Assembly: GCA_035533755.1 (NCBI GenBank)
Contig: DATLTC010000062.1
Coordinates: forward strand, 15,181 to 79,180
DNA: 64,000 bases
DNA from: Gemmatimonadaceae bacterium
GTDB taxonomy: Bacteria; Gemmatimonadota; Gemmatimonadetes; Gemmatimonadales; Gemmatimonadaceae
Reading direction: 5' to 3'
The position numbers and the translations under genes are program-made. Below the pieces are notes generated by a model. That model had not been told where the DNA came from, ran no database searches, and was given only the letters and a program-made list of their open reading frames with translations. Of this stretch, positions 1 to 64,000 are shown piece by piece. Positions within the stretch are counted from its first letter, which is position 1. The number at the start of each line of letters is the position of its first letter.

Positions 1-35
1 ACATCCCATCAACCCCCAGATGTCGTGTGCCCGAA

Positions 36-569
36 TCACAGCCGCTGTTCGACCGACGACCAGAGTTCGACCGTGGCCAGATCGTCATCGATTCGCTCGA
101 TCACGACCTCGGTGTTGGCGTCCACCGGTGATCCGTCGACCGATCGCGCGCGGAGATCATATCGATGACCGTCCGCTTCGAACACGATGCGCCCCTGGCC
201 CGCGTGCTCGATGGGCTCGGTGACGCACGCCACGTGTCCCTGGAAGCGGTACTGCGGGTCGTCTTCCGGGTCAGATGAGGGTGTGGCGAAGGCCCGTAGA
301 ACTACCCATCGCGCAAACACCGCCGCCAGCCCTCCGACGACGACCACGATGCTTGCACCCCCGAGTCCGGACGCGACGAGACGGTCCCTGGTGAGGTACC
401 CGGTGATACCGGCCGCGGCACAGAAGGCCCCAATGGTGGGCAGGAGTGTCCGAGGCCGGCTCACTGCCCCATGCGTCAGGGCGGGATCGCGTTTCGGCAC
501 GCCGGCGATCATGACGAACACCAGTAGGACAAGTCCAAATGTTGCCGCGGCAAGCCAGAGTACCGTCAT
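36..569 (-). CDS. NfeD-family membrane protein
   Basis: 177-aa ORF. The N-terminal half is hydrophobic (TM helices). The C-terminal segment 'GHVACVTEPI..GQGRIVFEADGHRYDLRARS..EVVIERIDDD' resembles the NfeD OB-fold. Confidence 0.7.
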   Translation of the reverse strand: MTVLWLAAATFGLVLLVFVMIAGVPKRDPALTHGAVSRPRTLLPTIGAFCAAAGITGYLTRDRLVASGLGGASIVVVVGGLAAVFARWVVLRAFATPSSDPEDDPQYRFQGHVACVTEPIEHAGQGRIVFEADGHRYDLRARSVDGSPVDANTEVVIERIDDDLATVELWSSVEQRL

Positions 570-657
570 GGGTCGAAGCGCTTGAAGAAAAAGGCGGTCC
601 AGGGAAACGGAGGGGACGGCGACCCCGCGGTGAGCAATACGACGGGAAGACCGAGGT

Positions 658-1689
658 TCAGGGTTCGGAATGAAGCGGCGTGGTCATCGCGCCTCCTGGC
701 GGCGCATCCAGAAGGCCCGCCAGAAAAGTGAGCGCCTGCTCCTCCGCGAAGTAGCGGGCCTTCCAAGGGGTGGGGCCGGATACGAACCCCACATGGCCGC
801 CATGCTCGACGAACAGGGGGGTGAGCGCCGGATTGGTGCCCGCGCGCGCCTGAACGGACCGTAGGACGTCTGATGGAAGGAAGGGATCGTCGAAGGCACT
901 CACCAGAAGCGTGGGTCGCGAGATGCGCTCCAGAAACTGCAGAGAGCTGGAGCGGGCATAGTAGTCGTGCGCATTGGAGAATCCGTGGACGGGCGCCGTT
1001 ACGGCTTCGTCGAAGCTCACCAACGTGTGGGCGGACCGCAGGGCCGTCGCATTGAACAGGCCGGGAAAGTGGGCGAGTTTCTGCGCCGCCTTCTGCTTGA
1101 GCGTCCGGAGGAAGTGACGTTCGTACATACGCGAAAACCCGTGGCTGACAAAGCACGCGCCGGCCTCGAGATCAAAGGGAACTGATACGGCGACGGCTCC
1201 GCGAACGGAAGACGGCACATCCGAGGGATGCTCTCCGAGCCACTTGAGGAGGACGTTTCCGCCGAGCGAATAGCCGGCAAACAACAGGGGCGCGTCAGGA
1301 TGCTCGCGGACGATTCTCTGCACAACGAATGCAAGATCTGCGGTGTCGCCGGAATGATAGAAGCGTGGCGCGCGGTTGATCTCACTGCCGCACCCGCGGA
1401 ACAACAACAGGTCGACTCCCCATCCGGCCGCATGGGCGCCGCTCGCGATTCCCCGGGCGTAGTGCGAGCGAAGCGTGCCCTCGAGGCCGTGCAGGATGAT
1501 GAGGTGAGGCGCCGCCGGAGGGGCCGGCACGCGGAACAAGTCGAGAAAGTCGCCATCGGGCGTGGTCCATCGCTCCATGTGCCCTGGCGGCAGGGAAACC
1601 CGCCGGGCGAACTTACCCCACAGCGTTTGCCCGTGTGCTCCGGGGAGCCACCACGCTGGCGTGAAGGCGACATGCGTCACACGCGACAC
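658..1689 (-). CDS. alpha/beta-fold hydrolase, YheT-like
   Basis: Has 'ILHGLEGT', the nucleophile elbow 'GYSLGGN' and 'EHGGHVGF', laid out as in E. coli YheT. The start is uncertain: GTG at 1689 or 1680. The track ORF extends to 1833 and would overlap the ArsC-family gene. Confidence 0.75.
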   Translation of the reverse strand: MSRVTHVAFTPAWWLPGAHGQTLWGKFARRVSLPPGHMERWTTPDGDFLDLFRVPAPPAAPHLIILHGLEGTLRSHYARGIASGAHAAGWGVDLLLFRGCGSEINRAPRFYHSGDTADLAFVVQRIVREHPDAPLLFAGYSLGGNVLLKWLGEHPSDVPSSVRGAVAVSVPFDLEAGACFVSHGFSRMYERHFLRTLKQKAAQKLAHFPGLFNATALRSAHTLVSFDEAVTAPVHGFSNAHDYYARSSSLQFLERISRPTLLVSAFDDPFLPSDVLRSVQARAGTNPALTPLFVEHGGHVGFVSGPTPWKARYFAEEQALTFLAGLLDAPPGGAMTTPLHSEP

Positions 1690-1746
1690 GGCGTTGTCGG
1701 TGAAGGGTTTGTTGCCGGCCGCCCTCTTGGCGAGGAAAGCGAGATC

Positions 1747-2097
1747 GTGGAAGTGCAGATCTTTGGCATCAAGAAGAACGCGGATACCCGCAAGGCGCTG
1801 CGGTTCTTTTCGGAGCGACGAGTGAAGACCCATTTCGTCGATTTCAAGGAGCGGGCGGCGTCGCTCGGCGAACTGAAGCGATTCGCGCAGAAGTTTGGGA
1901 TTCCGGCCCTGATCGATGAGACCAGCGCGCGCTTTGCCGAACTTGGGCTACGCCACAGCCGGTTGAGCGACACCCGATGGCTGGAACTGCTCGTGGATGA
2001 GCCACTGGTTCTTCGAATGCCCATGGTTCGATCCGGAAATTCGCTGACCATCGGACTTGCGGAGGACAGCTGGAAGGCCTGGCTCTCGAAACCGTGA
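1747..2097 (+). CDS. ArsC/Spx-family protein (YffB-like)
   Basis: GTG start at 1747. 'VQIFGIKKNADTRKALRFF...MPMVRSG' aligns to the YffB pattern 'LYGIKNCDTCKKA', but both Cys positions are substituted. Confidence 0.7.
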   Translation: MEVQIFGIKKNADTRKALRFFSERRVKTHFVDFKERAASLGELKRFAQKFGIPALIDETSARFAELGLRHSRLSDTRWLELLVDEPLVLRMPMVRSGNSLTIGLAEDSWKAWLSKP

Positions 2098-2190
2098 CTG
2101 AATATCCGTCCTAGTCACGCCACTATAGCGCCAATATCTCAACTGTATGGCGGCACAAATGGAGTATTGCCGGGCTTCACCAGAAAGTCA

Positions 2191-3135
2191 CTAGAACTCG
2201 CCGACGAATCCGATCTCCGCATCCAGATGAACCCCGAACTGCTTGAAAACTGCCGTCTGGGCGATCGCGATCAACTCACGTACCTGTTTGGCCGTGGCCC
2301 CGCCAAGGTTGACGATGATGTTCGCGTGGATATGCGAGATCTGAGCTTCGCCGTGGCGGTAGCCTTTCAGCCCCGCCTGATCAATCAAGCGGCCGGCCCC
2401 CTGGCCCTCGATCTTCTTGAAAATGGACCCGGCGCTGGGATATAGGTCGAGCCACGGATGGCGAGCGCCACGCCAACTCAGGTTCTCCTGCATGACGGTC
2501 TGCATGGCCGCCGGCTTGCCGGGCGAGAGCTGCAGCGTCACCGTGAGTGCAATCTCGCCGCCGTCATGCAAGCGGCTCGTGTCGTAGCCAAAGCGCATCT
2601 CGTCCCGGCTGACGGTGCGGCGGGTACCGTGGAACTCCAGTAACTCGGCGGACTCGAATACCTCCGCGATGAATATCGTGCGGGCACGGTCAGGGGCTGG
2701 GGATAGAAAGTGGAGGTTCTGCCAGATCGCGCCGCCGACGGTGCTGGGAATGCCCACATAGTGCTCGAGACCGCTCCATCCACGCGTGACGGCCTCCTGG
2801 ATCAACGTTGCCATCACCGTCCCCGTCTCGGACCACACTCGACCATCGGCAGAAAAATCCCAATGATTCGCGCGGTTGCGGATCACGAGACCACGGAACC
2901 CCAGGTCGCCGACGAGGATATTGGCGCCCAGGCCAAGTAGGAAGACCGGAATGTCGAGCGCTCTGGCCACGGTGACCGCGTCGGCCAGTTCGTCGGCAGT
3001 TGTGGCTTCGAAGAACAGGTCTGCGGGACCGCCGATCCGAAACGTCGTGAACGGCGCCAGCGGTACATTTCGGCGGACGCGCGCCGCACCAAGACGGGCG
3101 ACGCACTGCTCGAGGGCGAGAGACGTGAGAGGCAT
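2191..3135 (-). CDS. murB: UDP-N-acetylenolpyruvoylglucosamine reductase
   Basis: 'PLAPFTTFRIGGPADLF', 'LGLGANILV' and the C-terminal 'AGSIFKN'-like motif. ATG at 3135 leaves about 28 aa before the 'TTFRIGGPA' motif, as in other MurB proteins. Confidence 0.9.
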   Translation of the reverse strand: MPLTSLALEQCVARLGAARVRRNVPLAPFTTFRIGGPADLFFEATTADELADAVTVARALDIPVFLLGLGANILVGDLGFRGLVIRNRANHWDFSADGRVWSETGTVMATLIQEAVTRGWSGLEHYVGIPSTVGGAIWQNLHFLSPAPDRARTIFIAEVFESAELLEFHGTRRTVSRDEMRFGYDTSRLHDGGEIALTVTLQLSPGKPAAMQTVMQENLSWRGARHPWLDLYPSAGSIFKKIEGQGAGRLIDQAGLKGYRHGEAQISHIHANIIVNLGGATAKQVRELIAIAQTAVFKQFGVHLDAEIGFVGEF

Positions 3136-4561
3136 GGTGAACACAAAAGAAACACCTCCAGTCAGGTACCCGCTACGGCTGCTCCGTGGAATTCTGGCGA
3201 TTGCCGGCGGCTTGGCCCTGGCCGTTGGCACAGCGGGCGCGCAGCGTGCCGAACTCGAACGCAGCATTCAACGCACCGTGCTGCCGAACGGGCTCGAGGT
3301 GATCGTGGTGGAAAACCACGGCGTTCCCCTGGCAACCGTGGAAATCGACGTTCGGAACGGCTCCTTCACGCAAGATTGGGGCTATGAAGGGCTGTCACAC
3401 CTCTACGAGCACATGTTCTTCCGGGCGAACGGAGACTACCCCGAACCGGACGAATTCCAGGAACGCGCATCCGCCCTGGGGGCCGTGTTCAACGGTTCCA
3501 CGCAGGAAGAGCGGGTGAACTACTACCTCACGCTGCCCGCCGATAGCCTCGACGCGGGGATGCGCTTGATGGCGTCGGCTCTCTTGAAGCCGCTGTTTCG
3601 CACCGACGAACTGGACCGGGAACGGGCGGTCGTCATTGGAGAGTACGACCGGGATGAGTCCCAGCCAGGGTTTGGATTCCAACGAGCAATGGGGCATGCG
3701 TTGTGGGGGGCCGCATGGTCGCGGAAGGATCCCCTGGGCAAGCGAGCCTCAATTCTCCGCACGACGCCGGACCAGATGCGCGAGATCGAACACCGGTACT
3801 ATGTGCCGAACAATTCCGCGCTGATCATATCCGGCGACGTGAATCCCGGAGCGGTGTTCGCGAAGGCGGCGAGGATCTTCGGTGCCTGGCCGCGCGCCGG
3901 GGACCCATTCACCCGGTGGCCGATTCCGCCGATTCCGCCGTTGCGAGCAGATACCGGCGTCCTGGTGGAGGAGCCGATTGCCACGGCGGTGGTGATGCTG
4001 CAATGGCAGGGTCCGAGTGCGGGGCAAGACCCGGCAGCAACGTATGCCGCCGACGTATTCTCGGATGTGTTGAACCAGCCGGGGTCCAGATTCCAACGCG
4101 ACCTCGTGGACAGCGGCATTTTTGAATCATTAGGCGTGAACTACTACACGCTCAACCACGTCGGACCGATCACGATCAGCGGCGAGACAGCGCCGGACCA
4201 TGTACGGCAGGCAATCACCGCCCTGGAGCGAGAACTCGATGCGATCGGAAGGCCTGGATACTTCTCCGCCGCGGAACTCGAACCGATCAAGCGTCAGCGC
4301 ATCACGGGGACCATGTTCGGACTCGAGCGCGCCTCCGGATTCGCGCACCAGCTGGGGTTCTGGTGGGCTGTCACAGGCCTGAACTACTACCTGGGCTACG
4401 TGGACGCGATGGCCCGCGAGACGATTCCCGATCTGGAGCGATATGCGCACAAGTACATCATCGGGAAGCCCCATGTGCGCGGGGTGCTGATCGACCACCG
4501 GGCCAATGCTCAGGTGCGGCTCACGGCGGCGGAGCTCAGTAATTGGGGGGAGACGCCATGA
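3134..4561 (+). CDS. M16 (pitrilysin) family zinc peptidase, catalytic subunit, secreted
   Basis: Inverted zinc motif HxxEH ('HLYEH'). N-terminal signal peptide 'LLRGILAIAGGLALAVGTAGAQ'. ATG at 3134. Confidence 0.85.
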   Translation: MVNTKETPPVRYPLRLLRGILAIAGGLALAVGTAGAQRAELERSIQRTVLPNGLEVIVVENHGVPLATVEIDVRNGSFTQDWGYEGLSHLYEHMFFRANGDYPEPDEFQERASALGAVFNGSTQEERVNYYLTLPADSLDAGMRLMASALLKPLFRTDELDRERAVVIGEYDRDESQPGFGFQRAMGHALWGAAWSRKDPLGKRASILRTTPDQMREIEHRYYVPNNSALIISGDVNPGAVFAKAARIFGAWPRAGDPFTRWPIPPIPPLRADTGVLVEEPIATAVVMLQWQGPSAGQDPAATYAADVFSDVLNQPGSRFQRDLVDSGIFESLGVNYYTLNHVGPITISGETAPDHVRQAITALERELDAIGRPGYFSAAELEPIKRQRITGTMFGLERASGFAHQLGFWWAVTGLNYYLGYVDAMARETIPDLERYAHKYIIGKPHVRGVLIDHRANAQVRLTAAELSNWGETP

Positions 4562-5880
4562 AGCGGACGCGGCAGACCGTGCTGGCCGGGCTGATCCTGT
4601 TGTGCGGCGTCCCGGGCGTGGGGCGGAGCCAGGCGGTGCGTCCCGACACGGCGACGGTGAGCTTCACCGTGGACCACGTCCATGTCATTCTCCGGCGCAA
4701 CACCGCGAACGATGTGGTCGCGGCGAACATCTATCTCCTCGGTGGCGACCGCCAGGCAACACCGGCGACGGCCGGGATCGAGGCGCTGATGCTGGCCGCC
4801 TCGGAGGGGGGCACCGGGAAGTACCCGAGACAGGCTCTGCGCGCCATCACCGGACGGCTCGGAGCGACGATCGTCATCCAACCATCGGCGGATTGGACAA
4901 CGTTCGGGCTGCGCACTCTTCGCCAGGCGTTCGACTCGAGCTGGGCAGTGTTTGCCGATCGACTCGTGGCACCACGCCTGGACTCGGCGGCAGTAGAGCG
5001 CGCGCGCCAGCAGATGCTCACCGATGCCGCGCAGTCAGAAGCCGATCCGGATATTGCCGTGGCGCGACTGGCCGAAGGGCTGCTCTACGCGAACCATCCG
5101 TATCGAATGGCACCCGGCGGAACGACGGAGTCGCTCGGCGCGATCACGCCGTCACAGGTACGGCGATACCACGATTCAACGGTGGTACAATCCCGGCTGT
5201 TGGTCATCGTGGTAGGAAACGTGGACCGAGGTCCGCTCACGCGCGCGATACGGGCCACCCTGGCCACGCTGCCCGTAGGCACCTATGCATGGATCGGTCC
5301 GCCTCCGCTCACGCCATCGGTTCAGCGCCTCGCGGTTTCCGCACGCGTGCTGCCGACGAACTACATCTTGGGTTACTATCCCGGACCGCGGGCGGGGACC
5401 CATGACTATGCGGCACTACGGATCGCGACCGCGGTGCTGAGCGGTCGCATGTTCGCCGAGGTGCGCTCGCGACAACACCTGGCGTACGCCGTGGAAGCGC
5501 CATTCCTGGAGCGGGCGATTTCGGCGGGCGGTCTGTACGTGACGACCACCGATCCGACGGCGGCGCTCGACGCGATGTACTTCGAGGTACGGCGCCTGCA
5601 GTCGACGCTGGTGGACCGGGAGGGACTCCACGCCCTCGTGGGCCAGTTCATCACCGACTATTTCCTGAAGAACGAAACGAACGCCGACCAAGCATCGTTC
5701 CTTGCCCGCGCCGAGCTGTACGACGGTGACTACCGGACGGCCGGCCAATTCGTGGCAGAGCTGCGGACCGTCACGCCTGAGGATGTGCAGCGGGTGGCGC
5801 AAGCGTACATGCACGGCACGCTGTTCGGGTTCGTGGGTGACACGACGAAAGCTCCGGCCGAGCTGTTCGCGCGATTCTAG
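4558..5880 (+). CDS. M16-family peptidase-like protein lacking HxxEH (non-catalytic partner)
   Basis: Has M16 length and layout but no HxxEH motif. Signal peptide present. Its ATG overlaps the upstream stop (ATGA at 4558-4561). Confidence 0.8.
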   Translation: MKRTRQTVLAGLILLCGVPGVGRSQAVRPDTATVSFTVDHVHVILRRNTANDVVAANIYLLGGDRQATPATAGIEALMLAASEGGTGKYPRQALRAITGRLGATIVIQPSADWTTFGLRTLRQAFDSSWAVFADRLVAPRLDSAAVERARQQMLTDAAQSEADPDIAVARLAEGLLYANHPYRMAPGGTTESLGAITPSQVRRYHDSTVVQSRLLVIVVGNVDRGPLTRAIRATLATLPVGTYAWIGPPPLTPSVQRLAVSARVLPTNYILGYYPGPRAGTHDYAALRIATAVLSGRMFAEVRSRQHLAYAVEAPFLERAISAGGLYVTTTDPTAALDAMYFEVRRLQSTLVDREGLHALVGQFITDYFLKNETNADQASFLARAELYDGDYRTAGQFVAELRTVTPEDVQRVAQAYMHGTLFGFVGDTTKAPAELFARF

Positions 5881-6485
5881 CCCCTGGGCTTGGCGCGGTC
5901 CCGCAGTACGGCAAGAATTCCTTCGAGCGATCCGCCGATTGCATGGAGGGCGACGAGGCTGTGGTACCAGAGGTCGGCGGCCTCGGTGGTTGCGTGTTCC
6001 GCATCCTGATCGGCACACGCGAGCACGAATTCCGAAGCCTCCTCGCCGATCTTCTTCAGGCGGAGATTCCGGTCGCGGAACAGCCGCTGCGTATAGCTCG
6101 GCGAGTCGTCGAGGGATGATGCGCGCTGGGTAATCGTCCGATCGAGAGCACCGAGCGGGTCGGACGCGAATTGCTGGTCGGCGAAACACGACATCCGGCC
6201 GGTGTGGCACGCGGGGCCGAGGGGGCGAACGAGCGCCAGTACCGCGTCGTTATCGCAGTCTGCCGTGAGCGAGACGACGTGCTGTCGGTTGCCGCTCGTG
6301 GCGCCCTTGTGCCAGAGGCCTCGCGAGCGGGAGCGGTAGTGCATCTCGCCGGAAGCGAGGGTGCGTTCGAGCGCTTCGCGATCGGCGTGCGCCACCATGA
6401 GCACGCAGCCGGTGGCCGCGTCCTGTGTGACGACGGTGATCATCCCGCCGCCCTTGGCGAAATCGAGACTGTCAAGATCGAGCAT
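5877..6485 (-). CDS. hisIE: bifunctional phosphoribosyl-AMP cyclohydrolase / phosphoribosyl-ATP pyrophosphatase
   Basis: HisI core 'WHKGATSGNRQHVVSLTADCDNDAVLALV..GPACHTG' followed by a HisE-like helical C-terminus. Confidence 0.9.
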   Translation of the reverse strand: MLDLDSLDFAKGGGMITVVTQDAATGCVLMVAHADREALERTLASGEMHYRSRSRGLWHKGATSGNRQHVVSLTADCDNDAVLALVRPLGPACHTGRMSCFADQQFASDPLGALDRTITQRASSLDDSPSYTQRLFRDRNLRLKKIGEEASEFVLACADQDAEHATTEAADLWYHSLVALHAIGGSLEGILAVLRDRAKPRG

Positions 6486-7286
6486 CTATCGCCCCTCTTC
6501 CAGGAGGTGGTCCACCGGGCATCCGAGCGCGGTGCGGACGGTGACCGCGAGTTCGCGATTGGTCGCGATTGCGCTTCCGCCAAAGTTCGTCGGGCTCCCG
6601 TTCCAGTCCGAAAACACTCCGCCGGCTTCGGTGATGATCGGAATGAATGGCGCCGCGTCCCATGGCGAGAGCACGGGATCGACCATGACCTCGGCCCGTC
6701 CGGTGGCAACCATGAGATACCCGAAGCAGTCGCCCCAACTTCTCGCAAGCGCCGCGTGCTCGGCGAGGGCGCGCCACCGGGCACGGCGCTCGACATGTTC
6801 CGAGAACCGTTCGTCGGTGGTGAGCACCGTGGCTTCCGCGAGGAGGCTCACGGAGGAAACGCGGCAACGGACGCCGTTCCACCAAGCCCCCTCGCCGCGC
6901 GAGGCAGCGACGAGTTCGTCGATGACCGGAAAGTACGCCGCGCCGGCAAGCACCGTGGTGCCTTCGTAGACGGCGATCAGCGTTCCCCACAGCGGGACCC
7001 CGCGAATGAACGACTTCGTACCATCGATGGGATCGACGATCCAGTGCCGTGCAGCGGAGTGACGTTCCTCGCCCAACTCCTCACCAACAATCCCGTCGGT
7101 GGGAAAGCGGTGGGTAATCCAATCGCGCGCCGCGCGCTCGGCGCCACGGTCGGCGACGGTGACGGGCGAGCCGTCGGCCTTGGTCTCCGCCACGAGGTCG
7201 GTGCGAAAATGCGCCAGCGCGACCGATCCGGCGATGCGGGCCACGTCGACGACGGCCTCGAGGAGCAACGACGCGGGCGAGGTCAC
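6486..7286 (-). CDS. hisN: inositol-monophosphatase-family histidinol-phosphatase
   Basis: IMPase motifs 'VADRGAE', 'WIVDPIDGTKSFIRG' and 'WDAAP'. Embedded in the his operon. The GTG start overlaps the hisF stop (GTGA). Confidence 0.8.
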   Translation of the reverse strand: MTSPASLLLEAVVDVARIAGSVALAHFRTDLVAETKADGSPVTVADRGAERAARDWITHRFPTDGIVGEELGEERHSAARHWIVDPIDGTKSFIRGVPLWGTLIAVYEGTTVLAGAAYFPVIDELVAASRGEGAWWNGVRCRVSSVSLLAEATVLTTDERFSEHVERRARWRALAEHAALARSWGDCFGYLMVATGRAEVMVDPVLSPWDAAPFIPIITEAGGVFSDWNGSPTNFGGSAIATNRELAVTVRTALGCPVDHLLEEGR

Positions 7287-8044
7287 GAAATGGCCCTCAC
7301 CGGAAGCGCCGCTGCCGACATGCGCGCCTTGATCTGTGCGACGGTGCAGCGGCCGTCGTGCACGATCCCGGCGACCAACGCCGCGTCGGCGCCGCCGTCT
7401 CGAAGCGCTTCGACCACGTGTTCGGCCGATCCGGCACCGCCGGACGCGACCACGGGAACCGCAACCAGCTCCGCCACGCGGCGCGTGAGCTCGAGGTCGT
7501 ATCCCGCGCCGGAACCGTCGCGGTCGATGCTCGTGAGGAGAATCTCCCCTGCTCCGCAGCGGGCGCAGGTCTCGGCCCACTCCAGTGCGTCCAGTTCCGT
7601 AGCGCGCGAGCCCCCGTGCGTGTACACGCGCCACCCGGAACCTTCCTGACGAGCGTCGATGCTCGCGACCACACACTGCGCGCCAAAGCGATCGGCCGCG
7701 TCGGCGAGCAGTTGGGGATTCGCCACCGCGGCACTGTTGATGCTCACCTTGTCGGCGCCCGAGCGCAGGGCGCTACCGATATCGCTCACGGAACGGATCC
7801 CGCCGCCCACGGTGAGCGGAATGAACAGACGTTCGGCGGTGCGGCAGACGACCTCGAGGAGGGTGTGCCGATCTTCACGGCTCGCCGAGATGTCGAGAAA
7901 GACAATCTCGTCCGCACCGTCGCGCTCATACTGTTGCGCCAGGAGCACGGGATCGCCGATGTCACGCAGAGATTCGAACCCGACGCCCTTGACGACGCGA
8001 TCGCCCCGAACGTCGAGACACACGATGACGCGACGGGTCAACAC
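7283..8044 (-). CDS. hisF: imidazole glycerol phosphate synthase, cyclase subunit
   Basis: 'LTRRVIVCLDVRGDRVVKGV', 'PLTVGGGIRS' and 'VVASGGAG'. GTG start at 8044. The N-terminal extension in the track is rejected. Confidence 0.9.
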   Translation of the reverse strand: MLTRRVIVCLDVRGDRVVKGVGFESLRDIGDPVLLAQQYERDGADEIVFLDISASREDRHTLLEVVCRTAERLFIPLTVGGGIRSVSDIGSALRSGADKVSINSAAVANPQLLADAADRFGAQCVVASIDARQEGSGWRVYTHGGSRATELDALEWAETCARCGAGEILLTSIDRDGSGAGYDLELTRRVAELVAVPVVASGGAGSAEHVVEALRDGGADAALVAGIVHDGRCTVAQIKARMSAAALPVRAIS

Positions 8045-8081
8045 GAGACCCGCCTCACCAACACGGCCGCGGTGCGGCGGG

Positions 8082-8624
8082 TCATTCGGACTCCTCCTGG
8101 GTGAGGACCGCGCCTTTGGTGCTGAACACCCCCTGGTGGCCGGCTTCGCGGAGTGCGTCGCGGAGCGCGAGGCCCAGTGCTTTGAAGGCGGCCTCCACGA
8201 TGTGGTGCCGGTCGCTGCCCCGGAGCACCCTGATGTGCAACGTGCTGCGGGCGTTGTCGCTGAACGAGCGCATCCAGTGCTCATACAACGCGCTGGGCAG
8301 TGGGCCGCGGTAATATGGGCGCCCGCCGAGGTCGATCACACATTGCACGAGGGCGTCGTCCATCGGAATGGTGCGCTCGCCGTACCGGGCGGCGGCAGTC
8401 GGGGTGTAGCCGGCAACGGCCGTGCCAAGGGCAATCGCCACGTCCTCGACCAGGTGGTGCAACAGATCGCCGCGGGCCTGAACGGACAGCGGCAGGCCCG
8501 AGTACCGCGCTAGCGTGTGGAGCATGTGGTCGAGGAACGGCACCCCGGTGGCGATGCTGCCAGCGGGGCCGCCGATCTGCACCTCAACTTCCGTCTCGTT
8601 GGTCTTGCGGCGTATGGTCGTCAT
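8082..8624 (-). CDS. hisB: imidazoleglycerol-phosphate dehydratase (monofunctional)
   Basis: 'RKTNETEVEVQI', 'GVPFLDHMLHTLARY' and 'RHHIVEAAFKALG'. About 180 aa with no phosphatase domain. The ATG overlaps the hisA stop (ATGA). Confidence 0.9.
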   Translation of the reverse strand: MTTIRRKTNETEVEVQIGGPAGSIATGVPFLDHMLHTLARYSGLPLSVQARGDLLHHLVEDVAIALGTAVAGYTPTAAARYGERTIPMDDALVQCVIDLGGRPYYRGPLPSALYEHWMRSFSDNARSTLHIRVLRGSDRHHIVEAAFKALGLALRDALREAGHQGVFSTKGAVLTQEESE

Positions 8625-9334
8625 TCGGCAAACTCCTGAGCCACGGCATAAGGGTCGATCGCACCGGTATAGAGCGCCATGCCGATGACCACGGCGGCGA
8701 CTCCCCGGTGTTCGAGTGCGAACAGATCGTCGCGGCTTCCAACGCCTCCAGAAGCGATGATCGGCACGTCGGTTGCCTCCACGAGATCCTCCATCAGCGA
8801 GAGATCGGGACCGGCCATCTGTCCTTCGCGGTGCACGGCCGTCACGAGCACACCGGCAAGAGGCAGGTGCACGAACTCGGCGAGGACATCGAATACGTCC
8901 ATCGGGTGGGACCGGGTCCAGCCGTGCGTGACGATGCGGCGGTCGCGCACGTCGGCCGCTACGACCACGATCCCCGGATGGGAGATCGCGACGTCGGCCA
9001 GCCAATCGAAGTTCTCGATGGCCCGCGTGCCGAGAATGACGCGGTGCGCCCCGGCGGCGAGAAGATCCTCGATGCGGCTGCGGTGCCGTACGCCGCCGCC
9101 CACCTGCACCTCGGCGTCGGTCTCATCGAGAATCGCTCCGATCACCGACGTGTTATCGCCCACGTCCGTGGCGGCGTCGAGATCAACCACGTGCAATCGG
9201 TGGAATCCGCACTCCGACCACCGGCGCGCGACCGCCACCGGATCGCTCAAGCGCACGCGCTCGTTGGTATAGGATCCGCCGACGAGCTGGACACAGGCCC
9301 CTTCGCGAAGGTCGATCGCGGGAATGGCGATCAT
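8621..9334 (-). CDS. hisA: ProFAR isomerase
   Basis: 'MIAIPAIDLREGACVQLVGG' and 'IIASGGVGS'. The ATG overlaps the hisH stop (ATGA). Confidence 0.9.
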   Translation of the reverse strand: MIAIPAIDLREGACVQLVGGSYTNERVRLSDPVAVARRWSECGFHRLHVVDLDAATDVGDNTSVIGAILDETDAEVQVGGGVRHRSRIEDLLAAGAHRVILGTRAIENFDWLADVAISHPGIVVVAADVRDRRIVTHGWTRSHPMDVFDVLAEFVHLPLAGVLVTAVHREGQMAGPDLSLMEDLVEATDVPIIASGGVGSRDDLFALEHRGVAAVVIGMALYTGAIDPYAVAQEFAE

Positions 9335-9927
9335 GCGCGGGTCGCCTCCAGAAAGTCGTGGAGCATCCGGATACCAGGGGCCGAGCTCTTTTCCGGGTGA
9401 AATTGGACGCCCAATACGCGATGCGTCCGAACGGCAGCGGGAAAGCGATCTCGTTCATGCGTTGTCCACGCGACCACAGACCCCGGGTCCTCGGGGGCGC
9501 AGACGTAACTGTTGGCGTAATACGCGGTGTGGAGCGCCTGCGGGCCCAGCAGCGGGTCCGTGGACGCTTCGATGCTATTCCACCCGATCTGCGGCACCCG
9601 ACCGGCGGACAACCGTCGGACGCCTCCAGCAATGATGCCCAGGCCGAAGCCCGGTCCCTCCGCGCTCTGGTCGAAGAGGAGTTGCATGCCCAGGCAAATC
9701 CCGATGCATGGAAGTCCGGCATTGAGCGCGTCGCGCATGGAGGTCAGTCCTGGAGCGAGACGCGCGGCAGCACTGGCAAAAGCGCCAACTCCCGGCAGCA
9801 CGAGAACGTCGGTCTGGACGACGGCCACCGGATCGGACTCGACATGAATTGTCCTCGCCGGTCCTTCGAGCGCCTTCACGAGCGAGTGAAGATTGCCGGC
9901 TCCATAATCAAACACGGTCACACGCAC
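9331..9927 (-). CDS. hisH: imidazole glycerol phosphate synthase, glutamine amidotransferase subunit
   Basis: 'VTVFDYGAGNLHSL', 'LPGVGAF', 'GICLGMQLL' and 'VQFHPEKS'. The start is GTG at 9927 or GTG at 9921. The latter overlaps the hisC stop as GTGA. Confidence 0.88.
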   Translation of the reverse strand: MRVTVFDYGAGNLHSLVKALEGPARTIHVESDPVAVVQTDVLVLPGVGAFASAAARLAPGLTSMRDALNAGLPCIGICLGMQLLFDQSAEGPGFGLGIIAGGVRRLSAGRVPQIGWNSIEASTDPLLGPQALHTAYYANSYVCAPEDPGSVVAWTTHERDRFPAAVRTHRVLGVQFHPEKSSAPGIRMLHDFLEATRA

Positions 9928-10991
9928 GTGGCGCACTCCTCCTGGAAGGCCGCGGCGAACCGCTCCATCAACGGCCACGGCCCCACAGTGATCCGCAGTG
10001 CCGCGCCCTGTGATGCGGCGAGGGAATCCGTGATCCGCGGAAGACCGGTGAGCACACGAACGGCAAAGCCACGGCGCAGAAGGCGCTGCGCGACGTCGGC
10101 CGCCGCGCGACAGGGCACACACACGAAGTTGGATTCCGACGGAAGCGGCGCGAGTCCCGCTGACCGCAGCACGACACCGAGCCGATCACGGTTCGTGGCG
10201 GCTTCCGCGGCACGATCGCGAACCCACGCCACGTCTCCGGTCACCGCCGCGAGAGCCGCCGCTTCGGCCGCAACGTTCAGCTTGTACGGGCCGCGCACCG
10301 TGGCGAGCGCCTGGGCGAGGGCGGATGCGAGGACGGCATATCCGATGCGAAGCCCCGCGAGGCCGAACGCCTTGGACAGGGTGCGCGTGATGACGACGTG
10401 GTCGTGCTCCTTTACGAGCGAGAAGCCCGGCGCGGCGGTGAACTCGCCGTAGGCCTCGTCGAGGAGCACGACTCCCGGGGCTTCACGCACCACGCGCGCG
10501 ATGGTGGAGAGCGGGAGCGCCGTCCCGGTGGGATTGTTCGGCGAGCAGAGGTAGACGATAGCGGGGCGCGGTGCGAGCAGGGCGTCGACGTCCACATCAA
10601 ATGTGGGCGACAGCGGAACCATGTGCACCCGAAGTCCATTGATCGTGGCGAAGACCGGGACCATCGAGAACGTCGGGACCGCCATGGCGATCATGTCGCC
10701 CGGTTCGGCAAACGCGCGCATCGCACAGTCGATGAGGTCATCGGAACCGCATCCGGTCACGATCATGTCTGGGCTCACGCCCGCGTAGCGGCCCAGCGCC
10801 TCGTTCAATGCGGTGGGCGGCGTGGTTGGGTATCGCGACAATGCCGCCGCCTGCAAGTTCCCGATCGCGGCAAGCGCGAGCGGGGGCGTGCCCCAGAGAT
10901 TGGTGTTGTCGCTCAGGTCCACCGCATTCGCGGCGTCGGTCGCGGTGTATGGACGAAGGCCCGCCAGCGTCTTGCGCACAGGACTCGGCAT
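9918..10991 (-). CDS. hisC: histidinol-phosphate aminotransferase
   Basis: 357 aa of class-II aminotransferase. 'LCSPNNPTG' and 'TLSKAFGLAGLRIGY' (PLP lysine). Confidence 0.9.
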   Translation of the reverse strand: MPSPVRKTLAGLRPYTATDAANAVDLSDNTNLWGTPPLALAAIGNLQAAALSRYPTTPPTALNEALGRYAGVSPDMIVTGCGSDDLIDCAMRAFAEPGDMIAMAVPTFSMVPVFATINGLRVHMVPLSPTFDVDVDALLAPRPAIVYLCSPNNPTGTALPLSTIARVVREAPGVVLLDEAYGEFTAAPGFSLVKEHDHVVITRTLSKAFGLAGLRIGYAVLASALAQALATVRGPYKLNVAAEAAALAAVTGDVAWVRDRAAEAATNRDRLGVVLRSAGLAPLPSESNFVCVPCRAAADVAQRLLRRGFAVRVLTGLPRITDSLAASQGAALRITVGPWPLMERFAAAFQEECATCV

Positions 10992-12311
10992 TCAGCGCTC
11001 CCTCACCCAGGCCCGGGCGGCGGCGGCGTGGCCGTACAAGCCTTCGGCTTGGGCGAACACATCGACGTCGACCGCCAGGCGCGCGGCGGCGTCCGGCGTC
11101 ACCGACTGGTACGTGGTCCAGCGGAAGAAGTCGAGCACAGACAGTCCCGAATACGAGCGAGCAAGTCCGCCCGTGGGGAGCACGTGGTTGGCGCCGGTCA
11201 TGTAGTCCCCGAACGAGACGGACGCGGATTCCCCGAGAAACACGGTGCCGGCGTTGCGGATGCCGGAGAGCACGTGGTCGGGCTGGCCGGCGCAAACGAG
11301 CAGGTGCTCCGGCGCGTACGCGTTGGCCCATCGTACCGCATCCTGGATCGTGTTGGTCCAGAGAATGGCCCCCTGGCCGGCCAGCGCCTGGGCAATGACC
11401 TCGCGGCGCCGCGCCAACGGAACGAGGAGGCCGAGCGCCTCACGGAGCCGCGCCGCAAACGCCTCGCCCTCCACGACGGCAACCACACACGCGCGCGGAT
11501 CATGCTCCGCCTGCGCGACCAGCTCTCGGGCCACGACGTCGGGTGAGGCGTGGGCGTCGGCGATCACCAGGAGCTCGCTCGGGCCGGCGGGCGAATCAAT
11601 ACCGACCACCCCGGAGACCTGGAGCTTGGCCTCGGCGACGAAGGCGTTGCCCGGGCCGACGATGCGATCCACCCCGGGAACCGTCTCGGTTCCGAAAGCC
11701 ATCGCGGCTACGGCGCCGGCGCCGCCGAGCGCGAACACCCGATCCACCTGCGCGATCCTCGCCGCCGCGAGCACCACGGGCATGGGAAGTCCGCCCGGAC
11801 CGGGTGGCGAGCAGAGCACGACCTGCCCTACTCCGGCCACACGGGCCGGGACGGCGCCCATCAATACGCTGCTCGGGTAAGTGGCGCGCCCTCCCGGGGC
11901 GTATACGCCCACGCAGGCGAGTGGGTCGGGGCGGCGTCCGACGAGGATGCCGGGCTCCGGAACGACTTCGGCGATCGAGGGGAGGAAGGCGCGTTGCACC
12001 GTGGCGATGTTGCGCGCCGCGCGTTCCATCGCGTTGCGCAGGCCGGCATCGAGTCCGTCGAGTGCCGCGTCCCATCGAGCGACCGGGACCTCGAATTCCT
12101 CGAGCGTGACCCCGTCAAACCGTGCCGCGAGTTCGCGGAGCGCGACATCACCGCGACGGCGAACATCGGCGACAATCTCCGCGGTGGCGCGGCGCACGTC
12201 GTCGTCGCCCGACGTGGTGCGATCGAGCAGCGCACGGCGCTGTGACGCGTCGAGCCCGGCGAGGGGGCCGAAGAATCGCAGAGCAGGTTGATCCGACGCG
12301 GCACCGGTCAT
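10992..12311 (-). CDS. hisD: histidinol dehydrogenase
   Basis: 439 aa. 'AGPSELLVIAD', 'QAEHDP' and 'GDYMTGANHVLPT'. Abuts hisC with no gap. Confidence 0.9.
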   Translation of the reverse strand: MTGAASDQPALRFFGPLAGLDASQRRALLDRTTSGDDDVRRATAEIVADVRRRGDVALRELAARFDGVTLEEFEVPVARWDAALDGLDAGLRNAMERAARNIATVQRAFLPSIAEVVPEPGILVGRRPDPLACVGVYAPGGRATYPSSVLMGAVPARVAGVGQVVLCSPPGPGGLPMPVVLAAARIAQVDRVFALGGAGAVAAMAFGTETVPGVDRIVGPGNAFVAEAKLQVSGVVGIDSPAGPSELLVIADAHASPDVVARELVAQAEHDPRACVVAVVEGEAFAARLREALGLLVPLARRREVIAQALAGQGAILWTNTIQDAVRWANAYAPEHLLVCAGQPDHVLSGIRNAGTVFLGESASVSFGDYMTGANHVLPTGGLARSYSGLSVLDFFRWTTYQSVTPDAAARLAVDVDVFAQAEGLYGHAAAARAWVRER

Positions 12312-13174
12312 GCCATGAGCCTCTCGATGCGCGTGATGAGAATGCCTTCCGCGCCCAGCGCCTTGAGCCGCGCGATGGTGCGATATACCCCGGCGGCTGG
12401 AACGACCGCGTGCACGGCGACCATGGTGCCTCCGTTGAGAATGTCGATCACCGTAGGACCGTTGAGGCCAGGCATGACCTCACGAACCCGCGGCATCTGA
12501 TCGCGCGGCACGTTGGCCATCAGATAGCGTTGGCTGCGCGCCCGGAGCACCGACAGCAGGGCGGCCGCGAGCTCCTCCACCGCTTGATGCTGGACCTCGT
12601 CGAGGTGCGAGGCGTCATCGGCGACGATGAGGCGCGCCGTGGATTCGAGCACCGTGGCGACCTCGCGGAGGCCGTTGACGCGCAGCGTGGATCCTGTGGA
12701 GACGAGATCCACGATCACGTCGGCAATGCCGATGTGGGGAGCGATCTCGGCGGCGCCAGAAATCGGGACGACCTCGACCGCGCGGTCGTTCTCGGCGAAG
12801 AAGGCCGCCGTGATCCGAGGGAACGTGGTGGCAACCCGCGTCCCACTCGGCACGTCGGCAACGCGCTGGATCCCGCTGTCCTCACGGGCCGCGACCGCCA
12901 GTCGACACCGGCCGAACTCGAGGTCGGCCACCACCCGGACCGGGCGCCCCGACTCGCGGACGAGATCCCACCCGGTCACGCCGGCGTCGGCCGCGCCATC
13001 GGCGACAAACTCCGGAATGTCCTGGGCGCGCACGAACAGCGCCTGGAACTCTCCACCCAACGACGCCGTGAGAGCCCGGTCACCGCGAGCCCGAATTTCG
13101 AGACCCGCATCGCGGAACAGATCCCGCGCCTCGTCGGCCAGCCGTCCCTTGTTGGGCAGCGCAATCTTCAACAT
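12308..13174 (-). CDS. hisG: ATP phosphoribosyltransferase, long form
   Basis: 'MLKIALPNKGRL' and 'DLVSTGSTLRVNGL', plus the C-terminal regulatory domain. ATG at 13174 is preceded by AAGGGA. The track start at 13180 is a TTG two codons upstream. Confidence 0.9.
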   Translation of the reverse strand: MLKIALPNKGRLADEARDLFRDAGLEIRARGDRALTASLGGEFQALFVRAQDIPEFVADGAADAGVTGWDLVRESGRPVRVVADLEFGRCRLAVAAREDSGIQRVADVPSGTRVATTFPRITAAFFAENDRAVEVVPISGAAEIAPHIGIADVIVDLVSTGSTLRVNGLREVATVLESTARLIVADDASHLDEVQHQAVEELAAALLSVLRARSQRYLMANVPRDQMPRVREVMPGLNGPTVIDILNGGTMVAVHAVVPAAGVYRTIARLKALGAEGILITRIERLMA

Positions 13175-13189
13175 GAGCAATCCCTTGGA

Positions 13190-13224
13190 GATAAAAAGAA
13201 AGGCCCGTCAGCGGGTGACGGGCC
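13190..13224 (-). terminator. intrinsic terminator (attenuator) in the hisG leader
   Basis: On the minus strand: GGCCCGTCA-cccgc-TGACGGGCC (a perfect 9-bp stem) followed by TTTCTTTTTAT. It ends about 10 nt before the hisG RBS. Confidence 0.75.
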
Positions 13225-13255
13225 AGCAGGAGCAAGCGAGGGACGGTCTGAACTC

Positions 13256-13336
13256 CTATCCGCGCACGCGTGCCCTACCCCGGCCCGTGATGCCGTGGTG
13301 ATGGTGCGTGTCGTGGTGGGTGCGGATGGTCGCCAT
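13256..13336 (-). CDS. hisL: his operon leader peptide (26 aa, MATIRTHHDTHHHHGITGRGRARVRG)
   Basis: Read directly from the reverse complement: ATG at 13336, TAG at 13258-13256, six His codons within codons 7-14. It sits between a candidate promoter and the terminator upstream of hisG. Confidence 0.7.
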   Translation of the reverse strand: MATIRTHHDTHHHHGITGRGRARVRG

Positions 13337-13345
13337 CGTGCGATG

Positions 13346-13375
13346 AACTTAGCGGTCCCCGGCCGGCGTCGTCAA
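13346..13375 (-). promoter_or_regulatory. candidate sigma70-type promoter for the his leader
   Basis: Minus strand: TTGACG (13375-13370), 18-nt spacer, TAAGTT (13351-13346). The predicted TSS is only about 3 nt before the leader ATG, so the transcript would be near-leaderless. There is no SD. Confidence 0.4.
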
Positions 13376-13496
13376 CTCCCCGTATTGCCGACGGCGATTC
13401 ACGTCCTCGGCCGCGCGTCCATTGCCCGAGACTACCACGGTACCGGCGCGACTGACTAGGATGCAGTGACCGCCACCGGTAAAGACTTCCGCCCGC

Positions 13497-13925
13497 ATGT
13501 TTGCCGACGACCTCCTCCGCGCCGAACAGATGCACCTCTTTCGCCTGCTAGTATGGGGTGGATCGAGCGTGCTCGCCGGCACCCTGATCTTCGTGGCGCT
13601 CGCGTGGCGCCGTCCCGGAGCGACGATCCTGAGGCACTTCGCGATGCAGACGATCGTCTGGGGCGTGCTCGAAATCGCGTACGTGGCGGTGACCTGGCAC
13701 GGCGTGCGGATGCGCGATCTCGCCGGCGCGACACGCCTGGACCGGCTGCTCTGGTTCAACCTCGGCCTCGACGTTGGCGTGGTGGCGGTGGGAGCGGCCA
13801 TCGGGCTGCTCGGGTGGGCGCACGATCGCCGACTGAATCTCACGGGCACGGGGATCGGCGTCGTCCTGCAGGGCGCTGCCCTGTTCCTGATCAATGCGCA
13901 GCTCGTGTCTGCGATTTCGCGCTGA
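13497..13925 (+). CDS. small integral membrane protein (about 4 TM), unknown function
   Basis: 142-aa ORF with four clear hydrophobic segments. The next gene starts 2 nt after its stop. Confidence 0.6.
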   Translation: MFADDLLRAEQMHLFRLLVWGGSSVLAGTLIFVALAWRRPGATILRHFAMQTIVWGVLEIAYVAVTWHGVRMRDLAGATRLDRLLWFNLGLDVGVVAVGAAIGLLGWAHDRRLNLTGTGIGVVLQGAALFLINAQLVSAISR

Positions 13926-13927
13926 CG

Positions 13928-14443
13928 ATGTCGGAGATCACCCTCGACCTTCGCGGACGGCCCAAGGCCGAAGCGTATGAGACGCTGCAGCAGCACGTCA
14001 CCGCCGTGCTCGACGGTGTGGATGACGAGATCGCCGCCATGGCGACGATGAGCTGTCTGATCCACCATGCGTTCGGATACCTGTGGACCGGATTCTACCG
14101 GGTGGCGGAGCCCGGGCGCTTGTTGCGGGTAGGGCCCTATCAGGGCACGCTGGGATGCTTGGAGATCGCGTTCGGCCGCGGCGTCTGCGGAACGGCCGCC
14201 GCGCGAAAGGAGACGATCGTGGTGCCGAACGTGGAGGAGTTCCCCGGTCACATTGCCTGTGACGCGCAGGCCAAGTCGGAAATCGTCGTGCCGGTGCTGG
14301 ATGCCAGGGGCGAGCTGCGCGCAGTGCTCGACGTGGACGCGGTGCGCGTGGGCGCTTTCGATGCGGCCGACCGAGACGGACTGGAGCGACTGGTTGCCTG
14401 GTTTGCGGCGGCTCGCCCCGGCGCGGGTCCCCGGCTAGGTTAG
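13928..14443 (+). CDS. msrC: GAF-domain free methionine-(R)-sulfoxide reductase
   Basis: 'GFYRV..LRVGPYQGTLGCLEIAFGRGVCGTAA..PGHIACDAQAKSEIVVPV' closely follows E. coli YebR/MsrC. Confidence 0.85.
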   Translation: MSEITLDLRGRPKAEAYETLQQHVTAVLDGVDDEIAAMATMSCLIHHAFGYLWTGFYRVAEPGRLLRVGPYQGTLGCLEIAFGRGVCGTAAARKETIVVPNVEEFPGHIACDAQAKSEIVVPVLDARGELRAVLDVDAVRVGAFDAADRDGLERLVAWFAAARPGAGPRLG

Positions 14444-14444
14444 A

Positions 14445-15113
14445 GTGGAGATCGAGGCGCTTCTCCAGGACATGGCCGGCATGATGGTTCACGGGTATTC
14501 CGATCGCATCAACCATGCGCTTGCCTTCGCGGCCAAGCACAACGACCGGCAGGTCCGGAAGGGCACGCGGCTGCCGTACGGCACGCATGGGGCCAACATC
14601 GCCGTCATCCTGACTCGCTATGGCCAGGACGAGAGCACGATCGTCGCGGGAATCCTGCACGACGTGGTCGAGGACTGCATTCGCGAGCGCTACACGCGCG
14701 ACATGCTGGAGCAGCGCATTGGCGACAAATTCGGCCCCGAGGCGCTGGGCAAAGCGACCGCAGCGGCCGAACGCATCCTGGACGATGATGGCGTGGAGTT
14801 GTCGCACCAGGAGCGGAAGGACGACTACCTGACGCGCCTGGCGCAGGCGCCCGACGGAGCGCGGTGGGTGGCTGCCGCCGAGGCCATCCACAATGCGAGC
14901 ACCATCCTCGCCGACCTCAAACGCACCATTGATCCGGACTCGGTGTGGGGGCGGTTCCACTGGGGAAAGGACGGAACCATTCGATGGTATCGGCGGCTGT
15001 ACGAGCGGCTGCGGGACCAGGGGTTCGAGGCGCCGATCATGCACGAGCTCGGCCAGGTGGTGGAAGCCCTCGAACGGCAGAGCGAAATCCACACGTCGAC
15101 GAGTCGCATCTGA
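14445..15113 (+). CDS. HD-domain phosphohydrolase (RelA/SpoT-hydrolase-like)
   Basis: 'H...AGILHDVVED' HD motif. The start is GTG at 14445 or ATG at 14472. Confidence 0.7.
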   Translation: MEIEALLQDMAGMMVHGYSDRINHALAFAAKHNDRQVRKGTRLPYGTHGANIAVILTRYGQDESTIVAGILHDVVEDCIRERYTRDMLEQRIGDKFGPEALGKATAAAERILDDDGVELSHQERKDDYLTRLAQAPDGARWVAAAEAIHNASTILADLKRTIDPDSVWGRFHWGKDGTIRWYRRLYERLRDQGFEAPIMHELGQVVEALERQSEIHTSTSRI

Positions 15114-15141
15114 CCCCTGCAGTCGCCGACGATGGCAGGGG
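15114..15141. terminator. hairpin between the convergent HD gene and ispG
   Basis: CCCCTGC-N14-GCAGGGG lies in the 34-nt gap between convergent stops. No U-tract. Confidence 0.3.
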
Positions 15142-15147
15142 CGCGAC

Positions 15148-16395
15148 TCAGGTCAGGCCGGCGGGCGTTCCGGGATAGGTCCGTTCGACGTAGGCGTCGA
15201 GCATGGCGAGAAACTCCTGCACGATGTGGTCGCCGCGTAGCGTGCAGACCAGCTGGCCGTCGACGTACACCGGAGCCTTCGGATCTTCGAACGTGCCGGG
15301 CAACGAGATCCCGATGTTGGCGTGCTTGGATTCTCCGGGACCGTTCACGACGCACCCCATCACCGCAACTTTCATCTCTTCGACCCCGGGATGCCGGTCG
15401 CGCCACAGCGGCATCTGCTCGCGGATGTAGCCCTGAATGTCCTCGGCCAAGTGTTGGAAGAACGTCGAGGTGGTGCGGCCGCAGCCCGGACAGGCCGTGA
15501 CCTGCGGGGAGAAGCTGCGCAGGCCGAGGGACTGGAGAATTTGCTGGGCAACCAGGACCTCTTCGGTACGGTCGCCGTTGGGCTTGGGGGTGAGCGACAC
15601 GCGAATGGTATCGCCGATCCCCTCCGCGAGCAGGATGGACAGCCCCGCCGTGCTGGCCACGATGCCCTTGGTGCCCATGCCGGCTTCGGTCAACCCGAGG
15701 TGCAGGGGATAGTCGCAACGATCGGCGAGGAGCCGATACACCGTGACGAGGTCCTGAACCCCCGACACCTTGGCCGAGATAATGATGTGGTCGTGTGCCA
15801 TCCCGACCTCTTCGGCCAACGTCGCGGACCGGAGCGCACTGGCCAGCATGGCCTCGATGTACACGTCCTTGGCGTCACGTGGGATTGCCAGGCCGGCGTT
15901 CTCGTCCATCATCTGGGTGAGCAGGTCCTGGTCGAGCGATCCCCAGTTGACTCCGATGCGGACCGGCTTGTCGTGGTCGACGGCGATCTGCACGATCGTG
16001 CGGAAGTTCTCGTCGCGCCGCTTGCCGCCGACGTTTCCCGGATTGATGCGGTACTTCGCGAGCGCCGCGGCGCAGTCTGGGTACTTCGCGAGCAGGAGAT
16101 GGCCGTTGTAGTGGAAATCTCCCACGATCGGCACATCCACCCCGTCGTCGGCAACGCGGCGGGCAATGTCGGACACCGCGCGCGCGGCTTCATCGTTGTT
16201 GACGGTAATGCGCACGAGCTGGGATCCGGCGCGGGCCAGCGCGACGACCTGTGCCGCCGTGGCGGATGCGTCTGCGGTGTCCGTGTTTGTCATCGACTGG
16301 ACCACCACGGGGTGATCGGATCCCACCGCTACCCGACCAACCCAGGTTGTGACGGTCCGTCTGCGACTGGCAAGGCTCACGGAGTCTCCGGACAA
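15148..16395 (-). CDS. ispG: 4-hydroxy-3-methylbut-2-en-1-yl diphosphate synthase
   Basis: '[15 protein letters not shown]', 'VRITVNN' and 'ACPGCGRT'. The start is TTG at 16395 or GTG at 16380. Confidence 0.9.
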
Positions 16396-16517
16396 GGTGA
16401 ATCTGAAAATACTCGGTCCATGCGTGACGTCAGAAGGCTCGGAACGTGGGGATTGAGGGACGCAACCGCCCCGCCCTACCGGACTCAGCAGCCATCATAA
16501 ACCGCCTCAATCCGGTA

Positions 16518-16546
16518 TTGACCGACCATAGGGGGTACACTACCTT
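16518..16546 (+). promoter_or_regulatory. candidate promoter for the cold-shock gene
   Basis: TTGACC (16518-16523), 17 nt, TACCTT (16541-16546). This implies a 5' UTR of about 135 nt containing the hairpin GAGCCAAG-N10-CTTGGCTC (16557-16582). Confidence 0.35.
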
Positions 16547-16686
16547 TGCCCCCGCTGAGCCAAGGCCTCAGGGTCTTGGCTCAGAGCATATTAGCCCCGC
16601 AGCGCTCAGGCGGTCTGCGGAATCAGGGATTGTCGGGGTACGGCGCATTCCGCTCCCTAGACAATGGGTATTTTCAGGAGTGGGAC

Positions 16687-16899
16687 ATGCGTACGACAGG
16701 CAAGGTGAAGTGGTTCAACGACGCGAAGGGCTTCGGCTTCATCACTCCGGACAGCGGCGAGAAGGACTGCTTCGTCCACTACAGTTCGATCCAGGGCAAC
16801 GGGTTCAAGACCCTTGCTGAAGGCGAAGCCGTCGAGTTCGATGTCGTGCAGGGCGCCAAGGGCCCCGCGGCAGAGAACGTGTCTCGCCTGGCCCAGTAA
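16687..16899 (+). CDS. cspA: cold-shock protein (CspA family)
   Basis: '[15 protein letters not shown]' (RNP1) and 'CFVHYS' (RNP2). 70 aa. Confidence 0.92.
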
Positions 16900-16919
16900 C
16901 AGGGCGGGCCCGTGACGAT

Positions 16920-16953
16920 GAGCCGGGGGATCCCCAACGGGATCTCCCGGCTC
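16920..16953. terminator. hairpin terminator between csp and the convergent gene
   Basis: GAGCCGGGGGATCCC-caac-GGGATCTCCCGGCTC (15-bp stem with one G-U pair) followed by GTTTGT. Confidence 0.55.
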
Positions 16954-16961
16954 GTTTGTCA

Positions 16962-17363
16962 TCAAGTCTCACGCGTCTCGTGCCGATCTGCCTGTCGGGG
17001 CGGGCGTCCGCGTCGCGGCCGAGCCACGGACTCGGCTGCCTGAAGAAGGCGTTGCTGAACGTGCCGGGTGTGGGTGTCGAGATCGATTGCCAGCCGTATA
17101 CCGCCTATCAGCGCAATCTCCCCGCCGTGGCCTTCGCGCAAATGGATTGCCAGGTCCACGGCACGTCGAACCGGGAGCCCGAGCTCGGCGACCAGTAAAC
17201 GGGTCAGATCGAGCAGGACGATGGCCTCGAACGAGAATCCTCTTTCGACACCTCGCGCGCGAGACGTCACCCCAGGGATCGTATAGTGGGAGACAACATT
17301 GTCTATCCACTTACGGGATGATGAGATAGCGATGGATGCGGTGGAGATATCGTACGAACGCAT
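16962..17363 (-). CDS. hypothetical protein, possibly an HTH (MerR-like pattern) DNA-binding protein
   Basis: 133-aa ORF with protein-like composition. The N-terminal 'YDISTASIAISSSRKWIDNVVSHYTIPGV...RGFSFEAIVLLDLTRLL' loosely follows a MerR-type HTH plus wing. The C-terminus is basic ('RPRRGRPPR'). Palindromic operators lie directly upstream. Confidence 0.45.
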   Translation of the reverse strand: MRSYDISTASIAISSSRKWIDNVVSHYTIPGVTSRARGVERGFSFEAIVLLDLTRLLVAELGLPVRRAVDLAIHLREGHGGEIALIGGIRLAIDLDTHTRHVQQRLLQAAESVARPRRGRPPRQADRHETRET

Positions 17364-17365
17364 AA

Positions 17366-17387
17366 TTATCCTTAAATACTAGGATAA
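17366..17387. promoter_or_regulatory. palindromic operator IR1 (TTATCCTT-N6-TAGGATAA)
   Basis: 8-bp arms with one mismatch. It overlaps the candidate -10 TAGTAT (17381-17376, minus strand) of the promoter TCGACA(17404-17399)-17 nt-TAGTAT for the 16962..17363 gene. Confidence 0.5.
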
Positions 17388-17410
17388 ATTGCTGCGATTG
17401 TCGATATCTG

Positions 17411-17440
17411 GTAATATTCCTAATTTTATAGGAATATTAC
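17411..17440. promoter_or_regulatory. perfect 12-bp inverted repeat IR2 (GTAATATTCCTA-atttta-TAGGAATATTAC)
   Basis: Read directly. It lies in a stretch of about 80 bp of AT-rich DNA between the argH stop and the next gene, just upstream of the candidate -35. Confidence 0.55.
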
Positions 17441-17473
17441 ACCGCCCATGCTGTTCTTTCGCCCGTGAGATGT

Positions 17474-18877
17474 CTAGCGCACAGATTCTCTGGCTGCCTT
17501 GATCTGGGCACGTACGGCAACCGGTCCCGTTCCCCCTTCCACCTCGCGATGCTGAACGGACCGCTCGGGAGACAGTGCGAGGAGGACGTCCTCCCCGAAC
17601 AGAGGATGGGCGGCGGCGAACGACGTGACTGGGAGGGCGTCGAGTTCCCTGCCCTGCGACTCCGCTTCGCGCACGAGATGTCCGACGGCGCCGTGCGCTT
17701 CTCGAAACGTGGCCCCTTTGCGCACGAGGTAGTCCGCGAGATCGGTGGCCATGAGACCACTCGATAGCGCTGCCCGCATGCGATCGACGCGGAAGCTCAA
17801 CTCCGCGAGGCTACCCGAAAATGCTGGTAGCACCAACAGCATCGTGTCGACGGCGTCGAACAGCACGCGTTTGTCGTCCTGGAGATCCTTGTTGTAGCTG
17901 CTGGGCAGGCCCTTGATGGTCGCGAGAAGCGCCGTGAGGTCGCCGAGGAGACGAGCAGCGCTGCCGCGCGCGATTTCCAGTGCGTCGGGATTGCGCTTCT
18001 GCGGCATCATGCTGGAGCCGGAAGAGAACCGCTCCCCGAACTGGACGAATCCGAACTCGCCCGTGCCGTAGATGATGAGGTCCTCGGCAAACCGGGACAG
18101 ATGCGCCGCAAGAAGCGCGGTGGCGAACAGCATCTCGGCGACAAAGTCGCGATCGCTCACGGCGTCGATCGAGTTGGGCGAGATCGCATCGAAGCCGAGC
18201 GTCCCTTGGAGGAGCGTGCGCGAAATGGGATATGCGCACCCGGCGACGGCACCGGCGCCCAGAGGCAAGACGGCGGCCGAACGGGCCGCGGCGCGGAGGC
18301 GGGCGCGGTCGCGGTCGAGGGGCCAGAAATGCGCGAGCAGCCAGTGCGCCGCGGAGATGGGCTGCGCGCGCTGCATGTGCGTGTACGCGGGCATGAGGAC
18401 CGCCTCGACTTCGACCGCGCGATCGAGAATCACGCGCTGGAAGTCCCGCACGGCCGCATCGAGATGCGCGGCGGCGTCCATCGTCCACAGGCGTGTTGCC
18501 GTGGCCACCTGGTCATTGCGGCTCCGTCCGGTGTGCAGCTTGGAAGCCACCTCACCGACTTCCTCGTGGAGCAGCCGGTCGATCATGGTGTGGATGTCCT
18601 CGTCGCCCGGAGCCGGCGGCTCACCGGCTCCGATACGCCGGGCCACGGCGTCGAGGCCGGCCTCGAGCGTCCGGCTCTCGTCCAGCGAGAGCACGTTCGC
18701 GCTCCACAGCGCCACGGCCCACGCTTTGGACAGCTGGATATCGAACGGCCAGAGGCGGAAATCGACGCCGATGGAATTGTTCAGGGCATCGAATGCCGGC
18801 GCGGGACCGCCGCCGAACCGACCACCCCATAGCTTGTGCGTCTTGGAGGCTCCAGCCGGCGGCGGACGGTCGGTCAC
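17474..18877 (-). CDS. argH: argininosuccinate lyase
   Basis: '[11 protein letters not shown]', '[11 protein letters not shown]' and '[12 protein letters not shown]'. The GTG start overlaps the argG stop (GTGA). Confidence 0.92.
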
Positions 18878-20142
18878 GCGATCGCCAGCGATGGCTTGGC
18901 TGCCTTCTCGTCGGCGTGGGACGCGTCGGGCGCAGACTCGGCGAGCTCGCGATCCTTGAGCGCGCGGACGCGCGCCGGGAGCGCGAACAGACGGATGAAC
19001 CCGGCGGCGTCGCTCTGCTGATAGACGTCATCTTCGCCGAACGTGACGAAGCGCTCGTCGTACAGGGCGTGGATGCTCTGGCGGCCGACGACGGTGAGGG
19101 AGCCCTTGTACAGCCGAAGGGTCACGGTGCCCGTGATGCGCTGTTGCGTCGTGGTGACGAACGCGTCGTAGGCCTCGCGCTCGATGCTCCACCACCGGCC
19201 CTCGTACACGATGTCGGCATAGTGCGGCGCGATCATGTCCTTGGCGGCCAGGGTGCGGCGGTCGAGCACGAGCTGCTCGAGTTCGCTGTGCGCCGAGTAG
19301 AGCAGGGTGCCGCCGGGCGTCTCATAGACGCCGCGGGACTTCATGCCGACCAGGCGATCCTCCACGAGATCGATGCGACCGACTCCATGCCGGCCCGCGA
19401 TCTTGTTGAGGGTGGTGAGGAGTTCGACGGCGGGCAGCGGACGCCCGTTGACCGAGACGGGGGTGCCTTTCTCGAAGCCGATCACGACGTCCTCCGGCGT
19501 GTCGGGCGCTTCGATCGGATTGGTGGTGAGCAGGAACAGGTCGTCCGGCGGCGCAGCGTTGGGGTCTTCGAGAATTCCGCCCTCGTGCGACAGATGCCAG
19601 ATGTTGGCGTCGCGGGAGTAGATCTTCTCCTTGGTGGCGGCGATGGGAATACCGCGGGCCTGCGCGTAGGCGATGGCGTCCTCGCGGCTGCGAATGTCCC
19701 ACTCGCGCCAGGGCGCGATGACCGGAAGGTCCGGCGCGAAGCTGGCGTAGGTGAGTTCGAACCGCACCTGATCGTTGCCCTTGCCGGTGCAACCGTGGGC
19801 GAGCGCATCGGCGCCGACGGCGCGGGCCACTTCCACCTGTCGCCGGGCGATCAGGGGGCGAGCCATGGAGGTGCCGAGGAGATACTTCCGGTTGTAGATG
19901 GCGCCGGCGCGCAGGGTAGGGAAGATGAAGTCTTCCACGAACTCCTGGCGCAGATCCTCGACGTAGCATTCCTCGGCGCCGGACGCCAAGGCTTTTTCGC
20001 GAACGCCGTTGAGCTCGCTCGCGTCCTGTCCGATGTTGGCAGCCACACATATAACGCGCGCGTCGTAATGCTCGCGCAGCCAGGGAACGATGATCGACGT
20101 ATCAAGTCCGCCCGAGTAGGCGAGGACGACGGTGCGGGGCAT
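18874..20142 (-). CDS. argG: argininosuccinate synthase
   Basis: '[12 protein letters not shown]' and '[15 protein letters not shown]'. An AGGAG RBS lies upstream. Confidence 0.92.
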
Positions 20143-20175
20143 GGAGACTCCTAAGGGGCAAGTTTATGCAGCCAG

Positions 20176-20193
20176 GATGCATATTTAATCATT
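20176..20193. promoter_or_regulatory. candidate ARG box upstream of argG
   Basis: gaTGCATATTTAATCAtt fits the TGMAT-N4-ATKCA-type ArgR half-site layout. It lies 35-50 nt upstream of the argG ATG. Confidence 0.45.
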
Positions 20194-20232
20194 TCCGGAA
20201 CCTCCGTCAATGGCGCCAACGGGGGCCTGCGC

Positions 20233-20691
20233 TCACGATTTGCGTGCGAGTTGGGTGAGGCGCGCCACCACGGCTTGGCGCGCCGAGGCTGAGCGGCAGA
20301 CGACGAGGATGGTGTTTTCGCCGGCCACGGTGCCAAGCACCTCCGGCCAATTCTCGGCGTCGATGGCCTCGGAGATCGGCTGGGCGCCGGACGCCACCGT
20401 GTGTAGCACGACGAGCTCGCTGACGCCGGCGATGCTGGCGAACAGCTGGGGGAGCAGCGCCTCGAGTGATGGCTTGGTGTCGTCGGCCAGCGTTCCGGGG
20501 AGCACGTAGCGCGCGCCGGCGTCGGTGGGGACGCGGAGCAATCCGAGTTCGCGGAGGTCGCGCGACAGGGTGGCCTGGGTGACGGCGACGCCGCGTTTGG
20601 CAAGTTGCCGCCGCAGTTCTTCGTGGCTGCCGATGGCATATGCGCCGGTGAGTTCGAGGATGGCGGCGTGGCGTGCGGTCTTGTTGGCCAT
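20233..20691 (-). CDS. argR: arginine repressor
   Basis: 'MANKTARHAAILEL......ELRRQLAKRGVAVTQATLSRDLRELGL' plus the C-terminal oligomerisation domain. ATG at 20691. The track start at 20757 lies inside the ARG box. Confidence 0.88.
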   Translation of the reverse strand: MANKTARHAAILELTGAYAIGSHEELRRQLAKRGVAVTQATLSRDLRELGLLRVPTDAGARYVLPGTLADDTKPSLEALLPQLFASIAGVSELVVLHTVASGAQPISEAIDAENWPEVLGTVAGENTILVVCRSASARQAVVARLTQLARKS

Positions 20692-20727
20692 GGGGCTCCG
20701 AAAATGGGCGCTTGGCGCCCGCGTGGG

Positions 20728-20758
20728 TTGACGGAAGCAATATGCATGATTATGCATT
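20728..20758 (+). promoter_or_regulatory. argC promoter with overlapping ARG box
   Basis: TTGACG (20728-20733), 17 nt, TATGCA (20751-20756). The palindrome taTGCATgattATGCAtt (20741-20758) overlaps the spacer and -10. Confidence 0.55.
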
Positions 20759-20762
20759 CCGT

Positions 20763-21722
20763 GTGAATAGGATCCCTGTGGGAATTCTCGGGGCCAGCGG
20801 ATATGCCGGCCGCGAGCTTTGCGCGCTGGTGCACCGGCACCCCTCGCTCGAGTTGGCCTTCGCGACGGCCAACGAACAGCGCGGGCAACGCGTGCGCGTG
20901 CTCGGCCGCGACGTGACGTTCATGGCCACGGAGGATGCGCCGTTGGGCGACGTGGCGCTGGTGTTCAGCGCCCTGCCGCACGGGGCGTCCGCGACGTGGG
21001 TGGCGGCGGCCCGGTCGGCGGGCGCTCGCGTGGTGGACCTTTCCGCGGACCTTCGTCCCGGCAATGGATGCGAGGGCGCGCCGTACGGGCTGACGGAGTT
21101 GACGCGGGAGCGCGTGCGGCACGCGGAGGTGGTGGCGAATCCGGGGTGCTATCCCACCTCGATCCTGCTGGCGATCGCGCCGTTGGTGGAGCGGGGCCTC
21201 CTGGCCGCGGGCAGTGCCATCATCGCGAATTCGGCAAGCGGCGTCACGGGAGCCGGCAACACGCCCAAGCGGGAACTGCTGTTCGGTGAAGTGGCCGAGG
21301 ATTATCGCGCGTACAGCGTGGGCAACACGCACCGGCACCTGAACGAGATGCGGGCGATGCTCGACGTGATGGGTGGTGAGGCGGACCTCGTGTTCACGCC
21401 GCACCTGCTCCCAGTCACACGCGGCATCCTGTCGTCGATCACGGTGACGTTGAGCCGGCCGCTTGACGACGCCATGGATCCGTGGCGTCAGCGCTATGCC
21501 GGCGAGCCGTTCATTGAACTGATCACGACGCCGCCTCGGCTGCGGAATGTGGCGTACCGGAATGCGGTACAGATCGCGGTACAACCTCTTGCGGGAACGG
21601 CCAATCCTATGCTTCTCGTCCTGTCGGCAATCGACAACCTGGTCAAGGGCGCGGCGGGGCAGGCGGTGCAGAATGCCAATCTCATGTTGGGGCTCGACGA
21701 GACGGCGGGCCTGCTCGCGTGA
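20763..21722 (+). CDS. argC: N-acetyl-gamma-glutamyl-phosphate reductase
   Basis: 'VGILGASGYAGREL' and 'VANPGCYPTS' (catalytic Cys). GTG start at 20763. The alternative ATG at 20742 lies inside the ARG box. Confidence 0.88.
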   Translation: MNRIPVGILGASGYAGRELCALVHRHPSLELAFATANEQRGQRVRVLGRDVTFMATEDAPLGDVALVFSALPHGASATWVAAARSAGARVVDLSADLRPGNGCEGAPYGLTELTRERVRHAEVVANPGCYPTSILLAIAPLVERGLLAAGSAIIANSASGVTGAGNTPKRELLFGEVAEDYRAYSVGNTHRHLNEMRAMLDVMGGEADLVFTPHLLPVTRGILSSITVTLSRPLDDAMDPWRQRYAGEPFIELITTPPRLRNVAYRNAVQIAVQPLAGTANPMLLVLSAIDNLVKGAAGQAVQNANLMLGLDETAGLLA

Positions 21723-22483
21723 TGCGCGTACTCAAGGTCGGGGGACGCGTCCAGAGCGACCCCGCGCTGCCGTTGCAGATCGCCGAGGCCTGGGATGCGA
21801 TGGCGCGTTCGCTCGTGGTGGTGCACGGAGGCGGTGACGAGGTGACGGCGCTGCAAACTGCGTTCGGACTCACCGCTGAGTTCGTGGATGGTCGTCGCGT
21901 AACGACGGCGCGGGACATGGAGCTGGTGCGGATGGCGCTGTCGGGGAGCGCCAACAAGCGCCTGGTGGCCGCGCTGGTGCACGAGGGAGTGCGGGCGGTG
22001 GGGGTATCGGGTGAGGACGCTTCGCTGATCGCGGCGACGCCGGTGAACGCCGACGCCCTGGGACACGTGGGCGAGCCCCAGCGCGTGAATGCGTCGTTGC
22101 TCTGGCATCTCCTGGACGGCGGATACCTGCCGGTGGTGTCGCCGGTGAGCCGGAACATCGGGCTCGAGCTGGGTCCGGCGCTGAACGTGAATGCGGATGA
22201 CGCGGCGGCCGCGATCGCGATGGCGCTCGACGCGGACGAACTGCTGCTGGTGTCCGACGTGCCGGGCGTGCTGGACGGCGACCGGACGCTGGCGACGTTG
22301 AGCGCGAACGAGGCGGAGGCGCTGATGGCGCGCGGAACCGCGGCGGGAGGGATGGCGGCCAAGCTCCACGCGGCGCTGACCGCGTTGCGGGGCGGGGTGC
22401 CGCGGGTGCGCATCGGCGATCTGTCGGTGCTCGAGGATGTGGAACGGGGGACGGTGGTCACACTGACGGGGGAGGCGAGGTGA
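21719..22483 (+). CDS. argB: acetylglutamate kinase
   Basis: Amino-acid-kinase fold: 'LKVGG', 'VVVHGGGDEV' and 'NVNADDAAAAIA'. The start overlaps the argC stop. Confidence 0.85.
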   Translation: MMRVLKVGGRVQSDPALPLQIAEAWDAMARSLVVVHGGGDEVTALQTAFGLTAEFVDGRRVTTARDMELVRMALSGSANKRLVAALVHEGVRAVGVSGEDASLIAATPVNADALGHVGEPQRVNASLLWHLLDGGYLPVVSPVSRNIGLELGPALNVNADDAAAAIAMALDADELLLVSDVPGVLDGDRTLATLSANEAEALMARGTAAGGMAAKLHAALTALRGGVPRVRIGDLSVLEDVERGTVVTLTGEAR

Positions 22484-23697
22484 ATCCGAGCAGCGCAGGA
22501 ACGGCCGAGTCGATCGGCACGCCGGCGGGTGAATCGCGCCAGGAAGCGCCCGATGCGATCCTGGGCACGTACAAGCAGCCTCCCATCGAGATGGTGCGGG
22601 GCGAAGGCGTGTACCTCTTCGACCGCGAGGGCAAGCGCTACCTCGATTTCGTGGCCGGGATCGCCGTAAATGCCCTCGGCTACAGTGACGCGGGATTGCG
22701 ATCGGCGCTGCATCACGCGGCCGACGGCCTGATTCACACGTCCAATCTGTATCACACGGCGCCGGGCGAGGCGTTGGCGCGGAAGCTCGTGGAGCGGTCG
22801 TTCGCATCGCGGGTGTTCTTCTGCAATTCTGGCGGGGAAGCCAACGAAGGCGCGTTCAAATTCGCGCGCCGCTGGGCGCGCACGTTGAGCGACGCGAAGC
22901 ACGAGATCGTCGCGCTGCGCGGGGCGTTTCACGGACGGTTGTTCGGCACGCTCGCGGCCACGGACCGTCCGGCGTACCGGTTGCCGTTCCGCCCGCTGGC
23001 GGGGGGCATATCCATTGTCGAACGGGATCTGGACGACGTGAGCAAGGCGCTGGATCCCGAGACGGCCGCGGCCTTGATCGTGGAGCCCGTGCAGGGGGAG
23101 GGAGGGGTGCGGGTGCTGGACCACGGCTTCCTGCGCGAACTGCGGGCGCTGACCAGGGAGCGCAACGTGGCGCTCATCCTGGACGAGATCCAGTGCGGGC
23201 TGGGGCGTACCGGCACGCTGTTCGCGTACGAGCAGGCCGGGATCGAGCCCGACATCCTCACCGTGGCCAAGCCACTCGCCGGCGGGTTGCCGATGGGCGC
23301 CATCCTGGTGACCGAGGAGATCGCGTCGGCCATCAAGCCGGGCGATCATGGCACGACGTTCGGCGGAGGGCCATTCGTGTCGTCGGTGGCGTCGTACGTG
23401 CTGGATCGCCTGTCGGATCCCACGCTCCTGGCGCACGTCGCGGAAACCGGGGCGTGGTTCGGCGATCAGCTCCGCGAGATCGCGCAGCGGACGGGACGCA
23501 TCCGGGGCGTGCGCGGGGTGGGCTTCATGTGGGGGCTGGACGTGATGGGGACGGCGTCGCACGTGGTCAGCGAGGCGATGGCCGCAGGACTGCTCACCTG
23601 CACGGCGGGCGACTATACCGTGCGGTTGGTGCCGCCGTTGATCGCGACGAAAGACGAGCTCGCGGAAGGTCTCGCGGTGCTCGAAAGCGTTCTCTGA
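22480..23697 (+). CDS. argD: acetylornithine aminotransferase
   Basis: 'FCNSGGEANEGAFKFAR', 'LILDEIQCGLGRTG' and 'LTVAKPLAGG' (PLP Lys). GTGA overlap with argB. Confidence 0.9.
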   Translation: MNPSSAGTAESIGTPAGESRQEAPDAILGTYKQPPIEMVRGEGVYLFDREGKRYLDFVAGIAVNALGYSDAGLRSALHHAADGLIHTSNLYHTAPGEALARKLVERSFASRVFFCNSGGEANEGAFKFARRWARTLSDAKHEIVALRGAFHGRLFGTLAATDRPAYRLPFRPLAGGISIVERDLDDVSKALDPETAAALIVEPVQGEGGVRVLDHGFLRELRALTRERNVALILDEIQCGLGRTGTLFAYEQAGIEPDILTVAKPLAGGLPMGAILVTEEIASAIKPGDHGTTFGGGPFVSSVASYVLDRLSDPTLLAHVAETGAWFGDQLREIAQRTGRIRGVRGVGFMWGLDVMGTASHVVSEAMAAGLLTCTAGDYTVRLVPPLIATKDELAEGLAVLESVL

Positions 23698-24191
23698 TGT
23701 CCGAGGGGCTCCAGATCCGGCCGGCGCGGCCGCACGAGGCGGAGGCGATCTCGCGGCTGAACAACCAGTTCGCCGACGAGATGCTGATGCTGCGGCGCAC
23801 GCCGGAGATGGTGGCGTTGGCGATCGACGATTTCATGGTCGCGGTGAACGAACGCGGCGAGATCGTGGGGTGCGGCGCGCTCAAGGAGTACTCGCCATCG
23901 GTGGCCGAAGTGGCGGCGATCGCGGTGGCGCGTGATGCGCACGGTCAGGGTCTTGGCCGGAAGATCGTGGAGGCCGTGGAGCAGTTGGCGATGAAGCGCG
24001 GCATCTTCGACGTGTTCGCGCTGACCCTGCAGCCCAAGTTCTTCGACGCCTGCGGCTACGCGCAGGTGGACCGGGCACGCTACCCGGAGAAGATCCGGCG
24101 GGACTGTCTGGGCTGCGCGCGGCGGTTCGCGTGCGACGAGTGGTGCTTTGCCAAGAATCTGCGACTCGAAGCCTGGAACATCGCCGCCTGA
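23697..24191 (+). CDS. GNAT N-acetyltransferase, probable short-form N-acetylglutamate synthase
   Basis: Acetyl-CoA motif 'IAVARDAHGQGLGRKIV'. It is the last gene of argCBD, and its ATG shares the A of the argD TGA. The tail is Cys-rich ('CLGCARRFACDEWC'). Confidence 0.7.
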   Translation: MSEGLQIRPARPHEAEAISRLNNQFADEMLMLRRTPEMVALAIDDFMVAVNERGEIVGCGALKEYSPSVAEVAAIAVARDAHGQGLGRKIVEAVEQLAMKRGIFDVFALTLQPKFFDACGYAQVDRARYPEKIRRDCLGCARRFACDEWCFAKNLRLEAWNIAA

Positions 24192-24221
24192 GCGCGGCGC
24201 CACGCAGGGCACCGGGATGAG

Positions 24222-24253
24222 GCGAGCCGGCCGCGGAAGCGCGGCCGGCTCGC
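24222..24253 (+). terminator. GC-rich hairpin after the arg operon
   Basis: GCGAGCCGGCCGCG-gaag-CGCGGCCGGCTCGC (a perfect 14-bp stem). No U-tract follows. Confidence 0.45.
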
Positions 24254-24296
24254 GCGCATGAGGGGGCCCGCGGACCCGGGGCCGGCGGCGGGGGGC

Positions 24297-24344
24297 TTGA
24301 CGCGCGGCGCCAGGAGTCATAGTGTATCGCTACAACGATACACT
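24297..24344 (+). promoter_or_regulatory. promoter plus palindromic operator of the YtrA/GntR operon
   Basis: TTGACG (24297-24302), 17 nt, TAGTGT (24320-24325). The perfect inverted repeat AGTGTATCG-ctacaa-CGATACACT (24321-24344) covers the -10 and the TSS. Confidence 0.6.
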
Positions 24345-24358
24345 GACCCCGTCCCCGC

Positions 24359-24739
24359 ATGTTCGAACGCCTTGACCCCCGTAGTCCCATTCCGCTCTAT
24401 GCGCAGATCGCCGACGGCGTGCGGCTCGCCGTCGCCGCGGGCGACCTGCGCCCCGACGAAGCGCTGCCCTCGGTGCGGCAGTTGTCGGCGCAACTCCGCG
24501 TGAATCCGGCGACGGTGGTGCAGGCGTACCGCGAACTGGAAAACGATGGGTTCGTGATCACGCGCCATGGCGCGGGGACGTTCGTGCTCGAAGTCGGGAA
24601 GGATCTCCGGTCGCGCGAACGACGTAACGCGGCCCGGCGGCTCGTGCGCGATCTGATGCGCGACGCACGCCGCTTGGGGGTGTCGCCGGAGGATCTGCGC
24701 GACGCCATCGACCACGAGTTGAACGGAGGCAATCGATGA
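24359..24739 (+). CDS. GntR-family transcriptional regulator, YtrA subfamily
   Basis: 126 aa. 'IPLYAQIADGVR..PSVRQLSAQLRVNPATVVQAYRELE..G' winged HTH with the short C-terminus typical of YtrA. Confidence 0.85.
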   Translation: MFERLDPRSPIPLYAQIADGVRLAVAAGDLRPDEALPSVRQLSAQLRVNPATVVQAYRELENDGFVITRHGAGTFVLEVGKDLRSRERRNAARRLVRDLMRDARRLGVSPEDLRDAIDHELNGGNR

Positions 24740-25629
24740 CGCTGGCCGTCGAGACGCAGGGATTGCGCTACCGGGCGGGGAAGCACTTCTCGATCCGCGA
24801 CGTGAGCATGCGCGTACCGACCGGATCGATCTACGGATTCCTCGGTCCCAACGGGGCGGGGAAGACGACGACGATCCGATTGCTGCTGGGGCTCCTGCGT
24901 GCGGAGGGCGGCAGCATCACGGTATTGGGTGATTCGATGCCGAGGGGCTATGTGCAGGTGCTGGCGCGGGTGGGGTATGTGCCGGATCGACCGCACCTGC
25001 ACCCGTCGCTGACGGTACGCGAGACGATGGAATTCCATGCCGCGTTCCACGCGCGCTGGGACGCCCGGTGGGCGGGGGACCTGCAACAGCAGTTCCGGCT
25101 CAAGGGCGATCAGGGGGTGGGGGCGCTGTCCAAGGGTGAGACGGGCAAGCTCATGATGCTGCTGGCGCTGGCGCAGCAGCCGGACTTGCTGGTGCTGGAC
25201 GAGCCGACCGACGGGCTCGATCCGGTGGTCCGGCGCGACGTGTTGGAGGCGCTGCTCGCATACGTCTCCGAACGCGACGCCACCGTGCTCATCTCGAGCC
25301 ATCTCGTGCATGAGTTGGAGCGCATCTGCGATTGGATCGCGGTGATGGACGAGGGGGAACTCGTGACCGAGTTGCCGATGCGCGAATTCAAGAACGGCAT
25401 CAAGCGCCTGCATGTGACGGGAGCCCCGGCGTTGTTGAACGATCTCTCGTTCACCGTATTGAGCCGGACGCCGGCGGAGGGCGCCACCGAACAATGGACG
25501 GTGCGCGGCTGGGAGCCGGCCATGCTGGGACAGGTGGAGTCGGTGGGCGCGACGGTGACGGATGTGATCGACCTCGACCTCGAAGACGGGTTCGTGGAAC
25601 TGCTCCGATCGTTCCGCGATCGCCGATAG
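24736..25629 (+). CDS. ABC transporter ATP-binding protein
   Basis: Walker A 'GPNGAGKTT', signature 'LSKGETGK', Walker B 'LLVLDEP'. ATGA overlap with the regulator gene. Confidence 0.9.
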   Translation: MTLAVETQGLRYRAGKHFSIRDVSMRVPTGSIYGFLGPNGAGKTTTIRLLLGLLRAEGGSITVLGDSMPRGYVQVLARVGYVPDRPHLHPSLTVRETMEFHAAFHARWDARWAGDLQQQFRLKGDQGVGALSKGETGKLMMLLALAQQPDLLVLDEPTDGLDPVVRRDVLEALLAYVSERDATVLISSHLVHELERICDWIAVMDEGELVTELPMREFKNGIKRLHVTGAPALLNDLSFTVLSRTPAEGATEQWTVRGWEPAMLGQVESVGATVTDVIDLDLEDGFVELLRSFRDRR

Positions 25630-25632
25630 GAG

Positions 25633-26283
25633 ATGCCGATGTTCCGAGCCGTACTCAGGACACAATGGAAGTGGACACGGGTCGCGGTGCTCGTTTGCCT
25701 GGTGCTCGCGTTCGCGATGCCGCTCGTCTCACTGCGGTCGGCGACGATGGCCCGCAGTCCGCAGGAGTTGATCTCGGCGATGGCGGCATGGGGCATCGGG
25801 TACGCGACGCTGGCGGCGAGCCTCGGGCTGATCGTGGCCTGGCTGGCGTGGGCGTCGGACCATCGCGGACATCACGTGTATGCGCTCGCGCTGCCGGTGC
25901 CACGCTGGCGGTACGTGCTGCTCCGGTTCGCAGCTGGCGTGGTGCTCCTGCTCCCGGTGGTTGTTGCTCTGGGCGTCGGGACGGCGCTGGCGGTGGCGGT
26001 CACGAACGTACCGACCGGACTGCATACGTACGCGGTGGCCGTGTGCCTACGGTTCGCGTTCGCGGCGCTGGTGTCGTTCGCGATCTTCTTCGCGATCTCG
26101 GCGATGACCGCGCGGGCGGCCAGCTACATCCTGGGAGCGATCGTCGTGGTGCTGGTGGCGGAATTCACCACCGACGCGGTGGGGTTGCACTGGCAGGTGG
26201 GTTCCCACGTGCTGGACTTCCTGATCGCGTATCCGGGAATCCTGTCGGTGTTCAACGGTCGCTGGATGTTGATCGATGTGTAG
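25633..26283 (+). CDS. ABC-associated integral membrane protein (about 6 TM)
   Basis: Hydrophobic 216-aa ORF. The alternative ATG at 25639 is better spaced from AGGAG (25628-25632). Confidence 0.65.
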   Translation: MPMFRAVLRTQWKWTRVAVLVCLVLAFAMPLVSLRSATMARSPQELISAMAAWGIGYATLAASLGLIVAWLAWASDHRGHHVYALALPVPRWRYVLLRFAAGVVLLLPVVVALGVGTALAVAVTNVPTGLHTYAVAVCLRFAFAALVSFAIFFAISAMTARAASYILGAIVVVLVAEFTTDAVGLHWQVGSHVLDFLIAYPGILSVFNGRWMLIDV

Positions 26284-27400
26284 GGCACGACGGTGGTGGA
26301 TTGCGGGGGTGATCGCCGCGGGCGCCGCGGTGGGGAGCCCGCGCCCGGTTCTCGGCCAGACCGCCGCCGAGTACCGGGCCCGCGTGCAGGCGCTGGTTCC
26401 GCTGTGGCGCGCCGAAGGCCGGGCATATCTCGCCCGGGACTCGGCGAATGCCATCCGACTGCCGCAAGACACGGTGCGGGTGGGTCCGCTGACGATCCTG
26501 GCGGATTCGTCGCTGGACGCGCTGGCGCGGGAATCGGCGTCGCGGGCGGCGATCGTCCTCGAGGCGCGGTTCGGCAAGGAGGCGGATGCGCTGCGCGGTC
26601 ACGTGTTCGTACTGACGACAGCGCCGGCCGAGATGGGAATCGAACGAGTGGTCGGGATCGCGGAGTTGGACGAGGCGGGGCGGCAGGTGGCGGCCGAATC
26701 ACAGTACGGCACCGTGCGCGCGGTGGCTCAAGCGTGGTGGCGCCGCGGGGCAAACGTGGAAACGCATCGGCTGGATCCGGAGTTCCAGCACTGGCTCGGG
26801 ACGTCGCTTCCCGTGGATTCGGCGACCAGGGACACGTGGATCGGCGCGCGGATCGGTGTGGTGACCTCGGGCCACCGGGTGGCGGATCGATGCTTTGACG
26901 GGAACATGACGAGCTGCGCGCTGGCGCTGGGGATCACCGGGCGGGAGGATCCGGCAATGCGGTGGTTCGACGCCGCCGAACGGCGCGCCGCCGTGCGCGC
27001 GGCGCGTTATCGGTTGCGTTCCAATCGCGAACGGCAATACGATGCGTGCGTCACGGACGGGAACGGCACGGCGTGTGACTCGCTGATGGAGCTGATTCCG
27101 GCAAACGAGATCGCGCCGCCGTTGGGATCCAGCGTGCAGCAGAGCGTGGTGCGGGTGGCGATGGATCTCGGGGGACCGGACGCCATGGCACGGATGCTCG
27201 CGGCGCCAGGCGATCCGGGGGCACAGCTCGGCGCGGCGTCGGGAGCTTCCACGGATTCGCTGCTCCGCGCGTGGCGGTCGCGAGTGATCGCGGCGCGGCC
27301 GGACAACGCGACGATCAGCGTGGAGTTGGCGGCGGTTGCCATGGCGTGGGTCGCGGCGTGCGGCGCGCTGGCGCTGCTGGGGAGTTCCCGATGGCGCTGA
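26276..27400 (+). CDS. hypothetical extracytoplasmic protein with N-terminal signal/anchor and C-terminal TM helix
   Basis: 374 aa. 'WWIAGVIAAGAAVG' at the N-terminus and 'LAAVAMAWVAACGALALLG' at the C-terminus. Overlaps both neighbours by 8 and 10 nt. Confidence 0.55.
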   Translation: MCRARRWWIAGVIAAGAAVGSPRPVLGQTAAEYRARVQALVPLWRAEGRAYLARDSANAIRLPQDTVRVGPLTILADSSLDALARESASRAAIVLEARFGKEADALRGHVFVLTTAPAEMGIERVVGIAELDEAGRQVAAESQYGTVRAVAQAWWRRGANVETHRLDPEFQHWLGTSLPVDSATRDTWIGARIGVVTSGHRVADRCFDGNMTSCALALGITGREDPAMRWFDAAERRAAVRAARYRLRSNRERQYDACVTDGNGTACDSLMELIPANEIAPPLGSSVQQSVVRVAMDLGGPDAMARMLAAPGDPGAQLGAASGASTDSLLRAWRSRVIAARPDNATISVELAAVAMAWVAACGALALLGSSRWR

Positions 27401-28629
27401 CGTTTCGTCGATGGCTGGCCGTTGCGATCCTCGCCTGCGCCACGGCGGCGGTGTGGCAGATTCCTCCGTCGGATGCACGGCCGGTGTTGGGTGGGACGCG
27501 TCTTCCCCGATTCGTTCCAGGATTGGGATACGTGCGGCGATTCGGATGGCCGGACGCGGCAGCGCGTCTCGGGCAGGCGAATCTGCACCTGCGGCTGGTG
27601 GAACTCCGCGATTCGGCGTTCCGAACGGCTGCCCCCATCCGTGGGGATTCCGGCCTCCGCGTGCTGATGGACCATCAGATTCCCGATCGCATCGCGCTGG
27701 CGCTGGAGGGATCGTTGCGCCAGCAATGGATGTCGCAGAACGTCGGCGCGCGGTATCCGGTCACGGTCGCGGTGGTGCAGGACACCTCGCACTACAATCA
27801 CGGCCTTCCGATGGCGACGTCCGTGTATCCGGTGTCCAGTTATCCCTTCCTGCCCGATGCCGGGCACCCGGACTGTCAGGTGCTGGTGCGGGTTCGAGTC
27901 CTGTTTCAGAGGGACACGCGCTGGACGAGGAACCTTGCCCACGACGGACTGGTATCCCGCGGCGCGGCGCGTACGGTGCTGAGCGCCTGCGCGCTGTATG
28001 CCACGTTCGGTCCGCCAGGGTCCGGAATCCGGCAGTGGCTGCAGGGAACCGACTGGTCGTTCGCGCAGAGCGTGGACTGGACGCGGAAATCCATTCCATG
28101 GATCGAGTCCATCCAGTACGGAGATACCGCGCTCGCAAGCGTGACCGGACTCGGATCGGCCACATGGATGTTGCGCAGCCAATTGGCGCCCGATGCCGCG
28201 GCGTGCATGGCGGGGGATCCGCCGCGATGCGCGCGGGCGTTGCTCACTTGGCCGGCGCCAGCGGTCGTGGATACGACGTGGCAGACGCATGTCGCAGGGG
28301 TGGAGAGTGTCAGCCTTTATGGAATGATGTGGGGTTGGAACGCTCAGCTGGGCCCGACGCAGGGGTGGCTTGTCTCCGACCTGGCCAACGCGCTGGGGCG
28401 CGAGCGGTTTGCCGAGTTCTGGGCATCGCCACTGCCGCCCGATTCCGCGTACGCCGCGGTGACGCAGGCGTCGCTCGGCGACTGGCTGGTGGGATGGGCG
28501 CAGCGGACGTACGGACGCGACGTGGCGGGGCCGTGGATTCCGCCGCGCGCGCGGCTGGCCGGGATCGTGGTCATTCTGCTGGGGCTGGGCGTGGCGATGG
28601 GGTTTGCCCGCGAGCGGCGCGTGACCTGA
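27391..28629 (+). CDS. hypothetical extracytoplasmic protein, C-terminal TM anchor, apparent paralog of the preceding gene
   Basis: ATG at 27391. Signal-like 'WLAVAILACATAAV' and C-terminal 'LAGIVVILLGLGVAMGF'. The last 80 aa or so align by eye with the 26276..27400 product. Confidence 0.55.
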   Translation: MALTFRRWLAVAILACATAAVWQIPPSDARPVLGGTRLPRFVPGLGYVRRFGWPDAAARLGQANLHLRLVELRDSAFRTAAPIRGDSGLRVLMDHQIPDRIALALEGSLRQQWMSQNVGARYPVTVAVVQDTSHYNHGLPMATSVYPVSSYPFLPDAGHPDCQVLVRVRVLFQRDTRWTRNLAHDGLVSRGAARTVLSACALYATFGPPGSGIRQWLQGTDWSFAQSVDWTRKSIPWIESIQYGDTALASVTGLGSATWMLRSQLAPDAAACMAGDPPRCARALLTWPAPAVVDTTWQTHVAGVESVSLYGMMWGWNAQLGPTQGWLVSDLANALGRERFAEFWASPLPPDSAYAAVTQASLGDWLVGWAQRTYGRDVAGPWIPPRARLAGIVVILLGLGVAMGFARERRVT

Positions 28630-28666
28630 CCGCGCGCGGAAGCGGAATGCTCGTCATCTTGTTCTG

Positions 28667-29272
28667 GTGAAGAAGCGCAAGGGCGACCCGCATCCCAACC
28701 GACTGTCCGAGGCGCTGGAGGAGATACGCTTCGGGAGCGAACGCACGCTGAATCTCCGCGCCAGCCTGCCGTCGCAACGAGAAGCCGCGGCCCGTGTCGA
28801 CAGTTGGCTCCGGCTGCAACAGGTGCAGCGGGCGGGTGAGGTTCTCGTGATCACCGGCCGTGGGAATCAGAGTCCCGGGGGCGTGTCGGTGGTGCGGAGC
28901 GCCGTGGAGCGGCACCTGCTGCTGCTGCGCCGGCTCGGAGTGGTCGCGTCGATCGAGGAGAACACGCCGGGGTCATTCATCGTCACCCTGGCGCCGGTGC
29001 AGGCGATGGTGGATGCTCCCACTCGCCGCCGCACGCGCGCCAGCCAACCGCCGGCGGTTTCGATAGCAGGCCTGGACACCGCGACTCTGCAGATCCTGCG
29101 AGCGCTGAGCGAGCGGGCGCTCGAGGCGCTGGGCGCACCGGTGACGCCGTCGTTCGTCGAAGCGGAGATGGCTCGCCAGTTCTCCGCCATCGTGCGCGCG
29201 GTGCCCGAGGGCCCCGACCGGGACGCGCGGATTCGAGGCGCCCTGGAGGCCGCGCTGGTCGACATGGACTGA
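28667..29272 (+). CDS. Smr-domain protein
   Basis: 'LNLRASLPSQREAAARVDSWL...GEVLVITGRGNQSPGGVSVVRSAVERHL' matches the Smr layout (DLHG-like...vIhGkG.hS). Confidence 0.65.
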   Translation: MKKRKGDPHPNRLSEALEEIRFGSERTLNLRASLPSQREAAARVDSWLRLQQVQRAGEVLVITGRGNQSPGGVSVVRSAVERHLLLLRRLGVVASIEENTPGSFIVTLAPVQAMVDAPTRRRTRASQPPAVSIAGLDTATLQILRALSERALEALGAPVTPSFVEAEMARQFSAIVRAVPEGPDRDARIRGALEAALVDMD

Positions 29273-29356
29273 GACCGGCCACGCATCCGCCATTGCCGTG
29301 CGTGCCGCCACGAATAGCTTCGTGGGTACCTCTTTCCAGCGAGTTCCTTCGTGCCG

Positions 29357-31450
29357 ATGCGGTCCTCCCTCGCCCTCCTGCTCGTTCTGGCCTCCCCGCT
29401 GTCCGCGCAACAGCTCACGGGATACACCGCGACCTCGGCGGCGCGCGAGCGCGCGATCGAAGCCGACGCCATCACGGTGCCGTCCGCGGCGAGCGCCAAA
29501 GCGCATTCCAGGATCCTGTCTCGCGAAATTCATGTATCGGGCACGCCGGCCCAGGCGCGCACACGCGACTACGTGATCGCGCAGATGAAGGCGTGGGGAC
29601 TGGAAACGGAGGTGCGGACGTACGACGTATGGATGCCGATTCCGACCGCGGTGCATCTCTGGCGCGTGGACCACGGTGCGCGGGAGTTGTCGCTGGCGGA
29701 ACCGCCGGTGAAGGGCGATCCGACGTCCACGCTTCCGCAATATCCCACGGTGAACGGATACAGCGGCGTGGGGGACGTGACCGGCGACGTGGTGTACGTG
29801 AACTATGGATTGATCGAGGACTACGCGCAGCTCGATTCTCTGGGCATCTCGGTGCGAGGAAAGATCGTGGTCGCGCGCTATGGACGGAGTTTCCGCGGGA
29901 TCAAGGCCCGGGAAGCGGAAAAACACGGCGCGATTGCGCTGATCATCTACAGCGATCCGCAGGACGACGGGTACGTGCGCGGTGATGTGTACCCGGAGGG
30001 TCCGATGCGGTCGCCCGATGGGGTGCAGCGCGGCAGCATCCTGAACGTGGACGGCGACCCATCGACGCCGGGGTATCCGAGCACCGCAGGGGCGAAACGC
30101 GTTCCGTTGAGCGAGATGGACGTGCCCCACATCCCGGTGATCGCGATCGGGTACGGCAATGCAGCGGAACTGCTGCGGGATCTTCGTGGCGCCGCGATTC
30201 CCCAGAGTTGGCAGGGGGGCCTGCCGTTCCGGTACCATGTGGGACCCGGTCCGGTGAGGGCGCGCGTCGAAGTGCGCGACGACCGCGCCACCAAGGGCTA
30301 CAAGAAGATCTATGACACCTTCGGCATCATCCGGGGCAGCGAATTCCCGGATGAGATGGTGATCATCGGCGGACACCGCGATGCCTGGGGGCCGGGAACG
30401 GCCGACAACGTGAGCGGCACGGTGAGCGTGCTGGAAGCGGCGCGTGCCGTGGCCGACGAGGTGCGCAAGGGACATCGTCCACTGCGCACCGTGGTATTCG
30501 CCACGTGGGATGCGGAAGAGTGGGGGCTGATCGGCTCGACCGAATACGTGGAAGACGATTCCCTCCGCCTGCTGCGGGGCGCAGCGGCGTACCTGAATCA
30601 GGATGTGGCCGCACAAGGCGTGCAATTTGGCGGCGGCGGATCGCCGTCGCTGCGATCCACCTTGCGCGACGTGGCCCGTGAAGTGCCGGATCCCAACGGC
30701 AAGGGGAGCGTCTATGCCCAGTGGCGGCTCGCGGCGGCGGTCGCGGACAGCGTTGAGCCGTCGATGGGCGATCCGGGCGGTGGATCGGATTTCGCCGGGT
30801 TCTACAACCATCTCGGAATCCCGATCGCCGAGTGGGGATTCGGCGGTCCGAGCGGCGTGTACCACTCGCAGTACGATGATTTCCACTGGATGTCGAAGTT
30901 CGGCGATCCGGGGTTCAAGTACCACGCGGCGGCCGGCGAGATCGGCGCCGCGATGGTTCTGCGGATCGCCGACGCGGACGTCCTGCCATACGACTATGTG
31001 GAATTCGCGCAGACGATGAAGAAGTATCTGCCGGCGATGAACCGTGCCCTGGCCAAGAAGCACTGGCCGGATACGATGGAGCCGGTGGCGGCGGCGCTCG
31101 GCCGGTTCGAGACGGCGGCGACCACGTTCAATGCCGCCCGCAACGCGATGCTCGAAGGCGCGCCGTCGAGAGAAGCACTGGAGCGCACCAACGCCGCGCT
31201 CCGGGGCGTGGAGCACGCGCTGACGCGGCCCCAAGGGCTCGAGGGCAAGGGTCGGGCCTGGTTCCGCAACCTGATGTACGTGGCGGACGAGGACAACGGT
31301 TACGCGAACATGGTCTTCCCGTCGGTGAACGAAGCCATCCGGGCCAACGACGAGGGGCGCACGGCGCGCGAAATCGCGGATCTCGCCACGCACTTCGATG
31401 CAGCAACCGCGGCGCTGCAGGCGGCGCGTGGGGAGGCCTCGGCACGCTGA
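29357..31450 (+). CDS. M28-family peptidase, glutamate-carboxypeptidase-II/transferrin-receptor-like
   Basis: Signal peptide, PA-domain region, 'GGHRDAWGPGTADNVSG', 'FATWDAEEWGLIGSTEY' and a C-terminal TFR-dimerisation-like helical domain. Confidence 0.85.
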   Translation: MRSSLALLLVLASPLSAQQLTGYTATSAARERAIEADAITVPSAASAKAHSRILSREIHVSGTPAQARTRDYVIAQMKAWGLETEVRTYDVWMPIPTAVHLWRVDHGARELSLAEPPVKGDPTSTLPQYPTVNGYSGVGDVTGDVVYVNYGLIEDYAQLDSLGISVRGKIVVARYGRSFRGIKAREAEKHGAIALIIYSDPQDDGYVRGDVYPEGPMRSPDGVQRGSILNVDGDPSTPGYPSTAGAKRVPLSEMDVPHIPVIAIGYGNAAELLRDLRGAAIPQSWQGGLPFRYHVGPGPVRARVEVRDDRATKGYKKIYDTFGIIRGSEFPDEMVIIGGHRDAWGPGTADNVSGTVSVLEAARAVADEVRKGHRPLRTVVFATWDAEEWGLIGSTEYVEDDSLRLLRGAAAYLNQDVAAQGVQFGGGGSPSLRSTLRDVAREVPDPNGKGSVYAQWRLAAAVADSVEPSMGDPGGGSDFAGFYNHLGIPIAEWGFGGPSGVYHSQYDDFHWMSKFGDPGFKYHAAAGEIGAAMVLRIADADVLPYDYVEFAQTMKKYLPAMNRALAKKHWPDTMEPVAAALGRFETAATTFNAARNAMLEGAPSREALERTNAALRGVEHALTRPQGLEGKGRAWFRNLMYVADEDNGYANMVFPSVNEAIRANDEGRTAREIADLATHFDAATAALQAARGEASAR

Positions 31451-31496
31451 CCGGCGTCGTGGGGGGACGCGTGCCGACCATCCCGGCCATGAACGC

Positions 31497-32387
31497 ATGA
31501 CCGCGCTCGTGGCGGGGGTGGCTGCCGTCCTCGTGGGGCTCGTGGTTCGCGCGGTACTGACGCACCGCGCCGAAGCGCGAGACGCGGCGCGCCCCCGCGA
31601 TGCGGACGGCGTGGTTCAGGGCGCCGAAGGGTTCGTCCTGGAGCGCGCCGGCGCACCGGCCGTGCTCCTTCTGCACGGAGCCGGCGACACGCCGCAAACG
31701 TTGCGGTTGCTCGGCGAGCGGTTGCACGCGCGCGGATTCGCGGTGGTCGCGCCCTTGCTGCCGGGCCATGGCCGCTCGGTCAGGGACTTCCGGCACGTGA
31801 GCGCGCGGGCCTGGCAGGACGCGGCGATGGCCGCGTACGACGAATTGCGCGCGCGGCATGCGTGGGTGGGCGTCGTGGGCCTCTCGATGGGCGGGGCATT
31901 GGCGGCACGCCTCGCGGCCGCGCGGCCCGACACCCCGGCGTTGGTGCTCCTGGCGCCGTATCTCGGGCTTCCGCGACGGTTGCGAGTGGCTGCCGCGTTC
32001 TGGCGCGTCGCCTGGCTGGTGTCACCGTACTTTTCGGCGGAAGATTCGCGATCCATTCGGGATCCGGCGGCGGCGGCGTTGGGGCTCGCCTACGGCGTGT
32101 TCACGCCAGCCGCCCTCCGGGCGCTGTGCCTCGTGTCGGACGATGGCGCGGCTGCCTTGCCCGGCATCCGGACCCCGACGCTCATTATTCAATCGCGGCA
32201 GGACAACCGGGTGAGCACCGCGGTGGCCGAGCGAAGTTTCGACCGATTGGGCAGCTTGGAGAAGCGACTCGAATGGGTATCGGAGGGTGGGCATGTGATC
32301 ACCGTGGACTACGGTCGGGAGCGGGTTTTCGTCCTCACCGCCGACTGGCTGATCTCCCACGGCGCCGGCTCGTTGCTCCGGCTGTAG
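31497..32387 (+). CDS. alpha/beta hydrolase (esterase/lysophospholipase-like)
   Basis: 'LLLHGAGDTP' and nucleophile elbow 'GLSMGGALA'. ATG at 31497. Confidence 0.75.
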   Translation: MTALVAGVAAVLVGLVVRAVLTHRAEARDAARPRDADGVVQGAEGFVLERAGAPAVLLLHGAGDTPQTLRLLGERLHARGFAVVAPLLPGHGRSVRDFRHVSARAWQDAAMAAYDELRARHAWVGVVGLSMGGALAARLAAARPDTPALVLLAPYLGLPRRLRVAAAFWRVAWLVSPYFSAEDSRSIRDPAAAALGLAYGVFTPAALRALCLVSDDGAAALPGIRTPTLIIQSRQDNRVSTAVAERSFDRLGSLEKRLEWVSEGGHVITVDYGRERVFVLTADWLISHGAGSLLRL

Positions 32388-32431
32388 CGGTATCGTACAA
32401 TCCATCACGAGCCCTTCGCACTGGAGACCGT

Positions 32432-33421
32432 ATGGAAGCGCTGCCCGCCCTCGTCATCGTCATCGTCCTCGCGGTGTTCGTCGCGTCGAAGTCCTTCAAG
32501 ATCATCGGTCAAGCAGAGGTGATGGTCGTCGAACGTCTGGGCCGCTTTCATCGCCTGGCGCGTTCCGGATTCAACATCCTGATTCCGTTCATCGAACGGC
32601 CGCGGGCCATTGACGTACGATTTCTGGAATCGGACGTGGGTGGACAACGACGTATCGCGTCGCGCTCGACCCCGCGCATCGACCTGCGCGAGCAGGTGTT
32701 GAACTTTCCGAGCCAGCCGGTGATCACCAAGGACAACGTGACGATCGACATCGACGCGGTGCTGTATTACCGGATCGCCGACCCCCAGAAAGCGACGTAC
32801 GCGGTGCAGAACCTGCCGTACGCCCTGGAAACGCTCACGCGCACGACGCTGCGCAACATCGTGGGTGAGATGGAGCTGGATCAGACGTTGGCGAGCCGTG
32901 ACCAGATCAACCGCCGGATGCGCGAGGTGATCGAAGAAGCGTCGATCGGCTGGGGAGTGGACGTCACGCGCGTGGAACTGCAGGCGATCGAACCGCCGCG
33001 CGACATCCAGCAGTCGATGGAGTTGCAGATGCGCGCCGAGCGCGAGCGCCGCGCCGCGGTGACCAATGCCGAAGCCAGCAAGCGCGCGCAGATCCTGGAA
33101 TCCGAAGGATCGCGGGAATCCCAGGTCCGGAAAGCGGAAGGCGAGAAGGAAGCGGCGGTGCTGCGTGCGCAGGGCCTGGCCGAAGCGCGGTTGGCGATGG
33201 CCGACGCCGAAGCGGAAGCCATCCGTCGTATCGCGGCCGCGCTCCCGGACGGGCAGGCGGCAACGTATCTGCTGGGGCTGAAGTATCTGGAAGCGCTCCC
33301 GAAGCTCGCTGAAGGAAAGGGCTCCACGCTGTTCCTGCCGTCCGAAGCGGTGGGAATGCTGAGTGCCGTGGGAGGCCTGCGCCAGATGCTGCAGAAGCCA
33401 TCATCGTCCACGGAGAAGTGA
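32432..33421 (+). CDS. SPFH/band-7 (stomatin/prohibitin-like) membrane protein
   Basis: N-terminal TM helix, 'VVERLGRFHRLARSGFNILIPFIE', 'TKDNVTIDIDAVLYYRI' and an Ala/Glu-rich coiled-coil tail. Confidence 0.88.
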   Translation: MEALPALVIVIVLAVFVASKSFKIIGQAEVMVVERLGRFHRLARSGFNILIPFIERPRAIDVRFLESDVGGQRRIASRSTPRIDLREQVLNFPSQPVITKDNVTIDIDAVLYYRIADPQKATYAVQNLPYALETLTRTTLRNIVGEMELDQTLASRDQINRRMREVIEEASIGWGVDVTRVELQAIEPPRDIQQSMELQMRAERERRAAVTNAEASKRAQILESEGSRESQVRKAEGEKEAAVLRAQGLAEARLAMADAEAEAIRRIAAALPDGQAATYLLGLKYLEALPKLAEGKGSTLFLPSEAVGMLSAVGGLRQMLQKPSSSTEK

Positions 33422-33643
33422 GTGGCGAAAATCACGAAAGATCGCGCGGAGCGGATCGCGCGATCGCACGCCTGCGAGGTGTGCGGCGAATACAACTACA
33501 AGAAGCTGTCGGTAAAACCGGCGGACGCGGAACTGCAGAAGAGCGTCGGGGCCGCCTGGGTGGCGACGAAGACGTGCGGGGTCTGTGACGCCGTGCACGA
33601 ACTGGGGATCAGCGAAGACGGCGACATCGTCTATGTCAGTTAG
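33422..33643 (+). CDS. small 4-Cys zinc-ribbon-like protein
   Basis: 73 aa with 'CEVC' ... 'CGVC'. The GTG start is immediately after the SPFH stop. Confidence 0.45.
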   Translation: MAKITKDRAERIARSHACEVCGEYNYKKLSVKPADAELQKSVGAAWVATKTCGVCDAVHELGISEDGDIVYVS

Positions 33644-33691
33644 CACTCGAATGATGACAACCGGCGGCACCGGCTGCGCCATCCTGGTCAC

Positions 33692-34669
33692 ATGGCACCT
33701 CTCGATCTGACCAAGCTCGCCGTGGGCGAGCGCGTGCAACACGAGTTGATGGTGCTGGACCGCGTGGAGCGCAAGCAAGCGGCCGGAGATCCGTTCGTCG
33801 TGTTGACGCTGGGCAACGCGACGGGGCGCATCGAGTCGGCGCCGATATGGTCGGACAAGATGCCGTGGGCCGAAGGCGCCGAACGCGGCCGGGTGGTACA
33901 GGTGATCGGCGACGTGAGCGCCTATCGCGGCAAGCGCCAGATTCAATTGACGAGCGCGCTGCGGGTGATTCCGGCCGATCAGATTCGGCTGGACGACTTC
34001 GTGGCCCGGATTTCCGAAGATCCAGTGCGGCTCTGGGATTGGCTGGATCGCACCCGAGGGGAGATGGGCTCGGCAACACTAAAGGGAGTGCTGGACCTGT
34101 TCTTCCGGGACGACACGTTCCGCGAGGCGTTCGAGCGGACCCCGGGCTCCGTGGTGGGGCACCACGCCAAGGTGGGTGGGCTCCTGAAGCACATCGTGGA
34201 AGTGACCGCGATTGCGAAGTCCGCGGCGCGGGCTCTGCAGGCGGATGCGGATCTGGTGGTGGCAGGTTCGCTACTGCACGACATCGGCAAGGTCGAGTCT
34301 TACGCCATAGAGCGCGGTGCCTTCGCGTACACGACCCGCGGGAACCTGCTGGGGCACGTGGTGCTCGGGTGCCTGATGCTTACCGAGCGTGTGCTGGCGC
34401 ATCCCGGCGTGTGCACGCCGGGGCAGCTTATGGAATTGCAGCATATGGTCTTATCCCACCACGGGTCACTCGAGTTCGGCAGTCCTGTCCAGCCGATGAC
34501 GGCCGAGGCCGAGATCGTGCATTGGGCCGACGAGACCTCGGCCAAAGGCAATGACATGCTCGAGTCGATTGCCGACGATGCCGAGTTCGCGGGCGGGACG
34601 GAGTTCTCCGACCGTCGGCCCTGGCGAGTGGGACACCGCATCTGGCGGCGGCCGCACGACTGGCCGTGA
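33692..34669 (+). CDS. OB-fold + HD-domain 3'-5' exoribonuclease, YhaM-like
   Basis: N-terminal OB fold ('FVVLTLGNATGRIESAPIW...VIGDVSAYRGKRQI'). HD domain with 'HHAKVGGLLKH', 'LLHDIGK' and 'LSHHG'. Confidence 0.8.
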   Translation: MAPLDLTKLAVGERVQHELMVLDRVERKQAAGDPFVVLTLGNATGRIESAPIWSDKMPWAEGAERGRVVQVIGDVSAYRGKRQIQLTSALRVIPADQIRLDDFVARISEDPVRLWDWLDRTRGEMGSATLKGVLDLFFRDDTFREAFERTPGSVVGHHAKVGGLLKHIVEVTAIAKSAARALQADADLVVAGSLLHDIGKVESYAIERGAFAYTTRGNLLGHVVLGCLMLTERVLAHPGVCTPGQLMELQHMVLSHHGSLEFGSPVQPMTAEAEIVHWADETSAKGNDMLESIADDAEFAGGTEFSDRRPWRVGHRIWRRPHDWP

Positions 34670-34860
34670 AGGGGAACCTCCGACTAACGGTGCGGTAAAA
34701 GCCGATGCCGCCGGTCCGTCTTGCCTGTCAGGTTTGGGCCGACGACGGCCCGGTCAGCGATTGCGCACAGGGCTGCGTATGCCCAAGGGACCCGTTTCGA
34801 AAGGGAACCGCGCCGACTTCGGCGCCAGATTCTCCGTCGGGCGGCTTCCAGAAAGCATTG

Positions 34861-34898
34861 GCCAGCTTCGTGTTACATGACACGGTGGCTCTCTTTTT
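34861..34898 (+). terminator. candidate intrinsic terminator in the long yhaM-csp spacer
   Basis: GCCA..CGTGT-tacatg-ACACG.TGGC composite stem followed by TCTCTTTTT. A T5 run is rare in this DNA. Confidence 0.4.
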
Positions 34899-34955
34899 CA
34901 GGCTGCGTGGGTGCGAGTTTCCCCTCACGGGCCTTGCAGTGCCAACGGAGGATTC

Positions 34956-35177
34956 ATGCGCAAGCCGAGACCGGCAACCTTCAACCCAGCGCAAGCCTTA
35001 CATCTCATTGCCAGTGACCGGAGCCGAGAACCGCTCAGTTGTCCTTCCTGTTCCGGCAAGATCGAACGTACTCCGAGCGTGAGCCCGGCGCCGCCACGCT
35101 CTCAGGTGACCCTCCGCTGCCGCGATTGCGGACGGATCGCACGGTATGTTGCCGGCGCCGCTGTGGGAGCAGCGTAA
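34956..35177 (+). CDS. small zinc-ribbon-like protein (CPSC...CRDC)
   Basis: 73-aa ORF. The ATG is preceded by a strong GGAGG at -10..-6. Has two CxxC pairs. Confidence 0.45.
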
Positions 35178-35235
35178 CGGTGAACTGAGCCGGCGCCGCA
35201 CCGCAGATCGCACCTTCATTTGGGAGCACGATTCC

Positions 35236-35442
35236 ATGGCTCGCATCACCGGCACCGTAAAGTGGTTCAACGACGCGAAGGGTTTTGGCTTCATCTCCCA
35301 CGAAGGTGGGCCGGACGTATTCGTGCACTACAGCGCCATTCAGGGCAGCGGATTCAAATCCCTGGCTGAGGGCGACGCGGTGGAATTCGAGATCGTCCAG
35401 GGGCAGAAGGGACCTCAAGCGGCCGAAGTGACGAAGGTCTAG
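35236..35442 (+). CDS. cold-shock protein (CspA family), second copy
   Basis: '[15 protein letters not shown]' and 'VFVHYS'. 68 aa. Confidence 0.92.
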
Positions 35443-35459
35443 TCCCACGTCGCACAGAC

Positions 35460-35497
35460 GCAACAAGCGCCGCGGCCTCAGCCGCGGCGCTTGTTGC
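35460..35497. terminator. perfect 17-bp hairpin between convergent genes
   Basis: GCAACAAGCGCCGCGGC-ctca-GCCGCGGCGCTTGTTGC. No U-tract on either strand. Confidence 0.55.
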
Positions 35498-35513
35498 TAT
35501 GGGGGGGCGCCGT

Positions 35514-35804
35514 TCAGTGGGCGGTGGCCATGGACCGCCAGGTGCGATACCCGGCGGGCGGCGGATCGAACGTGGCTTCGCGGGGCCGCTCGCCGCCGGC
35601 GAGCAGCTGCAGCGTCTGGTAATAGAAGTGCAGTGCTCGCACCGGAGGTATGGTGCCGTCGGCGCCGGCGCGCGCGATGGCCAATGCTTCGAGGCGCACC
35701 GCGGGAGGCAGGGTGCGGGCCAGGGGGTGGCGCAGGATGCGCCGGATCTGATCCGGGTCATGCGCGGTGAGCGCCGCGCAGAGCATGTCGAGAAAGGCGA
35801 GCAT
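35514..35804 (-). CDS. hypothetical protein (96 aa)
   Basis: ORF with protein-like composition. An AT-rich promoter region containing an NrtR-type site lies directly upstream. Confidence 0.45.
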   Translation of the reverse strand: MLAFLDMLCAALTAHDPDQIRRILRHPLARTLPPAVRLEALAIARAGADGTIPPVRALHFYYQTLQLLAGGERPREATFDPPPAGYRTWRSMATAH

Positions 35805-35823
35805 ATCCGTTCGCTATTTGATC

Positions 35824-35844
35824 TTAAATACATATTGCTACTAA
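35824..35844. promoter_or_regulatory. second, imperfect NrtR-type box (TTAAATAC-atatt-GCTACTAA)
   Basis: Same 8-5-8 architecture as the 36603..36623 palindrome and shares the 9-mer GCTACTAAA with it. It lies 20-40 nt upstream of the 35804 start. Confidence 0.4.
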
Positions 35845-35893
35845 ATAGCCGATCGGTCAAGTGGCGACCCTGCAACGAGGCCGGCCGCCGGCG

Positions 35894-36592
35894 CTAGCCC
35901 GAGACCAGATCGAAGCGCACGCCGCGTCGCCGGTCGCGACGCTTCCGCGGGGCGTATCGGAAGAGTTGAGCGGGTCGGCCGCGTCCCTCGCTTCGCCACT
36001 CGTCGGTGGGTTCCACGAGGTAGGCCGCCTGCAGGGCGCGACGGAAGCTGGCCTTGTGGAGCCGGCGCCCGAGGAGGATCTCGTAGACGGCCTGTAGCTC
36101 ACTGAGCGTGAATGTTGGCGGCAGGAGGCGAAAGGCCAGCGGCGATTGGTCGAGGCGCGCGCGAACGGCATCGAATGCTGCATCGATGATGGCGCGCTGA
36201 CGTGGAAACACGGCCGGGAGTTCCTCGGCGTCGAACCAAGTGGACTCCGACCCCGACGGGAGGTAATCTCCGTTGGGCATGAGTGCGAAGAACCCGACCG
36301 AGAGTTCGGCGTCGCCGGGATGGCGGCGGTTGTCGCCGAATGCGGCGATCTGTTCGAGGGCCGCGGGCGCAGTGCCGAGGGCGGCTCGGGCGACGCGCGC
36401 CGCCGCATCAGCGAGTGATTCTTCACCACGCGGGGCATCCCAGGGCAGGATCCACCGCTCGCGGGAATGTGTGTCGGGTGCCTTCGCGACGAGAACGGCC
36501 AGTCGCTTGGCGCGCGGGGTGAGCACGACGATGTCCACAGACAGCGTCGTCTGGCGCGCGGTGGAAGAAGGGGAGGAGGGGCGTTCGCGCAT
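35894..36592 (-). CDS. nrtR: Nudix-related transcriptional regulator (NrtR family)
   Basis: N-terminal Nudix-like domain plus C-terminal winged helix 'FTLSELQAVYEILLGRRLHKASFRRAL'. The start is ATG at 36592 or GTG at 36595. Confidence 0.75.
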   Translation of the reverse strand: MRERPSSPSSTARQTTLSVDIVVLTPRAKRLAVLVAKAPDTHSRERWILPWDAPRGEESLADAAARVARAALGTAPAALEQIAAFGDNRRHPGDAELSVGFFALMPNGDYLPSGSESTWFDAEELPAVFPRQRAIIDAAFDAVRARLDQSPLAFRLLPPTFTLSELQAVYEILLGRRLHKASFRRALQAAYLVEPTDEWRSEGRGRPAQLFRYAPRKRRDRRRGVRFDLVSG

Positions 36593-36599
36593 CACGCGC

Positions 36600-36629
36600 G
36601 AATTAGTAGCGTGTAGCTACTAAAGTCAA
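36600..36629 (-). promoter_or_regulatory. nrtR promoter with embedded 21-bp palindrome
   Basis: Minus strand: TTGACT (36629-36624), 18 nt, TAATTC (36605-36600). The palindrome TTAGTAGC-gtgta-GCTACTAA (36603-36623) fills the spacer and -10. The predicted TSS coincides with the start codon, so the mRNA would be leaderless. Confidence 0.55.
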
Positions 36630-36651
36630 GGGCCCCGCGATCGCGAGGCCC
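36630..36651 (-). terminator. hairpin downstream of yggX
   Basis: GGGCC.CGCGATCGCG.GGCCC near-palindrome. On the minus strand it is followed by TTGACTTTAG. Confidence 0.35.
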
Positions 36652-36729
36652 GGTGTCTGCATTGTTAGCGCGGTGGTATATACGAGGCGGGTGGCCGACC
36701 GTCAACAGATCGGCACACCGGTTAACTCG

Positions 36730-37008
36730 CTACCAGGTGATGGAGCCCTTCTTGCTTGTGTCGACGTCCTCTTCCTGGCCTGCGTTGAAGAGGAACGCCT
36801 GCATGTTTCGCGTCAGGAAGCTTCGCGCTTGCGGATCCATGACATTCAATCCGTAGTGATTGATGAGCATGGTCTGCTGCTTGAGCCAGAGGGCCCAGCA
36901 GTCCCGGCAGATCTCGGCCACGACCCGCGCGCCGACCGGGCCCGGGAATGGCGCGCGCTCGAATCCCGCCTTGGTCTGACCGCAGCGTGTGCAGGTGATG
37001 TCCGTCAT
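36730..37008 (-). CDS. yggX: Fe(2+)-trafficking / oxidative-damage protection protein
   Basis: 'CTRCGQTKAGFERAPFPG..G..V...IC..CW..W...QTMLINHYGLN' closely follows E. coli YggX. Confidence 0.85.
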   Translation of the reverse strand: MTDITCTRCGQTKAGFERAPFPGPVGARVVAEICRDCWALWLKQQTMLINHYGLNVMDPQARSFLTRNMQAFLFNAGQEEDVDTSKKGSITW

Positions 37009-37030
37009 CGGGAGGGAGGCGACGTCCGCA

Positions 37031-37783
37031 TCAGGTTTCGCGCGCGTATTCGACCTTCGCGAGGCCGAACAGCTGCAGCAGTCTGATGTACGTCCACCCG
37101 ATGTCGAACTCGTACCACTTGGCTTTGAACTTGGCGGACCGGGGATCGGCGTGATGGTTGTTGTGCAGTTCCTCGCCGCCGAGCCAGAAGGCGATGGGGA
37201 CGATGTTCCGGCTCGCGTCTTTGACGTCGAAATTCCGGTAGCCGAGGGCATGGCCGATGCCGTTCACCACGCCGGCCGCCCAGAAGGGGATCCACAGCAT
37301 CTGCACGGCCCAGACGAGGGGCCCGACGAAGAATCCGAACAGGTAGATGTCGATGCCGAGCATGACCAGGATGCCGAGCCAGTTGAGGGGCGACAGCAGA
37401 TGGCGTTCGATCCAGTCGTTGGGGGTACCCCTGCCGTACTTCTCGAGGATTCCTGGTTGGCGGACAGCCTTCCGGTAATAGAAGGCGCCCTTGAGCACGA
37501 TGTTGCGGAGCCCTTCAAGGAGCGGGCTGTGCGGATCACCTTCGCGGTCGGCGAATGCGTGGTGCTTGCGGTGACAGGCTACCCATTCCTTGGTGACGAT
37601 GGCGGTGGTAAGCCACAGCCACAGCCGCATGGGCAGCGCCGCCAGGTAGTGCAGACGAACACCGCGATGGGTCTGGGCCCGATGCAGGAACAGCGTGACG
37701 CATACGTTCGTGATATGCCCAGCGACCAGGATGAACAGCAACGGGATCCACCATCGAGCGGCCAACACGCCGAAACCTGGCAT
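37031..37783 (-). CDS. membrane fatty-acid (acyl-CoA/acyl-lipid) desaturase
   Basis: Three His boxes: 'HRAQTH', 'HRKHHAFAD' and 'HNNHHADP'. ATG at 37783. The gene ends 22 nt before yggX. Confidence 0.85.
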   Translation of the reverse strand: MPGFGVLAARWWIPLLFILVAGHITNVCVTLFLHRAQTHRGVRLHYLAALPMRLWLWLTTAIVTKEWVACHRKHHAFADREGDPHSPLLEGLRNIVLKGAFYYRKAVRQPGILEKYGRGTPNDWIERHLLSPLNWLGILVMLGIDIYLFGFFVGPLVWAVQMLWIPFWAAGVVNGIGHALGYRNFDVKDASRNIVPIAFWLGGEELHNNHHADPRSAKFKAKWYEFDIGWTYIRLLQLFGLAKVEYARET

Positions 37784-37894
37784 TCCACACTCCGGGTTGT
37801 CGGATAACGGCAGTGCCCGCACCGAGATGCGGGCCAGGGGGCGCACAATCCCGAAATCTAGTCCGCGCGGGAGACGCGTGCTACACCTGTCGGG

Positions 37895-39916
37895 TCACGG
37901 TCTGGAGCCGATGGGGTAAGCCAGTCCTCCGCCGGTAGACGGCATTCCGGCATCAACCGCCGGCGCATCGCCCCAGACGTCATTTGCCGGGTTCCAGTCG
38001 GGCACATCGGGATCGGGCCAGAGGTGCACGCCCACCACCTGGCCGCGGGCCGGAATGGAGGCCGTGTAGTGATCTCCGATGTTCCAGACCTGCACCGGGA
38101 AGCGAAAGTCCTGCGTAGAGCCATCGGCGTACTTCACGCGAAGCGCGACCGGAAACGGAACGGACGTGTGCTTGGTGAGGGTGATGTCGGCCACGCGCTG
38201 GCCGTCGACGGTCCGCATGCCGACGCGGTCGATGCCGATGTCCAGCACATCCGTGGTGTACCAGAAGGCGTGCCAGAACCAGCTGAGATCCTCGCCGGAG
38301 ACATTCTCCACGGTGCGGAAGAAATCGGCGGGGGTCGGGTGCTTGAATGCCCATCGCCGCACGTACTCGCGCATGGCGCGGTCCATGGTTTCGCGTCCGA
38401 TCACGTTGTCGCGGAGCGCGAGCAGCACGGCGCCCGGCTTGCGATATCCGATCGCGCCGAGGGCGCGGGCGTCGATGCGATCGGGCGGGGTGAGGAGGGG
38501 GACGTCGACGCGTTGGTCAACGGCCTGGCGCCAACTCTGCATGTATCCGGCGAACGCGCTCGTGCCGGGGTAGCGGCGCTCGTTGGAGAAGGCGTTCTGA
38601 TAGGTGTTGAAGCCCTCGTCCTGCCAGGCATAGCGGCGCTCGTTGGACCCGACGATCATCGGGAACCATTCGTGGCCGTGTTCATGATCGATGGTTCCGA
38701 ACGTGGAGTTCGCTTGGCCGGTGCCGTAGTGCACCATGACGAACATCGGATATTCCATGCCGCCGACCGGCCCGGCCACGGAGGTGGCGCTGGGGTAAGG
38801 ATATGGGTACCACAGTTGCGAGTATGTCTTGATGGTCCATTGGGTCTGTTCGGCGCCGGTTTCCCAGGCGCTACCGGCCTTGGGGTATTGATAGAAGGCC
38901 TGGATGCGCACGCCGTGCCAGCTGGTGGCATCCCAACGGAAATCGGGCGCCGCGGCCCACGCCACGTCACGCACGCTGTCGGCGTGGAAGCGCCAGGTCC
39001 TGGTGCCCGGCGTGACGCGGGCCCGGGCTTCGTCGCGGGTGATGACGCTGACCTGCTGCTCGGTGCGCATGGCCTGGGCAAGGCGCTCCCGCTCGGCGGG
39101 GCTGAGTACCTCACTGTCGTTCTGCAGCATGCCGCTGCCGGCCACCGTGTAGCCCGCGGGGACGGTGACGGCGTAGTCAAAGGTGCCGTATTCGAGGTAG
39201 AACTCGCCCTGGCCCAGATAGGGGTCGGTGTTCCACCCGCGGACGTCGTCGTACACGACCATTCGAGGATACCACTGCGCGATCTCGTAGAGCGTGCCGT
39301 CGCGTCCCATGCGGTCGGAGCCGTGGTCGGGAACGCGGAACGCAAAATCCATGGCGATGTTCGCGGTGTCGCCGCCAGGCGCCAGGGGGCGGTCGAGATC
39401 GATACGCATCATCGTGTCATCGACGTGTCCGGCGGCCGGTTGCCCATCCACTCGCAGATCGGACAGCGCGTCGCCGCCCTCGAATCCGCGGACGCCCCAC
39501 CGAGAATCGGGCGTGAAGAGCGCCGATCCTTTGCTTCCCGGAGCGTAGAGATTCTGATCGACCTGCAGCCACACGAAGCGCAGCGTGTCGGGGGAGTTGT
39601 TGGTGTAGTGAATGGCCACGTGGCCGCGTACGGTGCGGTTGGTGGTATCGAGCGAGGCGTCGATGCGATAGTCGGCCCGCTGCTGCCAATAGGCGGGGCC
39701 GGGTTGGCCGTCGGCGCTGCGGTATCGATTGGGCGCGGGCAGCCACATGTGATCGATGCGCGTGAACGGATCGTCGGCGAGCGTGCGCACCGAGGTGCCG
39801 GCGCCCGCCATCGCGGCGGCGGTGGCGACGGGATCGATGCGAACAGGGGACATCATCTGCGGCTGCTGCGACGCACAGGCGGTTGCGAGCGCACACAGCA
39901 GGAGGAGGCGGTTCAT
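37895..39916 (-). CDS. M1-family metallo-aminopeptidase, lipoprotein
   Basis: 'HEHGHEWF' (HExxH) plus a downstream Glu. Lipobox 'LATAC' after ATG at 39916. The track's 192-aa N-terminal extension is rejected. Confidence 0.85.
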   Translation of the reverse strand: MNRLLLLCALATACASQQPQMMSPVRIDPVATAAAMAGAGTSVRTLADDPFTRIDHMWLPAPNRYRSADGQPGPAYWQQRADYRIDASLDTTNRTVRGHVAIHYTNNSPDTLRFVWLQVDQNLYAPGSKGSALFTPDSRWGVRGFEGGDALSDLRVDGQPAAGHVDDTMMRIDLDRPLAPGGDTANIAMDFAFRVPDHGSDRMGRDGTLYEIAQWYPRMVVYDDVRGWNTDPYLGQGEFYLEYGTFDYAVTVPAGYTVAGSGMLQNDSEVLSPAERERLAQAMRTEQQVSVITRDEARARVTPGTRTWRFHADSVRDVAWAAAPDFRWDATSWHGVRIQAFYQYPKAGSAWETGAEQTQWTIKTYSQLWYPYPYPSATSVAGPVGGMEYPMFVMVHYGTGQANSTFGTIDHEHGHEWFPMIVGSNERRYAWQDEGFNTYQNAFSNERRYPGTSAFAGYMQSWRQAVDQRVDVPLLTPPDRIDARALGAIGYRKPGAVLLALRDNVIGRETMDRAMREYVRRWAFKHPTPADFFRTVENVSGEDLSWFWHAFWYTTDVLDIGIDRVGMRTVDGQRVADITLTKHTSVPFPVALRVKYADGSTQDFRFPVQVWNIGDHYTASIPARGQVVGVHLWPDPDVPDWNPANDVWGDAPAVDAGMPSTGGGLAYPIGSRP

Positions 39917-40078
39917 GGGCGAAACCTTGGGCGGGGATGTGGGACAAGCTGGCGCATGGAACCCGGCAAACGGAAGGGCGCGGCCCGGCCGGTGGTCGAC
40001 TCCGCGCCGGGCCGCCGGTGATGGGGCCGATCGCGTCGGCGTATCTTTCCTGGCGACGCGATGGGAAGGGAGGGCAGC

Positions 40079-41104
40079 ATGAGCGGAGCAATCCGGGAAA
40101 CGGCGCGGCCGGCGCACCGCCGCGCGGACGGCCGTTTTGAGAACCCGTGGCCCGGGGATAGGGCGCACGGGTTCGGCGAGCTCATGCGTTGGCGGCGCGA
40201 GCGGCGGGCGAAGCCACCGGTGCCGCCGCTGCTTCCGGGAACACTGCCACGGGTGGCGAGCTCGTTCGACCGGCCGCGGGCGGCCCCGGAAACGCTGACC
40301 GCCACATGGGTGGGCCACGCGACGACACTGCTCCAGATCGGGAGTCTCAATGTCCTGACCGATCCGATGTGGAGCCAACGGGCGAGTCCGCTTTCCTGGG
40401 CCGGACCGGCGCGAGTGGTGCCGCCGGCGGTGGCGCTGGACGCGCTGCCGCCGGTCGACATGGTGCTGATCTCGCACAATCACTACGACCATCTAGATGA
40501 GCAAACCGTTAAGGGTCTGCAGTCGCGGCATGCGGAGGCGGTCTGGATGGCGCCGCTCGGCGTGGCCCGCCTGCTGCGGCGGTGGGGGGTGCGGCAGGTG
40601 CACGAACTCGACTGGTGGGCGACCGACCGCGTGGCGGACGCCGAGGTGGCGTGTGTGCCGGCGCGCCATTTCAGTGCGCGCACCCCATGGGATCGAGGCA
40701 AGACGCTCTGGTGCGGGTGGACGATCGCCAACGACGGCTGGCGCGTGTACTTTGCCGGCGACACGGCGTACCACCCAGAGTTTGGCCAGATCGCCGAACG
40801 TCATGGTCCGTTCGACCTTGTGCTGCTCCCGGTGGGCGCGTACGAGCCGCGCTGGTTCATGGGGAGCGTGCACATGAATCCGGAGGACGCGCTGGAGGCG
40901 TACGGCGATCTGAGCCGCGGGCATCCTGACGCGCCGGCGCCGACCCTGCTGCCGATCCACTGGGGAACGTTTCGACTCACCGACGAACCGGTGACCGAGC
41001 CCCCGGCGCGCCTCCGGGCCCGTTGGGCCGACGCCGACCTTCCGGGCGGCGCGCTCTGGCTTGCGGCGCACGGACAAACGCACCGTCGCGAGAGACCCGG
41101 ATGA
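40079..41104 (+). CDS. MBL-fold metallo-hydrolase
   Basis: 'LISHNHYDHLD' metal motif. ATG at 40079 is preceded by GGAGGG. Confidence 0.8.
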   Translation: MSGAIRETARPAHRRADGRFENPWPGDRAHGFGELMRWRRERRAKPPVPPLLPGTLPRVASSFDRPRAAPETLTATWVGHATTLLQIGSLNVLTDPMWSQRASPLSWAGPARVVPPAVALDALPPVDMVLISHNHYDHLDEQTVKGLQSRHAEAVWMAPLGVARLLRRWGVRQVHELDWWATDRVADAEVACVPARHFSARTPWDRGKTLWCGWTIANDGWRVYFAGDTAYHPEFGQIAERHGPFDLVLLPVGAYEPRWFMGSVHMNPEDALEAYGDLSRGHPDAPAPTLLPIHWGTFRLTDEPVTEPPARLRARWADADLPGGALWLAAHGQTHRRERPG

Positions 41105-41145
41105 CGTGCTATACTGGGGAGCGCTTTCCTCGATCCCGATCGCCC

Positions 41146-41790
41146 ATGTCTCGCTCGTTCCGCCTCATCGTCGCCGCCGTGAGCCTGGCGCTGCTGCCCG
41201 CCCGCGTGCGCGCGCAGAATCCCGTGCCCGAACCGCACGCCGTGACCGACGTCATTCTTCGTCCCGGCGACGTGGTGCGACTCAAACTGTGGCCCGAGCA
41301 GCAATACTCGGGGGACTATCAGGTGGAGACCTCGGGCATCGTGGCCATTCCCCTGCTTGGCGAGATGCACGTGGCCGGGAAGCCGTTGAGCGAGGTCCGC
41401 AACGAAGTGCGTGACCGGTACCGTTCACTGACGACGAATGGCGTCGCGATCGTGTCGTTGCAGTTCCGGGTCAGCGTGCTGGGCCAGGTGGCGCGTCCCG
41501 GGTTGTATGCCGTGGACGCCACCCAGTCGGTGTTCGATGCACTGAGCCAGGCGGGCGGGCCCACGCCCGGGGCGGATCTGACGCGCGTTCGACTGATTCG
41601 CGACGATCACATCGTGATCCTCGACGCCAAACAGGCGGAGGAAACGGGCGCCCCGTTGTTGAGCATTCTGCTGCAGTCGGGCGATCGCATCATCGTGCCG
41701 CAGCAGACCATGACCTGGCTCAGCTGGCAGAACGCCCTGACCGCGCTGCAGACGATCGGGTTGATCATCGCCCTCGCGAAGCACCCCTGA
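41146..41790 (+). CDS. short outer-membrane polysaccharide export (OPX/Wza-like) protein
   Basis: Signal peptide, a Poly_export-like segment 'LRPGDVVRLKLW...YQVETSGIVAIPLLGEMHVAGK', an SLBB-like segment 'VSVLGQVARPGLY' and a C-terminal hydrophobic helix. Only 214 aa. Confidence 0.75.
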   Translation: MSRSFRLIVAAVSLALLPARVRAQNPVPEPHAVTDVILRPGDVVRLKLWPEQQYSGDYQVETSGIVAIPLLGEMHVAGKPLSEVRNEVRDRYRSLTTNGVAIVSLQFRVSVLGQVARPGLYAVDATQSVFDALSQAGGPTPGADLTRVRLIRDDHIVILDAKQAEETGAPLLSILLQSGDRIIVPQQTMTWLSWQNALTALQTIGLIIALAKHP

Positions 41791-41832
41791 ACCCGGCGAC
41801 GACCGCGCCCATCAGGCGCGGCCGTCGGATGA

Positions 41833-42462
41833 TCATCGTCCGGTGAGCTGCACCAGGATGTCGTGGATGGCCGGCAATTCAGCGGGCGGCGACGTCAGGA
41901 ACGATTCACTGCTGGAATCGATGAACGCGTTGTAGGCGGCCACGCTGTTGGCGAGCTGGGTGGCCGTGAGGGAGTTGAAGAAGCGCGTGTCCATCGCGAT
42001 CCCTTTGACGAGCAGGCCGCGGAACGACTCCACGAAGGCCTGCGCGTTGGCCGTTGCCTGCGGTGAGGCGTTGTCCGTGGTGAGAATGGTGAGCAGTTGC
42101 GCGGCGGCCTGGCCGCTCGCGCTGCCCCCGGCCGTGACCTCGTACAACAGGTTCTGGGTGGCCGGTGGGGGGCGGTACCCGCCCGTCCCGGCGAAGGACT
42201 GGGAGCTCAACTGCGCATTCACGCGCGCCGCCGTTTCCTGATACGACTGCGCGACCTGGGGCGTGACGAAGGTGATGACGCGCACGGCCCCGCCCACGGA
42301 GACGCCGAACACGGGGCTCACGATACTGCTGGATGTGATCGAGATTCCGCTCACATCCGACTGATTGGCGCCCTGCGCGGCCGCCGGCGCCGCGAGCAGC
42401 GTGAGGAGCGCGCACGCCGTCAGCGCGGCCGACCGTGGCCTACGGGCTTCTGTACACCGCAT
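41833..42462 (-). CDS. secreted hypothetical protein
   Basis: Signal peptide 'ALTACALLTLLAAPAAAQ'. Ala/Ser/Thr/Gln-rich mature part. Overlaps the 3' end of the upstream gene by 23 nt. Confidence 0.5.
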   Translation of the reverse strand: MRCTEARRPRSAALTACALLTLLAAPAAAQGANQSDVSGISITSSSIVSPVFGVSVGGAVRVITFVTPQVAQSYQETAARVNAQLSSQSFAGTGGYRPPPATQNLLYEVTAGGSASGQAAAQLLTILTTDNASPQATANAQAFVESFRGLLVKGIAMDTRFFNSLTATQLANSVAAYNAFIDSSSESFLTSPPAELPAIHDILVQLTGR

Positions 42463-43378
42463 GGAGATCCTCCGGGGACAGCGTACGATTGTCGCGATGG
42501 GCGTTGAACCCATAGCCGATGCTCATGATGAAGCGCGGACCGTTGCCCGCGTGCCGGGTGGCGTCGGCAAACCCGATGGATCCGACGATGCCGCGTCCGG
42601 GAAAGGGCGTGAACGTGAGCCCGGCATCGAGGTCCTGGCCGGTCCAGTCGGCGACCGCGGCGACGGCTGGGATGAGGCGCAGGCCCAAGCCACCGAACAC
42701 GCCGACCGTAGAACGGTGGGCACGGACGTCGGCCTCGGGACGAAACCGGCCATTACCGATGCCGATCGAGGCAGTCAACACGCCGAGCGGCGCATCTTCC
42801 GCCGGGCGCAGTATGAACACGCGCCCCATGGTTCCGAAGACGCTGGTGCCGCCGTCGGTGTTGCCCCAGGTGATCGCGTTCTCGATCCCCGCGGAGAAGA
42901 GCAGCAGGTGCTGCGGATCGCGATGGTGGATCTTGAAGCTGAGGCCGCCGATGGACATTGGGGCGTGGCGAACGGACGAGAACGACGTGAGGGCGACCTC
43001 GAGGGCGAGACCGCCCTCGGGGTCGCCGAACCCCGTTCCGACGCCGAGCCCGCCGTCGGGACGGCTGGTGTAGCGCGTGCGCCCCTGGAACCCGGCACCC
43101 ATGAAGTAGTCGCCGCCGCCAGCGCCGGACGCGGCCGGTGAGCCGAGGCTGCTGCCGGGCGCGCCGAGAAATGTGGCGACGGTGATCTGCTGCACCGGCG
43201 CGGGTTGGACGCGGTAGATGCGCCGAAGCGAGTCAAGGTGAGTGGCCGATGGGCGGGCGGTGCCGGCCACTTGCGCGTCCAGTCTCGCGGCGCTGAACGC
43301 AGCTGAGAGGACGCACCAGGTGGCGAGCGTCCTGGTGGTGCGAGATGCCAGGGACCGGCGGGTGGGTATGTGGGCCAT
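42440..43378 (-). CDS. putative outer-membrane beta-barrel protein
   Basis: Signal peptide. Gly-rich alternating hydrophobic pattern ('GLALEVALTSF', 'GGLSFKIHH', 'GVFGGLGLRL', 'FIMSIGYGF'). ATG at 43378. Confidence 0.55.
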   Translation of the reverse strand: MAHIPTRRSLASRTTRTLATWCVLSAAFSAARLDAQVAGTARPSATHLDSLRRIYRVQPAPVQQITVATFLGAPGSSLGSPAASGAGGGDYFMGAGFQGRTRYTSRPDGGLGVGTGFGDPEGGLALEVALTSFSSVRHAPMSIGGLSFKIHHRDPQHLLLFSAGIENAITWGNTDGGTSVFGTMGRVFILRPAEDAPLGVLTASIGIGNGRFRPEADVRAHRSTVGVFGGLGLRLIPAVAAVADWTGQDLDAGLTFTPFPGRGIVGSIGFADATRHAGNGPRFIMSIGYGFNAHRDNRTLSPEDLHAVYRSP

Positions 43379-43601
43379 CCACCGCAAGATAAGGGGCCGA
43401 ACGGGGGGCCGAAACGCTAAAGTCTGTATTGGCTCTGGACGGTAGCGGACATTATATCTCTAGTCCCGTAACTCGCCCGGGGCCGATTGGGTTCGGGCAG
43501 AGTGCAAGTGGCGATCCAGAGCACGAAAACATTTGTTTTTGGCTGTATTCGGCGACAGTCGCTCTGGATTGCTGCATCTCGCGGCCTATCGACCGAGGCG
43601 C

Positions 43602-44837
43602 GTGCGCATCGTTTACCTGAGTGGAACTGCCCAGCTTGGCGGAGCGGAACGCTGCCTGCTGGACGTGATGCAGAGCGTGCATGCCGATCAACCGGCGTGG
43701 ACGTTGATGCTCGTCGCGCCGCGCGACGGTCCGCTGGTGGAGCGCGCGCGCGCGTTGGGGTTTGGCGCCGAAGTCGTGCCGATTCCGAACAGCGTGGCGA
43801 GGCTGGGCGACTCGGCTACGCGGGGGCATCTGTTCCGACTGCTGGCGTTGGGCGCGCGCGCGGTGGGAGCGGCAGGGGGCGTAGCGCGCTATCGACGCCG
43901 GCTCCGGCGTGCGTTGGAGCGCCTGCGGCCCGATGTGGTGCACACCAACGGGTACAAGATGCACGTGATGGGCGCGTGGAGCCGCCCGCGTTCGGCGGCG
44001 CTGCTGTGGCACCTACATGACTACGTGTCGTCGCGTCCGATGATGGCGCGGGCGATGCGGCGTGTTTCACGGGACTGCGATGCCGCGGTGGCGGTATCGC
44101 CGAGCGTGGCACGGGACATGGCGCCATACTGGCGCGGGCGGTCGCCGGTGGCTGTGGTGCTGAATGGTGTTGACGTCGACGCGTTCCGGCCCGATGGACC
44201 GCGGGCCGATCTCGATGGACTGGCAGGTCTGCCGCCAGCTCCGCCGTCGACCGTCCGCGTGGGGCTCGTGGCGACGCTGGGGCGGTTCAAGGGGCACGAC
44301 GTGTTTCTGCGGGCCATCGCGCGTCTTCCGCAGGAGCTGCCACTGCGTGCATATGTCGTGGGCGGATCGTTGTACGAAACGCGAGGCAGCGAAGTCTCAC
44401 TGGACACTCTGCGGCAGATGAGCCACGAGCTCGGCATCGAGGCACGGGTGGGATTCACGGGGTTCGTGAGCGAACCGGCCACGGCGATGCGGGCGCTGGA
44501 CGTGATCGTGCATGCGACGACGGTGCCGGAGCCGTTCGGGCTCGTGATTGTGGAGGGGATGGCATGCGGTCGAGCGGTGATCGCGAGCGCGGCTGGAGGT
44601 GCGGCGGAGATCGTCGATGCGGAGGTCGACGCATTGACCCATGTACCCGGCGACGTGGGTGGGTTGGCGGTAGCGATCGAGCGGTTGGTGGTGGATGATG
44701 CATTGCGCCGCCGGCTCGGGGCCGCTGGGCGGCGGAGCGCGGAGTTGCGATTCAATCGCGATCGACTGGGCACGGCGATGGTTCCGATCTATCGAACCGC
44801 GGTGGCGAGCGCGGGGAAGGAGCGGCGGTCGGCATGA
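43602..44837 (+). CDS. glycosyltransferase family 4 (GT-B)
   Basis: 'PEPFGLVIVEGMACGRAVIASAAGGAAEIV' EX7E-type motif. GTG at 43602 gives 'RIVYLSGTAQLGGAER'. Confidence 0.8.
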   Translation: MRIVYLSGTAQLGGAERCLLDVMQSVHADQPAWTLMLVAPRDGPLVERARALGFGAEVVPIPNSVARLGDSATRGHLFRLLALGARAVGAAGGVARYRRRLRRALERLRPDVVHTNGYKMHVMGAWSRPRSAALLWHLHDYVSSRPMMARAMRRVSRDCDAAVAVSPSVARDMAPYWRGRSPVAVVLNGVDVDAFRPDGPRADLDGLAGLPPAPPSTVRVGLVATLGRFKGHDVFLRAIARLPQELPLRAYVVGGSLYETRGSEVSLDTLRQMSHELGIEARVGFTGFVSEPATAMRALDVIVHATTVPEPFGLVIVEGMACGRAVIASAAGGAAEIVDAEVDALTHVPGDVGGLAVAIERLVVDDALRRRLGAAGRRSAELRFNRDRLGTAMVPIYRTAVASAGKERRSA

Positions 44838-45958
44838 AACTTCTACACGTCTATAGCGGCAACCTCTACGGCGGCGTCGAGGCGATGCTCGTGACGCTGG
44901 CGTGCGAACGGGCCGCGTTCCCGGCGCTCGACGCGCAATTCGCGCTGTGTTTCGATGGCCGGCTGGCGCGCGAGCTCCGGGCCTGCGGGATGCCGGTGCA
45001 TCTGCTCGGCGGCGTGCGGGCCAGCCGTCCGTCCACGATCGTGCGCGCGCGACGGGCGCTGCGGGCGCTGCTCGCGGAGACGAAGCCGGACTTCGTGATG
45101 TGCCATTCGGCGTGGTCGTACTCCATTTTCTCACCGACGGCCCGACGGGCGGGATTTCCGGTGGGATTCTGGCTCCATGACGCGGTGCGGGGCAGCCACT
45201 GGACGGAGCGGTGGGCGCGGCTGCGGCAACCGGACGTCGTGATCTACAACAGCGCGTATACCGGGCGCACGGTCCCAACCGTCTTCCCGCGCGCGCCATC
45301 GGCGATGGTGTATTGCCCGGTGTCGGCCGCCGTGGCGCCGCCCGCGGCGCGCGCCGAGATGCGCGCGGAGTTCGGGGTGGCGCCGGACACGGCCGTCATC
45401 GTGCAGGTGGGCCGGCTCGAGCGGTGGAAGGGACACGCGTTGCTGTTGCACGCGCTCGGCTTCCTCGGCGATCTGCCGGGCTGGGAGTGCTGGATCGTGG
45501 GCGGCGTGCAGCGGGCATCGGAACGCGCGTATGAAGCACAATTGCGCACGCTGGCGGTATCGCGCGGGGTTCGCACCCGTGTGCGGTTTCTCGGGGAGCG
45601 CGACGACATTTCGCGGGTGCTCGCGGGTGCCGACGTCTTCTGCCAACCCAACGCGCAGGCGGAGCCATTCGGCGTGGCGATCATCGAAGCGCTGTATGCC
45701 GGGATTCCGGTCGTCGCCACGGACATGGGCGGACCGTCGGAAATCCTGGCCGGCGAATCGTGCGGCATTCTGGTGCCGCCGAAGCAACCGCACGAGTTGG
45801 CGAATGCCTTGCGGGGACTGATCGAGAACGTGCCGCGCCGGCGAGCCATGGGCGCGGCGGGTCCGGCGCGGGCCCGCGCGTTGTGCGATCCGGCGGCGCG
45901 GCTCGAACAGCTCAACGACGTCCTGATGGGCGCGATCCGGAGAAAGTCGGAAGCATGA
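44834..45958 (+). CDS. glycosyltransferase family 4
   Basis: 'AEPFGVAIIEALYAGIPVVATDMGGPSEIL'. ATGA overlap. Confidence 0.85.
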   Translation: MKLLHVYSGNLYGGVEAMLVTLACERAAFPALDAQFALCFDGRLARELRACGMPVHLLGGVRASRPSTIVRARRALRALLAETKPDFVMCHSAWSYSIFSPTARRAGFPVGFWLHDAVRGSHWTERWARLRQPDVVIYNSAYTGRTVPTVFPRAPSAMVYCPVSAAVAPPAARAEMRAEFGVAPDTAVIVQVGRLERWKGHALLLHALGFLGDLPGWECWIVGGVQRASERAYEAQLRTLAVSRGVRTRVRFLGERDDISRVLAGADVFCQPNAQAEPFGVAIIEALYAGIPVVATDMGGPSEILAGESCGILVPPKQPHELANALRGLIENVPRRRAMGAAGPARARALCDPAARLEQLNDVLMGAIRRKSEA

Positions 45959-46635
45959 GCGGAACGGCGCCCGATCTGGACACGCGCGCGCGGCAGTCGC
46001 TCGGCACGAGCGGTGACGCCATCTACGCCATGGTCGACGCGCTCGTGGGCGAGCGACACGCCGGCGGCGGCGTGCTGGCGGACATCGGATGCGGCACGGG
46101 GCTGCTCTGGTCGCGGCTGCAGGGGCGGTTCGCCCGGTGTTTGGGTGTGGATGCGGTGCGCTACGAGGGGCTCGATGGGGCGATCGAATTCGTGGCGCAC
46201 GATCTGGATCGGCCGGGCATTCCGCTGCCGGCGGCGTGCGCCGACGTGGTGACGGCGGTGGAGACGATCGAGCATCTGGAAAATCCGTGGGCATTCATGC
46301 GCGAGTTGGCCCGGCTGGCAGCGCCGGGTGGGTGGGTGGTGGTGACGACGCCCAATCAGCTCAGCGTATTGAGCAAGCTGACGCTCGTGCTGAAGAACGG
46401 GTTCAATGCGTTTCAGGAGGCCTCGTATCCGGCGCACCGTACGGCGTTGCTCGAAGTCGATCTGCGGCGGCTGGCGGGCGAAGCGGGGCTGACGCAGGCG
46501 GAAGTGCGGTACTCGGGTGAGGGGCGGCTGCCGTTCACGGGCCGGCACTACCCGCGTGCGCTCGGCGCCTTCTGGCCGCGCGGGTGTTCGGACAACGTGG
46601 CGATCGTGGCGCGCAAACCGGTGGGGGCGCGATGA
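45955..46635 (+). CDS. class I SAM-dependent methyltransferase
   Basis: 'VLADIGCGTGLL' motif I and 'ETIEHLENP'. ATGA overlap. Confidence 0.8.
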   Translation: MSGTAPDLDTRARQSLGTSGDAIYAMVDALVGERHAGGGVLADIGCGTGLLWSRLQGRFARCLGVDAVRYEGLDGAIEFVAHDLDRPGIPLPAACADVVTAVETIEHLENPWAFMRELARLAAPGGWVVVTTPNQLSVLSKLTLVLKNGFNAFQEASYPAHRTALLEVDLRRLAGEAGLTQAEVRYSGEGRLPFTGRHYPRALGAFWPRGCSDNVAIVARKPVGAR

Positions 46636-48029
46636 CGATGCCGGCATCGCCGGCCATGATGTCGAGCCAGGGCCGCGCGGTGGTTCTGGCGCCCGCGGAG
46701 CGCGAAGCGGATTTCTGGGTTCGGTGGTTCATCATCATCCAGGTAGTCTCGCAGTTGGCGATCATCAGTCCGCTGGGCAGCATGCGGATGATGTTCCGGA
46801 TGGCGGCGTTCGGATCGAGCCTGGTGTTTCTCGTCCTCGTGCGCGGGAGATCCGGCGGGCACCCGGCGCGGACCGCGGCCCTCATCGTGGTCGTGATTCT
46901 GTGTCTGGCGGTATTCAACCCGACGGCGGCGGCGCTGCCCGCCGCGCTGGCGCAGGTGGGGCTCTACGTGGCGATTCTGGCCCCGCTGTTCTGGGTGCCG
47001 CGGTTGACCGTGGCCACGAAGACGTTGCGAGACGTGCTGCTGATTCTCTGGCTGTTCCACACCGTGGGATCGGTGGTGGGCGTGCTCCAGGTGTATTACC
47101 CGGGCCGTTTCCAACCCAACGTCTCGCCGGTGATCCTCTCGCTGGGCCACGGCTACGTGGAGAGCCTGAAAATCACGACGTCCGGAGGGATCCGCGTTTT
47201 CCGACCGATGGGGCTGACGGACGTGCCAGGGGGCGCGTCGAGTTCAGGGTTCTACGCCGTGGTGCTGGGGATCGGGATGTTCTTCACGACGCAGCGCCGA
47301 TGGCTGTCGATGGCGGCGATCGGGAGCATCCTGCTCGGCCTGATGTGCCTGTATCTGTCACAGGTGCGGGCGATGATGGTGATCACGGGCGTCAGCATCG
47401 TCGGCGTGACGGCCATTCTGGCGCTGCGCCGCGATTACAAGCGGCTATCGGCCTTCAGCGTGGTGCTGGTCGTGGTACTCGTGGGAAGCTTCCGGAGCGC
47501 GGTGTCCCTGGCGCGGGGCAGCGTGGAAGAACGGCTGGGGACGCTCACGGCGGGGACGCCGGAACAGGTGTACGCGCAGAATCGCGGGGGGTTCCTGAGC
47601 CAGGCGTTCAACGAGTTGCTGCCGGAATACCCGCTAGGGGCAGGGATCGGTCGGTGGGGGATGATGAACGGGTACTTCGGTGACAAGTCCGATCCGAATC
47701 CGCCGCTCTGGGCGGAGATCCAATGGAGCGGGTGGGTGTTGGATGGCGGAGCGCCGCTCATCCTGGCGTACGTCTCGGCGCTGTTGCTGACGTTGTTGAC
47801 GACGCTGCGGATTGCCCGATGGCGATCGATGAGTGATCCCACCCTCTCACTGTGGGGCTCGGTGATCCTGGGCTATTCGGTGGGCACGTGCGCGCTGACG
47901 TTCTCGTATCCCGTGTTCCTGTCGCAGACGGGCATGGAGTTCTGGCTACTGAACGGCGTGGTTTTCGCGGCCGCGCGCACGCAGGCATGGCGAGACATGT
48001 CGCCGCCGCTTCCGCTTCCGCAGGCGTGA
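46632..48029 (+). CDS. Wzy-type polymerase / O-antigen-ligase-like polytopic membrane protein
   Basis: About 465 aa with 10 or more hydrophobic segments. It is the only polytopic membrane protein in the operon. ATGA overlap. Confidence 0.65.
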   Translation: MTMPASPAMMSSQGRAVVLAPAEREADFWVRWFIIIQVVSQLAIISPLGSMRMMFRMAAFGSSLVFLVLVRGRSGGHPARTAALIVVVILCLAVFNPTAAALPAALAQVGLYVAILAPLFWVPRLTVATKTLRDVLLILWLFHTVGSVVGVLQVYYPGRFQPNVSPVILSLGHGYVESLKITTSGGIRVFRPMGLTDVPGGASSSGFYAVVLGIGMFFTTQRRWLSMAAIGSILLGLMCLYLSQVRAMMVITGVSIVGVTAILALRRDYKRLSAFSVVLVVVLVGSFRSAVSLARGSVEERLGTLTAGTPEQVYAQNRGGFLSQAFNELLPEYPLGAGIGRWGMMNGYFGDKSDPNPPLWAEIQWSGWVLDGGAPLILAYVSALLLTLLTTLRIARWRSMSDPTLSLWGSVILGYSVGTCALTFSYPVFLSQTGMEFWLLNGVVFAAARTQAWRDMSPPLPLPQA

Positions 48030-49168
48030 AGCCCTACGCGCTGGTCACGGGCGACTTCGTCCGAACGGGCGGCATGGACGTGGCCAACTTCCATCTGGCA
48101 CGCCATCTCGCGAGCCGGGGCGGCGAAGTCCACTTGGTGGCGCATCGCGCCGATGCCGAGTTGCTGGCGATGCCGGGAGTGGTGATGCACCGGGTGGCGA
48201 AACCCTTGAACTCCTATCTGCTCGGCGCGCGGCTGTTGGCGCGCGCGGGCGCGCGGTGGGGGCGGGCGTGCCGGGCGCAGGGAGGGCGCCAGGTGGTGAA
48301 CGGTGGCAATTGCGCGAGTCCCGACACCAACTGGGTGCACTACGTGCATGCGGGACATGCTCCCGAAGTGGCCACGTCGCCGGTGGATCGGATGCTGCGC
48401 GCGTGGATGCACCGCCGATTCGTGATCGAGGAGCGGGCGGCGCTGGCGCAGGCGCGTCTGGTGATCGTGAATTCCGAGCGCACGGCGCAGGATCTGGTGG
48501 CCGGCGTAGGCGTGGCGAGGGGCCGGATCCAGACGGTGTACTACGGCACCGACGCCGCGTATCATCGGCCGCCCACGGTTGCGGAGCGCCGCACGGCGCG
48601 CGTCGCGCTCGGATGGAACGACGACGTGCCCGCGGTGGCGTTCGTGGGGGCGCTGGGGGATCGGCGCAAGGGATTCGACGTGCTGTTCCGCGCCTGGGAG
48701 GCGTTGTCCCGTGACGCGAGTTGGGACGTGCGGCTGGCCGTGATCGGGAGCGGGCGCGAACTCCCGGCGTGGCGCGACCGGGCGACACGTGCCGGGTTCG
48801 GTTCGCGGGTACGGTTCGTGGGATTCACCCGCGACGTGCGCGCCGTGCTGTGGGCGTGTGACGCGATCGTCGCGCCGGCCCGGTACGAAGCCTATGGGCT
48901 CGCCGTGCATGAAGCGGTGTGCTGCGGGCTGCCCGCGATCGTGAACGCGAACGCGGGCGTCGCCGAGCGACTCCTGGGGCTGGAAGCGCTGCAGCCGGCC
49001 GTGCCGGAAGACGGCGACGCGCTGGCCGACGCGATGCGGCGGTGGCGCGATGCGCGGGGGGCGTGGGCGGATCGCGCCCTCGGCCTGTCGGCGGAGCTGC
49101 GCGCGTGGAGTTGGGACGACATGGGCGCGCGGATCGTCGAGGCGATGGAAACAGCGGGGGCCGCGTGA
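48026..49168 (+). CDS. glycosyltransferase family 4
   Basis: 'YEAYGLAVHEAVCCGLPAIV'. GTGA overlap. Confidence 0.8.
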   Translation: MKPYALVTGDFVRTGGMDVANFHLARHLASRGGEVHLVAHRADAELLAMPGVVMHRVAKPLNSYLLGARLLARAGARWGRACRAQGGRQVVNGGNCASPDTNWVHYVHAGHAPEVATSPVDRMLRAWMHRRFVIEERAALAQARLVIVNSERTAQDLVAGVGVARGRIQTVYYGTDAAYHRPPTVAERRTARVALGWNDDVPAVAFVGALGDRRKGFDVLFRAWEALSRDASWDVRLAVIGSGRELPAWRDRATRAGFGSRVRFVGFTRDVRAVLWACDAIVAPARYEAYGLAVHEAVCCGLPAIVNANAGVAERLLGLEALQPAVPEDGDALADAMRRWRDARGAWADRALGLSAELRAWSWDDMGARIVEAMETAGAA

Positions 49169-50118
49169 CGCCATCGTCGCCGATGTTCGAACCGCTGACC
49201 GCGTGCTGGGTGTGTGGCGGAAGGGAGTTGCGGCCGGTGCACGAAGCCGTGTTCGAACTCTCCACCTACGTGGATCAGGATCCACCGCTCGCGGCGTACA
49301 CCGGTCAACACGTGGCGCTGGTTCGTTGCGCCACCTGCGGTTTCTCGCAGCCGGCGGCGCTGCCCGCGCTGCCGGGATATTTCGCGCGGATGTACGACCA
49401 GCGGTGGTCCGAAGACTGGATGGCGCACGAGTATGCGAGTGGCTACAAGGACCTGATCTTCCGTTCGGTGCTCGGCGAACTCGGGCGGCGGTTGCCGCCG
49501 GCACGGCGCGCGCTGCTCGATCTCGGCGCGCACGTGGGGCGGCTGCTGCGGATGGCGCGGGACCTCGGCTGGACGGCGGAGGGTGTGGAGTTGAATCCGC
49601 AGACGTCGGCGTTCGCGGCGGCGGCGACGGGGCTCCCCGTGCACCGCGCCGACGCCAGCACGCTGGCCGAGGCCGGCCGCCGGTACGACGCCGTGACGTT
49701 CATCGACGTGCTGGAGCACATTCCGGATCCAGTATCGGCGCTGGTGGCGGCGCGGCGCGTGCTCGCGCCGGGCGGCTGGATTGCCGTGAAGGTCCCGAAC
49801 GGGCCGGTGCAGTTGTGGAAGGAGACGGTGCGCGCGCGTGTGACTCCTGGGTATCGGGCGACGGTTGCGGACAACCTCGTGCACGTGAACCACTTCTCGC
49901 CGCGCACGCTGGCGCGCGCGCTGGAGCGGGCAGGCTTCACCCATGTGGAGGTCGGCCCGGCGGCGCCAGAGATCGTCCAACCGGGAGACGCCGGGTGGGT
50001 GAAGCGCTCGGCGGTCAACGGATTGCGGGTGGCGGCGTACGGACTGTCGCGCGCCCTGCCGGGTGGCACGCGGACGCCGCTGGCCCTGCACCTTCAGGCG
50101 TACGCGCAGGTGCCCTGA
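49165..50118 (+). CDS. SAM-dependent methyltransferase with N-terminal CxxC...CxxC zinc-ribbon
   Basis: 'CWVCGG...CATCGF', 'LLDLGAHVGRLL' and 'DVLEHIPDP'. The start is GTG at 49165 (GTGA overlap) or ATG at 49183. Confidence 0.75.
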   Translation: MTPSSPMFEPLTACWVCGGRELRPVHEAVFELSTYVDQDPPLAAYTGQHVALVRCATCGFSQPAALPALPGYFARMYDQRWSEDWMAHEYASGYKDLIFRSVLGELGRRLPPARRALLDLGAHVGRLLRMARDLGWTAEGVELNPQTSAFAAAATGLPVHRADASTLAEAGRRYDAVTFIDVLEHIPDPVSALVAARRVLAPGGWIAVKVPNGPVQLWKETVRARVTPGYRATVADNLVHVNHFSPRTLARALERAGFTHVEVGPAAPEIVQPGDAGWVKRSAVNGLRVAAYGLSRALPGGTRTPLALHLQAYAQVP

Positions 50119-51029
50119 TGGGAACGGGTGCGGTGTCTCCCGCGCTGTCGGTGATCGTCGCCACGCATGACAACCGGCCGGTGCTGGCGCGCTGCCTGGA
50201 GGCCTGGAGACGGTTCGCGCGGCGCCAGCCGGTGGAGCTGCTGGTGATCGAGGACGGATGCACCGACGGGACGGTGGAGTATCTCCGGGGCGTGGCGGGA
50301 ACGGATTGGGGCGCGATCGCGGTGCGCGTGCTGCACGAAGACAACGTGCATGAACTGATGTGCACGAACCGCGGATTTCGCGAAGCGCGTGCGTCGCTGA
50401 TCATGAGCTGGCACGACGACATGTTCCTGGGCGCGTCGTGGTTCGTGCCGGAGTTGATCGCTGCTTTCGCGGCGTATCCGGAGCTGGGGCTGTTGAGCCT
50501 GAGTCGCGGCCTGCGCTGCTTGCCGTACGACGCGCCCGTCCGGACGTTCGAGGATTCGATCGACTGGCGGCGCCTGCAGAGCACGATCGGACCGGCGCCA
50601 TTCAACTGGTTGCGACTGTACGAAGTGGACGCGGTGATGCGGCCCTGGGTGGTGCGGCGCGCCTGCCTGGACCGGGTGGGGCTGCTGGACGAGGCGTTTC
50701 GCCCGACCGAATGGGACGAGGCCGATCTGTGCTATCGGATCCGGGGCGCCGGGTGGAAGATCGCCACGCACGGATACGAGCGGGATGGCGCGTACGAGCA
50801 TCTGTTGAGCACGACGCTCAACCGCACGCCGTCGGAGCGACGTCAGGCGGCGGCGCTGCGCAACGCCTTGCTCTTTCACGAGCGGTGGGACGAGACGATC
50901 CGCCGGGAGCACGACCGCCACCGCGGGACGTGGCGCCGCCGGCTGAGCGCGGCGGCCTTTGCCGGCACCATGGGCGCGATGGTCCGCGAGATGGGGCGGG
51001 GCCGCCGCGCGGCGCCGGGCGCGGGCTGA
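50118..51029 (+). CDS. glycosyltransferase family 2 (GT-A)
   Basis: 'LSVIVATHDNRPVLARCLEAW' and 'LLVIEDGCTDGT'. The ATG shares one nucleotide with the upstream TGA. Confidence 0.8.
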   Translation: MGTGAVSPALSVIVATHDNRPVLARCLEAWRRFARRQPVELLVIEDGCTDGTVEYLRGVAGTDWGAIAVRVLHEDNVHELMCTNRGFREARASLIMSWHDDMFLGASWFVPELIAAFAAYPELGLLSLSRGLRCLPYDAPVRTFEDSIDWRRLQSTIGPAPFNWLRLYEVDAVMRPWVVRRACLDRVGLLDEAFRPTEWDEADLCYRIRGAGWKIATHGYERDGAYEHLLSTTLNRTPSERRQAAALRNALLFHERWDETIRREHDRHRGTWRRRLSAAAFAGTMGAMVREMGRGRRAAPGAG

Positions 51030-51031
51030 CG

Positions 51032-52192
51032 ATGCGCGTGTTCTTCGTCAACAGCGGAATTCTCGGCCATGCATCCGTGGCGCGGGTGGTGGGCGGCGCG
51101 GTGGCGTCGCGCGCCGACTTCACCGCTGTCCCGCTGAACCTGAGCGAAGGTCTGACTACGCGCGAGCGCGTGGTCAGACGCGTGATGTGTGTGGGGCCCA
51201 CGACGCCGGCGAGCATGGTCAGCGGTCTGACGCTTGCCCGCTGGCGACGTGAGATGTACACCGGACACCTGGCGGCGGGGCGGATCGCCCGTGCCGAGCG
51301 CGCGCACGGCGCCGCCGACGTGCTGCACTTCCACACCCAGGCCACGGCATTCGCGTCTGTGCGGCGCATGCGGCGAACGCCGTCGATTGTCTCGATCGAC
51401 ATCACGCAGCGGTTGGCGAGCGTCGAAGTACCGGCGGGATTCAGGCGTTGGCAGTACGCGGCATGCGCGGCCCGGGATCGCACGGTGTTCCGCGCCGCGC
51501 GCGCGATCGTGGCCACATCGCGCTGGGCGGTGGCGGATCTGGCGCGCGAGCTTCCCGAATGTGCGGACCGGGTGCATGTGATGCCGTATCCGGTGCCGCT
51601 GGATGGGTTCGATGCCGCCTGGGGGCAGGTGCGCGCGGCGCGTCAGGGACAGCCGCGCGTGCTGTTCATGGGCGGCGACTTTCCGCGCAAGGGCGGGTGG
51701 AATCTGCTGGATGCATGGCGCACGGCCAACCTCGGTGAGGTGGCGCAGTTGCGCGTGGTGACTGACTGGCCGCTGACCGCGGACAGACTCCCGCCGGGCG
51801 CGGAACTGCGCTCTGGCATCCGGTCGTACACGCCGGAATGGTTTGCGTTGTGGCGCGAGGCCGACATCTTCGTGCTACCCACGACCGGCGAGGCGTTCGG
51901 CATGGTCTTTCAAGAAGCGGCGGCGGCGGGACTGCCAAGCATCGGGACGAACCTCAATGCCATTCCCGAGCTGGTGGTGCCCGGCGAAACTGGAATGCTC
52001 GTACCGGTAGGTGATGTGCGGGCGCTGGCGGAGGCATTGCGACACCTGATCGACCGCGCCGACGTGCGGCGGGCGATGGGAGCTGCGGCGCGCCATCGCA
52101 TCGAGGGCCTGTGCGCACCGAACGCGTACGCAGAGCGTCTGGTGCAACTGGTGCACGACGTCAAAGCAACCGCCGCGGCGGGCTCGGCATGA
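51032..52192 (+). CDS. glycosyltransferase family 4
   Basis: 'GEAFGMVFQEAAAAGLPSIGTNLNAIPELV'. Confidence 0.8.
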   Translation: MRVFFVNSGILGHASVARVVGGAVASRADFTAVPLNLSEGLTTRERVVRRVMCVGPTTPASMVSGLTLARWRREMYTGHLAAGRIARAERAHGAADVLHFHTQATAFASVRRMRRTPSIVSIDITQRLASVEVPAGFRRWQYAACAARDRTVFRAARAIVATSRWAVADLARELPECADRVHVMPYPVPLDGFDAAWGQVRAARQGQPRVLFMGGDFPRKGGWNLLDAWRTANLGEVAQLRVVTDWPLTADRLPPGAELRSGIRSYTPEWFALWREADIFVLPTTGEAFGMVFQEAAAAGLPSIGTNLNAIPELVVPGETGMLVPVGDVRALAEALRHLIDRADVRRAMGAAARHRIEGLCAPNAYAERLVQLVHDVKATAAAGSA

Positions 52193-53046
52193 CCGACGAG
52201 CGGCGCGCCGCCGCTCACAGCGATCGCTACGGCCGACCGCCGTGGCTGGAACGCGTGGGCACGCGACTCGGCCGGCTCATCGGCGACGGCCCGCTGCGCC
52301 GTGTGGTGCGGCGGTGGTACCGTCGCGCGCTCGGCCTGGTGACCGGCGGTGGCCCGCGCAGCGTGCTGCCGCACGGCGAGGTGGTGCGCATCGCGCCCGC
52401 GTTCCGGTTCATGACGTGGAATCCCGTGGAGTACGAAGCGTTCCGATCCGTGCTCCGGCCGGGGGACGCGGCGCTGGACGTAGGCGCGAATGTGGGGGCG
52501 TACGCGATCCTGTTCGGGCAATGGACAGGGGATGGGGGGCGCGTGCTAGCGTTCGAGCCGGCGCCGGCGGCGTTCGAGGGCCTGCGCCAGCACATCGTGT
52601 TGAATGGACTCGAGGCATGCGTGCGTCCGATGCAGGTCGCGGTGTCGGACGCGATCGGCGAAGCGGAGTTCGTGAGCGAAGGCGTTCAGGGGACGAATCA
52701 TCTTGGAAACGCCGCCGGCGGCAAGGCGTCGGCGGTGATCCGCGTGCCGACGACGACAATCGACGAGATCTGCGGGCGGGAGGGGCTGCAGCCGCGGCTC
52801 ATCAAGATCGACGTTGAAGGTGCGGAGATGGCGGTCCTCCGTGGGGCGCGGGCCACGATCGCCGCGATGGGCCGAGACGCGGGCATCTTCGTGGAGATGC
52901 ACCCGGCGGCGTGGCGCACGATGGGACTGTCGGTGGACGACATGCTCGCCGAGCTGGCCACGCAAGGCCTGCGCGCAGTGCCGCTGCGCGAGGTATCCGA
53001 TCCCTGGGCGCTGGACGGCGAATGCATGCGCCTGGTTCGGGACTGA
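52189..53046 (+). CDS. FkbM-family methyltransferase
   Basis: 'ALDVGANVGAYA' and 'IKIDVEGAEMAVLRGA'. ATGA overlap. Confidence 0.8.
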   Translation: MTDERRAAAHSDRYGRPPWLERVGTRLGRLIGDGPLRRVVRRWYRRALGLVTGGGPRSVLPHGEVVRIAPAFRFMTWNPVEYEAFRSVLRPGDAALDVGANVGAYAILFGQWTGDGGRVLAFEPAPAAFEGLRQHIVLNGLEACVRPMQVAVSDAIGEAEFVSEGVQGTNHLGNAAGGKASAVIRVPTTTIDEICGREGLQPRLIKIDVEGAEMAVLRGARATIAAMGRDAGIFVEMHPAAWRTMGLSVDDMLAELATQGLRAVPLREVSDPWALDGECMRLVRD

Positions 53047-53049
53047 CCA

Positions 53050-54237
53050 ATGCGCATCCTGTGTGTGAACGACGGCGTGGGCGACGCGGGCGGGGTCCAG
53101 CGCTATCTGACGGCCGTGTCGGGGGCCCTGCGCGCGCGAGGCCACGATGTGGCGCTGCTCCATCTGGACGCGCTGCGCCGGGCGGATGAATCACCGGTGG
53201 GACCCGATGCGGCACATTTCTGCGTCACCCAGCTTGGTGAAGAGGCGGCGTTGGCGGCGGCAGCGCGGTGGCGCCCGACGGTAGTGTTCTCGCACAACAT
53301 GCGCGCGCTGTCGGTGGAGCAGCGGCTGGTGGAGCGGTGGCCGGTGGCGAAGATGATGCACGGATATTTCGGCACCTGCATCGGCGGCCAGAAGATGCAC
53401 GGCTTTCCCGGGCGTGTGGCGTGCGGGCGCCGATTCGGCCCCGCCTGCGTGGTGCTCTACCTGCCGCGGCACTGCGGTCAGTGGAGCGTGACGAAGCTGG
53501 CCGAGCAGTACGGCTGGACGCGCGCGCAGCACGCGTTGTTCGCGCGGTATGCCGCGATGCTCGTGGCCAGTGACCACATGCGTGACGAATATGCGCGCAA
53601 CGGCATGACGGCATCGCGCATCGTGGTGAATCCGCTGTTCGCGGCCGAGGTGCCGCCACATCCGGCGCCGGCCCCCTCGGAATTCCGCGTGGTCTTCCTG
53701 GGTCGCATGACGGCGCTCAAGGGCGGGGACGTGCTCATCCGCGCCGTGGCGCGCGCGAACGCGCAGGTGCGCGCGCCGATCGCGCTGACGATGGCGGGCG
53801 ACGGGCCGAGCCGCGAGGCGTGGCAGGCCCTGAGCGCGTCGCTCGGGGTGTCGGCAGCGTTTCCAGGGTGGGTGGACGCCGGCGAGCGGCAGGCGCTCTA
53901 TGCTGCGGCGTCGGTCGTCGCGGTGCCGAGCCTGTGGCCGGAACCCTTCGGCCTCACCGGGCTCGAGGGCGGCGCCTACGGCGCGCCGGCGTTGGCGTTC
54001 GATGTGGGAGGCATCCGGGCGTGGCTCCGCGACGGCGTGAACGGGTGGTTGGTGCCGGCGGGCCACGGGGAGCGCGGGCTGGCCGATCGCCTCGTGGCCA
54101 TTCAAGGACAGCCCGCGGAACTGCAGACGATGCGAACGGGGGCGCGCCGAGTGGCGGAGGAACTGTCGCTCGACCGGCACGTGGCCGGCGTGGAGCGCGT
54201 GCTGGCCGACGCGGGCGCGCGCGGGGCGGCGGCATGA
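53050..54237 (+). CDS. glycosyltransferase family 4
   Basis: 'PEPFGLTGLEGGAYGAPALAFDVGGIRAWL'. Confidence 0.8.
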   Translation: MRILCVNDGVGDAGGVQRYLTAVSGALRARGHDVALLHLDALRRADESPVGPDAAHFCVTQLGEEAALAAAARWRPTVVFSHNMRALSVEQRLVERWPVAKMMHGYFGTCIGGQKMHGFPGRVACGRRFGPACVVLYLPRHCGQWSVTKLAEQYGWTRAQHALFARYAAMLVASDHMRDEYARNGMTASRIVVNPLFAAEVPPHPAPAPSEFRVVFLGRMTALKGGDVLIRAVARANAQVRAPIALTMAGDGPSREAWQALSASLGVSAAFPGWVDAGERQALYAAASVVAVPSLWPEPFGLTGLEGGAYGAPALAFDVGGIRAWLRDGVNGWLVPAGHGERGLADRLVAIQGQPAELQTMRTGARRVAEELSLDRHVAGVERVLADAGARGAAA

Positions 54238-55400
54238 ACGGCACGTGGCATCTGATCACCGGGGAGTACCCACCGCAGCAGGGCGGGGTGAGCGACTACA
54301 CGGCCACGCTGGCCCGCGCGTTGGCGGATACCGGGCGTGACGTGCACGTGTGGGCACCACCGGCGGCGGCTGCGTGGGGAGACGTCGACGGGCGCGTCCG
54401 CGTGCACCGGCTGCCGGACGTGTTCGGCAAACGCGGGCTCGCCCTGCTCACGCAGGGCCTCGACGCATGTCCGGATCCCCGCACACTGCTGGTGCAGTAC
54501 GTTCCGCACGCGTTCGGGTCGCGCGGTATGAACGTGGCGTTCTGCCGGTGGGTGCAGCAGCGCGCCAGGCACTCGCGCGACGACGTCCGGGTGATGTTCC
54601 ACGAGCCCTACTATCCGTTCGGGCTCTGGCCGCTGCATCGCAACGTATTGGCGGCGGCGAACCGTCTCATGGCCATGTTGCTGCTGTCGGACCTCCGTTC
54701 GGCCTACGTGTCCACGACCGCCTGGGCGCGGCGGCTGCGGCGCTATGCACCGCGCGCCCTGACCTTCGAATGGTTGCCCATCCCGGCCGCGATTCCCGTG
54801 GTCCACGATGCCGATCGCGTGACCGAGTGGAGGCGCCGCATCGCGCCCGTGACGTCGCCCCGTGTGGTGGGACACTTTGGCACGTACGGCGCGCTCATCA
54901 CGCCGATGCTGGCGCCGGCGCTGGCGCAACTGCTGCGCACGGATGCCGAGGTCCGGGTGTGTCTGATCGGTTCGGGGAGCGAAGCGTTCGCCGCGCGGCT
55001 GACGGGGGACGCGCCGGCATGGGGTGCGCGCGTGACCGCGACCGGGCAGCTCGCACCAGCGGACGTCTCGGTGTGTCTGCAGGCGTGCGACGTGATGCTG
55101 CAGCCGTACGCAGACGGGGCAAGCGGGCGGCGGACGACCCTCATGGCCGCGCTGGCCAATGGCGTGGCGGTGGTGACCAATGCTGGGGCGGCCACGGAGG
55201 ACGTGTGGAGTTCGAGCGACGGGGTGTGGCTCGCGCCGGACGCGACCTCCACCACGCTGCGCGAGGCCGTTACCGTCCTGCTGGACGACGAGGACGCGCG
55301 CCGTCGGATCGCCACCGCCGGCCAGGTGGTGTACGCGCAGCGGTTCGCGATCGCGCACACCATCGCGACTCTGCTGGCCCGACGGAGCGGAGCCGCATGA
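54234..55400 (+). CDS. GT-B glycosyltransferase (GT4-like, divergent)
   Basis: N-terminal 'ITGEYPPQQGGVSDY' and C-terminal 'GRRTTLMAALANGVAVVT'. ATGA overlap. Confidence 0.65.
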   Translation: MNGTWHLITGEYPPQQGGVSDYTATLARALADTGRDVHVWAPPAAAAWGDVDGRVRVHRLPDVFGKRGLALLTQGLDACPDPRTLLVQYVPHAFGSRGMNVAFCRWVQQRARHSRDDVRVMFHEPYYPFGLWPLHRNVLAAANRLMAMLLLSDLRSAYVSTTAWARRLRRYAPRALTFEWLPIPAAIPVVHDADRVTEWRRRIAPVTSPRVVGHFGTYGALITPMLAPALAQLLRTDAEVRVCLIGSGSEAFAARLTGDAPAWGARVTATGQLAPADVSVCLQACDVMLQPYADGASGRRTTLMAALANGVAVVTNAGAATEDVWSSSDGVWLAPDATSTTLREAVTVLLDDEDARRRIATAGQVVYAQRFAIAHTIATLLARRSGAA

Positions 55401-56242
55401 GCGTTCTCATAGGAATGAACTTCTATGCGGTGCAAGGCGATGCCGGTCGCCGGCAGGACCGCGCGATCGCGGCCCTGCGCGCGCTTCGCGGCACGCCGTG
55501 CGTGAATCTTCAGTGGCCGGACGGCCGATTCGACGTCCCCGGCATCGAGACGCTGGCCACGTTGCGCCGCGATGCGCGGACGGTGACCGGTCGCGACGGC
55601 CGGCGCAAGCCGATCGTCCCGGACATGCTCGACATCCTGGCGGACGCCGCCTCGGCGCGCGGCTGCTCGCACTTTCTGTTCGCGAACGCCGACATCGAGA
55701 TCACGCCGCCGGCCATTGCGCTCATCGACGAGGCGCCGCGCGACGGGTATGCGTTCGTGCGCACCGACCTCGATCCGGAGACCCACGCCTCGATCGGCCA
55801 GATGCGATACGGCGTCGATGCGTTCGCGTTCGACGTCCGGTGGTGGGGCCGGCACCGCCATCGATTCCGCGCGTACATCGCCGGCGAACCGGTGTGGGAT
55901 AACGTGTACACGGCGATTCTGCTCACCCACTCCGATGCCGCGTTCGTGGATCGTGAGGGACTGGTGTTGCACGAGCGGCATGAGTCGCCGTGGCGCGACA
56001 GTCCGTACGACGACTACACATGGTATCTCGCGGCGTTGGACCGGCCGTACTTCTCCCTCTGGTCCACGTTTCACGCCGAGTTCATGGCGCTTGGCGCGGC
56101 GGACGCCGGGGCGGGTGCCGTCGATGCGTTGCGGGACCGCGTGTTCGACGCGAGCAGGGTGGGTCGCGGACGGGTGGTGCAGTTCCTTCGAGCGGCCAAG
56201 GCGCGGGCGCGATATGCCATGCACGGGTTGCGTCGCCCGTGA
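55397..56242 (+). CDS. hypothetical protein in the EPS operon (possible GT-A-like fold)
   Basis: 281-aa ORF in the coupled frame (ATGA overlap). I recognise no family motif. 'FLFANADIEI' and 'GVDAFAFD' are only vaguely GT-A-like. Confidence 0.5.
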   Translation: MSVLIGMNFYAVQGDAGRRQDRAIAALRALRGTPCVNLQWPDGRFDVPGIETLATLRRDARTVTGRDGRRKPIVPDMLDILADAASARGCSHFLFANADIEITPPAIALIDEAPRDGYAFVRTDLDPETHASIGQMRYGVDAFAFDVRWWGRHRHRFRAYIAGEPVWDNVYTAILLTHSDAAFVDREGLVLHERHESPWRDSPYDDYTWYLAALDRPYFSLWSTFHAEFMALGAADAGAGAVDALRDRVFDASRVGRGRVVQFLRAAKARARYAMHGLRRP

Positions 56243-56253
56243 GTACGCGGCCG

Positions 56254-57393
56254 ATGCGCATCCTCCTCATGGGCGATTATGCCGACGATCCCCGTCTCGG
56301 GTCGACGAAGGTGTATTACAAGCTGCGCGAGGAGCTAACCCGCCTGGGCCACGACTGCGACGTGATGCTCGCCCCGGAGATCGGGAGTTGGCCCCGTGCC
56401 GCCAAGGTGCGGTGGGCGCTTGCTCCCGCATTGGCCGCGCGCGCCGTGGGGCGATCTGGGAAGCGCTACGACGTGATCGACGTCGCGAGCGCCGAAGGGT
56501 CGGTGCTCGGTCTTCGCCGAGCGCTGACTCCCGGCGATGACGTCGCGATCGTCAGTCGCTCGCACGGCTTGGAACACCGCAACTATCAACGGCTGCTCGA
56601 GGACCATGCGGCGGGGTTGGTCCGCAAACGGTGGCACCGCCGATGGTGGTATCCGGTGGCGCGGCTGTCGCAGGTGGCCCTGGCGGCCCGATTGGCCGAC
56701 CGGATGATCGTGCTCAACGCCGGCGACGCCGAATTCGCGGCAGCCCGCGGATGGAAGCCGCGAGCGGCCGTCGACGTCATTCCCCATGGCGTGTCGTCAC
56801 GATTCCTGGAGAGTGCGCCGCCGCCGGGGGCCGTACGCGGCCGGGGCATGCTCTTCTGCGGGACGTGGGACGACGTCAAGGGCGTACAGTATCTGGCGGA
56901 CGGCTTTTCCAGGCTCGCGGCGATCATGCCGCAGGCGCGCCTCACGATCGTCGGCGCGGCCATGCCGGAGGCGCTGGTTCTGGCGCGGTTCTCTCCGGAG
57001 GCCAGGACCCAGGTCACCGTGCTGCAGCGGGTGAGCGAAGAGGAGGTGATGGGCCAGTACCGGACCCACGACGCGCTGGTGCTGCCGTCCACCTATGAGG
57101 GGTTCGGCATGGTGGTGCTCGAGGCGATGAGCCAGCGGTTGCCGGTGATCTCGACCCCCGTGGGATGCGCGCCGGCGCTGATCCGCGACGGCGAGACGGG
57201 ACTGCTCGTTCGGCCGCGATCGGCCGATGACCTGGCGGCCGCCATGCGGCGCCTGCTCGACGACGCGGCGCTCCGCGCGCGCATCGCCAGCGCCGCATTT
57301 CCTCTGGCGCTGGCCCATACGTGGACGCGCACGGCGGAGCGAACACTCGCATCGTACACCGCGGCGCGCGCCATGCGGCGGGGGCCGACGTGA
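56254..57393 (+). CDS. glycosyltransferase family 4
   Basis: 'YEGFGMVVLEAMSQRLPVISTPVGCAPALI'. The start is ATG at 56254 or GTG at 56239 (GTGA overlap). Confidence 0.8.
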   Translation: MRILLMGDYADDPRLGSTKVYYKLREELTRLGHDCDVMLAPEIGSWPRAAKVRWALAPALAARAVGRSGKRYDVIDVASAEGSVLGLRRALTPGDDVAIVSRSHGLEHRNYQRLLEDHAAGLVRKRWHRRWWYPVARLSQVALAARLADRMIVLNAGDAEFAAARGWKPRAAVDVIPHGVSSRFLESAPPPGAVRGRGMLFCGTWDDVKGVQYLADGFSRLAAIMPQARLTIVGAAMPEALVLARFSPEARTQVTVLQRVSEEEVMGQYRTHDALVLPSTYEGFGMVVLEAMSQRLPVISTPVGCAPALIRDGETGLLVRPRSADDLAAAMRRLLDDAALRARIASAAFPLALAHTWTRTAERTLASYTAARAMRRGPT

Positions 57394-58310
57394 GCGACCC
57401 CGGACGGATCGCTGTGGGGATCGCGAGCCGCGGACGCCCCGATTCGCTGGCCCGCTGCATCGCGTCGCTGGCGACCATCGACGACATGGTCGATGAAGTG
57501 CTCGTGGTGGACGACGGGTCGCCGGATCCGTTGGAGCCCCGCGTGCGCGCGCAGTTGAGCGCCGAGGCCCAGCGCAAGCTCCGGATGATCCGGTTCGAAC
57601 CGGGCCGCGGACTGGCCGCGGCCCGCTCCGAATGCGTGCGGCGCGCTCATGCGCCGTGGGTGCTGAGTCTGGACGACGACGCCGTCGTGATCTCACGGGA
57701 CGCCGTGCACGCGGCGGTTCGCACGATCGCAGCCGATGCCGGGGTGTTCGCCGTGGCGTTCGCCCAATCCGACGCGAGCGGCGAACCGTGGCCGGCCGGC
57801 GCGCAGCCGGCCCAAGTGGCCTACCCGTGCTACACGGCGTCGTTCATCGGATTCGCGCATCTGGTGCGACGCGAGGCATTCGTGGCGCTTGGCGGGTTTC
57901 GCGAGCAACTCATCATCAATGGCGAGGAGCGCGAACTGTGCCTGCGCGCGCTCGACGCAGGGCTCGCCGTGGTGTACCTGCCGGATGCACGGGTGGCGCA
58001 CCTGGCCGACCCCACGGGACGCGACGTGCGGCGGTATCTGCACCTCACGGTTCGCAACGGCGTCCTGGCGTCGCTCTACGACGACCCGTTCCCGATGCTC
58101 TGCCTCCGCGTGCCGGCGCGCCTGCTTGCCTACTTCCGCATGCGCAGGGGCTGGGGCGTGCACGATCCGTGGGGCTTCGTCGCGATCCTGCGATGGCTGG
58201 CCCGCGACCTGGGCTCCGCACTCCGCCAGCGCAAGCCCGTCCGGTGGGCCACCATCCGTCGCTGGCGCCGCCTCGCGCGCGAGGCTCCCGTGTATCGAGG
58301 CCCGGCATGA
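57390..58310 (+). CDS. glycosyltransferase family 2
   Basis: 'IAVGIASRGRPDSLARCIASL', 'VLVVDDGSPDP' and 'SLDDDAV'. GTGA overlap. Confidence 0.8.
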   Translation: MSDPGRIAVGIASRGRPDSLARCIASLATIDDMVDEVLVVDDGSPDPLEPRVRAQLSAEAQRKLRMIRFEPGRGLAAARSECVRRAHAPWVLSLDDDAVVISRDAVHAAVRTIAADAGVFAVAFAQSDASGEPWPAGAQPAQVAYPCYTASFIGFAHLVRREAFVALGGFREQLIINGEERELCLRALDAGLAVVYLPDARVAHLADPTGRDVRRYLHLTVRNGVLASLYDDPFPMLCLRVPARLLAYFRMRRGWGVHDPWGFVAILRWLARDLGSALRQRKPVRWATIRRWRRLAREAPVYRGPA

Positions 58311-59461
58311 CCGCGCCCAAGCGTCTGCTGACGATCGGCCACTCGTACTGCGTGCGCCGCAACCGCGAGCTGGCCGACGCCATCGCCCGCGCGGGGAACG
58401 GCGCGTGGGAGGTGACCGTGGCCGCGCCGGACGCCTTTCCGGGTGACCTCGGACCGATCGTGACGCGTGCCGATGCGGACGAGCGCACCACATTGCGCGT
58501 GATCCCCGTGCATCGGGCCCGCCGGATCCACGTCATGACGTACGGACGGGCGCTCCGCCCGCTGCTGGCGCAGGAGTGGGACGCGATCCACTGCTGGGAG
58601 GAGCCTTACGTTCTCTCGGCGGCGCAGATCGCCCGGCGATCGCCGCGCCGTGCGGCGCTGGTGTACGCCACGTTCCAGAACATCGCCAAGCGCTACCCGC
58701 CGCCGTTCGGCGCGATCGAGCGATTCAGCATGCGGCGGGCGCGCGGATGGATCGCATTCGGTCGCTCCGTCGAGGCCACGCTCGAGGGGCGCGCCGGCTA
58801 CCACGAGCGCCCGCACGCGGTGATCCCGTTCGGCGTGGATCTGGGCCGGTTCTCGCCTGACGCGGCGTCGAGAGCCGCGCTGTTGGATGAGTTGCGCTGG
58901 GCCGCGGACGACACACCCGTGGTGGGATACCTCGGCCGGTTCGTCGAAGCCAAGGGCCTGCCGCTGCTGCTCCACGCCCTGCGCGATCTGCGCCGCTGCG
59001 GCGTGGCGTGGCGCGCGCTGTTCGTGGGCGGCGGACCGCTCGAGCCCGAGCTCCGCGGGTTCGCCGCCGAGCATGCGCCGCACGTGCACGTGGCCACCGG
59101 GGTGTCGCACGACGCCGTGCCGCGCTACCTCCGCGTCATGGACGTGTTGTGCGCGCCCAGCCAGACCACCGCCGGCTGGCGAGAGCAGTTCGGCCGCATG
59201 ATCGTCGAAGCGTTCGCCTGCGGCGTGCCGGTGATCGGTAGTGACAGTGGGGAGATCCCACACGTCATTGGAGATGCGGGACTGGTGGTGGGCGAGCGGG
59301 ATGCGGCGGGGTGGGTGGCCGTGCTCGGCCGGGTGCTCACCGACGCCGCCGACCGACGCACGCTGGGCGCGCGCGGGCGGGCGCGGGCCGAGGCCGAGTT
59401 CGCGTGGCCGGTGGTGGCGAACCGGCACCTCATGTTCTTCAACCAACTGCTCGGTACCTGA
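58307..59461 (+). CDS. glycosyltransferase family 4
   Basis: 'REQFGRMIVEAFACGVPVIGSDSGEIPHVI'. ATGA overlap. Confidence 0.8.
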   Translation: MTAPKRLLTIGHSYCVRRNRELADAIARAGNGAWEVTVAAPDAFPGDLGPIVTRADADERTTLRVIPVHRARRIHVMTYGRALRPLLAQEWDAIHCWEEPYVLSAAQIARRSPRRAALVYATFQNIAKRYPPPFGAIERFSMRRARGWIAFGRSVEATLEGRAGYHERPHAVIPFGVDLGRFSPDAASRAALLDELRWAADDTPVVGYLGRFVEAKGLPLLLHALRDLRRCGVAWRALFVGGGPLEPELRGFAAEHAPHVHVATGVSHDAVPRYLRVMDVLCAPSQTTAGWREQFGRMIVEAFACGVPVIGSDSGEIPHVIGDAGLVVGERDAAGWVAVLGRVLTDAADRRTLGARGRARAEAEFAWPVVANRHLMFFNQLLGT

Positions 59462-60240
59462 TGCGATCCGACGACCAGCAACTTGCCGCAGGGACTTACG
59501 CCAAGAAGCAACTGTTCGGCGGGTGCTCCCTGCTGTCCTGGAGCCACCGGCGGCGGTTCGACATGGCGCTGGCGCTGGCCGCGCCCTATGCCGGACGGCC
59601 GCTGCTCGACTACGGGTGCGGCGACGGGACATTTCTGGCGCTGGCCCACGAACAGTTTCCGGAGTCGGTGGGTCTGGAAGTCGACCCCGGACTCGTGACC
59701 GCATGCACGGAACGGTGGGGGCACCTGGGTGGACTGCGGTTCCTGCTGGCCGACCAGGCACAGGCACTTCCCGCGGGGAGCTTCGGTGTGGTGTTGTGCA
59801 CCGAAGTGCTGGAACACTGCCCCACGGACGCCGTCGACGTGGCCCTGGCGCGCATGCAGCGGCTGGTGGCGCCGGACGGACGCGTGATCATCAGCGTGCC
59901 GGTGGAGACGGGATTGCCGCTCGCCGTGAAGCAGGCGGCCCGCGCGATCGCCGCCCGCCGCGTGCACAGCGACTACCAGCACCGCGAGACGTATTCTGTG
60001 CGCGACTTCGTCCGCATGCTCATCGCCGATGAGCAGACCTCCGTGGACCGGCCGGTGTACGAGACGGAATTCGCGCCGGGACTTCCCAATCGGTATCACG
60101 GGCACAAGGGATTCAATTGGCGCGCCATGCGGCGCCGGGTCGGCGAGGCGTTCCGCGTGGTCGAGACGCGATTCTCGCCGGTGTCGTGGCTCGGTCCCGA
60201 GTTCGCCAGCCAGGCGTGGTTCGTCTGCTCGCCCCGATGA
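59461..60240 (+). CDS. class I SAM-dependent methyltransferase
   Basis: 'LLDYGCGDGTFL' and 'EVLEHCP'. The ATG shares one nucleotide with the upstream TGA. Confidence 0.75.
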   Translation: MRSDDQQLAAGTYAKKQLFGGCSLLSWSHRRRFDMALALAAPYAGRPLLDYGCGDGTFLALAHEQFPESVGLEVDPGLVTACTERWGHLGGLRFLLADQAQALPAGSFGVVLCTEVLEHCPTDAVDVALARMQRLVAPDGRVIISVPVETGLPLAVKQAARAIAARRVHSDYQHRETYSVRDFVRMLIADEQTSVDRPVYETEFAPGLPNRYHGHKGFNWRAMRRRVGEAFRVVETRFSPVSWLGPEFASQAWFVCSPR

Positions 60241-61379
60241 CCGGCCGCCCGCCGTTGCGCGTGGGCCTGGTGTGCGACCTCCTCGAAGAGCGATGGCCGA
60301 GCATGGATCTCGTGGCCGACGAACTGCTGCGCGCCCTGCCGTTGGTGGCGTCGCCGCGCGTGGATCCGGTGCGCCTGAGGACCACCATGCCGCGATGGCC
60401 GACGCAGGTGGCGCGGGCCCTACGGCTCCGCTCGGCGGTGAACGCCAACCGGTACCTCGACCGGCATTGGCGGTACCCGCGGTGGATCCGCCGCCATGCC
60501 GCCGGTTGTGATGCGTATCATGTCGTGGACCATACCTATGCGCATCTCGTGCATGAGCTTCCCGCGACGCGGACGATCGTGACCTGTCACGACATCGACG
60601 CCTTCCGGGCGCTGGTGGAGCCCGAACGCGAGCCGCGATCGCGCTTGTTCCGCCGGATGACAGCGCGCGTTCTGGACGGACTCCAGCGCGCCGCGCGCGT
60701 GACCTGCGACAGCGCCGCGACCCGGGACGCGCTGGTCGCGCACGGGCTCCGCACCGAAGGGCTGGTCGTGGTGCCCCTCGGCGTGCACCCCGCGTTCACG
60801 CCGGCCACCACGGCGCCGGCCGACGCTGGAACGGAGGTGACGCTGCTCCACGTGGGGAGCACGATCCCGCGAAAGCGCATCGACGTGCTGCTCCGGATAT
60901 TCGCCGGCGTGCGGGCGCAATTCCCGGCGGCGCGGCTGGTCCGGGTGGGGGGCGCGTTCACCGGGGAACAGGCCGCGTTGGCGCACGCGCTCGGGCTGGA
61001 CGGCGCGATCACGGTGATGCCGTTCGTCTCGCACGCCGCGCTCGCGGACCTGTACCGGCGCGCGGCGCTGGTCCTGCTGCCGTCGGAGCGCGAGGGGTTC
61101 GGGCTTCCGGTAGCGGAAGCGATGGCGTGCGGCACGCCGGTGGTGGCGAGCGACCTGCCCGTGTTGCGCGAGGTGGGGGCGGTGGCGGCTTCGTATGCCG
61201 CCGTGGGGAACGTGGGCGAGTGGGTGGACGCCGTATGCGCGCTGCTCACCGAGCGGGAGAAGTCGCTCGACACGTGGCGGCGTCGAACCGCCGCCGCCAC
61301 GGCGCAGGCCGCCGGCTTCACGTGGGAGCGCTGCGCGGCGCGCATGGCCGCCATTTACGCCGAGGTGGCCGGTGGCTGA
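60237..61379 (+). CDS. glycosyltransferase family 4
   Basis: 'REGFGLPVAEAMACGTPVVASDLPVLREVG'. ATGA overlap. Confidence 0.8.
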   Translation: MTGRPPLRVGLVCDLLEERWPSMDLVADELLRALPLVASPRVDPVRLRTTMPRWPTQVARALRLRSAVNANRYLDRHWRYPRWIRRHAAGCDAYHVVDHTYAHLVHELPATRTIVTCHDIDAFRALVEPEREPRSRLFRRMTARVLDGLQRAARVTCDSAATRDALVAHGLRTEGLVVVPLGVHPAFTPATTAPADAGTEVTLLHVGSTIPRKRIDVLLRIFAGVRAQFPAARLVRVGGAFTGEQAALAHALGLDGAITVMPFVSHAALADLYRRAALVLLPSEREGFGLPVAEAMACGTPVVASDLPVLREVGAVAASYAAVGNVGEWVDAVCALLTEREKSLDTWRRRTAAATAQAAGFTWERCAARMAAIYAEVAGG

Positions 61380-62517
61380 ACTGCGCGTGTTGCAGGTGGG
61401 CAAGTTCTATCCGCCCGACGAGGGCGGTATGGAGACGCACCTCGAGGGGCTCTGCCGGCACATGCGGGCGCATGCCGATCTCGAAGTGTTGGTGGCGTCG
61501 CGCACCCGGCGCACCGTCCACGAGGTGATCGCCGGCGTGCCGGTCACGCGCGTGGGGACGCTGGCCACGATCCGCAGTGCCCCGATCTGCCCGGAACTGC
61601 GGTGGCGCATCCGGGACAGCCAGGCCGACATCGTGCACCTGCACCATCCCAATCCGTCGGCGTTCCTCAGCTATCTGCTCAGCGGCCATCGCGGGCGTCT
61701 GATCGTCACGTATCACAGCGATGTCGTACAGCAGCGCCTGCTCAACATGATCTACGAGCCGATCGTGCGGGCCGTGCTGCAGCGCGCCGACGCGATCATC
61801 GTGAGTTCGCAGGAGTATCTCGACAGCTCCCCGATGCTCGGCCGATACGCCGACCGGTGCGTGGTCATCCCGATGGCGATCGATCCCGAGCAGTTCGCCG
61901 TTGCCGATGCCGCGGCCGTGGCCGCGATCCGCCAGGCGTACGGCGATCGCGTGATCCTGACCGTGGGGCGCCTGGTGTACTACAAAGGCATGGAATTCCT
62001 CATGCGCGCGATGCCCGACATCCGGGCGCACGCGCTGGTGGTCGGCCAGGGGCCGATGCGCGATGCGCTGGAGTTGGAGGCGCGGGCGCTCGGGGTGGCC
62101 GGCCGGGTGACGTTTCTGGGCCACGTGCCGGACACGGCGCCGTATTACCATGCGGCGGACGTCTTCGTCCTCCCTTCGCACCTCCGCAGCGAGGCGTTCG
62201 GAATCGTGCAGCTCGAGGCGATGGCAAGCGGCATCCCCGTGGTGAACACCCGGATCCCCTCCGGTGTCCCCGGCGTGTCGGTGGACGGACTCACCGGACT
62301 CACCGTGGCGCCCGGGGACCCGGGGGCGCTCGCCGACGCGGTCAACGCCCTGCTCGACCAACCGGCCCGCGCCCGCGCGTTGGGAGAAGCGGGGAGGCGG
62401 CGAGTCGGTGAACGCTATACCTTGGAGGGCATGACCGAGCGCACTCTTGCCCTGTACACGCGCGTACTGGCCGGGACGGGGTCGCGCTCCCGACGGAGGG
62501 GCCGTGGCAGAGCATAG
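61372..62517 (+). CDS. glycosyltransferase family 4
   Basis: 'SEAFGIVQLEAMASGIPVVNTRIPSGVPGV'. GTG at 61372 gives 'AELRVLQVGKFYPPDEGG'. Confidence 0.8.
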   Translation: MAELRVLQVGKFYPPDEGGMETHLEGLCRHMRAHADLEVLVASRTRRTVHEVIAGVPVTRVGTLATIRSAPICPELRWRIRDSQADIVHLHHPNPSAFLSYLLSGHRGRLIVTYHSDVVQQRLLNMIYEPIVRAVLQRADAIIVSSQEYLDSSPMLGRYADRCVVIPMAIDPEQFAVADAAAVAAIRQAYGDRVILTVGRLVYYKGMEFLMRAMPDIRAHALVVGQGPMRDALELEARALGVAGRVTFLGHVPDTAPYYHAADVFVLPSHLRSEAFGIVQLEAMASGIPVVNTRIPSGVPGVSVDGLTGLTVAPGDPGALADAVNALLDQPARARALGEAGRRRVGERYTLEGMTERTLALYTRVLAGTGSRSRRRGRGRA

Positions 62518-62551
62518 ACCCGTGGAAACGCACCGCCCGTCGCAGGGCGGA

Positions 62552-64000
62552 ATGCTACCGGCGATCCCCTATCCCCCGATGGGTGGCTTCCCCCCGTCGT
62601 TCGCTCCCGATTCGTCTCCGCTCGGCGGCGCGAATCCCATCCGGCAGTACCTCACGATCGTGCAGCGGTACTGGTGGATCATCGTGCTCACCACGGCGGC
62701 GGCCGTCGGCTACCAGTGGTACCGGACGCGTGACGACCTCCCGATGTTCCGCGCCGCCAGCGCGGTGCGATTGGAGGACCAGGGCCCGTCGGTGAGCGGC
62801 AATCTCGTGCCCGACTACAGCAGTGGGTTCGGCGGGTATACCGATCCCATCCTGACGCAGGTCCAGGTCATCAAGAGCCGCATCATCGCCGAGCGCGTGG
62901 TGGACTCGCTCGGACTCCAAATGCAGAGCCAGACCCCCGGCTTCTATATGGGGTTCTTCGCCGACGTGCATGTGGCCCCCACGGCGCCGCCATCCACGCT
63001 CGAATTCCATTTCTCGCCGTCGCACTTCGTGGTGTACAACTTCCGCGATACGATCGTCGCCGACTACGGCAAGCCGGTGACGATCTCCGGCGCCACGTTC
63101 ACGATGCCGCACTCGCCGGGGTTCGTGTCGGCGAAGTTGGGAATCGTTCAGCGGGATGACGCCGTGGACCAGGTGCTGGGCGGGCTCGACGCCAAGCCGC
63201 GCGACATGACGTCGGTCATCGACATCTCGTACACGACGGACGATCCCTATGTGGCCCGGGAGGTCGCGAGCGCCGTGGCCCAGGTGTACAAGGCGGAGAA
63301 TGCGCAGTCGTCGCGCCAGCAGTCGCACCGGCGGCGGGTGTTCATCGAGAGCCAGTTGAAGGTCACCGATTCCCTGCTCGACATCGCGCAGTCCAGGATC
63401 GCCGACTACCGGCGCGGTGCCCTCGCCTACAGCGCCAAGGACAAGTACGCCACCGAACAGACGGATCTGGCGGCGTTGAATGTGCGGGCCGAGACGCTGC
63501 GCGAGCAGCGCACCGCGTATCAGACGCTGCTCGATGCGCTGCAGCGCAACGAGCGCGGCGATCTGAACGCGCTGCGCACACTGGCGTTCGTCGTCGACCC
63601 ATCCGGGAACGCGTCGGTCAACAGCCTGTACACCGACCTCATGCGTTACGAGAACGCGCGTGACTCACTCACCACGGGAGCGTTCGCCCACACCGACAAG
63701 CACCCGGCCGTGGAACAGGTCGATGCGCGCATCTCATCCACCGTGCCACAGCTCGAGACGGCGGTGCAGAACCAGCTGGCCGTGCTCGACGGCCAGATCG
63801 CCGCGGTGCGGTCGCAACAGAACCGGCGCGCCGATCAGATCGCCGCGATCCCGTCGTCCGAAGAGACCGAGCAACGGTTGCTTCGCGACGCCGACAACAT
63901 CCAGAAGATGTCGGACAAGCTCAACGACGAGTTGCAGATCGCGAAGATCTCCGAGGCGGTAGAGGCCGGGGACGTGGAGATCGTCGACCTGGCGCAGTTC
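62552..64000 (+). CDS. polysaccharide co-polymerase (Wzz/GumC-type chain-length determinant), 3'-truncated by the window end
   Basis: Absent from the ORF track because no stop is reached. My own translation gives 'IRQYLTIVQRYWWIIVLTTAAAVGY' (TM1), 'TQVQVIKSRIIAERVVDSLGL', 'DISYTTDDPYVAREVASAVAQVYKAEN' and then a long coiled-coil region. The frame is open to nt 64000. The start is ATG at 62552, or alternatively 62579. Confidence 0.75.
   Translation, partial: MLPAIPYPPMGGFPPSFAPDSSPLGGANPIRQYLTIVQRYWWIIVLTTAAAVGYQWYRTRDDLPMFRAASAVRLEDQGPSVSGNLVPDYSSGFGGYTDPILTQVQVIKSRIIAERVVDSLGLQMQSQTPGFYMGFFADVHVAPTAPPSTLEFHFSPSHFVVYNFRDTIVADYGKPVTISGATFTMPHSPGFVSAKLGIVQRDDAVDQVLGGLDAKPRDMTSVIDISYTTDDPYVAREVASAVAQVYKAENAQSSRQQSHRRRVFIESQLKVTDSLLDIAQSRIADYRRGALAYSAKDKYATEQTDLAALNVRAETLREQRTAYQTLLDALQRNERGDLNALRTLAFVVDPSGNASVNSLYTDLMRYENARDSLTTGAFAHTDKHPAVEQVDARISSTVPQLETAVQNQLAVLDGQIAAVRSQQNRRADQIAAIPSSEETEQRLLRDADNIQKMSDKLNDELQIAKISEAVEAGDVEIVDLAQF

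What the first reader, a model, noticed from the sequence alone, without database searches (positions are those of the whole stretch)
13181..13375. His-codon leader peptide plus intrinsic terminator directly upstream of hisG: a hisL-type attenuator
The minus strand from 13336 to 13256 reads ATG GCG ACC ATC CGC ACC CAC CAC GAC ACG CAC CAT CAC CAC GGC ATC ACG GGC CGG GGT AGG GCA CGC GTG CGC GGA TAG. This encodes MATIRTHHDTHHHHGITGRGRARVRG, with 6 His in 8 consecutive codons. It is too short to appear in the ORF track.

About 30 nt after its stop lies a perfect 9-bp GC hairpin, GGCCCGTCA-cccgc-TGACGGGCC. It is followed by TTTCTTTTTAT and ends about 10 nt before the hisG RBS and ATG. T-runs are very rare in this DNA. 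No upstream minus-strand gene exists that this terminator could serve, since the next gene (13497) is divergent.

TCACGGGCCGG (13290-13280, just after the His codons) is complementary to CTGGCCCGTCA, the 5' arm of the terminator, at 10 of 11 positions including one G-U pair. This offers a candidate antiterminator pairing. It would be free when a ribosome stalls on the early His codons and covered when translation runs through.

Ribosome-mediated his attenuation is textbook for enterobacteria. Whether it has been described for this lineage cannot be decided from the sequence.
Basis: partly seen in the sequence, partly recalled or inferred. Interest (0 to 1): 0.75.

Follow-up and report, generated by a model that had tools for sequence, protein, structure and literature searches.

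The report
Histidine-sensing leader-peptide attenuator before hisG
A 26-codon, histidine-rich mini-gene followed by a transcription stop signal sits just before the histidine-biosynthesis operon and very probably switches the operon on when histidine runs short; this is the textbook E. coli mechanism, found here as a separate RNA family in Gemmatimonadota and Myxococcia.

Summary
On the minus strand, ORF 13336-13256 has 6 His in 8 codons. A 9-bp GC hairpin plus U-tract follows at 13224-13191, and hisG starts at 13174.

Neither feature looks like chance. This is the only His-dense stretch in six frames of the 64 kb, and the only T-rich tract on either strand.

- All 79 usable HisG-relative loci (58 Gemmatimonadota, 22 Myxococcia in the aligned set) carry a His-rich mini-ORF upstream of hisG, and nearly all also carry the same terminator.
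- Two exclusive folds are conserved. One is a protector (His-codon helix plus 1:2 hairpin) with the terminator.
- Region 2 is read in three different frames across the family, so the RNA is conserved rather than the peptide.
- A covariance model built without the window finds it at 82.8 bits.

It is not a member of Rfam His_leader (RF00514), and I found no description for these phyla.

The leader AUG lies 5-10 nt after a conserved -10 box, which predicts a leaderless mRNA.

Verdict: a new lineage-specific family of a textbook mechanism. Interest is moderate.

The parts
13370..13375 (-). Predicted -35 hexamer TTGACG of the leader/his-operon promoter
   Evidence: Sequence. TTGACN, then 17/18 nt, then TANNNT is conserved at the same position in about 50 of 58 Gemmatimonadota loci. 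No transcription start site (TSS) data.
13346..13351 (-). Predicted -10 hexamer TAAGTT. The leader ATG starts 9 nt after it, with no Shine-Dalgarno (SD) sequence, so the mRNA is predicted to be leaderless or to have a 5' UTR of at most 3 nt
   Evidence: The distance from the -10 hexamer to the start codon is 5-10 nt in nearly all of the ~50 loci where the scan found the promoter, and the start codon is ATG in nearly all of them. This is inferred from geometry only.
13256..13336 (-). Leader ORF, 26 codons plus UAG: MATIRTHHDTHHHHGITGRGRARVRG
   Evidence: There is no match to Pfam or NCBIfam families at E<=10. The exact peptide is absent from the 15-billion-protein collection.
13295..13318 (-). 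Regulatory His codons: His7-8 at 13318-13313 and His11-14 at 13306-13295
   Evidence: The His run is in frame in all 79 loci. It ends 5-6 nt before the region 2 core in 54 loci.
13306..13310 (-). 5' strand (CACGC) of the outer 'protector' helix, lying inside the His-codon block. It pairs with 13269-13265
   Evidence: Minimum-free-energy (MFE) fold of the free RNA. The equivalent helix is 83.5% paired, with 6 of 7 pairs compensated, in 58 leaders. It is strongly conserved in Myxococcia.
13265..13269 (-). 3' strand (GCGUG) of the outer protector helix, within codons Arg-Val
13292..13298 (-). Region 1 (CC-A-CGGC: the last His codon plus the Gly codon). It pairs with 13284-13279 to sequester region 2
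   Evidence: RNAalifold finds this helix on its own. It is 95.3% paired in 58 leaders. In the window the hairpin is -9.3 kcal/mol.
13279..13289 (-). Region 2 (CACGGGCCGGG). It either pairs with region 1 or forms the antiterminator with region 3. The core is ACGGGCC at 13288-13282
   Evidence: The same nucleotides are read in three different frames across the family.
13216..13230 (-). Region 3: the terminator 5' arm GGCCCGUCA (13224-13216) plus the CCUGCU extension (13230-13225), which pairs with 13279-13274 in the antiterminator
13202..13210 (-). Region 4: terminator 3' arm UGACGGGCC
   Evidence: The hairpin is -18.1 kcal/mol. The terminator helix is 98.9% paired, with 4 compensated pairs, in 58 leaders.
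13191..13201 (-). Terminator U-tract UUUCUUUUUAU
   Evidence: It is the only site in the window with at least 9 T in 11 nt.
13194..13324 (-). Extent of the match to covariance model R1, which was built from 50 other Gemmatimonadota leaders
   Evidence: 82.8 bits, E about 6e-16. It is the only significant hit in the 64 kb.
12308..13186 (-). hisG (RBS 13186-13181, ATG 13174; long-form ATP phosphoribosyltransferase, 288 aa). It is the first gene of the regulated operon hisG-D-C-H-A-B-F-N-IE, which runs to 5877

Best explanation
This is a ribosome-mediated (leader-peptide) transcription attenuator. It makes expression of the nine-gene his operon (hisG-D-C-H-A-B-F-N-IE) depend on the supply of charged tRNA-His.

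**Start of the transcript.** Transcription starts at a sigma-70-like promoter (-35 at 13375-13370, -10 at 13351-13346). The resulting mRNA begins at, or within about 3 nt of, the leader AUG (13336). The 26-codon leader carries His at codons 7, 8 and 11-14.

**The four pairing regions.**
- Region 1: 13298-13292, the last His codon plus the Gly codon
- Region 2: 13289-13279
- Region 3: 13230-13216
- Region 4: 13210-13202, followed by a U-tract

**His plentiful, or no translation.** The ribosome runs past the His codons and over region 2 to the UAG. That stop codon lies between regions 2 and 3, at the apex of the antiterminator fold. Region 2 is therefore covered, or re-captured by region 1, and this is reinforced by an outer helix between the His-codon block and the Arg-Val codons. 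Region 3 then pairs with region 4. RNA polymerase stops at about 13191, 17 nt before the hisG AUG.

**His-tRNA scarce.** The ribosome stalls in the His run, best with His11 or His12 in the A-site, where it covers about 13321-13293. This masks the outer helix and region 1 but leaves region 2 exposed. Region 2 captures region 3 as it emerges, through a 7-bp core ACGGGCC/GGCCCGU plus extensions. The terminator cannot form and the operon is transcribed.

**Shown here:** the elements, their conservation, and the mutual exclusivity of the two folds.

**Inferred:** the transcription start, translation of the leader, the kinetics, and the response to histidine.
For: **Anatomy and context**
- The anatomy is as described.
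- hisG and a complete his operon lie immediately downstream.

**Not chance**
- This is the only His-dense stretch in the window and the only T-rich tract.

**Conservation**
- A His-rich 22-31-codon ORF is present within 400 nt upstream of hisG in 79 of 79 loci with enough upstream DNA, in two phyla.
- A terminator stem GGCCCGUCC/GGACGGGCC plus U-run is present in nearly all of them.

**Termination-state fold**
- RNAalifold recovers the 1:2 hairpin and the terminator on its own.
- The termination-state structure is 93.2% paired, with 13 compensated pairs. No shuffle of 500 reaches this, and slid controls give 24-49%.

**Antiterminator fold**
- It is 86.3% paired, against 33-55% for slid controls. 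The covariation score is reached by 1 of 500 shuffles.

**RNA, not peptide**
- The His run is always in frame, but region 2 nucleotides are read in three frames. The RNA is constrained, not the peptide.
- The gap from the last His codon to region 2 is 5-6 nt in 54 loci.

**Ribosome-position simulations**
- In the window at equilibrium, the fold flips to the antiterminator only with the A-site on His11 or His12. With no ribosome, or with a ribosome at the stop codon, the terminator forms.
- On nascent RNA lacking region 4, region 3 is captured by region 2 in 77 of 78 loci for ribosome positions up to about the penultimate His. Capture is blocked once the ribosome has passed the run.
- In the window, stalling at His11 favours the antiterminator by 17.7 kcal/mol on the nascent chain. 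The untranslated growing chain keeps region 2 in the 1:2 hairpin, except in a narrow window before region 4 appears.

**Cross-validation**
- Covariance model R1, built without the window, finds it at 82.8 bits.
Against: - There is no experimental evidence of any kind: no TSS, no terminated transcript, no ribosome footprint and no histidine response.
- With the complete terminator present, equilibrium folding gives the terminator whatever the ribosome position in 62 of 78 loci. The switch therefore has to be kinetic.
- On nascent RNA at equilibrium, 2:3 also forms without any ribosome in 37 of 78 loci, and with a ribosome at the stop codon in 41 of 78. Termination under His sufficiency thus rests on two untested arguments. 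One is a kinetic trap: the 1:2 hairpin and outer helix form first. The other is steric: a ribosome sits inside the would-be antiterminator loop.
- Covariation in the antiterminator is modest, with 3 compensated pairs. In Myxococcia it is absent because the core is invariant.
- The folding energy of the whole leader is not unusual (z = -1.15).
Confidence: 0.85

Rival explanations
1. The His-rich ORF encodes a functional micropeptide, for example a metal-binding His-rich peptide co-expressed with the his genes, and the hairpin is an ordinary leaky terminator unrelated to its translation.
For: The ORF, its length and parts of its C-terminal sequence (TGRG...ARVxG) look conserved at the peptide level in many Gemmatimonadota.
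Against: - The conserved 'peptide' motif coincides with RNA pairing regions.
- The same nucleotides are read in frame 0 (TGRG), frame 2 (SRAGA/LRVGA) and frame 1 (PDG) in different lineages.
- The leader does not match any peptide family.
- The alternative pairings 1:2, 2:3 and 3:4 are conserved.
- The ORF is tied to hisG in 79 of 79 loci.
Confidence: 0.03
2. The terminator/antiterminator switch is real but is set by something other than ribosome stalling: a T-box-like uncharged-tRNA contact, a histidine riboswitch, or an RNA-binding protein. On this view the His codons are incidental.
For: Other lineages do regulate his genes by T-boxes or by the HisR repressor (PMC9413887). The equilibrium simulations alone do not prove that the ribosome controls the switch.
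Against: - There is no T-box or riboswitch hit, even at E<=10.
- The leader is short, about 130 nt, with no conserved unpaired ligand-pocket-like core.
- A His run is maintained in frame with a start and a stop codon in every locus, at a fixed 5-6 nt from region 2, while the flanking peptide sequence drifts or shifts frame. This is hard to explain without translation.
Confidence: 0.05
3. The leader ORF acts mainly through Rho or polarity, or at the level of translation, rather than through the intrinsic terminator. The hairpin would serve only as a structural or processing element.
For: Leaderless sensory sORFs in mycobacteria act by RBS sequestration rather than by termination (bioRxiv 10.1101/834739). 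How efficient intrinsic terminators are in Gemmatimonadota is unknown.
Against: - The 9-12-bp GC stem is followed by a U-run in essentially every locus. In the window, this is the only U-rich tract in 64 kb of 67.7% GC DNA.
- The hisG RBS is unpaired in the predicted folds.
- The terminator lies 22-107 nt upstream of hisG in relatives, too variable a distance for RBS sequestration.
Confidence: 0.05

Closest known systems
Enterobacterial his operon leader (hisL; Rfam RF00514 His_leader)
   Same: - A short ORF rich in His codons lies directly upstream of hisG.
- An intrinsic terminator lies between the leader and hisG.
- Alternative RNA pairings are selected by a ribosome stalling at His codons.
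- It controls a hisG-hisD-hisC... operon.
   Different: - It is not homologous by test. RF00514 scores the E. coli control at 131.6 bits, but gives no hit in the window and at best 30.3 bits (gathering score 49) in 8 family loci.
- The reverse model R1 gives E. coli only 23.1 bits, against 59-91 bits for family members.
- HisG is 33% identical to the E. coli protein.
- The peptide has 26 codons with an interrupted His run (HH..HHHH) rather than 16 codons with 7 consecutive His (E. coli ORF size; its His run: textbook knowledge).
- The ORF continues about 10 codons beyond region 2, so the stop codon lies between regions 2 and 3.
- The layout has four regions plus an outer helix, rather than the six-segment A-F scheme (the latter from textbook knowledge).
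- The start is predicted to be leaderless rather than SD-led.
E. coli trp operon leader (trpL), the classic 1:2 / 2:3 / 3:4 attenuator (textbook knowledge, not tested here)
   Same: - The four-region logic is the same: region 1 overlaps or abuts the regulatory codons, 1:2 is the protector, 2:3 the antiterminator and 3:4 the terminator.
- Termination is the default without translation.
   Different: - It senses a different amino acid and has no sequence relationship.
- In trpL the stop codon lies just before region 2, so a ribosome at the stop covers region 2 (textbook knowledge). Here region 2 lies inside the ORF, about 30 nt before the stop.
Candidate His-leader attenuators in Firmicutes: the Bacillus cereus group, Peptostreptococcaceae and Erysipelotrichales (PMC9413887), and hisS/hisZ paralogs in bacilli (PMC2965389)
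   Same: - They are lineage-specific his attenuators predicted by computation.
- They have 3-5 or more His codons plus terminator and antiterminator hairpins.
- They do not match RF00514.
   Different: They come from different phyla and are presumably independent RNA families. I did not compare the sequences. Neither a leaderless start nor a cross-phylum distribution is reported for them.
Leaderless polycysteine sORF attenuators of mycobacteria (bioRxiv 10.1101/834739)
   Same: A sensory short ORF sits at the very 5' end of a leaderless polycistronic mRNA. A run of codons for the pathway's own amino acid senses its supply through ribosome stalling.
   Different: [quoted passage not shown] Here a canonical intrinsic terminator is the output. 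The leaderless start is shown there but only inferred here.

Membership tests
Leader-peptide (ribosome-mediated) transcription attenuators, general class | A short upstream ORF with clustered codons for the amino acid made by the downstream operon | tested here: met
   There are 6 His in 8 codons upstream of hisG. This is unique in the window and conserved in 79 of 79 loci.
Leader-peptide (ribosome-mediated) transcription attenuators, general class | An intrinsic terminator between the leader ORF and the first structural gene | tested here: met
   A 9-bp GC stem plus UUUCUUUUUAU, at -18.1 kcal/mol. The helix is 98.9% paired with 4 compensated pairs in 58 leaders.
Leader-peptide (ribosome-mediated) transcription attenuators, general class | An antiterminator pairing that is mutually exclusive with the terminator | tested here: met
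   Region 2 (13289-13279) pairs with region 3 (13230-13216). The pairing is 86.3% paired, against 33-55% for slid controls, and sits at a fixed register. In the window the duplex is -19.1 kcal/mol.
Leader-peptide (ribosome-mediated) transcription attenuators, general class | A protector (anti-antiterminator) pairing that involves the regulatory-codon region, so that a stalled ribosome disrupts it | tested here: met
   The 1:2 hairpin is found by RNAalifold. The outer helix uses the His-codon block as its 5' strand, in both Gemmatimonadota and Myxococcia.
Leader-peptide (ribosome-mediated) transcription attenuators, general class | The ribosome's position decides the fold: stalling at the cognate codons gives the antiterminator, and running through gives the terminator | tested here: inconclusive
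   Only in silico tests were possible.
- The window flips at His11 or His12 only.
- On nascent RNA, 77 of 78 loci allow 2:3 up to the penultimate His and block it just after.
- At full-length equilibrium only 16 of 78 loci flip.
- At equilibrium, 2:3 is also allowed with a ribosome at the stop codon in 41 of 78 loci.

The outcome therefore depends on kinetic and steric arguments.
Leader-peptide (ribosome-mediated) transcription attenuators, general class | Read-through rises when the cognate charged tRNA is limiting | not testable with these tools
   This needs in vivo starvation, reporter or Term-seq experiments.
Rfam RF00514 His_leader (gamma-proteobacterial hisL leader) | A covariance-model score at or above the gathering threshold of 49 bits | tested here: not met
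   There is no RF00514 hit in window 12900-13800 at E<=10. The best hit among 8 family loci is 30.3 bits. The E. coli positive control scores 131.6 bits.
Rfam RF00514 His_leader (gamma-proteobacterial hisL leader) | A leader peptide recognised by the curated hisL peptide models in Pfam or NCBIfam | tested here: not met
   Three family peptides return no family at E<=10 in either library.
T-box leader (tRNA-sensing; used for his genes in Firmicutes and Actinobacteria) | A match to the T-box covariance model (specifier loop and T-box sequence) | tested here: not met
   There is no T-box hit at E<=10 in window 12900-13800.
Leaderless sensory sORF attenuators (mycobacterial poly-Cys type) | The sORF start codon lies at the 5' end of the transcript | tested here: inconclusive
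   A conserved TTGACN, 17/18 nt, TANNNT promoter has its -10 hexamer ending 5-10 nt before the ATG in nearly all of the ~50 of 58 loci where it is found, with no SD. No TSS data are available.
Leaderless sensory sORF attenuators (mycobacterial poly-Cys type) | The output is sequestration of the downstream gene's ribosome-binding site | tested here: not met
   The hisG RBS is unpaired in the predicted folds. The output element is a hairpin plus U-tract, 22-107 nt upstream of hisG in relatives.
New RNA family defined here (model R1: Gemmatimonadota/Myxococcia His leader) | A significant match to a covariance model built without the window or its close relatives | tested here: met
   Window 13194-13324(-) scores 82.8 bits, E about 6e-16. 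Typical Myxococcia leaders score 58.7-83.3 bits. E. coli hisL scores 23.1 bits.

The most novel reading that the evidence does not exclude
A single, previously uncatalogued His-leader RNA family is shared by two phyla, Gemmatimonadota and class Myxococcia of Myxococcota. The likely reason is that the whole his operon moved between them together with its cis-regulator. In Gemmatimonadota the leader would be translated from a leaderless mRNA. The sensing ribosome, 70S-initiated at the 5'-terminal AUG, would then be loaded as soon as the 5' end emerges from RNA polymerase. This would be a transcription attenuator that needs no Shine-Dalgarno sequence and whose stop codon sits inside the antiterminator loop.
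Probability: 0.5. Interest if true: 0.5.

Novelty: new member of a known kind. Interest (0 to 1): 0.4.

Why it matters
Almost nothing is known about gene regulation in Gemmatimonadota. In the literature I could search, leader-peptide attenuation is documented for Proteobacteria (mainly gamma), Actinobacteria and a few Firmicutes (PMC9413887, PMC2965389).

This element would extend a textbook mechanism to two further phyla. It gives a ready covariance-model seed of about 80 sequences for annotating it, and it flags an unannotated translated sORF.

Because Myxococcus xanthus carries the same family, the prediction can be tested genetically.

The predicted leaderless start and the apparent co-transfer of the operon with its cis-regulator bear on two broader questions. 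One is how attenuators couple translation to transcription without an SD. The other is how such elements spread.

Tried and rejected
- **Whole-leader folding energy.** It is not unusual against shuffles (z = -1.15). This says little about a bistable element.
- **Weak Rfam hits.** The hits in the region (mir-3204, CRISPR-DR28, suhB/mmgR, beta-proteobacterial toxic sRNA; E 0.6-8) are noise, or reflect only the hairpin plus U-tract.
- **Full-length equilibrium stall simulation.** It flips to the antiterminator in only 16 of 78 loci, so I do not use it as a test of the mechanism. The nascent-chain version is more relevant but leaves the caveats stated above.
- **Myxococcia antiterminator.** No covariation can be measured because the 6-bp core is invariant.
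- **Literature.** Searches for this lineage found nothing. The 26-genome ncRNA survey (PMC8632094) includes neither phylum.
- **Peptide look-ups.** Exact look-up of six leader peptides found none in the protein collection.
- **Phyletic range.** I could not extend it. The single genome-collection scan returned only the best 80 of at least 376 HisG relatives. All 80 are at least 67% identical, so the range beyond these two phyla is unknown.
- **Rejected readings.** I rejected a terminator serving an upstream gene, because the neighbours are divergent. I also rejected a chance ORF.
Full report
**1. The observation**

- A 26-codon ORF (13336-13256) encodes MATIRTHHDTHHHHGITGRGRARVRG.
- 31 nt after its stop codon comes the hairpin GGCCCGUCA-CCCGC-UGACGGGCC (13224-13202).
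- The tract UUUCUUUUUAU follows at 13201-13191.
- An RBS (AAGGGA, 13186-13181) and the hisG ATG (13174) come next.

The consensus scan finds this hairpin as the only minus-strand terminator-like site in 8000-18000.

None of this is chance.
- The leader is the only place in all six frames of the 64 kb with at least 5 His in 8 codons. About 0.005 sites with at least 6 of 8 are expected.
- The DNA is 67.7% GC, and the U-tract is the only site on either strand with at least 9 T in 11 nt.
- The terminator motif is unique in the window.

The downstream gene is a long-form HisG. It heads a contiguous, complete operon, hisG-D-C-H-A-B-F-N-IE, running from 13174 to 5877. The upstream ORFs with domain hits are on the + strand, so they are divergent. 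The terminator therefore cannot serve an upstream gene.

**2. Relatives**

The 80 best HisG relatives among species-representative genomes are 67-86% identical to the window's HisG. They come from Gemmatimonadota, the window's lineage, and from Myxococcia: Myxococcus, Corallococcus, Pyxidicoccus, Archangium, Cystobacter and Hyalangium.

In every one of the 79 loci with enough upstream DNA, a short ORF of 22-31 codons with 4-7 His in 8 codons lies within 400 nt upstream of hisG. Nearly all are followed by the same terminator stem, GGCCCGUCC/GGACGGGCC, and a U-run.

A segment ACGGG(C/U)CGG lies at a fixed register: about 32 nt before the leader stop in Gemmatimonadota and about 40 nt in Myxococcia. 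It complements the terminator's 5' arm.

**3. Structure**

I aligned 58 Gemmatimonadota leaders (A1). RNAalifold returns two helices on its own.
- One is the terminator.
- The other is a hairpin pairing the last His and Gly codons (CC-CGGCC) with GGGUCG-GG. This is a classical region 1:2 that sequesters region 2.

By eye I found a third helix. The middle of the His run (CAYGYGC, the 'H-A/V-H' codons) pairs with the 'A-R-V' codons (GCRCGUG). In Myxococcia RNAalifold itself finds the equivalent helix, CCA-CAUGCG with CGCAUG-UGG.

| Fold | Cells paired | Compensated pairs | Shuffles reaching it | Slid controls |
|---|---|---|---|---|
| Termination state (outer helix + 1:2 + 3:4) | 93.2% | 13 | 0 of 500 | 24-49% |
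| Antiterminator 2:3 | 86.3% | 3 | 1 of 500 (covariation score) | 33-55% |

In the antiterminator the central six pairs (columns 65-70) are about 99% paired. In Myxococcia its 6-bp core is invariant, so it is always pairable but gives no information on covariation.

**4. RNA, not peptide**

The apparent conservation of the peptide tail (TGRG...ARVxG) is a by-product of the RNA.
- Region 2 nucleotides are read in frame 0 in 49 Gemmatimonadota loci (TGRG).
- They are read in frame 2 in 8 loci (SRAGA or LRVGA).
- They are read as Pro-Asp-Gly in Myxococcia.
- The His run is always in frame and ends 5-6 nt before region 2 in 54 loci.

The peptides match no Pfam or NCBIfam family, and the exact sequences are absent from the 15-billion-protein collection.

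**5. How it most likely works**

*Free RNA.* Its minimum-free-energy (MFE) fold contains:
- the outer helix, 13310-13306 with 13269-13265
- the 1:2 hairpin, 13298-13292 with 13284-13279, at -9.3 kcal/mol
- the terminator, at -18.1 kcal/mol.

*Ribosome stalled on His11.* With the A-site on His11, the footprint covers about 13321-13293. The outer helix and region 1 are masked. Region 2 (ACGGGCC, 13288-13282) pairs with GGCCCGU (13224-13218), extended by GGUAGG/CCUGCU and further pairs. The result is one long imperfect hairpin with the leader stop codon at its apex.

*Simulations.*
- In the window at equilibrium, only stalls at His11 or His12 flip the full-length RNA to the antiterminator. With no ribosome, or a ribosome at the stop codon, the terminator forms.
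- Across 78 loci, the very stable terminator wins at full-length equilibrium in most cases. The decision must therefore be kinetic, as in the classical systems.
- On nascent RNA lacking region 4, region 3 is captured by region 2 in 77 of 78 loci for every ribosome position up to about the penultimate His. Capture is blocked once the ribosome has moved past the run and covers region 2.

*Caveat.* At equilibrium on the nascent chain, 2:3 also forms without a ribosome in 37 of 78 loci, and with a ribosome at the stop codon in 41 of 78.

In the window's growing chain, region 2 stays in the 1:2 hairpin until the 3' end reaches about 13221. The 2:3 pairing is preferred only in a narrow window before region 4 appears. 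Termination under histidine sufficiency therefore rests on two unproven inferences:
- a kinetic trap, in which the protector forms first
- a steric effect, in which a ribosome sits inside the would-be antiterminator loop.

**6. Promoter and start**

In about 50 of 58 Gemmatimonadota loci, a conserved TTGACN, 17/18 nt, TANNNT promoter is placed so that the leader start begins 5-10 nt after the -10 hexamer, with no SD. The start codon is ATG in nearly all.

In the window the -35 is at 13375-13370, the -10 at 13351-13346 and the ATG at 13336. This geometry predicts a leaderless mRNA, or a 5' UTR of at most 3 nt, for the sensing ORF. I have no TSS data. The simple scan found such a hexamer pair in only one of the 22 Myxococcia loci (L022), and the Myxococcia leaders appear to start with GTG.

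**7. Comparison with what is known**

*RF00514.* It works like the enterobacterial hisL attenuator but is not a member of that family.
- RF00514 scores the E. coli control at 131.6 bits. It gives nothing in the window at E<=10 and at most 30.3 bits (gathering score 49) in eight family loci.
- HisG is only 33% identical to E. coli HisG.

*Cross-validated model.* Model R1 was built from 50 Gemmatimonadota leaders. It excluded the window, its six closest relatives and all Myxococcia. Its scores are:

| Target | Score |
|---|---|
| Window element | 82.8 bits, E about 6e-16; the only significant hit in 64 kb |
| Typical Myxococcia leaders | 58.7-83.3 bits |
| Two divergent Myxococcia leaders | 39.6 (L076) and 28.6 (L007) bits |
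| E. coli hisL | 23.1 bits |

This is therefore one RNA family spanning two phyla, distinct from RF00514.

*Architecture.* The layout is closer to the four-region trp scheme than to the six-segment his scheme (textbook knowledge). It has two peculiarities: region 2 lies inside the ORF, and the stop codon lies between regions 2 and 3.

*Literature.* The sources I could search place his attenuators in gamma-proteobacteria and, as candidates, in a few Firmicutes (PMC9413887). They place leader peptides in Proteobacteria, Actinobacteria and Firmicutes (PMC2965389). Nothing turned up for Gemmatimonadota or Myxococcia. Leaderless sensory sORFs have a precedent in mycobacteria, where the output is translational (bioRxiv 10.1101/834739).

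**8. Verdict**

The element is a new lineage-specific family of a well-known kind of regulator. Its possible twists, a leaderless start and spread between phyla together with the operon, are inferred and not shown. A rough HisG NJ tree nests Myxococcia inside Gemmatimonadota.

I score interest at 0.4, which is moderate. The mechanism is textbook, but the family is apparently uncatalogued and can be tested directly in M. xanthus.

Noticed in passing
window 13346-13375 (-) and the equivalent positions in L001-L080: A conserved TTGACN, 17/18 nt, TANNNT promoter lies 5-10 nt before the leader ATG, and no Shine-Dalgarno sequence is present. This is seen in about 50 of 58 Gemmatimonadota loci and predicts that the leader peptide is translated from a leaderless mRNA. 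The simple scan found such a hexamer pair in only one of the 22 Myxococcia loci (L022), and the Myxococcia leaders appear to start with GTG.
   Followed up: partly
L019-L079 (Myxococcia loci) compared with the Gemmatimonadota loci: The same leader RNA family (R1 scores of 59-83 bits) and HisG proteins 67-73% identical occur in Myxococcia. In a rough NJ tree rooted on E. coli, the Myxococcia HisG clade nests inside Gemmatimonadota diversity. This suggests that the his operon moved between the phyla together with its attenuator.
   Followed up: partly
window 5877-13174 (-): The regulated operon encodes the whole pathway in an unusual order, hisG-D-C-H-A-B-F-N-IE. It includes an IMPase-family histidinol-phosphatase, HisN (TIGR02067, 288 bits), rather than a bifunctional HisB.
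   Followed up: partly
L076:1047-1191 and L007:2845-2975: Two Myxococcaceae MAG (metagenome-assembled genome) loci have divergent leaders, scoring 39.6 and 28.6 bits against R1. L076 has a His run but no recognisable U-tract terminator. L007 uses a different stem (GGGCCCG...CGGGCCC plus U8), with a matching region 2 (CAUGGGCCC).
   Followed up: no
A1 columns ~118-137 (for example L016:~965-985), between the leader stop and the terminator: Many Gemmatimonadota leaders carry an extra spacer hairpin, CCCGGCA-nnnn-UGCCGG. The window's own clade (WIN, L001-L006) lacks it, and there the spacer instead extends the antiterminator helix. Its role is not established. It may be a pause hairpin or a branch of the antiterminator multiloop.
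   Followed up: no
L081:3018-3147 (E. coli hisL) and L039:865-997: There is reciprocal, sub-threshold cross-detection. R1 scores E. coli hisL at 23.1 bits (rough E of 0.005), and RF00514 scores L039 at 30.3 bits. This probably reflects generic features, namely a CAY run plus a GC hairpin plus a U-run. Very remote common ancestry is not excluded.
   Followed up: partly
window 13497-15113 (+): The divergent neighbours of the his promoter are a DUF6992 protein (13497-13925), a GAF-domain ORF and an HD-domain ORF. The 160-nt intergenic region must hold both divergent promoters.
   Followed up: no

What the first reader, a model, noticed from the sequence alone, without database searches (positions are those of the whole stretch)
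43602..62517. An 18-gene, roughly 19-kb polysaccharide operon with 12 glycosyltransferases and 4 methyltransferases, almost entirely linked by stop/start overlaps
By my calls the operon encodes:
- ten GT4-like and two GT2 glycosyltransferases;
- three class-I SAM methyltransferases, one with an N-terminal CxxC..CxxC zinc ribbon like sugar C-/O-methyltransferases;
- one FkbM methyltransferase;
- one Wzy-like polymerase;
- one unknown protein.

Of the 17 internal junctions, 9 are ATGA overlaps and 3-4 are GTGA overlaps. Two share a single nucleotide (TGATG), one overlaps by 8 nt, and only two have gaps, of 2-3 nt. One junction is counted as GTGA only if the GTG at 56239 is used rather than the ATG at 56254.

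This gene content implies an unusually large, heavily methylated repeat unit. There is no nucleotide-sugar synthesis gene, no initiating phosphoglycosyltransferase (WbaP/WecA type) and no Wzx flippase in the operon. Those functions must be encoded beyond the PCP gene or elsewhere. The product and its role are not predictable from sequence.
Basis: partly seen in the sequence, partly recalled or inferred. Interest (0 to 1): 0.6.

Follow-up and report, generated by a model that had tools for sequence, protein, structure and literature searches.

The report
Giant conserved methylated-polysaccharide operon lacking flippase
This is a real, tightly packed 18-gene operon (13 sugar-adding enzymes, 4 methylating enzymes, 1 polymerase-like membrane protein) for a large methylated surface polysaccharide; it keeps the same gene order in two soil phyla, and this genus has lost the operon's own flippase gene.

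Summary
Eighteen same-strand genes fill 43602-62517. The other two are gaps of 2 and 3 nt. The Wzc gene follows 4 nt later.

Pfam confirms 10 GT4-like, 2 GT2, 3 class-I and 1 FkbM methyltransferases, and a weak Wzy_C protein. The "unknown" 281-aa protein models confidently as a GT-A fold, so it is probably a 13th glycosyltransferase.

All 16 genes tested are under purifying selection (dN/dS 0.08-0.29).

The missing functions were partly found:
- a WecA-like initiating transferase and a GDP-fucose synthase lie 7-10 kb beyond Wzc;
- a short Wza lies upstream.

G1-G18 are collinear (40-65% identity) in Longimicrobium, Gemmatimonadales, Blastocatellia, Pyrinomonadaceae and Vicinamibacterales. Those versions carry a Wzx-fold membrane gene between G7 and G8. 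That gene is absent from this genome and its genus. One relative has an ABC transporter in that slot.

Best reading: a Wzy/Wzc/Wza-dependent, fucose-containing, O-methylated heteropolysaccharide whose flippase here is unresolved. It is a new member of a known kind, of moderate interest.

The parts
41146..41790 (+). Short Wza-like outer-membrane polysaccharide export protein (214 aa)
   Evidence: Poly_export 52.6 bits plus SLBB. Below cut-off for EpsE and XrtA exporters. 72-76% identical and syntenic in G011, G012, G010 and G006.
41833..43387 (-). Two overlapping genes of unknown family (209 and 315 aa), divergent from the operon
   Evidence: No Pfam or NCBIfam hit. Syntenic at 70-73% identity in four same-genus genomes. 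The 315-aa protein also lies near Wza in Gemmatimonadales G043. Function not tested here.
43388..43601 (.). 214-bp divergent intergenic region; presumed promoter region of the operon
   Evidence: The only sizeable non-coding gap before G1. GAGG lies 3 nt before the GTG at 43602. No consensus sigma-70 match was found.
43602..44837 (+). G1, GT4-like glycosyltransferase (411 aa)
   Evidence: Glyco_trans_1_4 96.6 bits, Glyco_transf_4 62.9 bits. Ortholog alignments begin at residue 1 of this start.
44834..45958 (+). G2, GT4-like glycosyltransferase (374 aa)
   Evidence: Glycos_transf_1 123.6 bits. ATGA overlap.
45955..46635 (+). G3, class-I SAM methyltransferase (226 aa)
   Evidence: Methyltransf_23 64.9 bits. 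dN/dS 0.23.
46632..48029 (+). G4, Wzy-like polytopic membrane protein (465 aa, about 10-11 TM); the only membrane protein in the operon
   Evidence: Wzy_C 24-29 bits, below the 31.7 cut-off. Hydropathy. Orthologs at 35-51% identity lie next to the GT block in six genomes of two phyla. dN/dS 0.11.
48026..49168 (+). G5, GT4-like glycosyltransferase (380 aa)
   Evidence: Glyco_trans_1_4 83.9 bits. Start uncertain: a gene caller on relative L075 used an upstream start.
49165..50118 (+). G6, class-I SAM methyltransferase with an N-terminal four-Cys zinc ribbon (317 aa)
   Evidence: Methyltransf_23 83 bits. C14, C17, C55 and C58 are invariant in 23 orthologs. Nearest solved relative is a D-glucose O-methyltransferase, 6uv6, E 4.6e-7. 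An alternative ATG start lies at 49183.
50118..51029 (+). G7, soluble GT2 glycosyltransferase (303 aa)
   Evidence: Glycos_transf_2 35.4 bits. No TM segment. 987 homologs at E<=1e-60 in metagenomes.
51030..51031 (.). Empty 'flippase slot': the 2-nt gap between G7 and G8
   Evidence: At this place 13 loci of other lineages carry a ~507-aa MOP/Wzx-fold gene. Relative L071 carries an ABC half-transporter there. Nothing is there in this genus.
51032..52192 (+). G8, GT4-like glycosyltransferase (386 aa); variable within the genus
   Evidence: Glyco_trans_1_4 75.5 bits. Absent from G012, G010, G006 and L064.
52189..53046 (+). G9, FkbM-family methyltransferase (285 aa); variable within the genus
   Evidence: Methyltransf_21 73.9 bits; TIGR01444 107 bits, above its cut-off. 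Absent from G010, G006 and L064.
53050..54237 (+). G10, GT4-like glycosyltransferase (395 aa)
   Evidence: Glyco_trans_1_4 87.8 bits.
54234..55400 (+). G11, GT4-like glycosyltransferase (388 aa), the weakest family match
   Evidence: Glyco_trans_1_4 40.6 bits, Glyco_trans_1_2 39.4 bits.
55397..56242 (+). G12, 281-aa protein with no sequence family; predicted GT-A fold, so a probable 13th glycosyltransferase; variable within the genus
   Evidence: No Pfam or NCBIfam hit. AlphaFold2 model pLDDT 94.8. All top Foldseek PDB hits are GT-A glycosyltransferases: 1xhb, 6p61, 8bz5, 5tzi, 1h7q; E 1e-6 to 5e-4; TM 0.43-0.50. N97-x-D99, H192 and H195 are invariant. Absent from G010, G006 and L064.
56239..57393 (+). 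G13, GT4-like glycosyltransferase (384 aa)
   Evidence: Glyco_trans_1_4 110.3 bits. dS 0.99 against about 0.1-0.2 in its neighbours versus L075, which suggests a recombined allele.
57390..58310 (+). G14, soluble GT2 glycosyltransferase (306 aa)
   Evidence: Glycos_transf_2 62 bits. No TM segment.
58307..59461 (+). G15, GT4-like glycosyltransferase (384 aa)
   Evidence: Glycos_transf_1 92.3 bits. Full-length but sub-cut-off match to HpsO, 184.5 bits against 575.
59461..60240 (+). G16, class-I SAM methyltransferase (259 aa)
   Evidence: Methyltransf_23 57.6 bits, Methyltransf_11 52 bits.
60237..61379 (+). G17, GT4-like glycosyltransferase (380 aa)
   Evidence: Glycos_transf_1 91 bits.
61372..62517 (+). 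G18, GT4-like glycosyltransferase (381 aa)
   Evidence: Glyco_trans_1_4 133.6 bits, Glyco_transf_4 71.5 bits. dN/dS 0.08.
62522..64000 (+). Wzc-type polysaccharide co-polymerase / tyrosine autokinase (816 aa; runs on to window position 64972, past the window end)
   Evidence: GNVR plus AAA_31. TIGR01007 191 bits, above its 108 cut-off; Wzc-like. C-terminal tail RYGRYGDYYYGYGY. GTG start 4 nt after the G18 stop.

Best explanation
The 18 genes form one translationally coupled operon, probably 19 genes with wzc. It builds the repeat unit of a large, O-methylated, fucose-containing heteropolysaccharide. The polymer is made by a Wzy-dependent route and exported through Wzc and a short Wza.

Proposed steps (all inferred; none shown biochemically):
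1. The WecA-like transferase encoded 7-9 kb beyond wzc primes undecaprenyl phosphate with a HexNAc-1-phosphate.
2. Up to 13 soluble glycosyltransferases extend the lipid-linked glycan on the cytoplasmic face: ten GT-B/GT4-like, two GT2, and the GT-A-fold protein G12. One donor is GDP-L-fucose, from Fcl at the locus and Gmd on contig C100.
3. Four SAM methyltransferases O-methylate particular sugars: G3, the zinc-ribbon G6, G16 and the FkbM-type G9.
4. The unit is flipped across the inner membrane.
5. G4 (Wzy-like) polymerises it, and Wzc and Wza control chain length and export.

The flipping step is unresolved here. The cluster's own Wzx-fold gene lies between G7 and G8 in other lineages but has been lost in this genus. 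A non-cognate flippase must therefore serve. The candidates are the Wzx of the second locus on C41, or an MsbA/PglK-like ABC half-transporter.

The cluster is an old, collinear module shared by a few Gemmatimonadota and several Acidobacteriota lineages. It carries small add-on and drop-out modules: G8, G9, G12, extra methyltransferases, and the flippase.
For: - One unit: same strand, 15 of 17 junctions overlapping, gaps of at most 3 nt, 4 nt to wzc. This is far above the genome background. Junctions are conserved in G011 and G012. No internal promoter-like or terminator-like excess.
- Enzyme types. G12 GT-A fold.
- All genes functional: dN/dS 0.08-0.29 for G3-G18 against L075. The GT4 paralogs share only 25-42% identity, so they are old and distinct.
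- Pathway parts: Wzc, Wza, WecA-like and Fcl, Gmd on C100.
- WecA-like, Fcl (plus Gmd) and a Wzc-like gene stay next to G1-G18 in Gemmatimonadales G043 and Blastocatellia G041 although arranged differently.
- G4 is a conserved cluster member. A stronger Wzy_C protein, a better WaaL candidate, exists on C31.
- Cognate flippase in other lineages: a 507-aa protein in 13 loci, model pLDDT 87.5, top structural hit WzxE lipid III flippase at TM 0.61/0.73. It is absent from G000 and six same-genus genomes.
- Collinearity across phyla. The tree follows taxonomy.
Against: - There is no transcript, glycan or mutant evidence.
- G4 scores below Pfam's Wzy_C cut-off, and Wzy cannot be told from WaaL- or PglL-type ligases by sequence.
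- No flippase can be assigned. The C41 Wzx is unique to this genome. The ABC transporter next to wzc belongs by context to a lasso-peptide-like cluster and is degraded in G011, which keeps the full operon.
- One glycosyltransferase per sugar is an assumption. The methyl acceptors are unknown.
- The G12 fold match is moderate (TM about 0.45-0.5, 8-13% identity).
Confidence: 0.72

Rival explanations
1. The operon builds a defined, non-polymerised oligosaccharide of about 14 sugars. An MsbA/PglK-like ABC transporter flips it. G4, acting as a WaaL/PglL-type ligase, transfers it once to lipid A-core or to proteins. This would resemble a Pgl or lipo-oligosaccharide system rather than an exopolysaccharide system.
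For: - G4 matches only the generic Wzy_C (O-antigen ligase) domain, weakly.
- No Wzx is present in the operon or as an ortholog in the genus.
- An MsbA/HepA/PglK-like ABC half-transporter lies convergent to wzc. Another one sits in the flippase slot of relative L071.
- Strict conservation of 13 glycosyltransferases in order across phyla suits a fixed glycan.
Against: - A Wzc tyrosine autokinase with a Tyr-rich tail follows the operon at 4 nt, and a Wza lies upstream. Both are hallmarks of high-molecular-weight polymer export, and a Wzc-like gene is linked to the cluster in three lineages.
- Most versions of the cluster carry a Wzx-fold gene, not an ABC transporter.
- The neighbouring ABC transporter sits in a lasso-peptide-like cluster and is degraded in G011.
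- A stronger Wzy_C candidate for WaaL lies on C31.
Confidence: 0.12
2. The block is not one assembly line. It is two or more glycan pathways, or independently transcribed sub-operons, placed side by side. The repeat unit of any one product would then be much smaller than the number of glycosyltransferases suggests.
For: - G8, G9 and G12 come and go within the genus.
- In some Acidobacteriota the order is rearranged, or G1-G6 lie apart from the rest (L055, L056-L063).
- Promoters inside coding sequence cannot be excluded with a consensus scan.
Against: - There is only one Wzy-like protein and no second initiating transferase, PCP or exporter inside the block.
- All junctions leave at most 3 nt, and this is conserved between species.
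- G5-G18 travel together in order across two phyla.
Confidence: 0.08
3. In this genus the pathway is a decaying relic. Loss of the cognate Wzx blocked export, and the remaining genes no longer make a surface polymer.
For: - The cluster's Wzx is absent from the genome and from six same-genus genomes.
- No conserved substitute flippase was found.
- Some genus members have lost G8, G9 and G12.
Against: - All 18 frames are intact.
- dN/dS is 0.08-0.29 for the 16 genes tested.
- Orthologs at 57-80% identity in several species keep both the frames and the overlap junctions.
- A blocked undecaprenyl-linked pathway is normally toxic and would be purged (established knowledge, not tested here).
Confidence: 0.05

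Closest known systems
Wzx/Wzy-dependent group 1 capsule and colanic-acid type assembly (E. coli Wza-Wzb-Wzc with Wzx, Wzy and WbaP/WecA)
   Same: - A polyprenyl-phosphate initiating transferase, soluble glycosyltransferases and a Wzy_C-type membrane protein.
- A Wzc co-polymerase/tyrosine autokinase with a Tyr-rich tail.
- A Wza-family exporter.
   Different: - 13 probable glycosyltransferases and 4 methyltransferases, against about 4-6 glycosyltransferases.
- No Wzx in the locus or as an ortholog in the genus.
- Wza is only 214 aa.
- No Wzb phosphatase was looked for.
- The initiating enzyme lies in a separate, oppositely oriented unit.
Large rhizobial exopolysaccharide clusters (succinoglycan exo; Rhizobium leguminosarum Pss-I, more than 20 genes for an octasaccharide; PMC9961541, PMC5748678)
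   Same: - A many-gene cluster with one glycosyltransferase per sugar of a large repeat unit.
- Modifying enzymes interleaved with the glycosyltransferases.
- Wzx/Wzy/PCP/OPX export.
   Different: - Here the modifications are methylations, not acetyl, pyruvyl or succinyl groups.
- More glycosyltransferases (13).
- No sequence orthology reaches any NCBIfam cut-off.
- The cluster is conserved in order across two phyla.
Cyanobacterial hormogonium polysaccharide (hps) glycosyltransferase set
   Same: - G15 aligns end to end with HpsO (184.5 bits). Several GT4 proteins hit HpsP or HpsO weakly.
- From my own knowledge, HPS is a fucose-containing secreted polysaccharide.
   Different: - All scores are far below the equivalog cut-offs (575 and 550).
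- The rest of the hps set and its type IV pilus link are not present.
- This is a lead only, not a membership claim.
Campylobacter Pgl pathway and Helicobacter Wzk (PglK-type ABC flipping of a complete lipid-linked oligosaccharide)
   Same: - An MsbA/PglK-like ABC half-transporter sits beside the locus (185 bits to PglK, 282 bits to HepA).
- Another one sits in the flippase slot of relative L071.
   Different: - All scores are below cut-off.
- The neighbouring ABC transporter is embedded in a lasso-peptide-like cluster.
- Wzc and Wza argue for a polymer.

Membership tests
Wzx/Wzy-dependent polysaccharide pathway | Initiating polyprenyl-phosphate phosphoglycosyltransferase | tested here: met
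   A WecA-like Glycos_transf_4 protein of 511 aa (135.8 bits) lies at L001:9753-11288(-). It stays linked to the GT block in G043, G041 and L037 in different arrangements. It lies outside the 18-gene operon.
Wzx/Wzy-dependent polysaccharide pathway | Wzy polymerase | tested here: inconclusive
   G4 has about 10-11 TM segments and scores 24-29 bits on Wzy_C, below the 31.7 cut-off. It has no solved relative by sequence. It is a conserved cluster member. Polymerase and ligase cannot be told apart from sequence.
Wzx/Wzy-dependent polysaccharide pathway | Cognate Wzx (MOP) flippase | tested here: not met
   There is none in the operon. The cluster's Wzx-fold gene seen in other lineages has no homolog in G000 or in six same-genus genomes. 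The only Polysacc_synt gene is in a second locus on C41 and is unique to this genome.
Wzx/Wzy-dependent polysaccharide pathway | PCP-2a co-polymerase / BY-kinase (Wzc) and OPX exporter (Wza) | tested here: met
   Wzc: TIGR01007 191 bits (cut-off 108), GNVR, Tyr-rich tail. Wza: Poly_export 52.6 bits (cut-off 28) plus SLBB.
ABC-transporter-dependent (Wzm/Wzt) polysaccharide pathway | ABC-2 type Wzm/Wzt exporter at the locus, and chain growth without Wzy | tested here: not met
   No Wzm/Wzt-type genes were found among the genes scanned from 33692 to L001:15078. The only ABC protein is an MsbA-type half-transporter. A Wzy-like gene is present. The whole genome was not scanned for ABC-2 families.
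Synthase-dependent pathway | Membrane-embedded processive GT2 synthase | tested here: not met
   Both GT2 proteins (G7, G14) are about 300 aa with no TM segment.
PEP-CTERM / XrtA exosortase-associated EPS locus | Equivalog-level matches to stp1-3, the XrtA-associated PCP, kinase, exporter or amidotransferase | tested here: not met
   All matches are far below cut-off. Examples: stp2 at most 107 bits against 409; pepcterm_TyrKin 147 against 231; pepcterm_export 46 against 180; eps_aminotran_1 170 against 817. Exosortase itself was not searched for.
GT-A fold glycosyltransferases (for G12) | GT-A Rossmann-like fold with a DxD-type metal and nucleotide-sugar site | tested here: inconclusive
   The fold criterion is met. 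The model has pLDDT 94.8, and all the top Foldseek PDB hits listed are GT-A enzymes. The motif is NxD (invariant N97 and D99), not DxD. No sequence family matches. Activity is untested.

The most novel reading that the evidence does not exclude
In this Gemmatimonadaceae genus, a Wzy/Wzc/Wza-dependent pathway runs without any cognate Wzx. The ancestral MOP flippase gene was excised cleanly from between G7 and G8. Its job has passed to an MsbA/PglK-type ABC half-transporter. A relative with an ABC gene inserted in exactly that slot supports this idea. The result would be a hybrid pathway, flipped by an ABC transporter and polymerised by Wzy, for a conserved repeat unit of about 14 sugars with several methyl groups, shared by Acidobacteriota and Gemmatimonadota.
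Probability: 0.2. Interest if true: 0.7.

Novelty: new member of a known kind. Interest (0 to 1): 0.48.

Why it matters
Acidobacteriota and Gemmatimonadota are abundant soil phyla that are hard to culture, and the chemistry of their envelopes and exopolysaccharides is almost unknown.

This cluster is much larger than the characterised Wzy-type exopolysaccharide clusters named under closest known. It has 13 probable glycosyltransferases and 4 to about 7 methyltransferases. It keeps its gene order across two phyla, unlike typical hypervariable O-antigen and capsule loci. That points to a defined, complex, hydrophobically modified glycan. Roles in desiccation tolerance, aggregation or phage and predator interactions are speculation, not tested here.

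The cluster also offers two specific things:
- a Pfam-less GT-A family (G12);
- a natural series (Wzx, ABC transporter, or nothing in the same slot) for asking how strictly Wzy pathways need their own flippase.

Tried and rejected
- Solved-structure search with G4 found nothing, so it could not separate Wzy from WaaL.
- NCBIfam gave no equivalog-level name for any glycosyltransferase or for G4.
- I first considered the ABC half-transporter next to wzc as the flippase. I downgraded it for three reasons. It lies in a PqqD / lasso-cyclase-like / HprK-like / NTP_transf_5 cluster with a precursor-like peptide. It is degraded in G011. It is not the closest homolog of the in-operon ABC transporter of L071.
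- I considered the C41 Wzx as a conserved trans-acting flippase. It is unique to this genome.
- I considered recent duplication as the origin of the ten GT4 genes. They share only 25-42% identity.
- I considered recent horizontal transfer between the phyla. The tree of G13+G15+G17 follows taxonomy, although the cluster is rare in Gemmatimonadota (3 of 151 genomes sampled).
- Two literature searches found no description of this cluster. That does not prove there is none.
- The consensus promoter and terminator scan found nothing above chance. It may not suit this phylum.

Full report
**Where and what.** The window is C62:15181-79180 of a 3.25-Mb, 103-contig genome with 69.6% GC. Its closest named relatives are Gemmatimonadaceae MAGs. 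In such GC-rich DNA plain ORF lists are useless, so I called genes from third-position GC.

**The observation.**
- Eighteen + strand genes run from 43602 to 62517.
- Taking the start codon nearest each upstream stop, the 17 junctions are 8 ATGA, 4 GTGA, 2 single-base overlaps (TGATG), one 8-nt overlap, and gaps of 2 and 3 nt. Everything else matches.
- The next gene (GTG at 62522) starts 4 nt after the last stop, so the tight run is 19 genes.
- An independent gene caller on a close relative (L075) gives the same protein lengths, except for the starts of G5 and G6. Two GTGA junctions are therefore less certain.
- With my crude genome-wide calls, 33% of same-strand neighbour pairs could overlap by 4, 1 or 8 nt. 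Here 15 of 17 do (P about 3e-6), and this is the longest tight run in the genome.
- The same junction pattern recurs in the orthologous loci of two other species at 57-80% protein identity.
- A consensus scan finds no excess of promoter-like or terminator-like sites inside.

**Gene content.**
- Pfam confirms ten Glycos_transf_1/GT4-like proteins (G1, 2, 5, 8, 10, 11, 13, 15, 17, 18), two soluble GT2 (G7, G14), three class-I SAM methyltransferases (G3, G6, G16) and one FkbM methyltransferase (G9).
- G4 matches Wzy_C below cut-off. It is the only polytopic membrane protein.
- The four Cys of G6's N-terminal ribbon are invariant in 23 orthologs. Its nearest solved relative is a glucose O-methyltransferase.
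- NCBIfam gives no equivalog-level name to any of them.
- The GT4 paralogs share only 25-42% identity, so they are old and distinct.
- Against a close relative, dN/dS is 0.08-0.29 for all 16 genes compared, so none is a pseudogene.

**The 'unknown' protein G12.**
- It belongs to a Pfam-less family of about 280 aa found in Gemmatimonadota and Acidobacteriota metagenomes.
- With a 41-sequence alignment, AlphaFold2 gives pLDDT 94.8.
- All the top Foldseek PDB hits listed are GT-A glycosyltransferases, among them ppGalNAc-T, SpsA, RmlT, TarS/TarP, ArnC and GtrB. E ranges from 1e-6 to 5e-4 and TM from about 0.43 to 0.50.
- An invariant N97-x-D99 stands where I infer the DxD motif would lie.
- I read it as a probable 13th glycosyltransferase. 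Activity is inferred.

**The missing functions.**
- The gene after G18 is a full Wzc: GNVR, a P-loop kinase domain above the TIGR01007 cut-off, and a Tyr-rich tail.
- A 214-aa Wza-like exporter lies upstream at 41146-41790.
- Beyond Wzc, on the opposite strand, lie in order: an MsbA/HepA/PglK-like ABC half-transporter, NTP_transf_5, an HprK-related kinase, a lasso-cyclase-like asparagine synthase homolog, a PqqD protein, then a 511-aa WecA-like transferase and GDP-L-fucose synthase Fcl.
- Gmd is on contig C100.
- The only Polysacc_synt (Wzx) gene of the genome sits in a second polysaccharide locus on C41, which has its own PCP, Wzy_C protein, glycosyltransferases and Wzi-like genes.
- A third and stronger Wzy_C gene, a better WaaL candidate, is on C31.
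- The only WbaP-type transferase is on C69.

**Comparative picture.**
- The whole super-locus, from Wza to Fcl and beyond, is syntenic in same-genus genomes. G010, G006 and L064 lack G8, G9 and G12. G012 lacks only G8. G006 lacks Fcl.
- G5-G18 are collinear at 40-65% identity in Longimicrobium, Gemmatimonadales, Blastocatellia, Pyrinomonadaceae and Vicinamibacterales, and in a MAG labelled Clostridia that nests within Blastocatellia in the tree. Other Acidobacteriota carry the same genes in a rearranged order, and a Planctomycetaceae MAG contig shows G11-G14 only.
- In Blastocatellia G041 (54% GC) and Gemmatimonadales G043 (73.5% GC), all of G1-G18 are in order. Fcl (plus Gmd in G041), a WecA-like gene and a Wzc-like gene lie beside them, arranged differently. 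This guilt by association ties WecA and GDP-fucose to the pathway.
- A tree of G13+G15+G17 follows taxonomy.
- The cluster is rare in an even sample of Gemmatimonadota: 3 of 151 genomes. It is old but patchy.

**The flippase slot.**
- The longer versions carry extra methyltransferases. Between G7 and G8 they carry a ~507-aa, 12-helix protein found in 13 loci. It has no Pfam match.
- Its model (pLDDT 87.5) matches the WzxE lipid III flippase best, at TM 0.61/0.73, followed by MATE and MurJ proteins.
- This cognate Wzx has no homolog in the window's genome or in six same-genus genomes. Here G7 and G8 are 2 nt apart.
- In relative L071, an error-prone long-read contig, an ABC half-transporter occupies that slot. 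Its closest homolog here is an MsbA-like gene on C96, in an unrelated context.
- The ABC transporter next to wzc looks like the exporter of a kinase- and nucleotidyltransferase-type lasso-peptide cluster (PMC8498205). A precursor-like ORF at L001:7156-7416(-) fits Y-x2-P-x-L-x3-G-x5-T-x, a lasso leader motif recalled from memory. It is conserved at the syntenic site in G012 and G010.
- That ABC transporter is degraded in G011, which keeps the full operon.
- The C41 Wzx is unique to this genome. Other genus members have other Wzx-family genes elsewhere.
- The flippase used here therefore remains open.

**Verdict.** The finding is real and its interpretation is sound. It is a Wzy/Wzc/Wza-type polysaccharide locus, which is a known kind. 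It stands out in four ways:
- its size (13 probable glycosyltransferases, 4 methyltransferases);
- its collinear conservation across two phyla;
- a Pfam-less GT-A member;
- a genus-wide loss of its own flippase.

Every biochemical step is inferred.

Noticed in passing
L001:3131-9749 (-) = C62:80131-86749, just past the window end: A lasso-peptide-like cluster of the kinase/nucleotidyltransferase type. It comprises PqqD (B1-like), a lasso-cyclase-like asparagine synthase homolog, an HprK-related kinase, NTP_transf_5 and an ABC exporter. No separate B2 protease was recognised. The WecA-like gene ends 3 nt before the PqqD gene. The ABC gene overlaps the end of wzc by 22 nt, convergently.
   Followed up: partly
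L001:7156-7416 (-), between the cyclase-like and kinase-like genes: A candidate lasso precursor. The leader ...EYGAPQLTVYGRLVDVTA fits Y-x2-P-x-L-x3-G-x5-T-x. The core is KVGPQGKKDHSGSRRTGY, with Asp at position 9. A similar peptide lies at the syntenic site in G012 and G010. Residue 1 of the core is K or A, which from memory is unusual.
   Followed up: partly
G000 contig C41:1-12390 (L016): A second Wzy-type polysaccharide locus. It has a GNVR PCP fragment, a 939-aa Wzy_C protein with Big_1 and CarboxypepD_reg domains, the genome's only Polysacc_synt Wzx, GT2 and GT4 genes, and two Wzi-like proteins. Its Wzx has no ortholog in 11 same-genus genomes.
   Followed up: partly
window 55397-57393 (G12-G13) versus L075: G13 has dS 0.99 and G12 has dS 0.32 against a close relative, whereas the flanking genes have dS of about 0.1-0.2. 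This looks like a recombination or allele-replacement tract inside the operon.
   Followed up: no
G011:C2, about 1457477-1458700 (in one search coordinates 32477-33700): The ABC transporter next to wzc is broken into pieces with about 150 residues missing, in a 99%-complete genome that keeps all 18 operon genes.
   Followed up: partly
L018 and L019 (Vicinamibacterales soil contigs), and L044, L047, L048, L052, L054, L061: G12-family genes occur alone, outside any glycosyltransferase cluster. In L018 and L019 they lie next to amidase, Fe-ADH and response-regulator genes. The family is therefore not restricted to this operon.
   Followed up: no
L067:3-917 (-), Blastocatellia G041: An MbnB/TglH/ChrH-type RiPP-modification gene and a Methyltransf_3 O-methyltransferase lie between G18 and beyond the WecA-like gene in the Blastocatellia version of the locus.
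   Followed up: no
L037 (contig CAZTUB010000001.1, MAG labelled 'uncultured Clostridia'): This MAG carries the full collinear block and nests inside Blastocatellia in the glycosyltransferase tree. Its taxon label is probably wrong, or the cluster was transferred.
   Followed up: no
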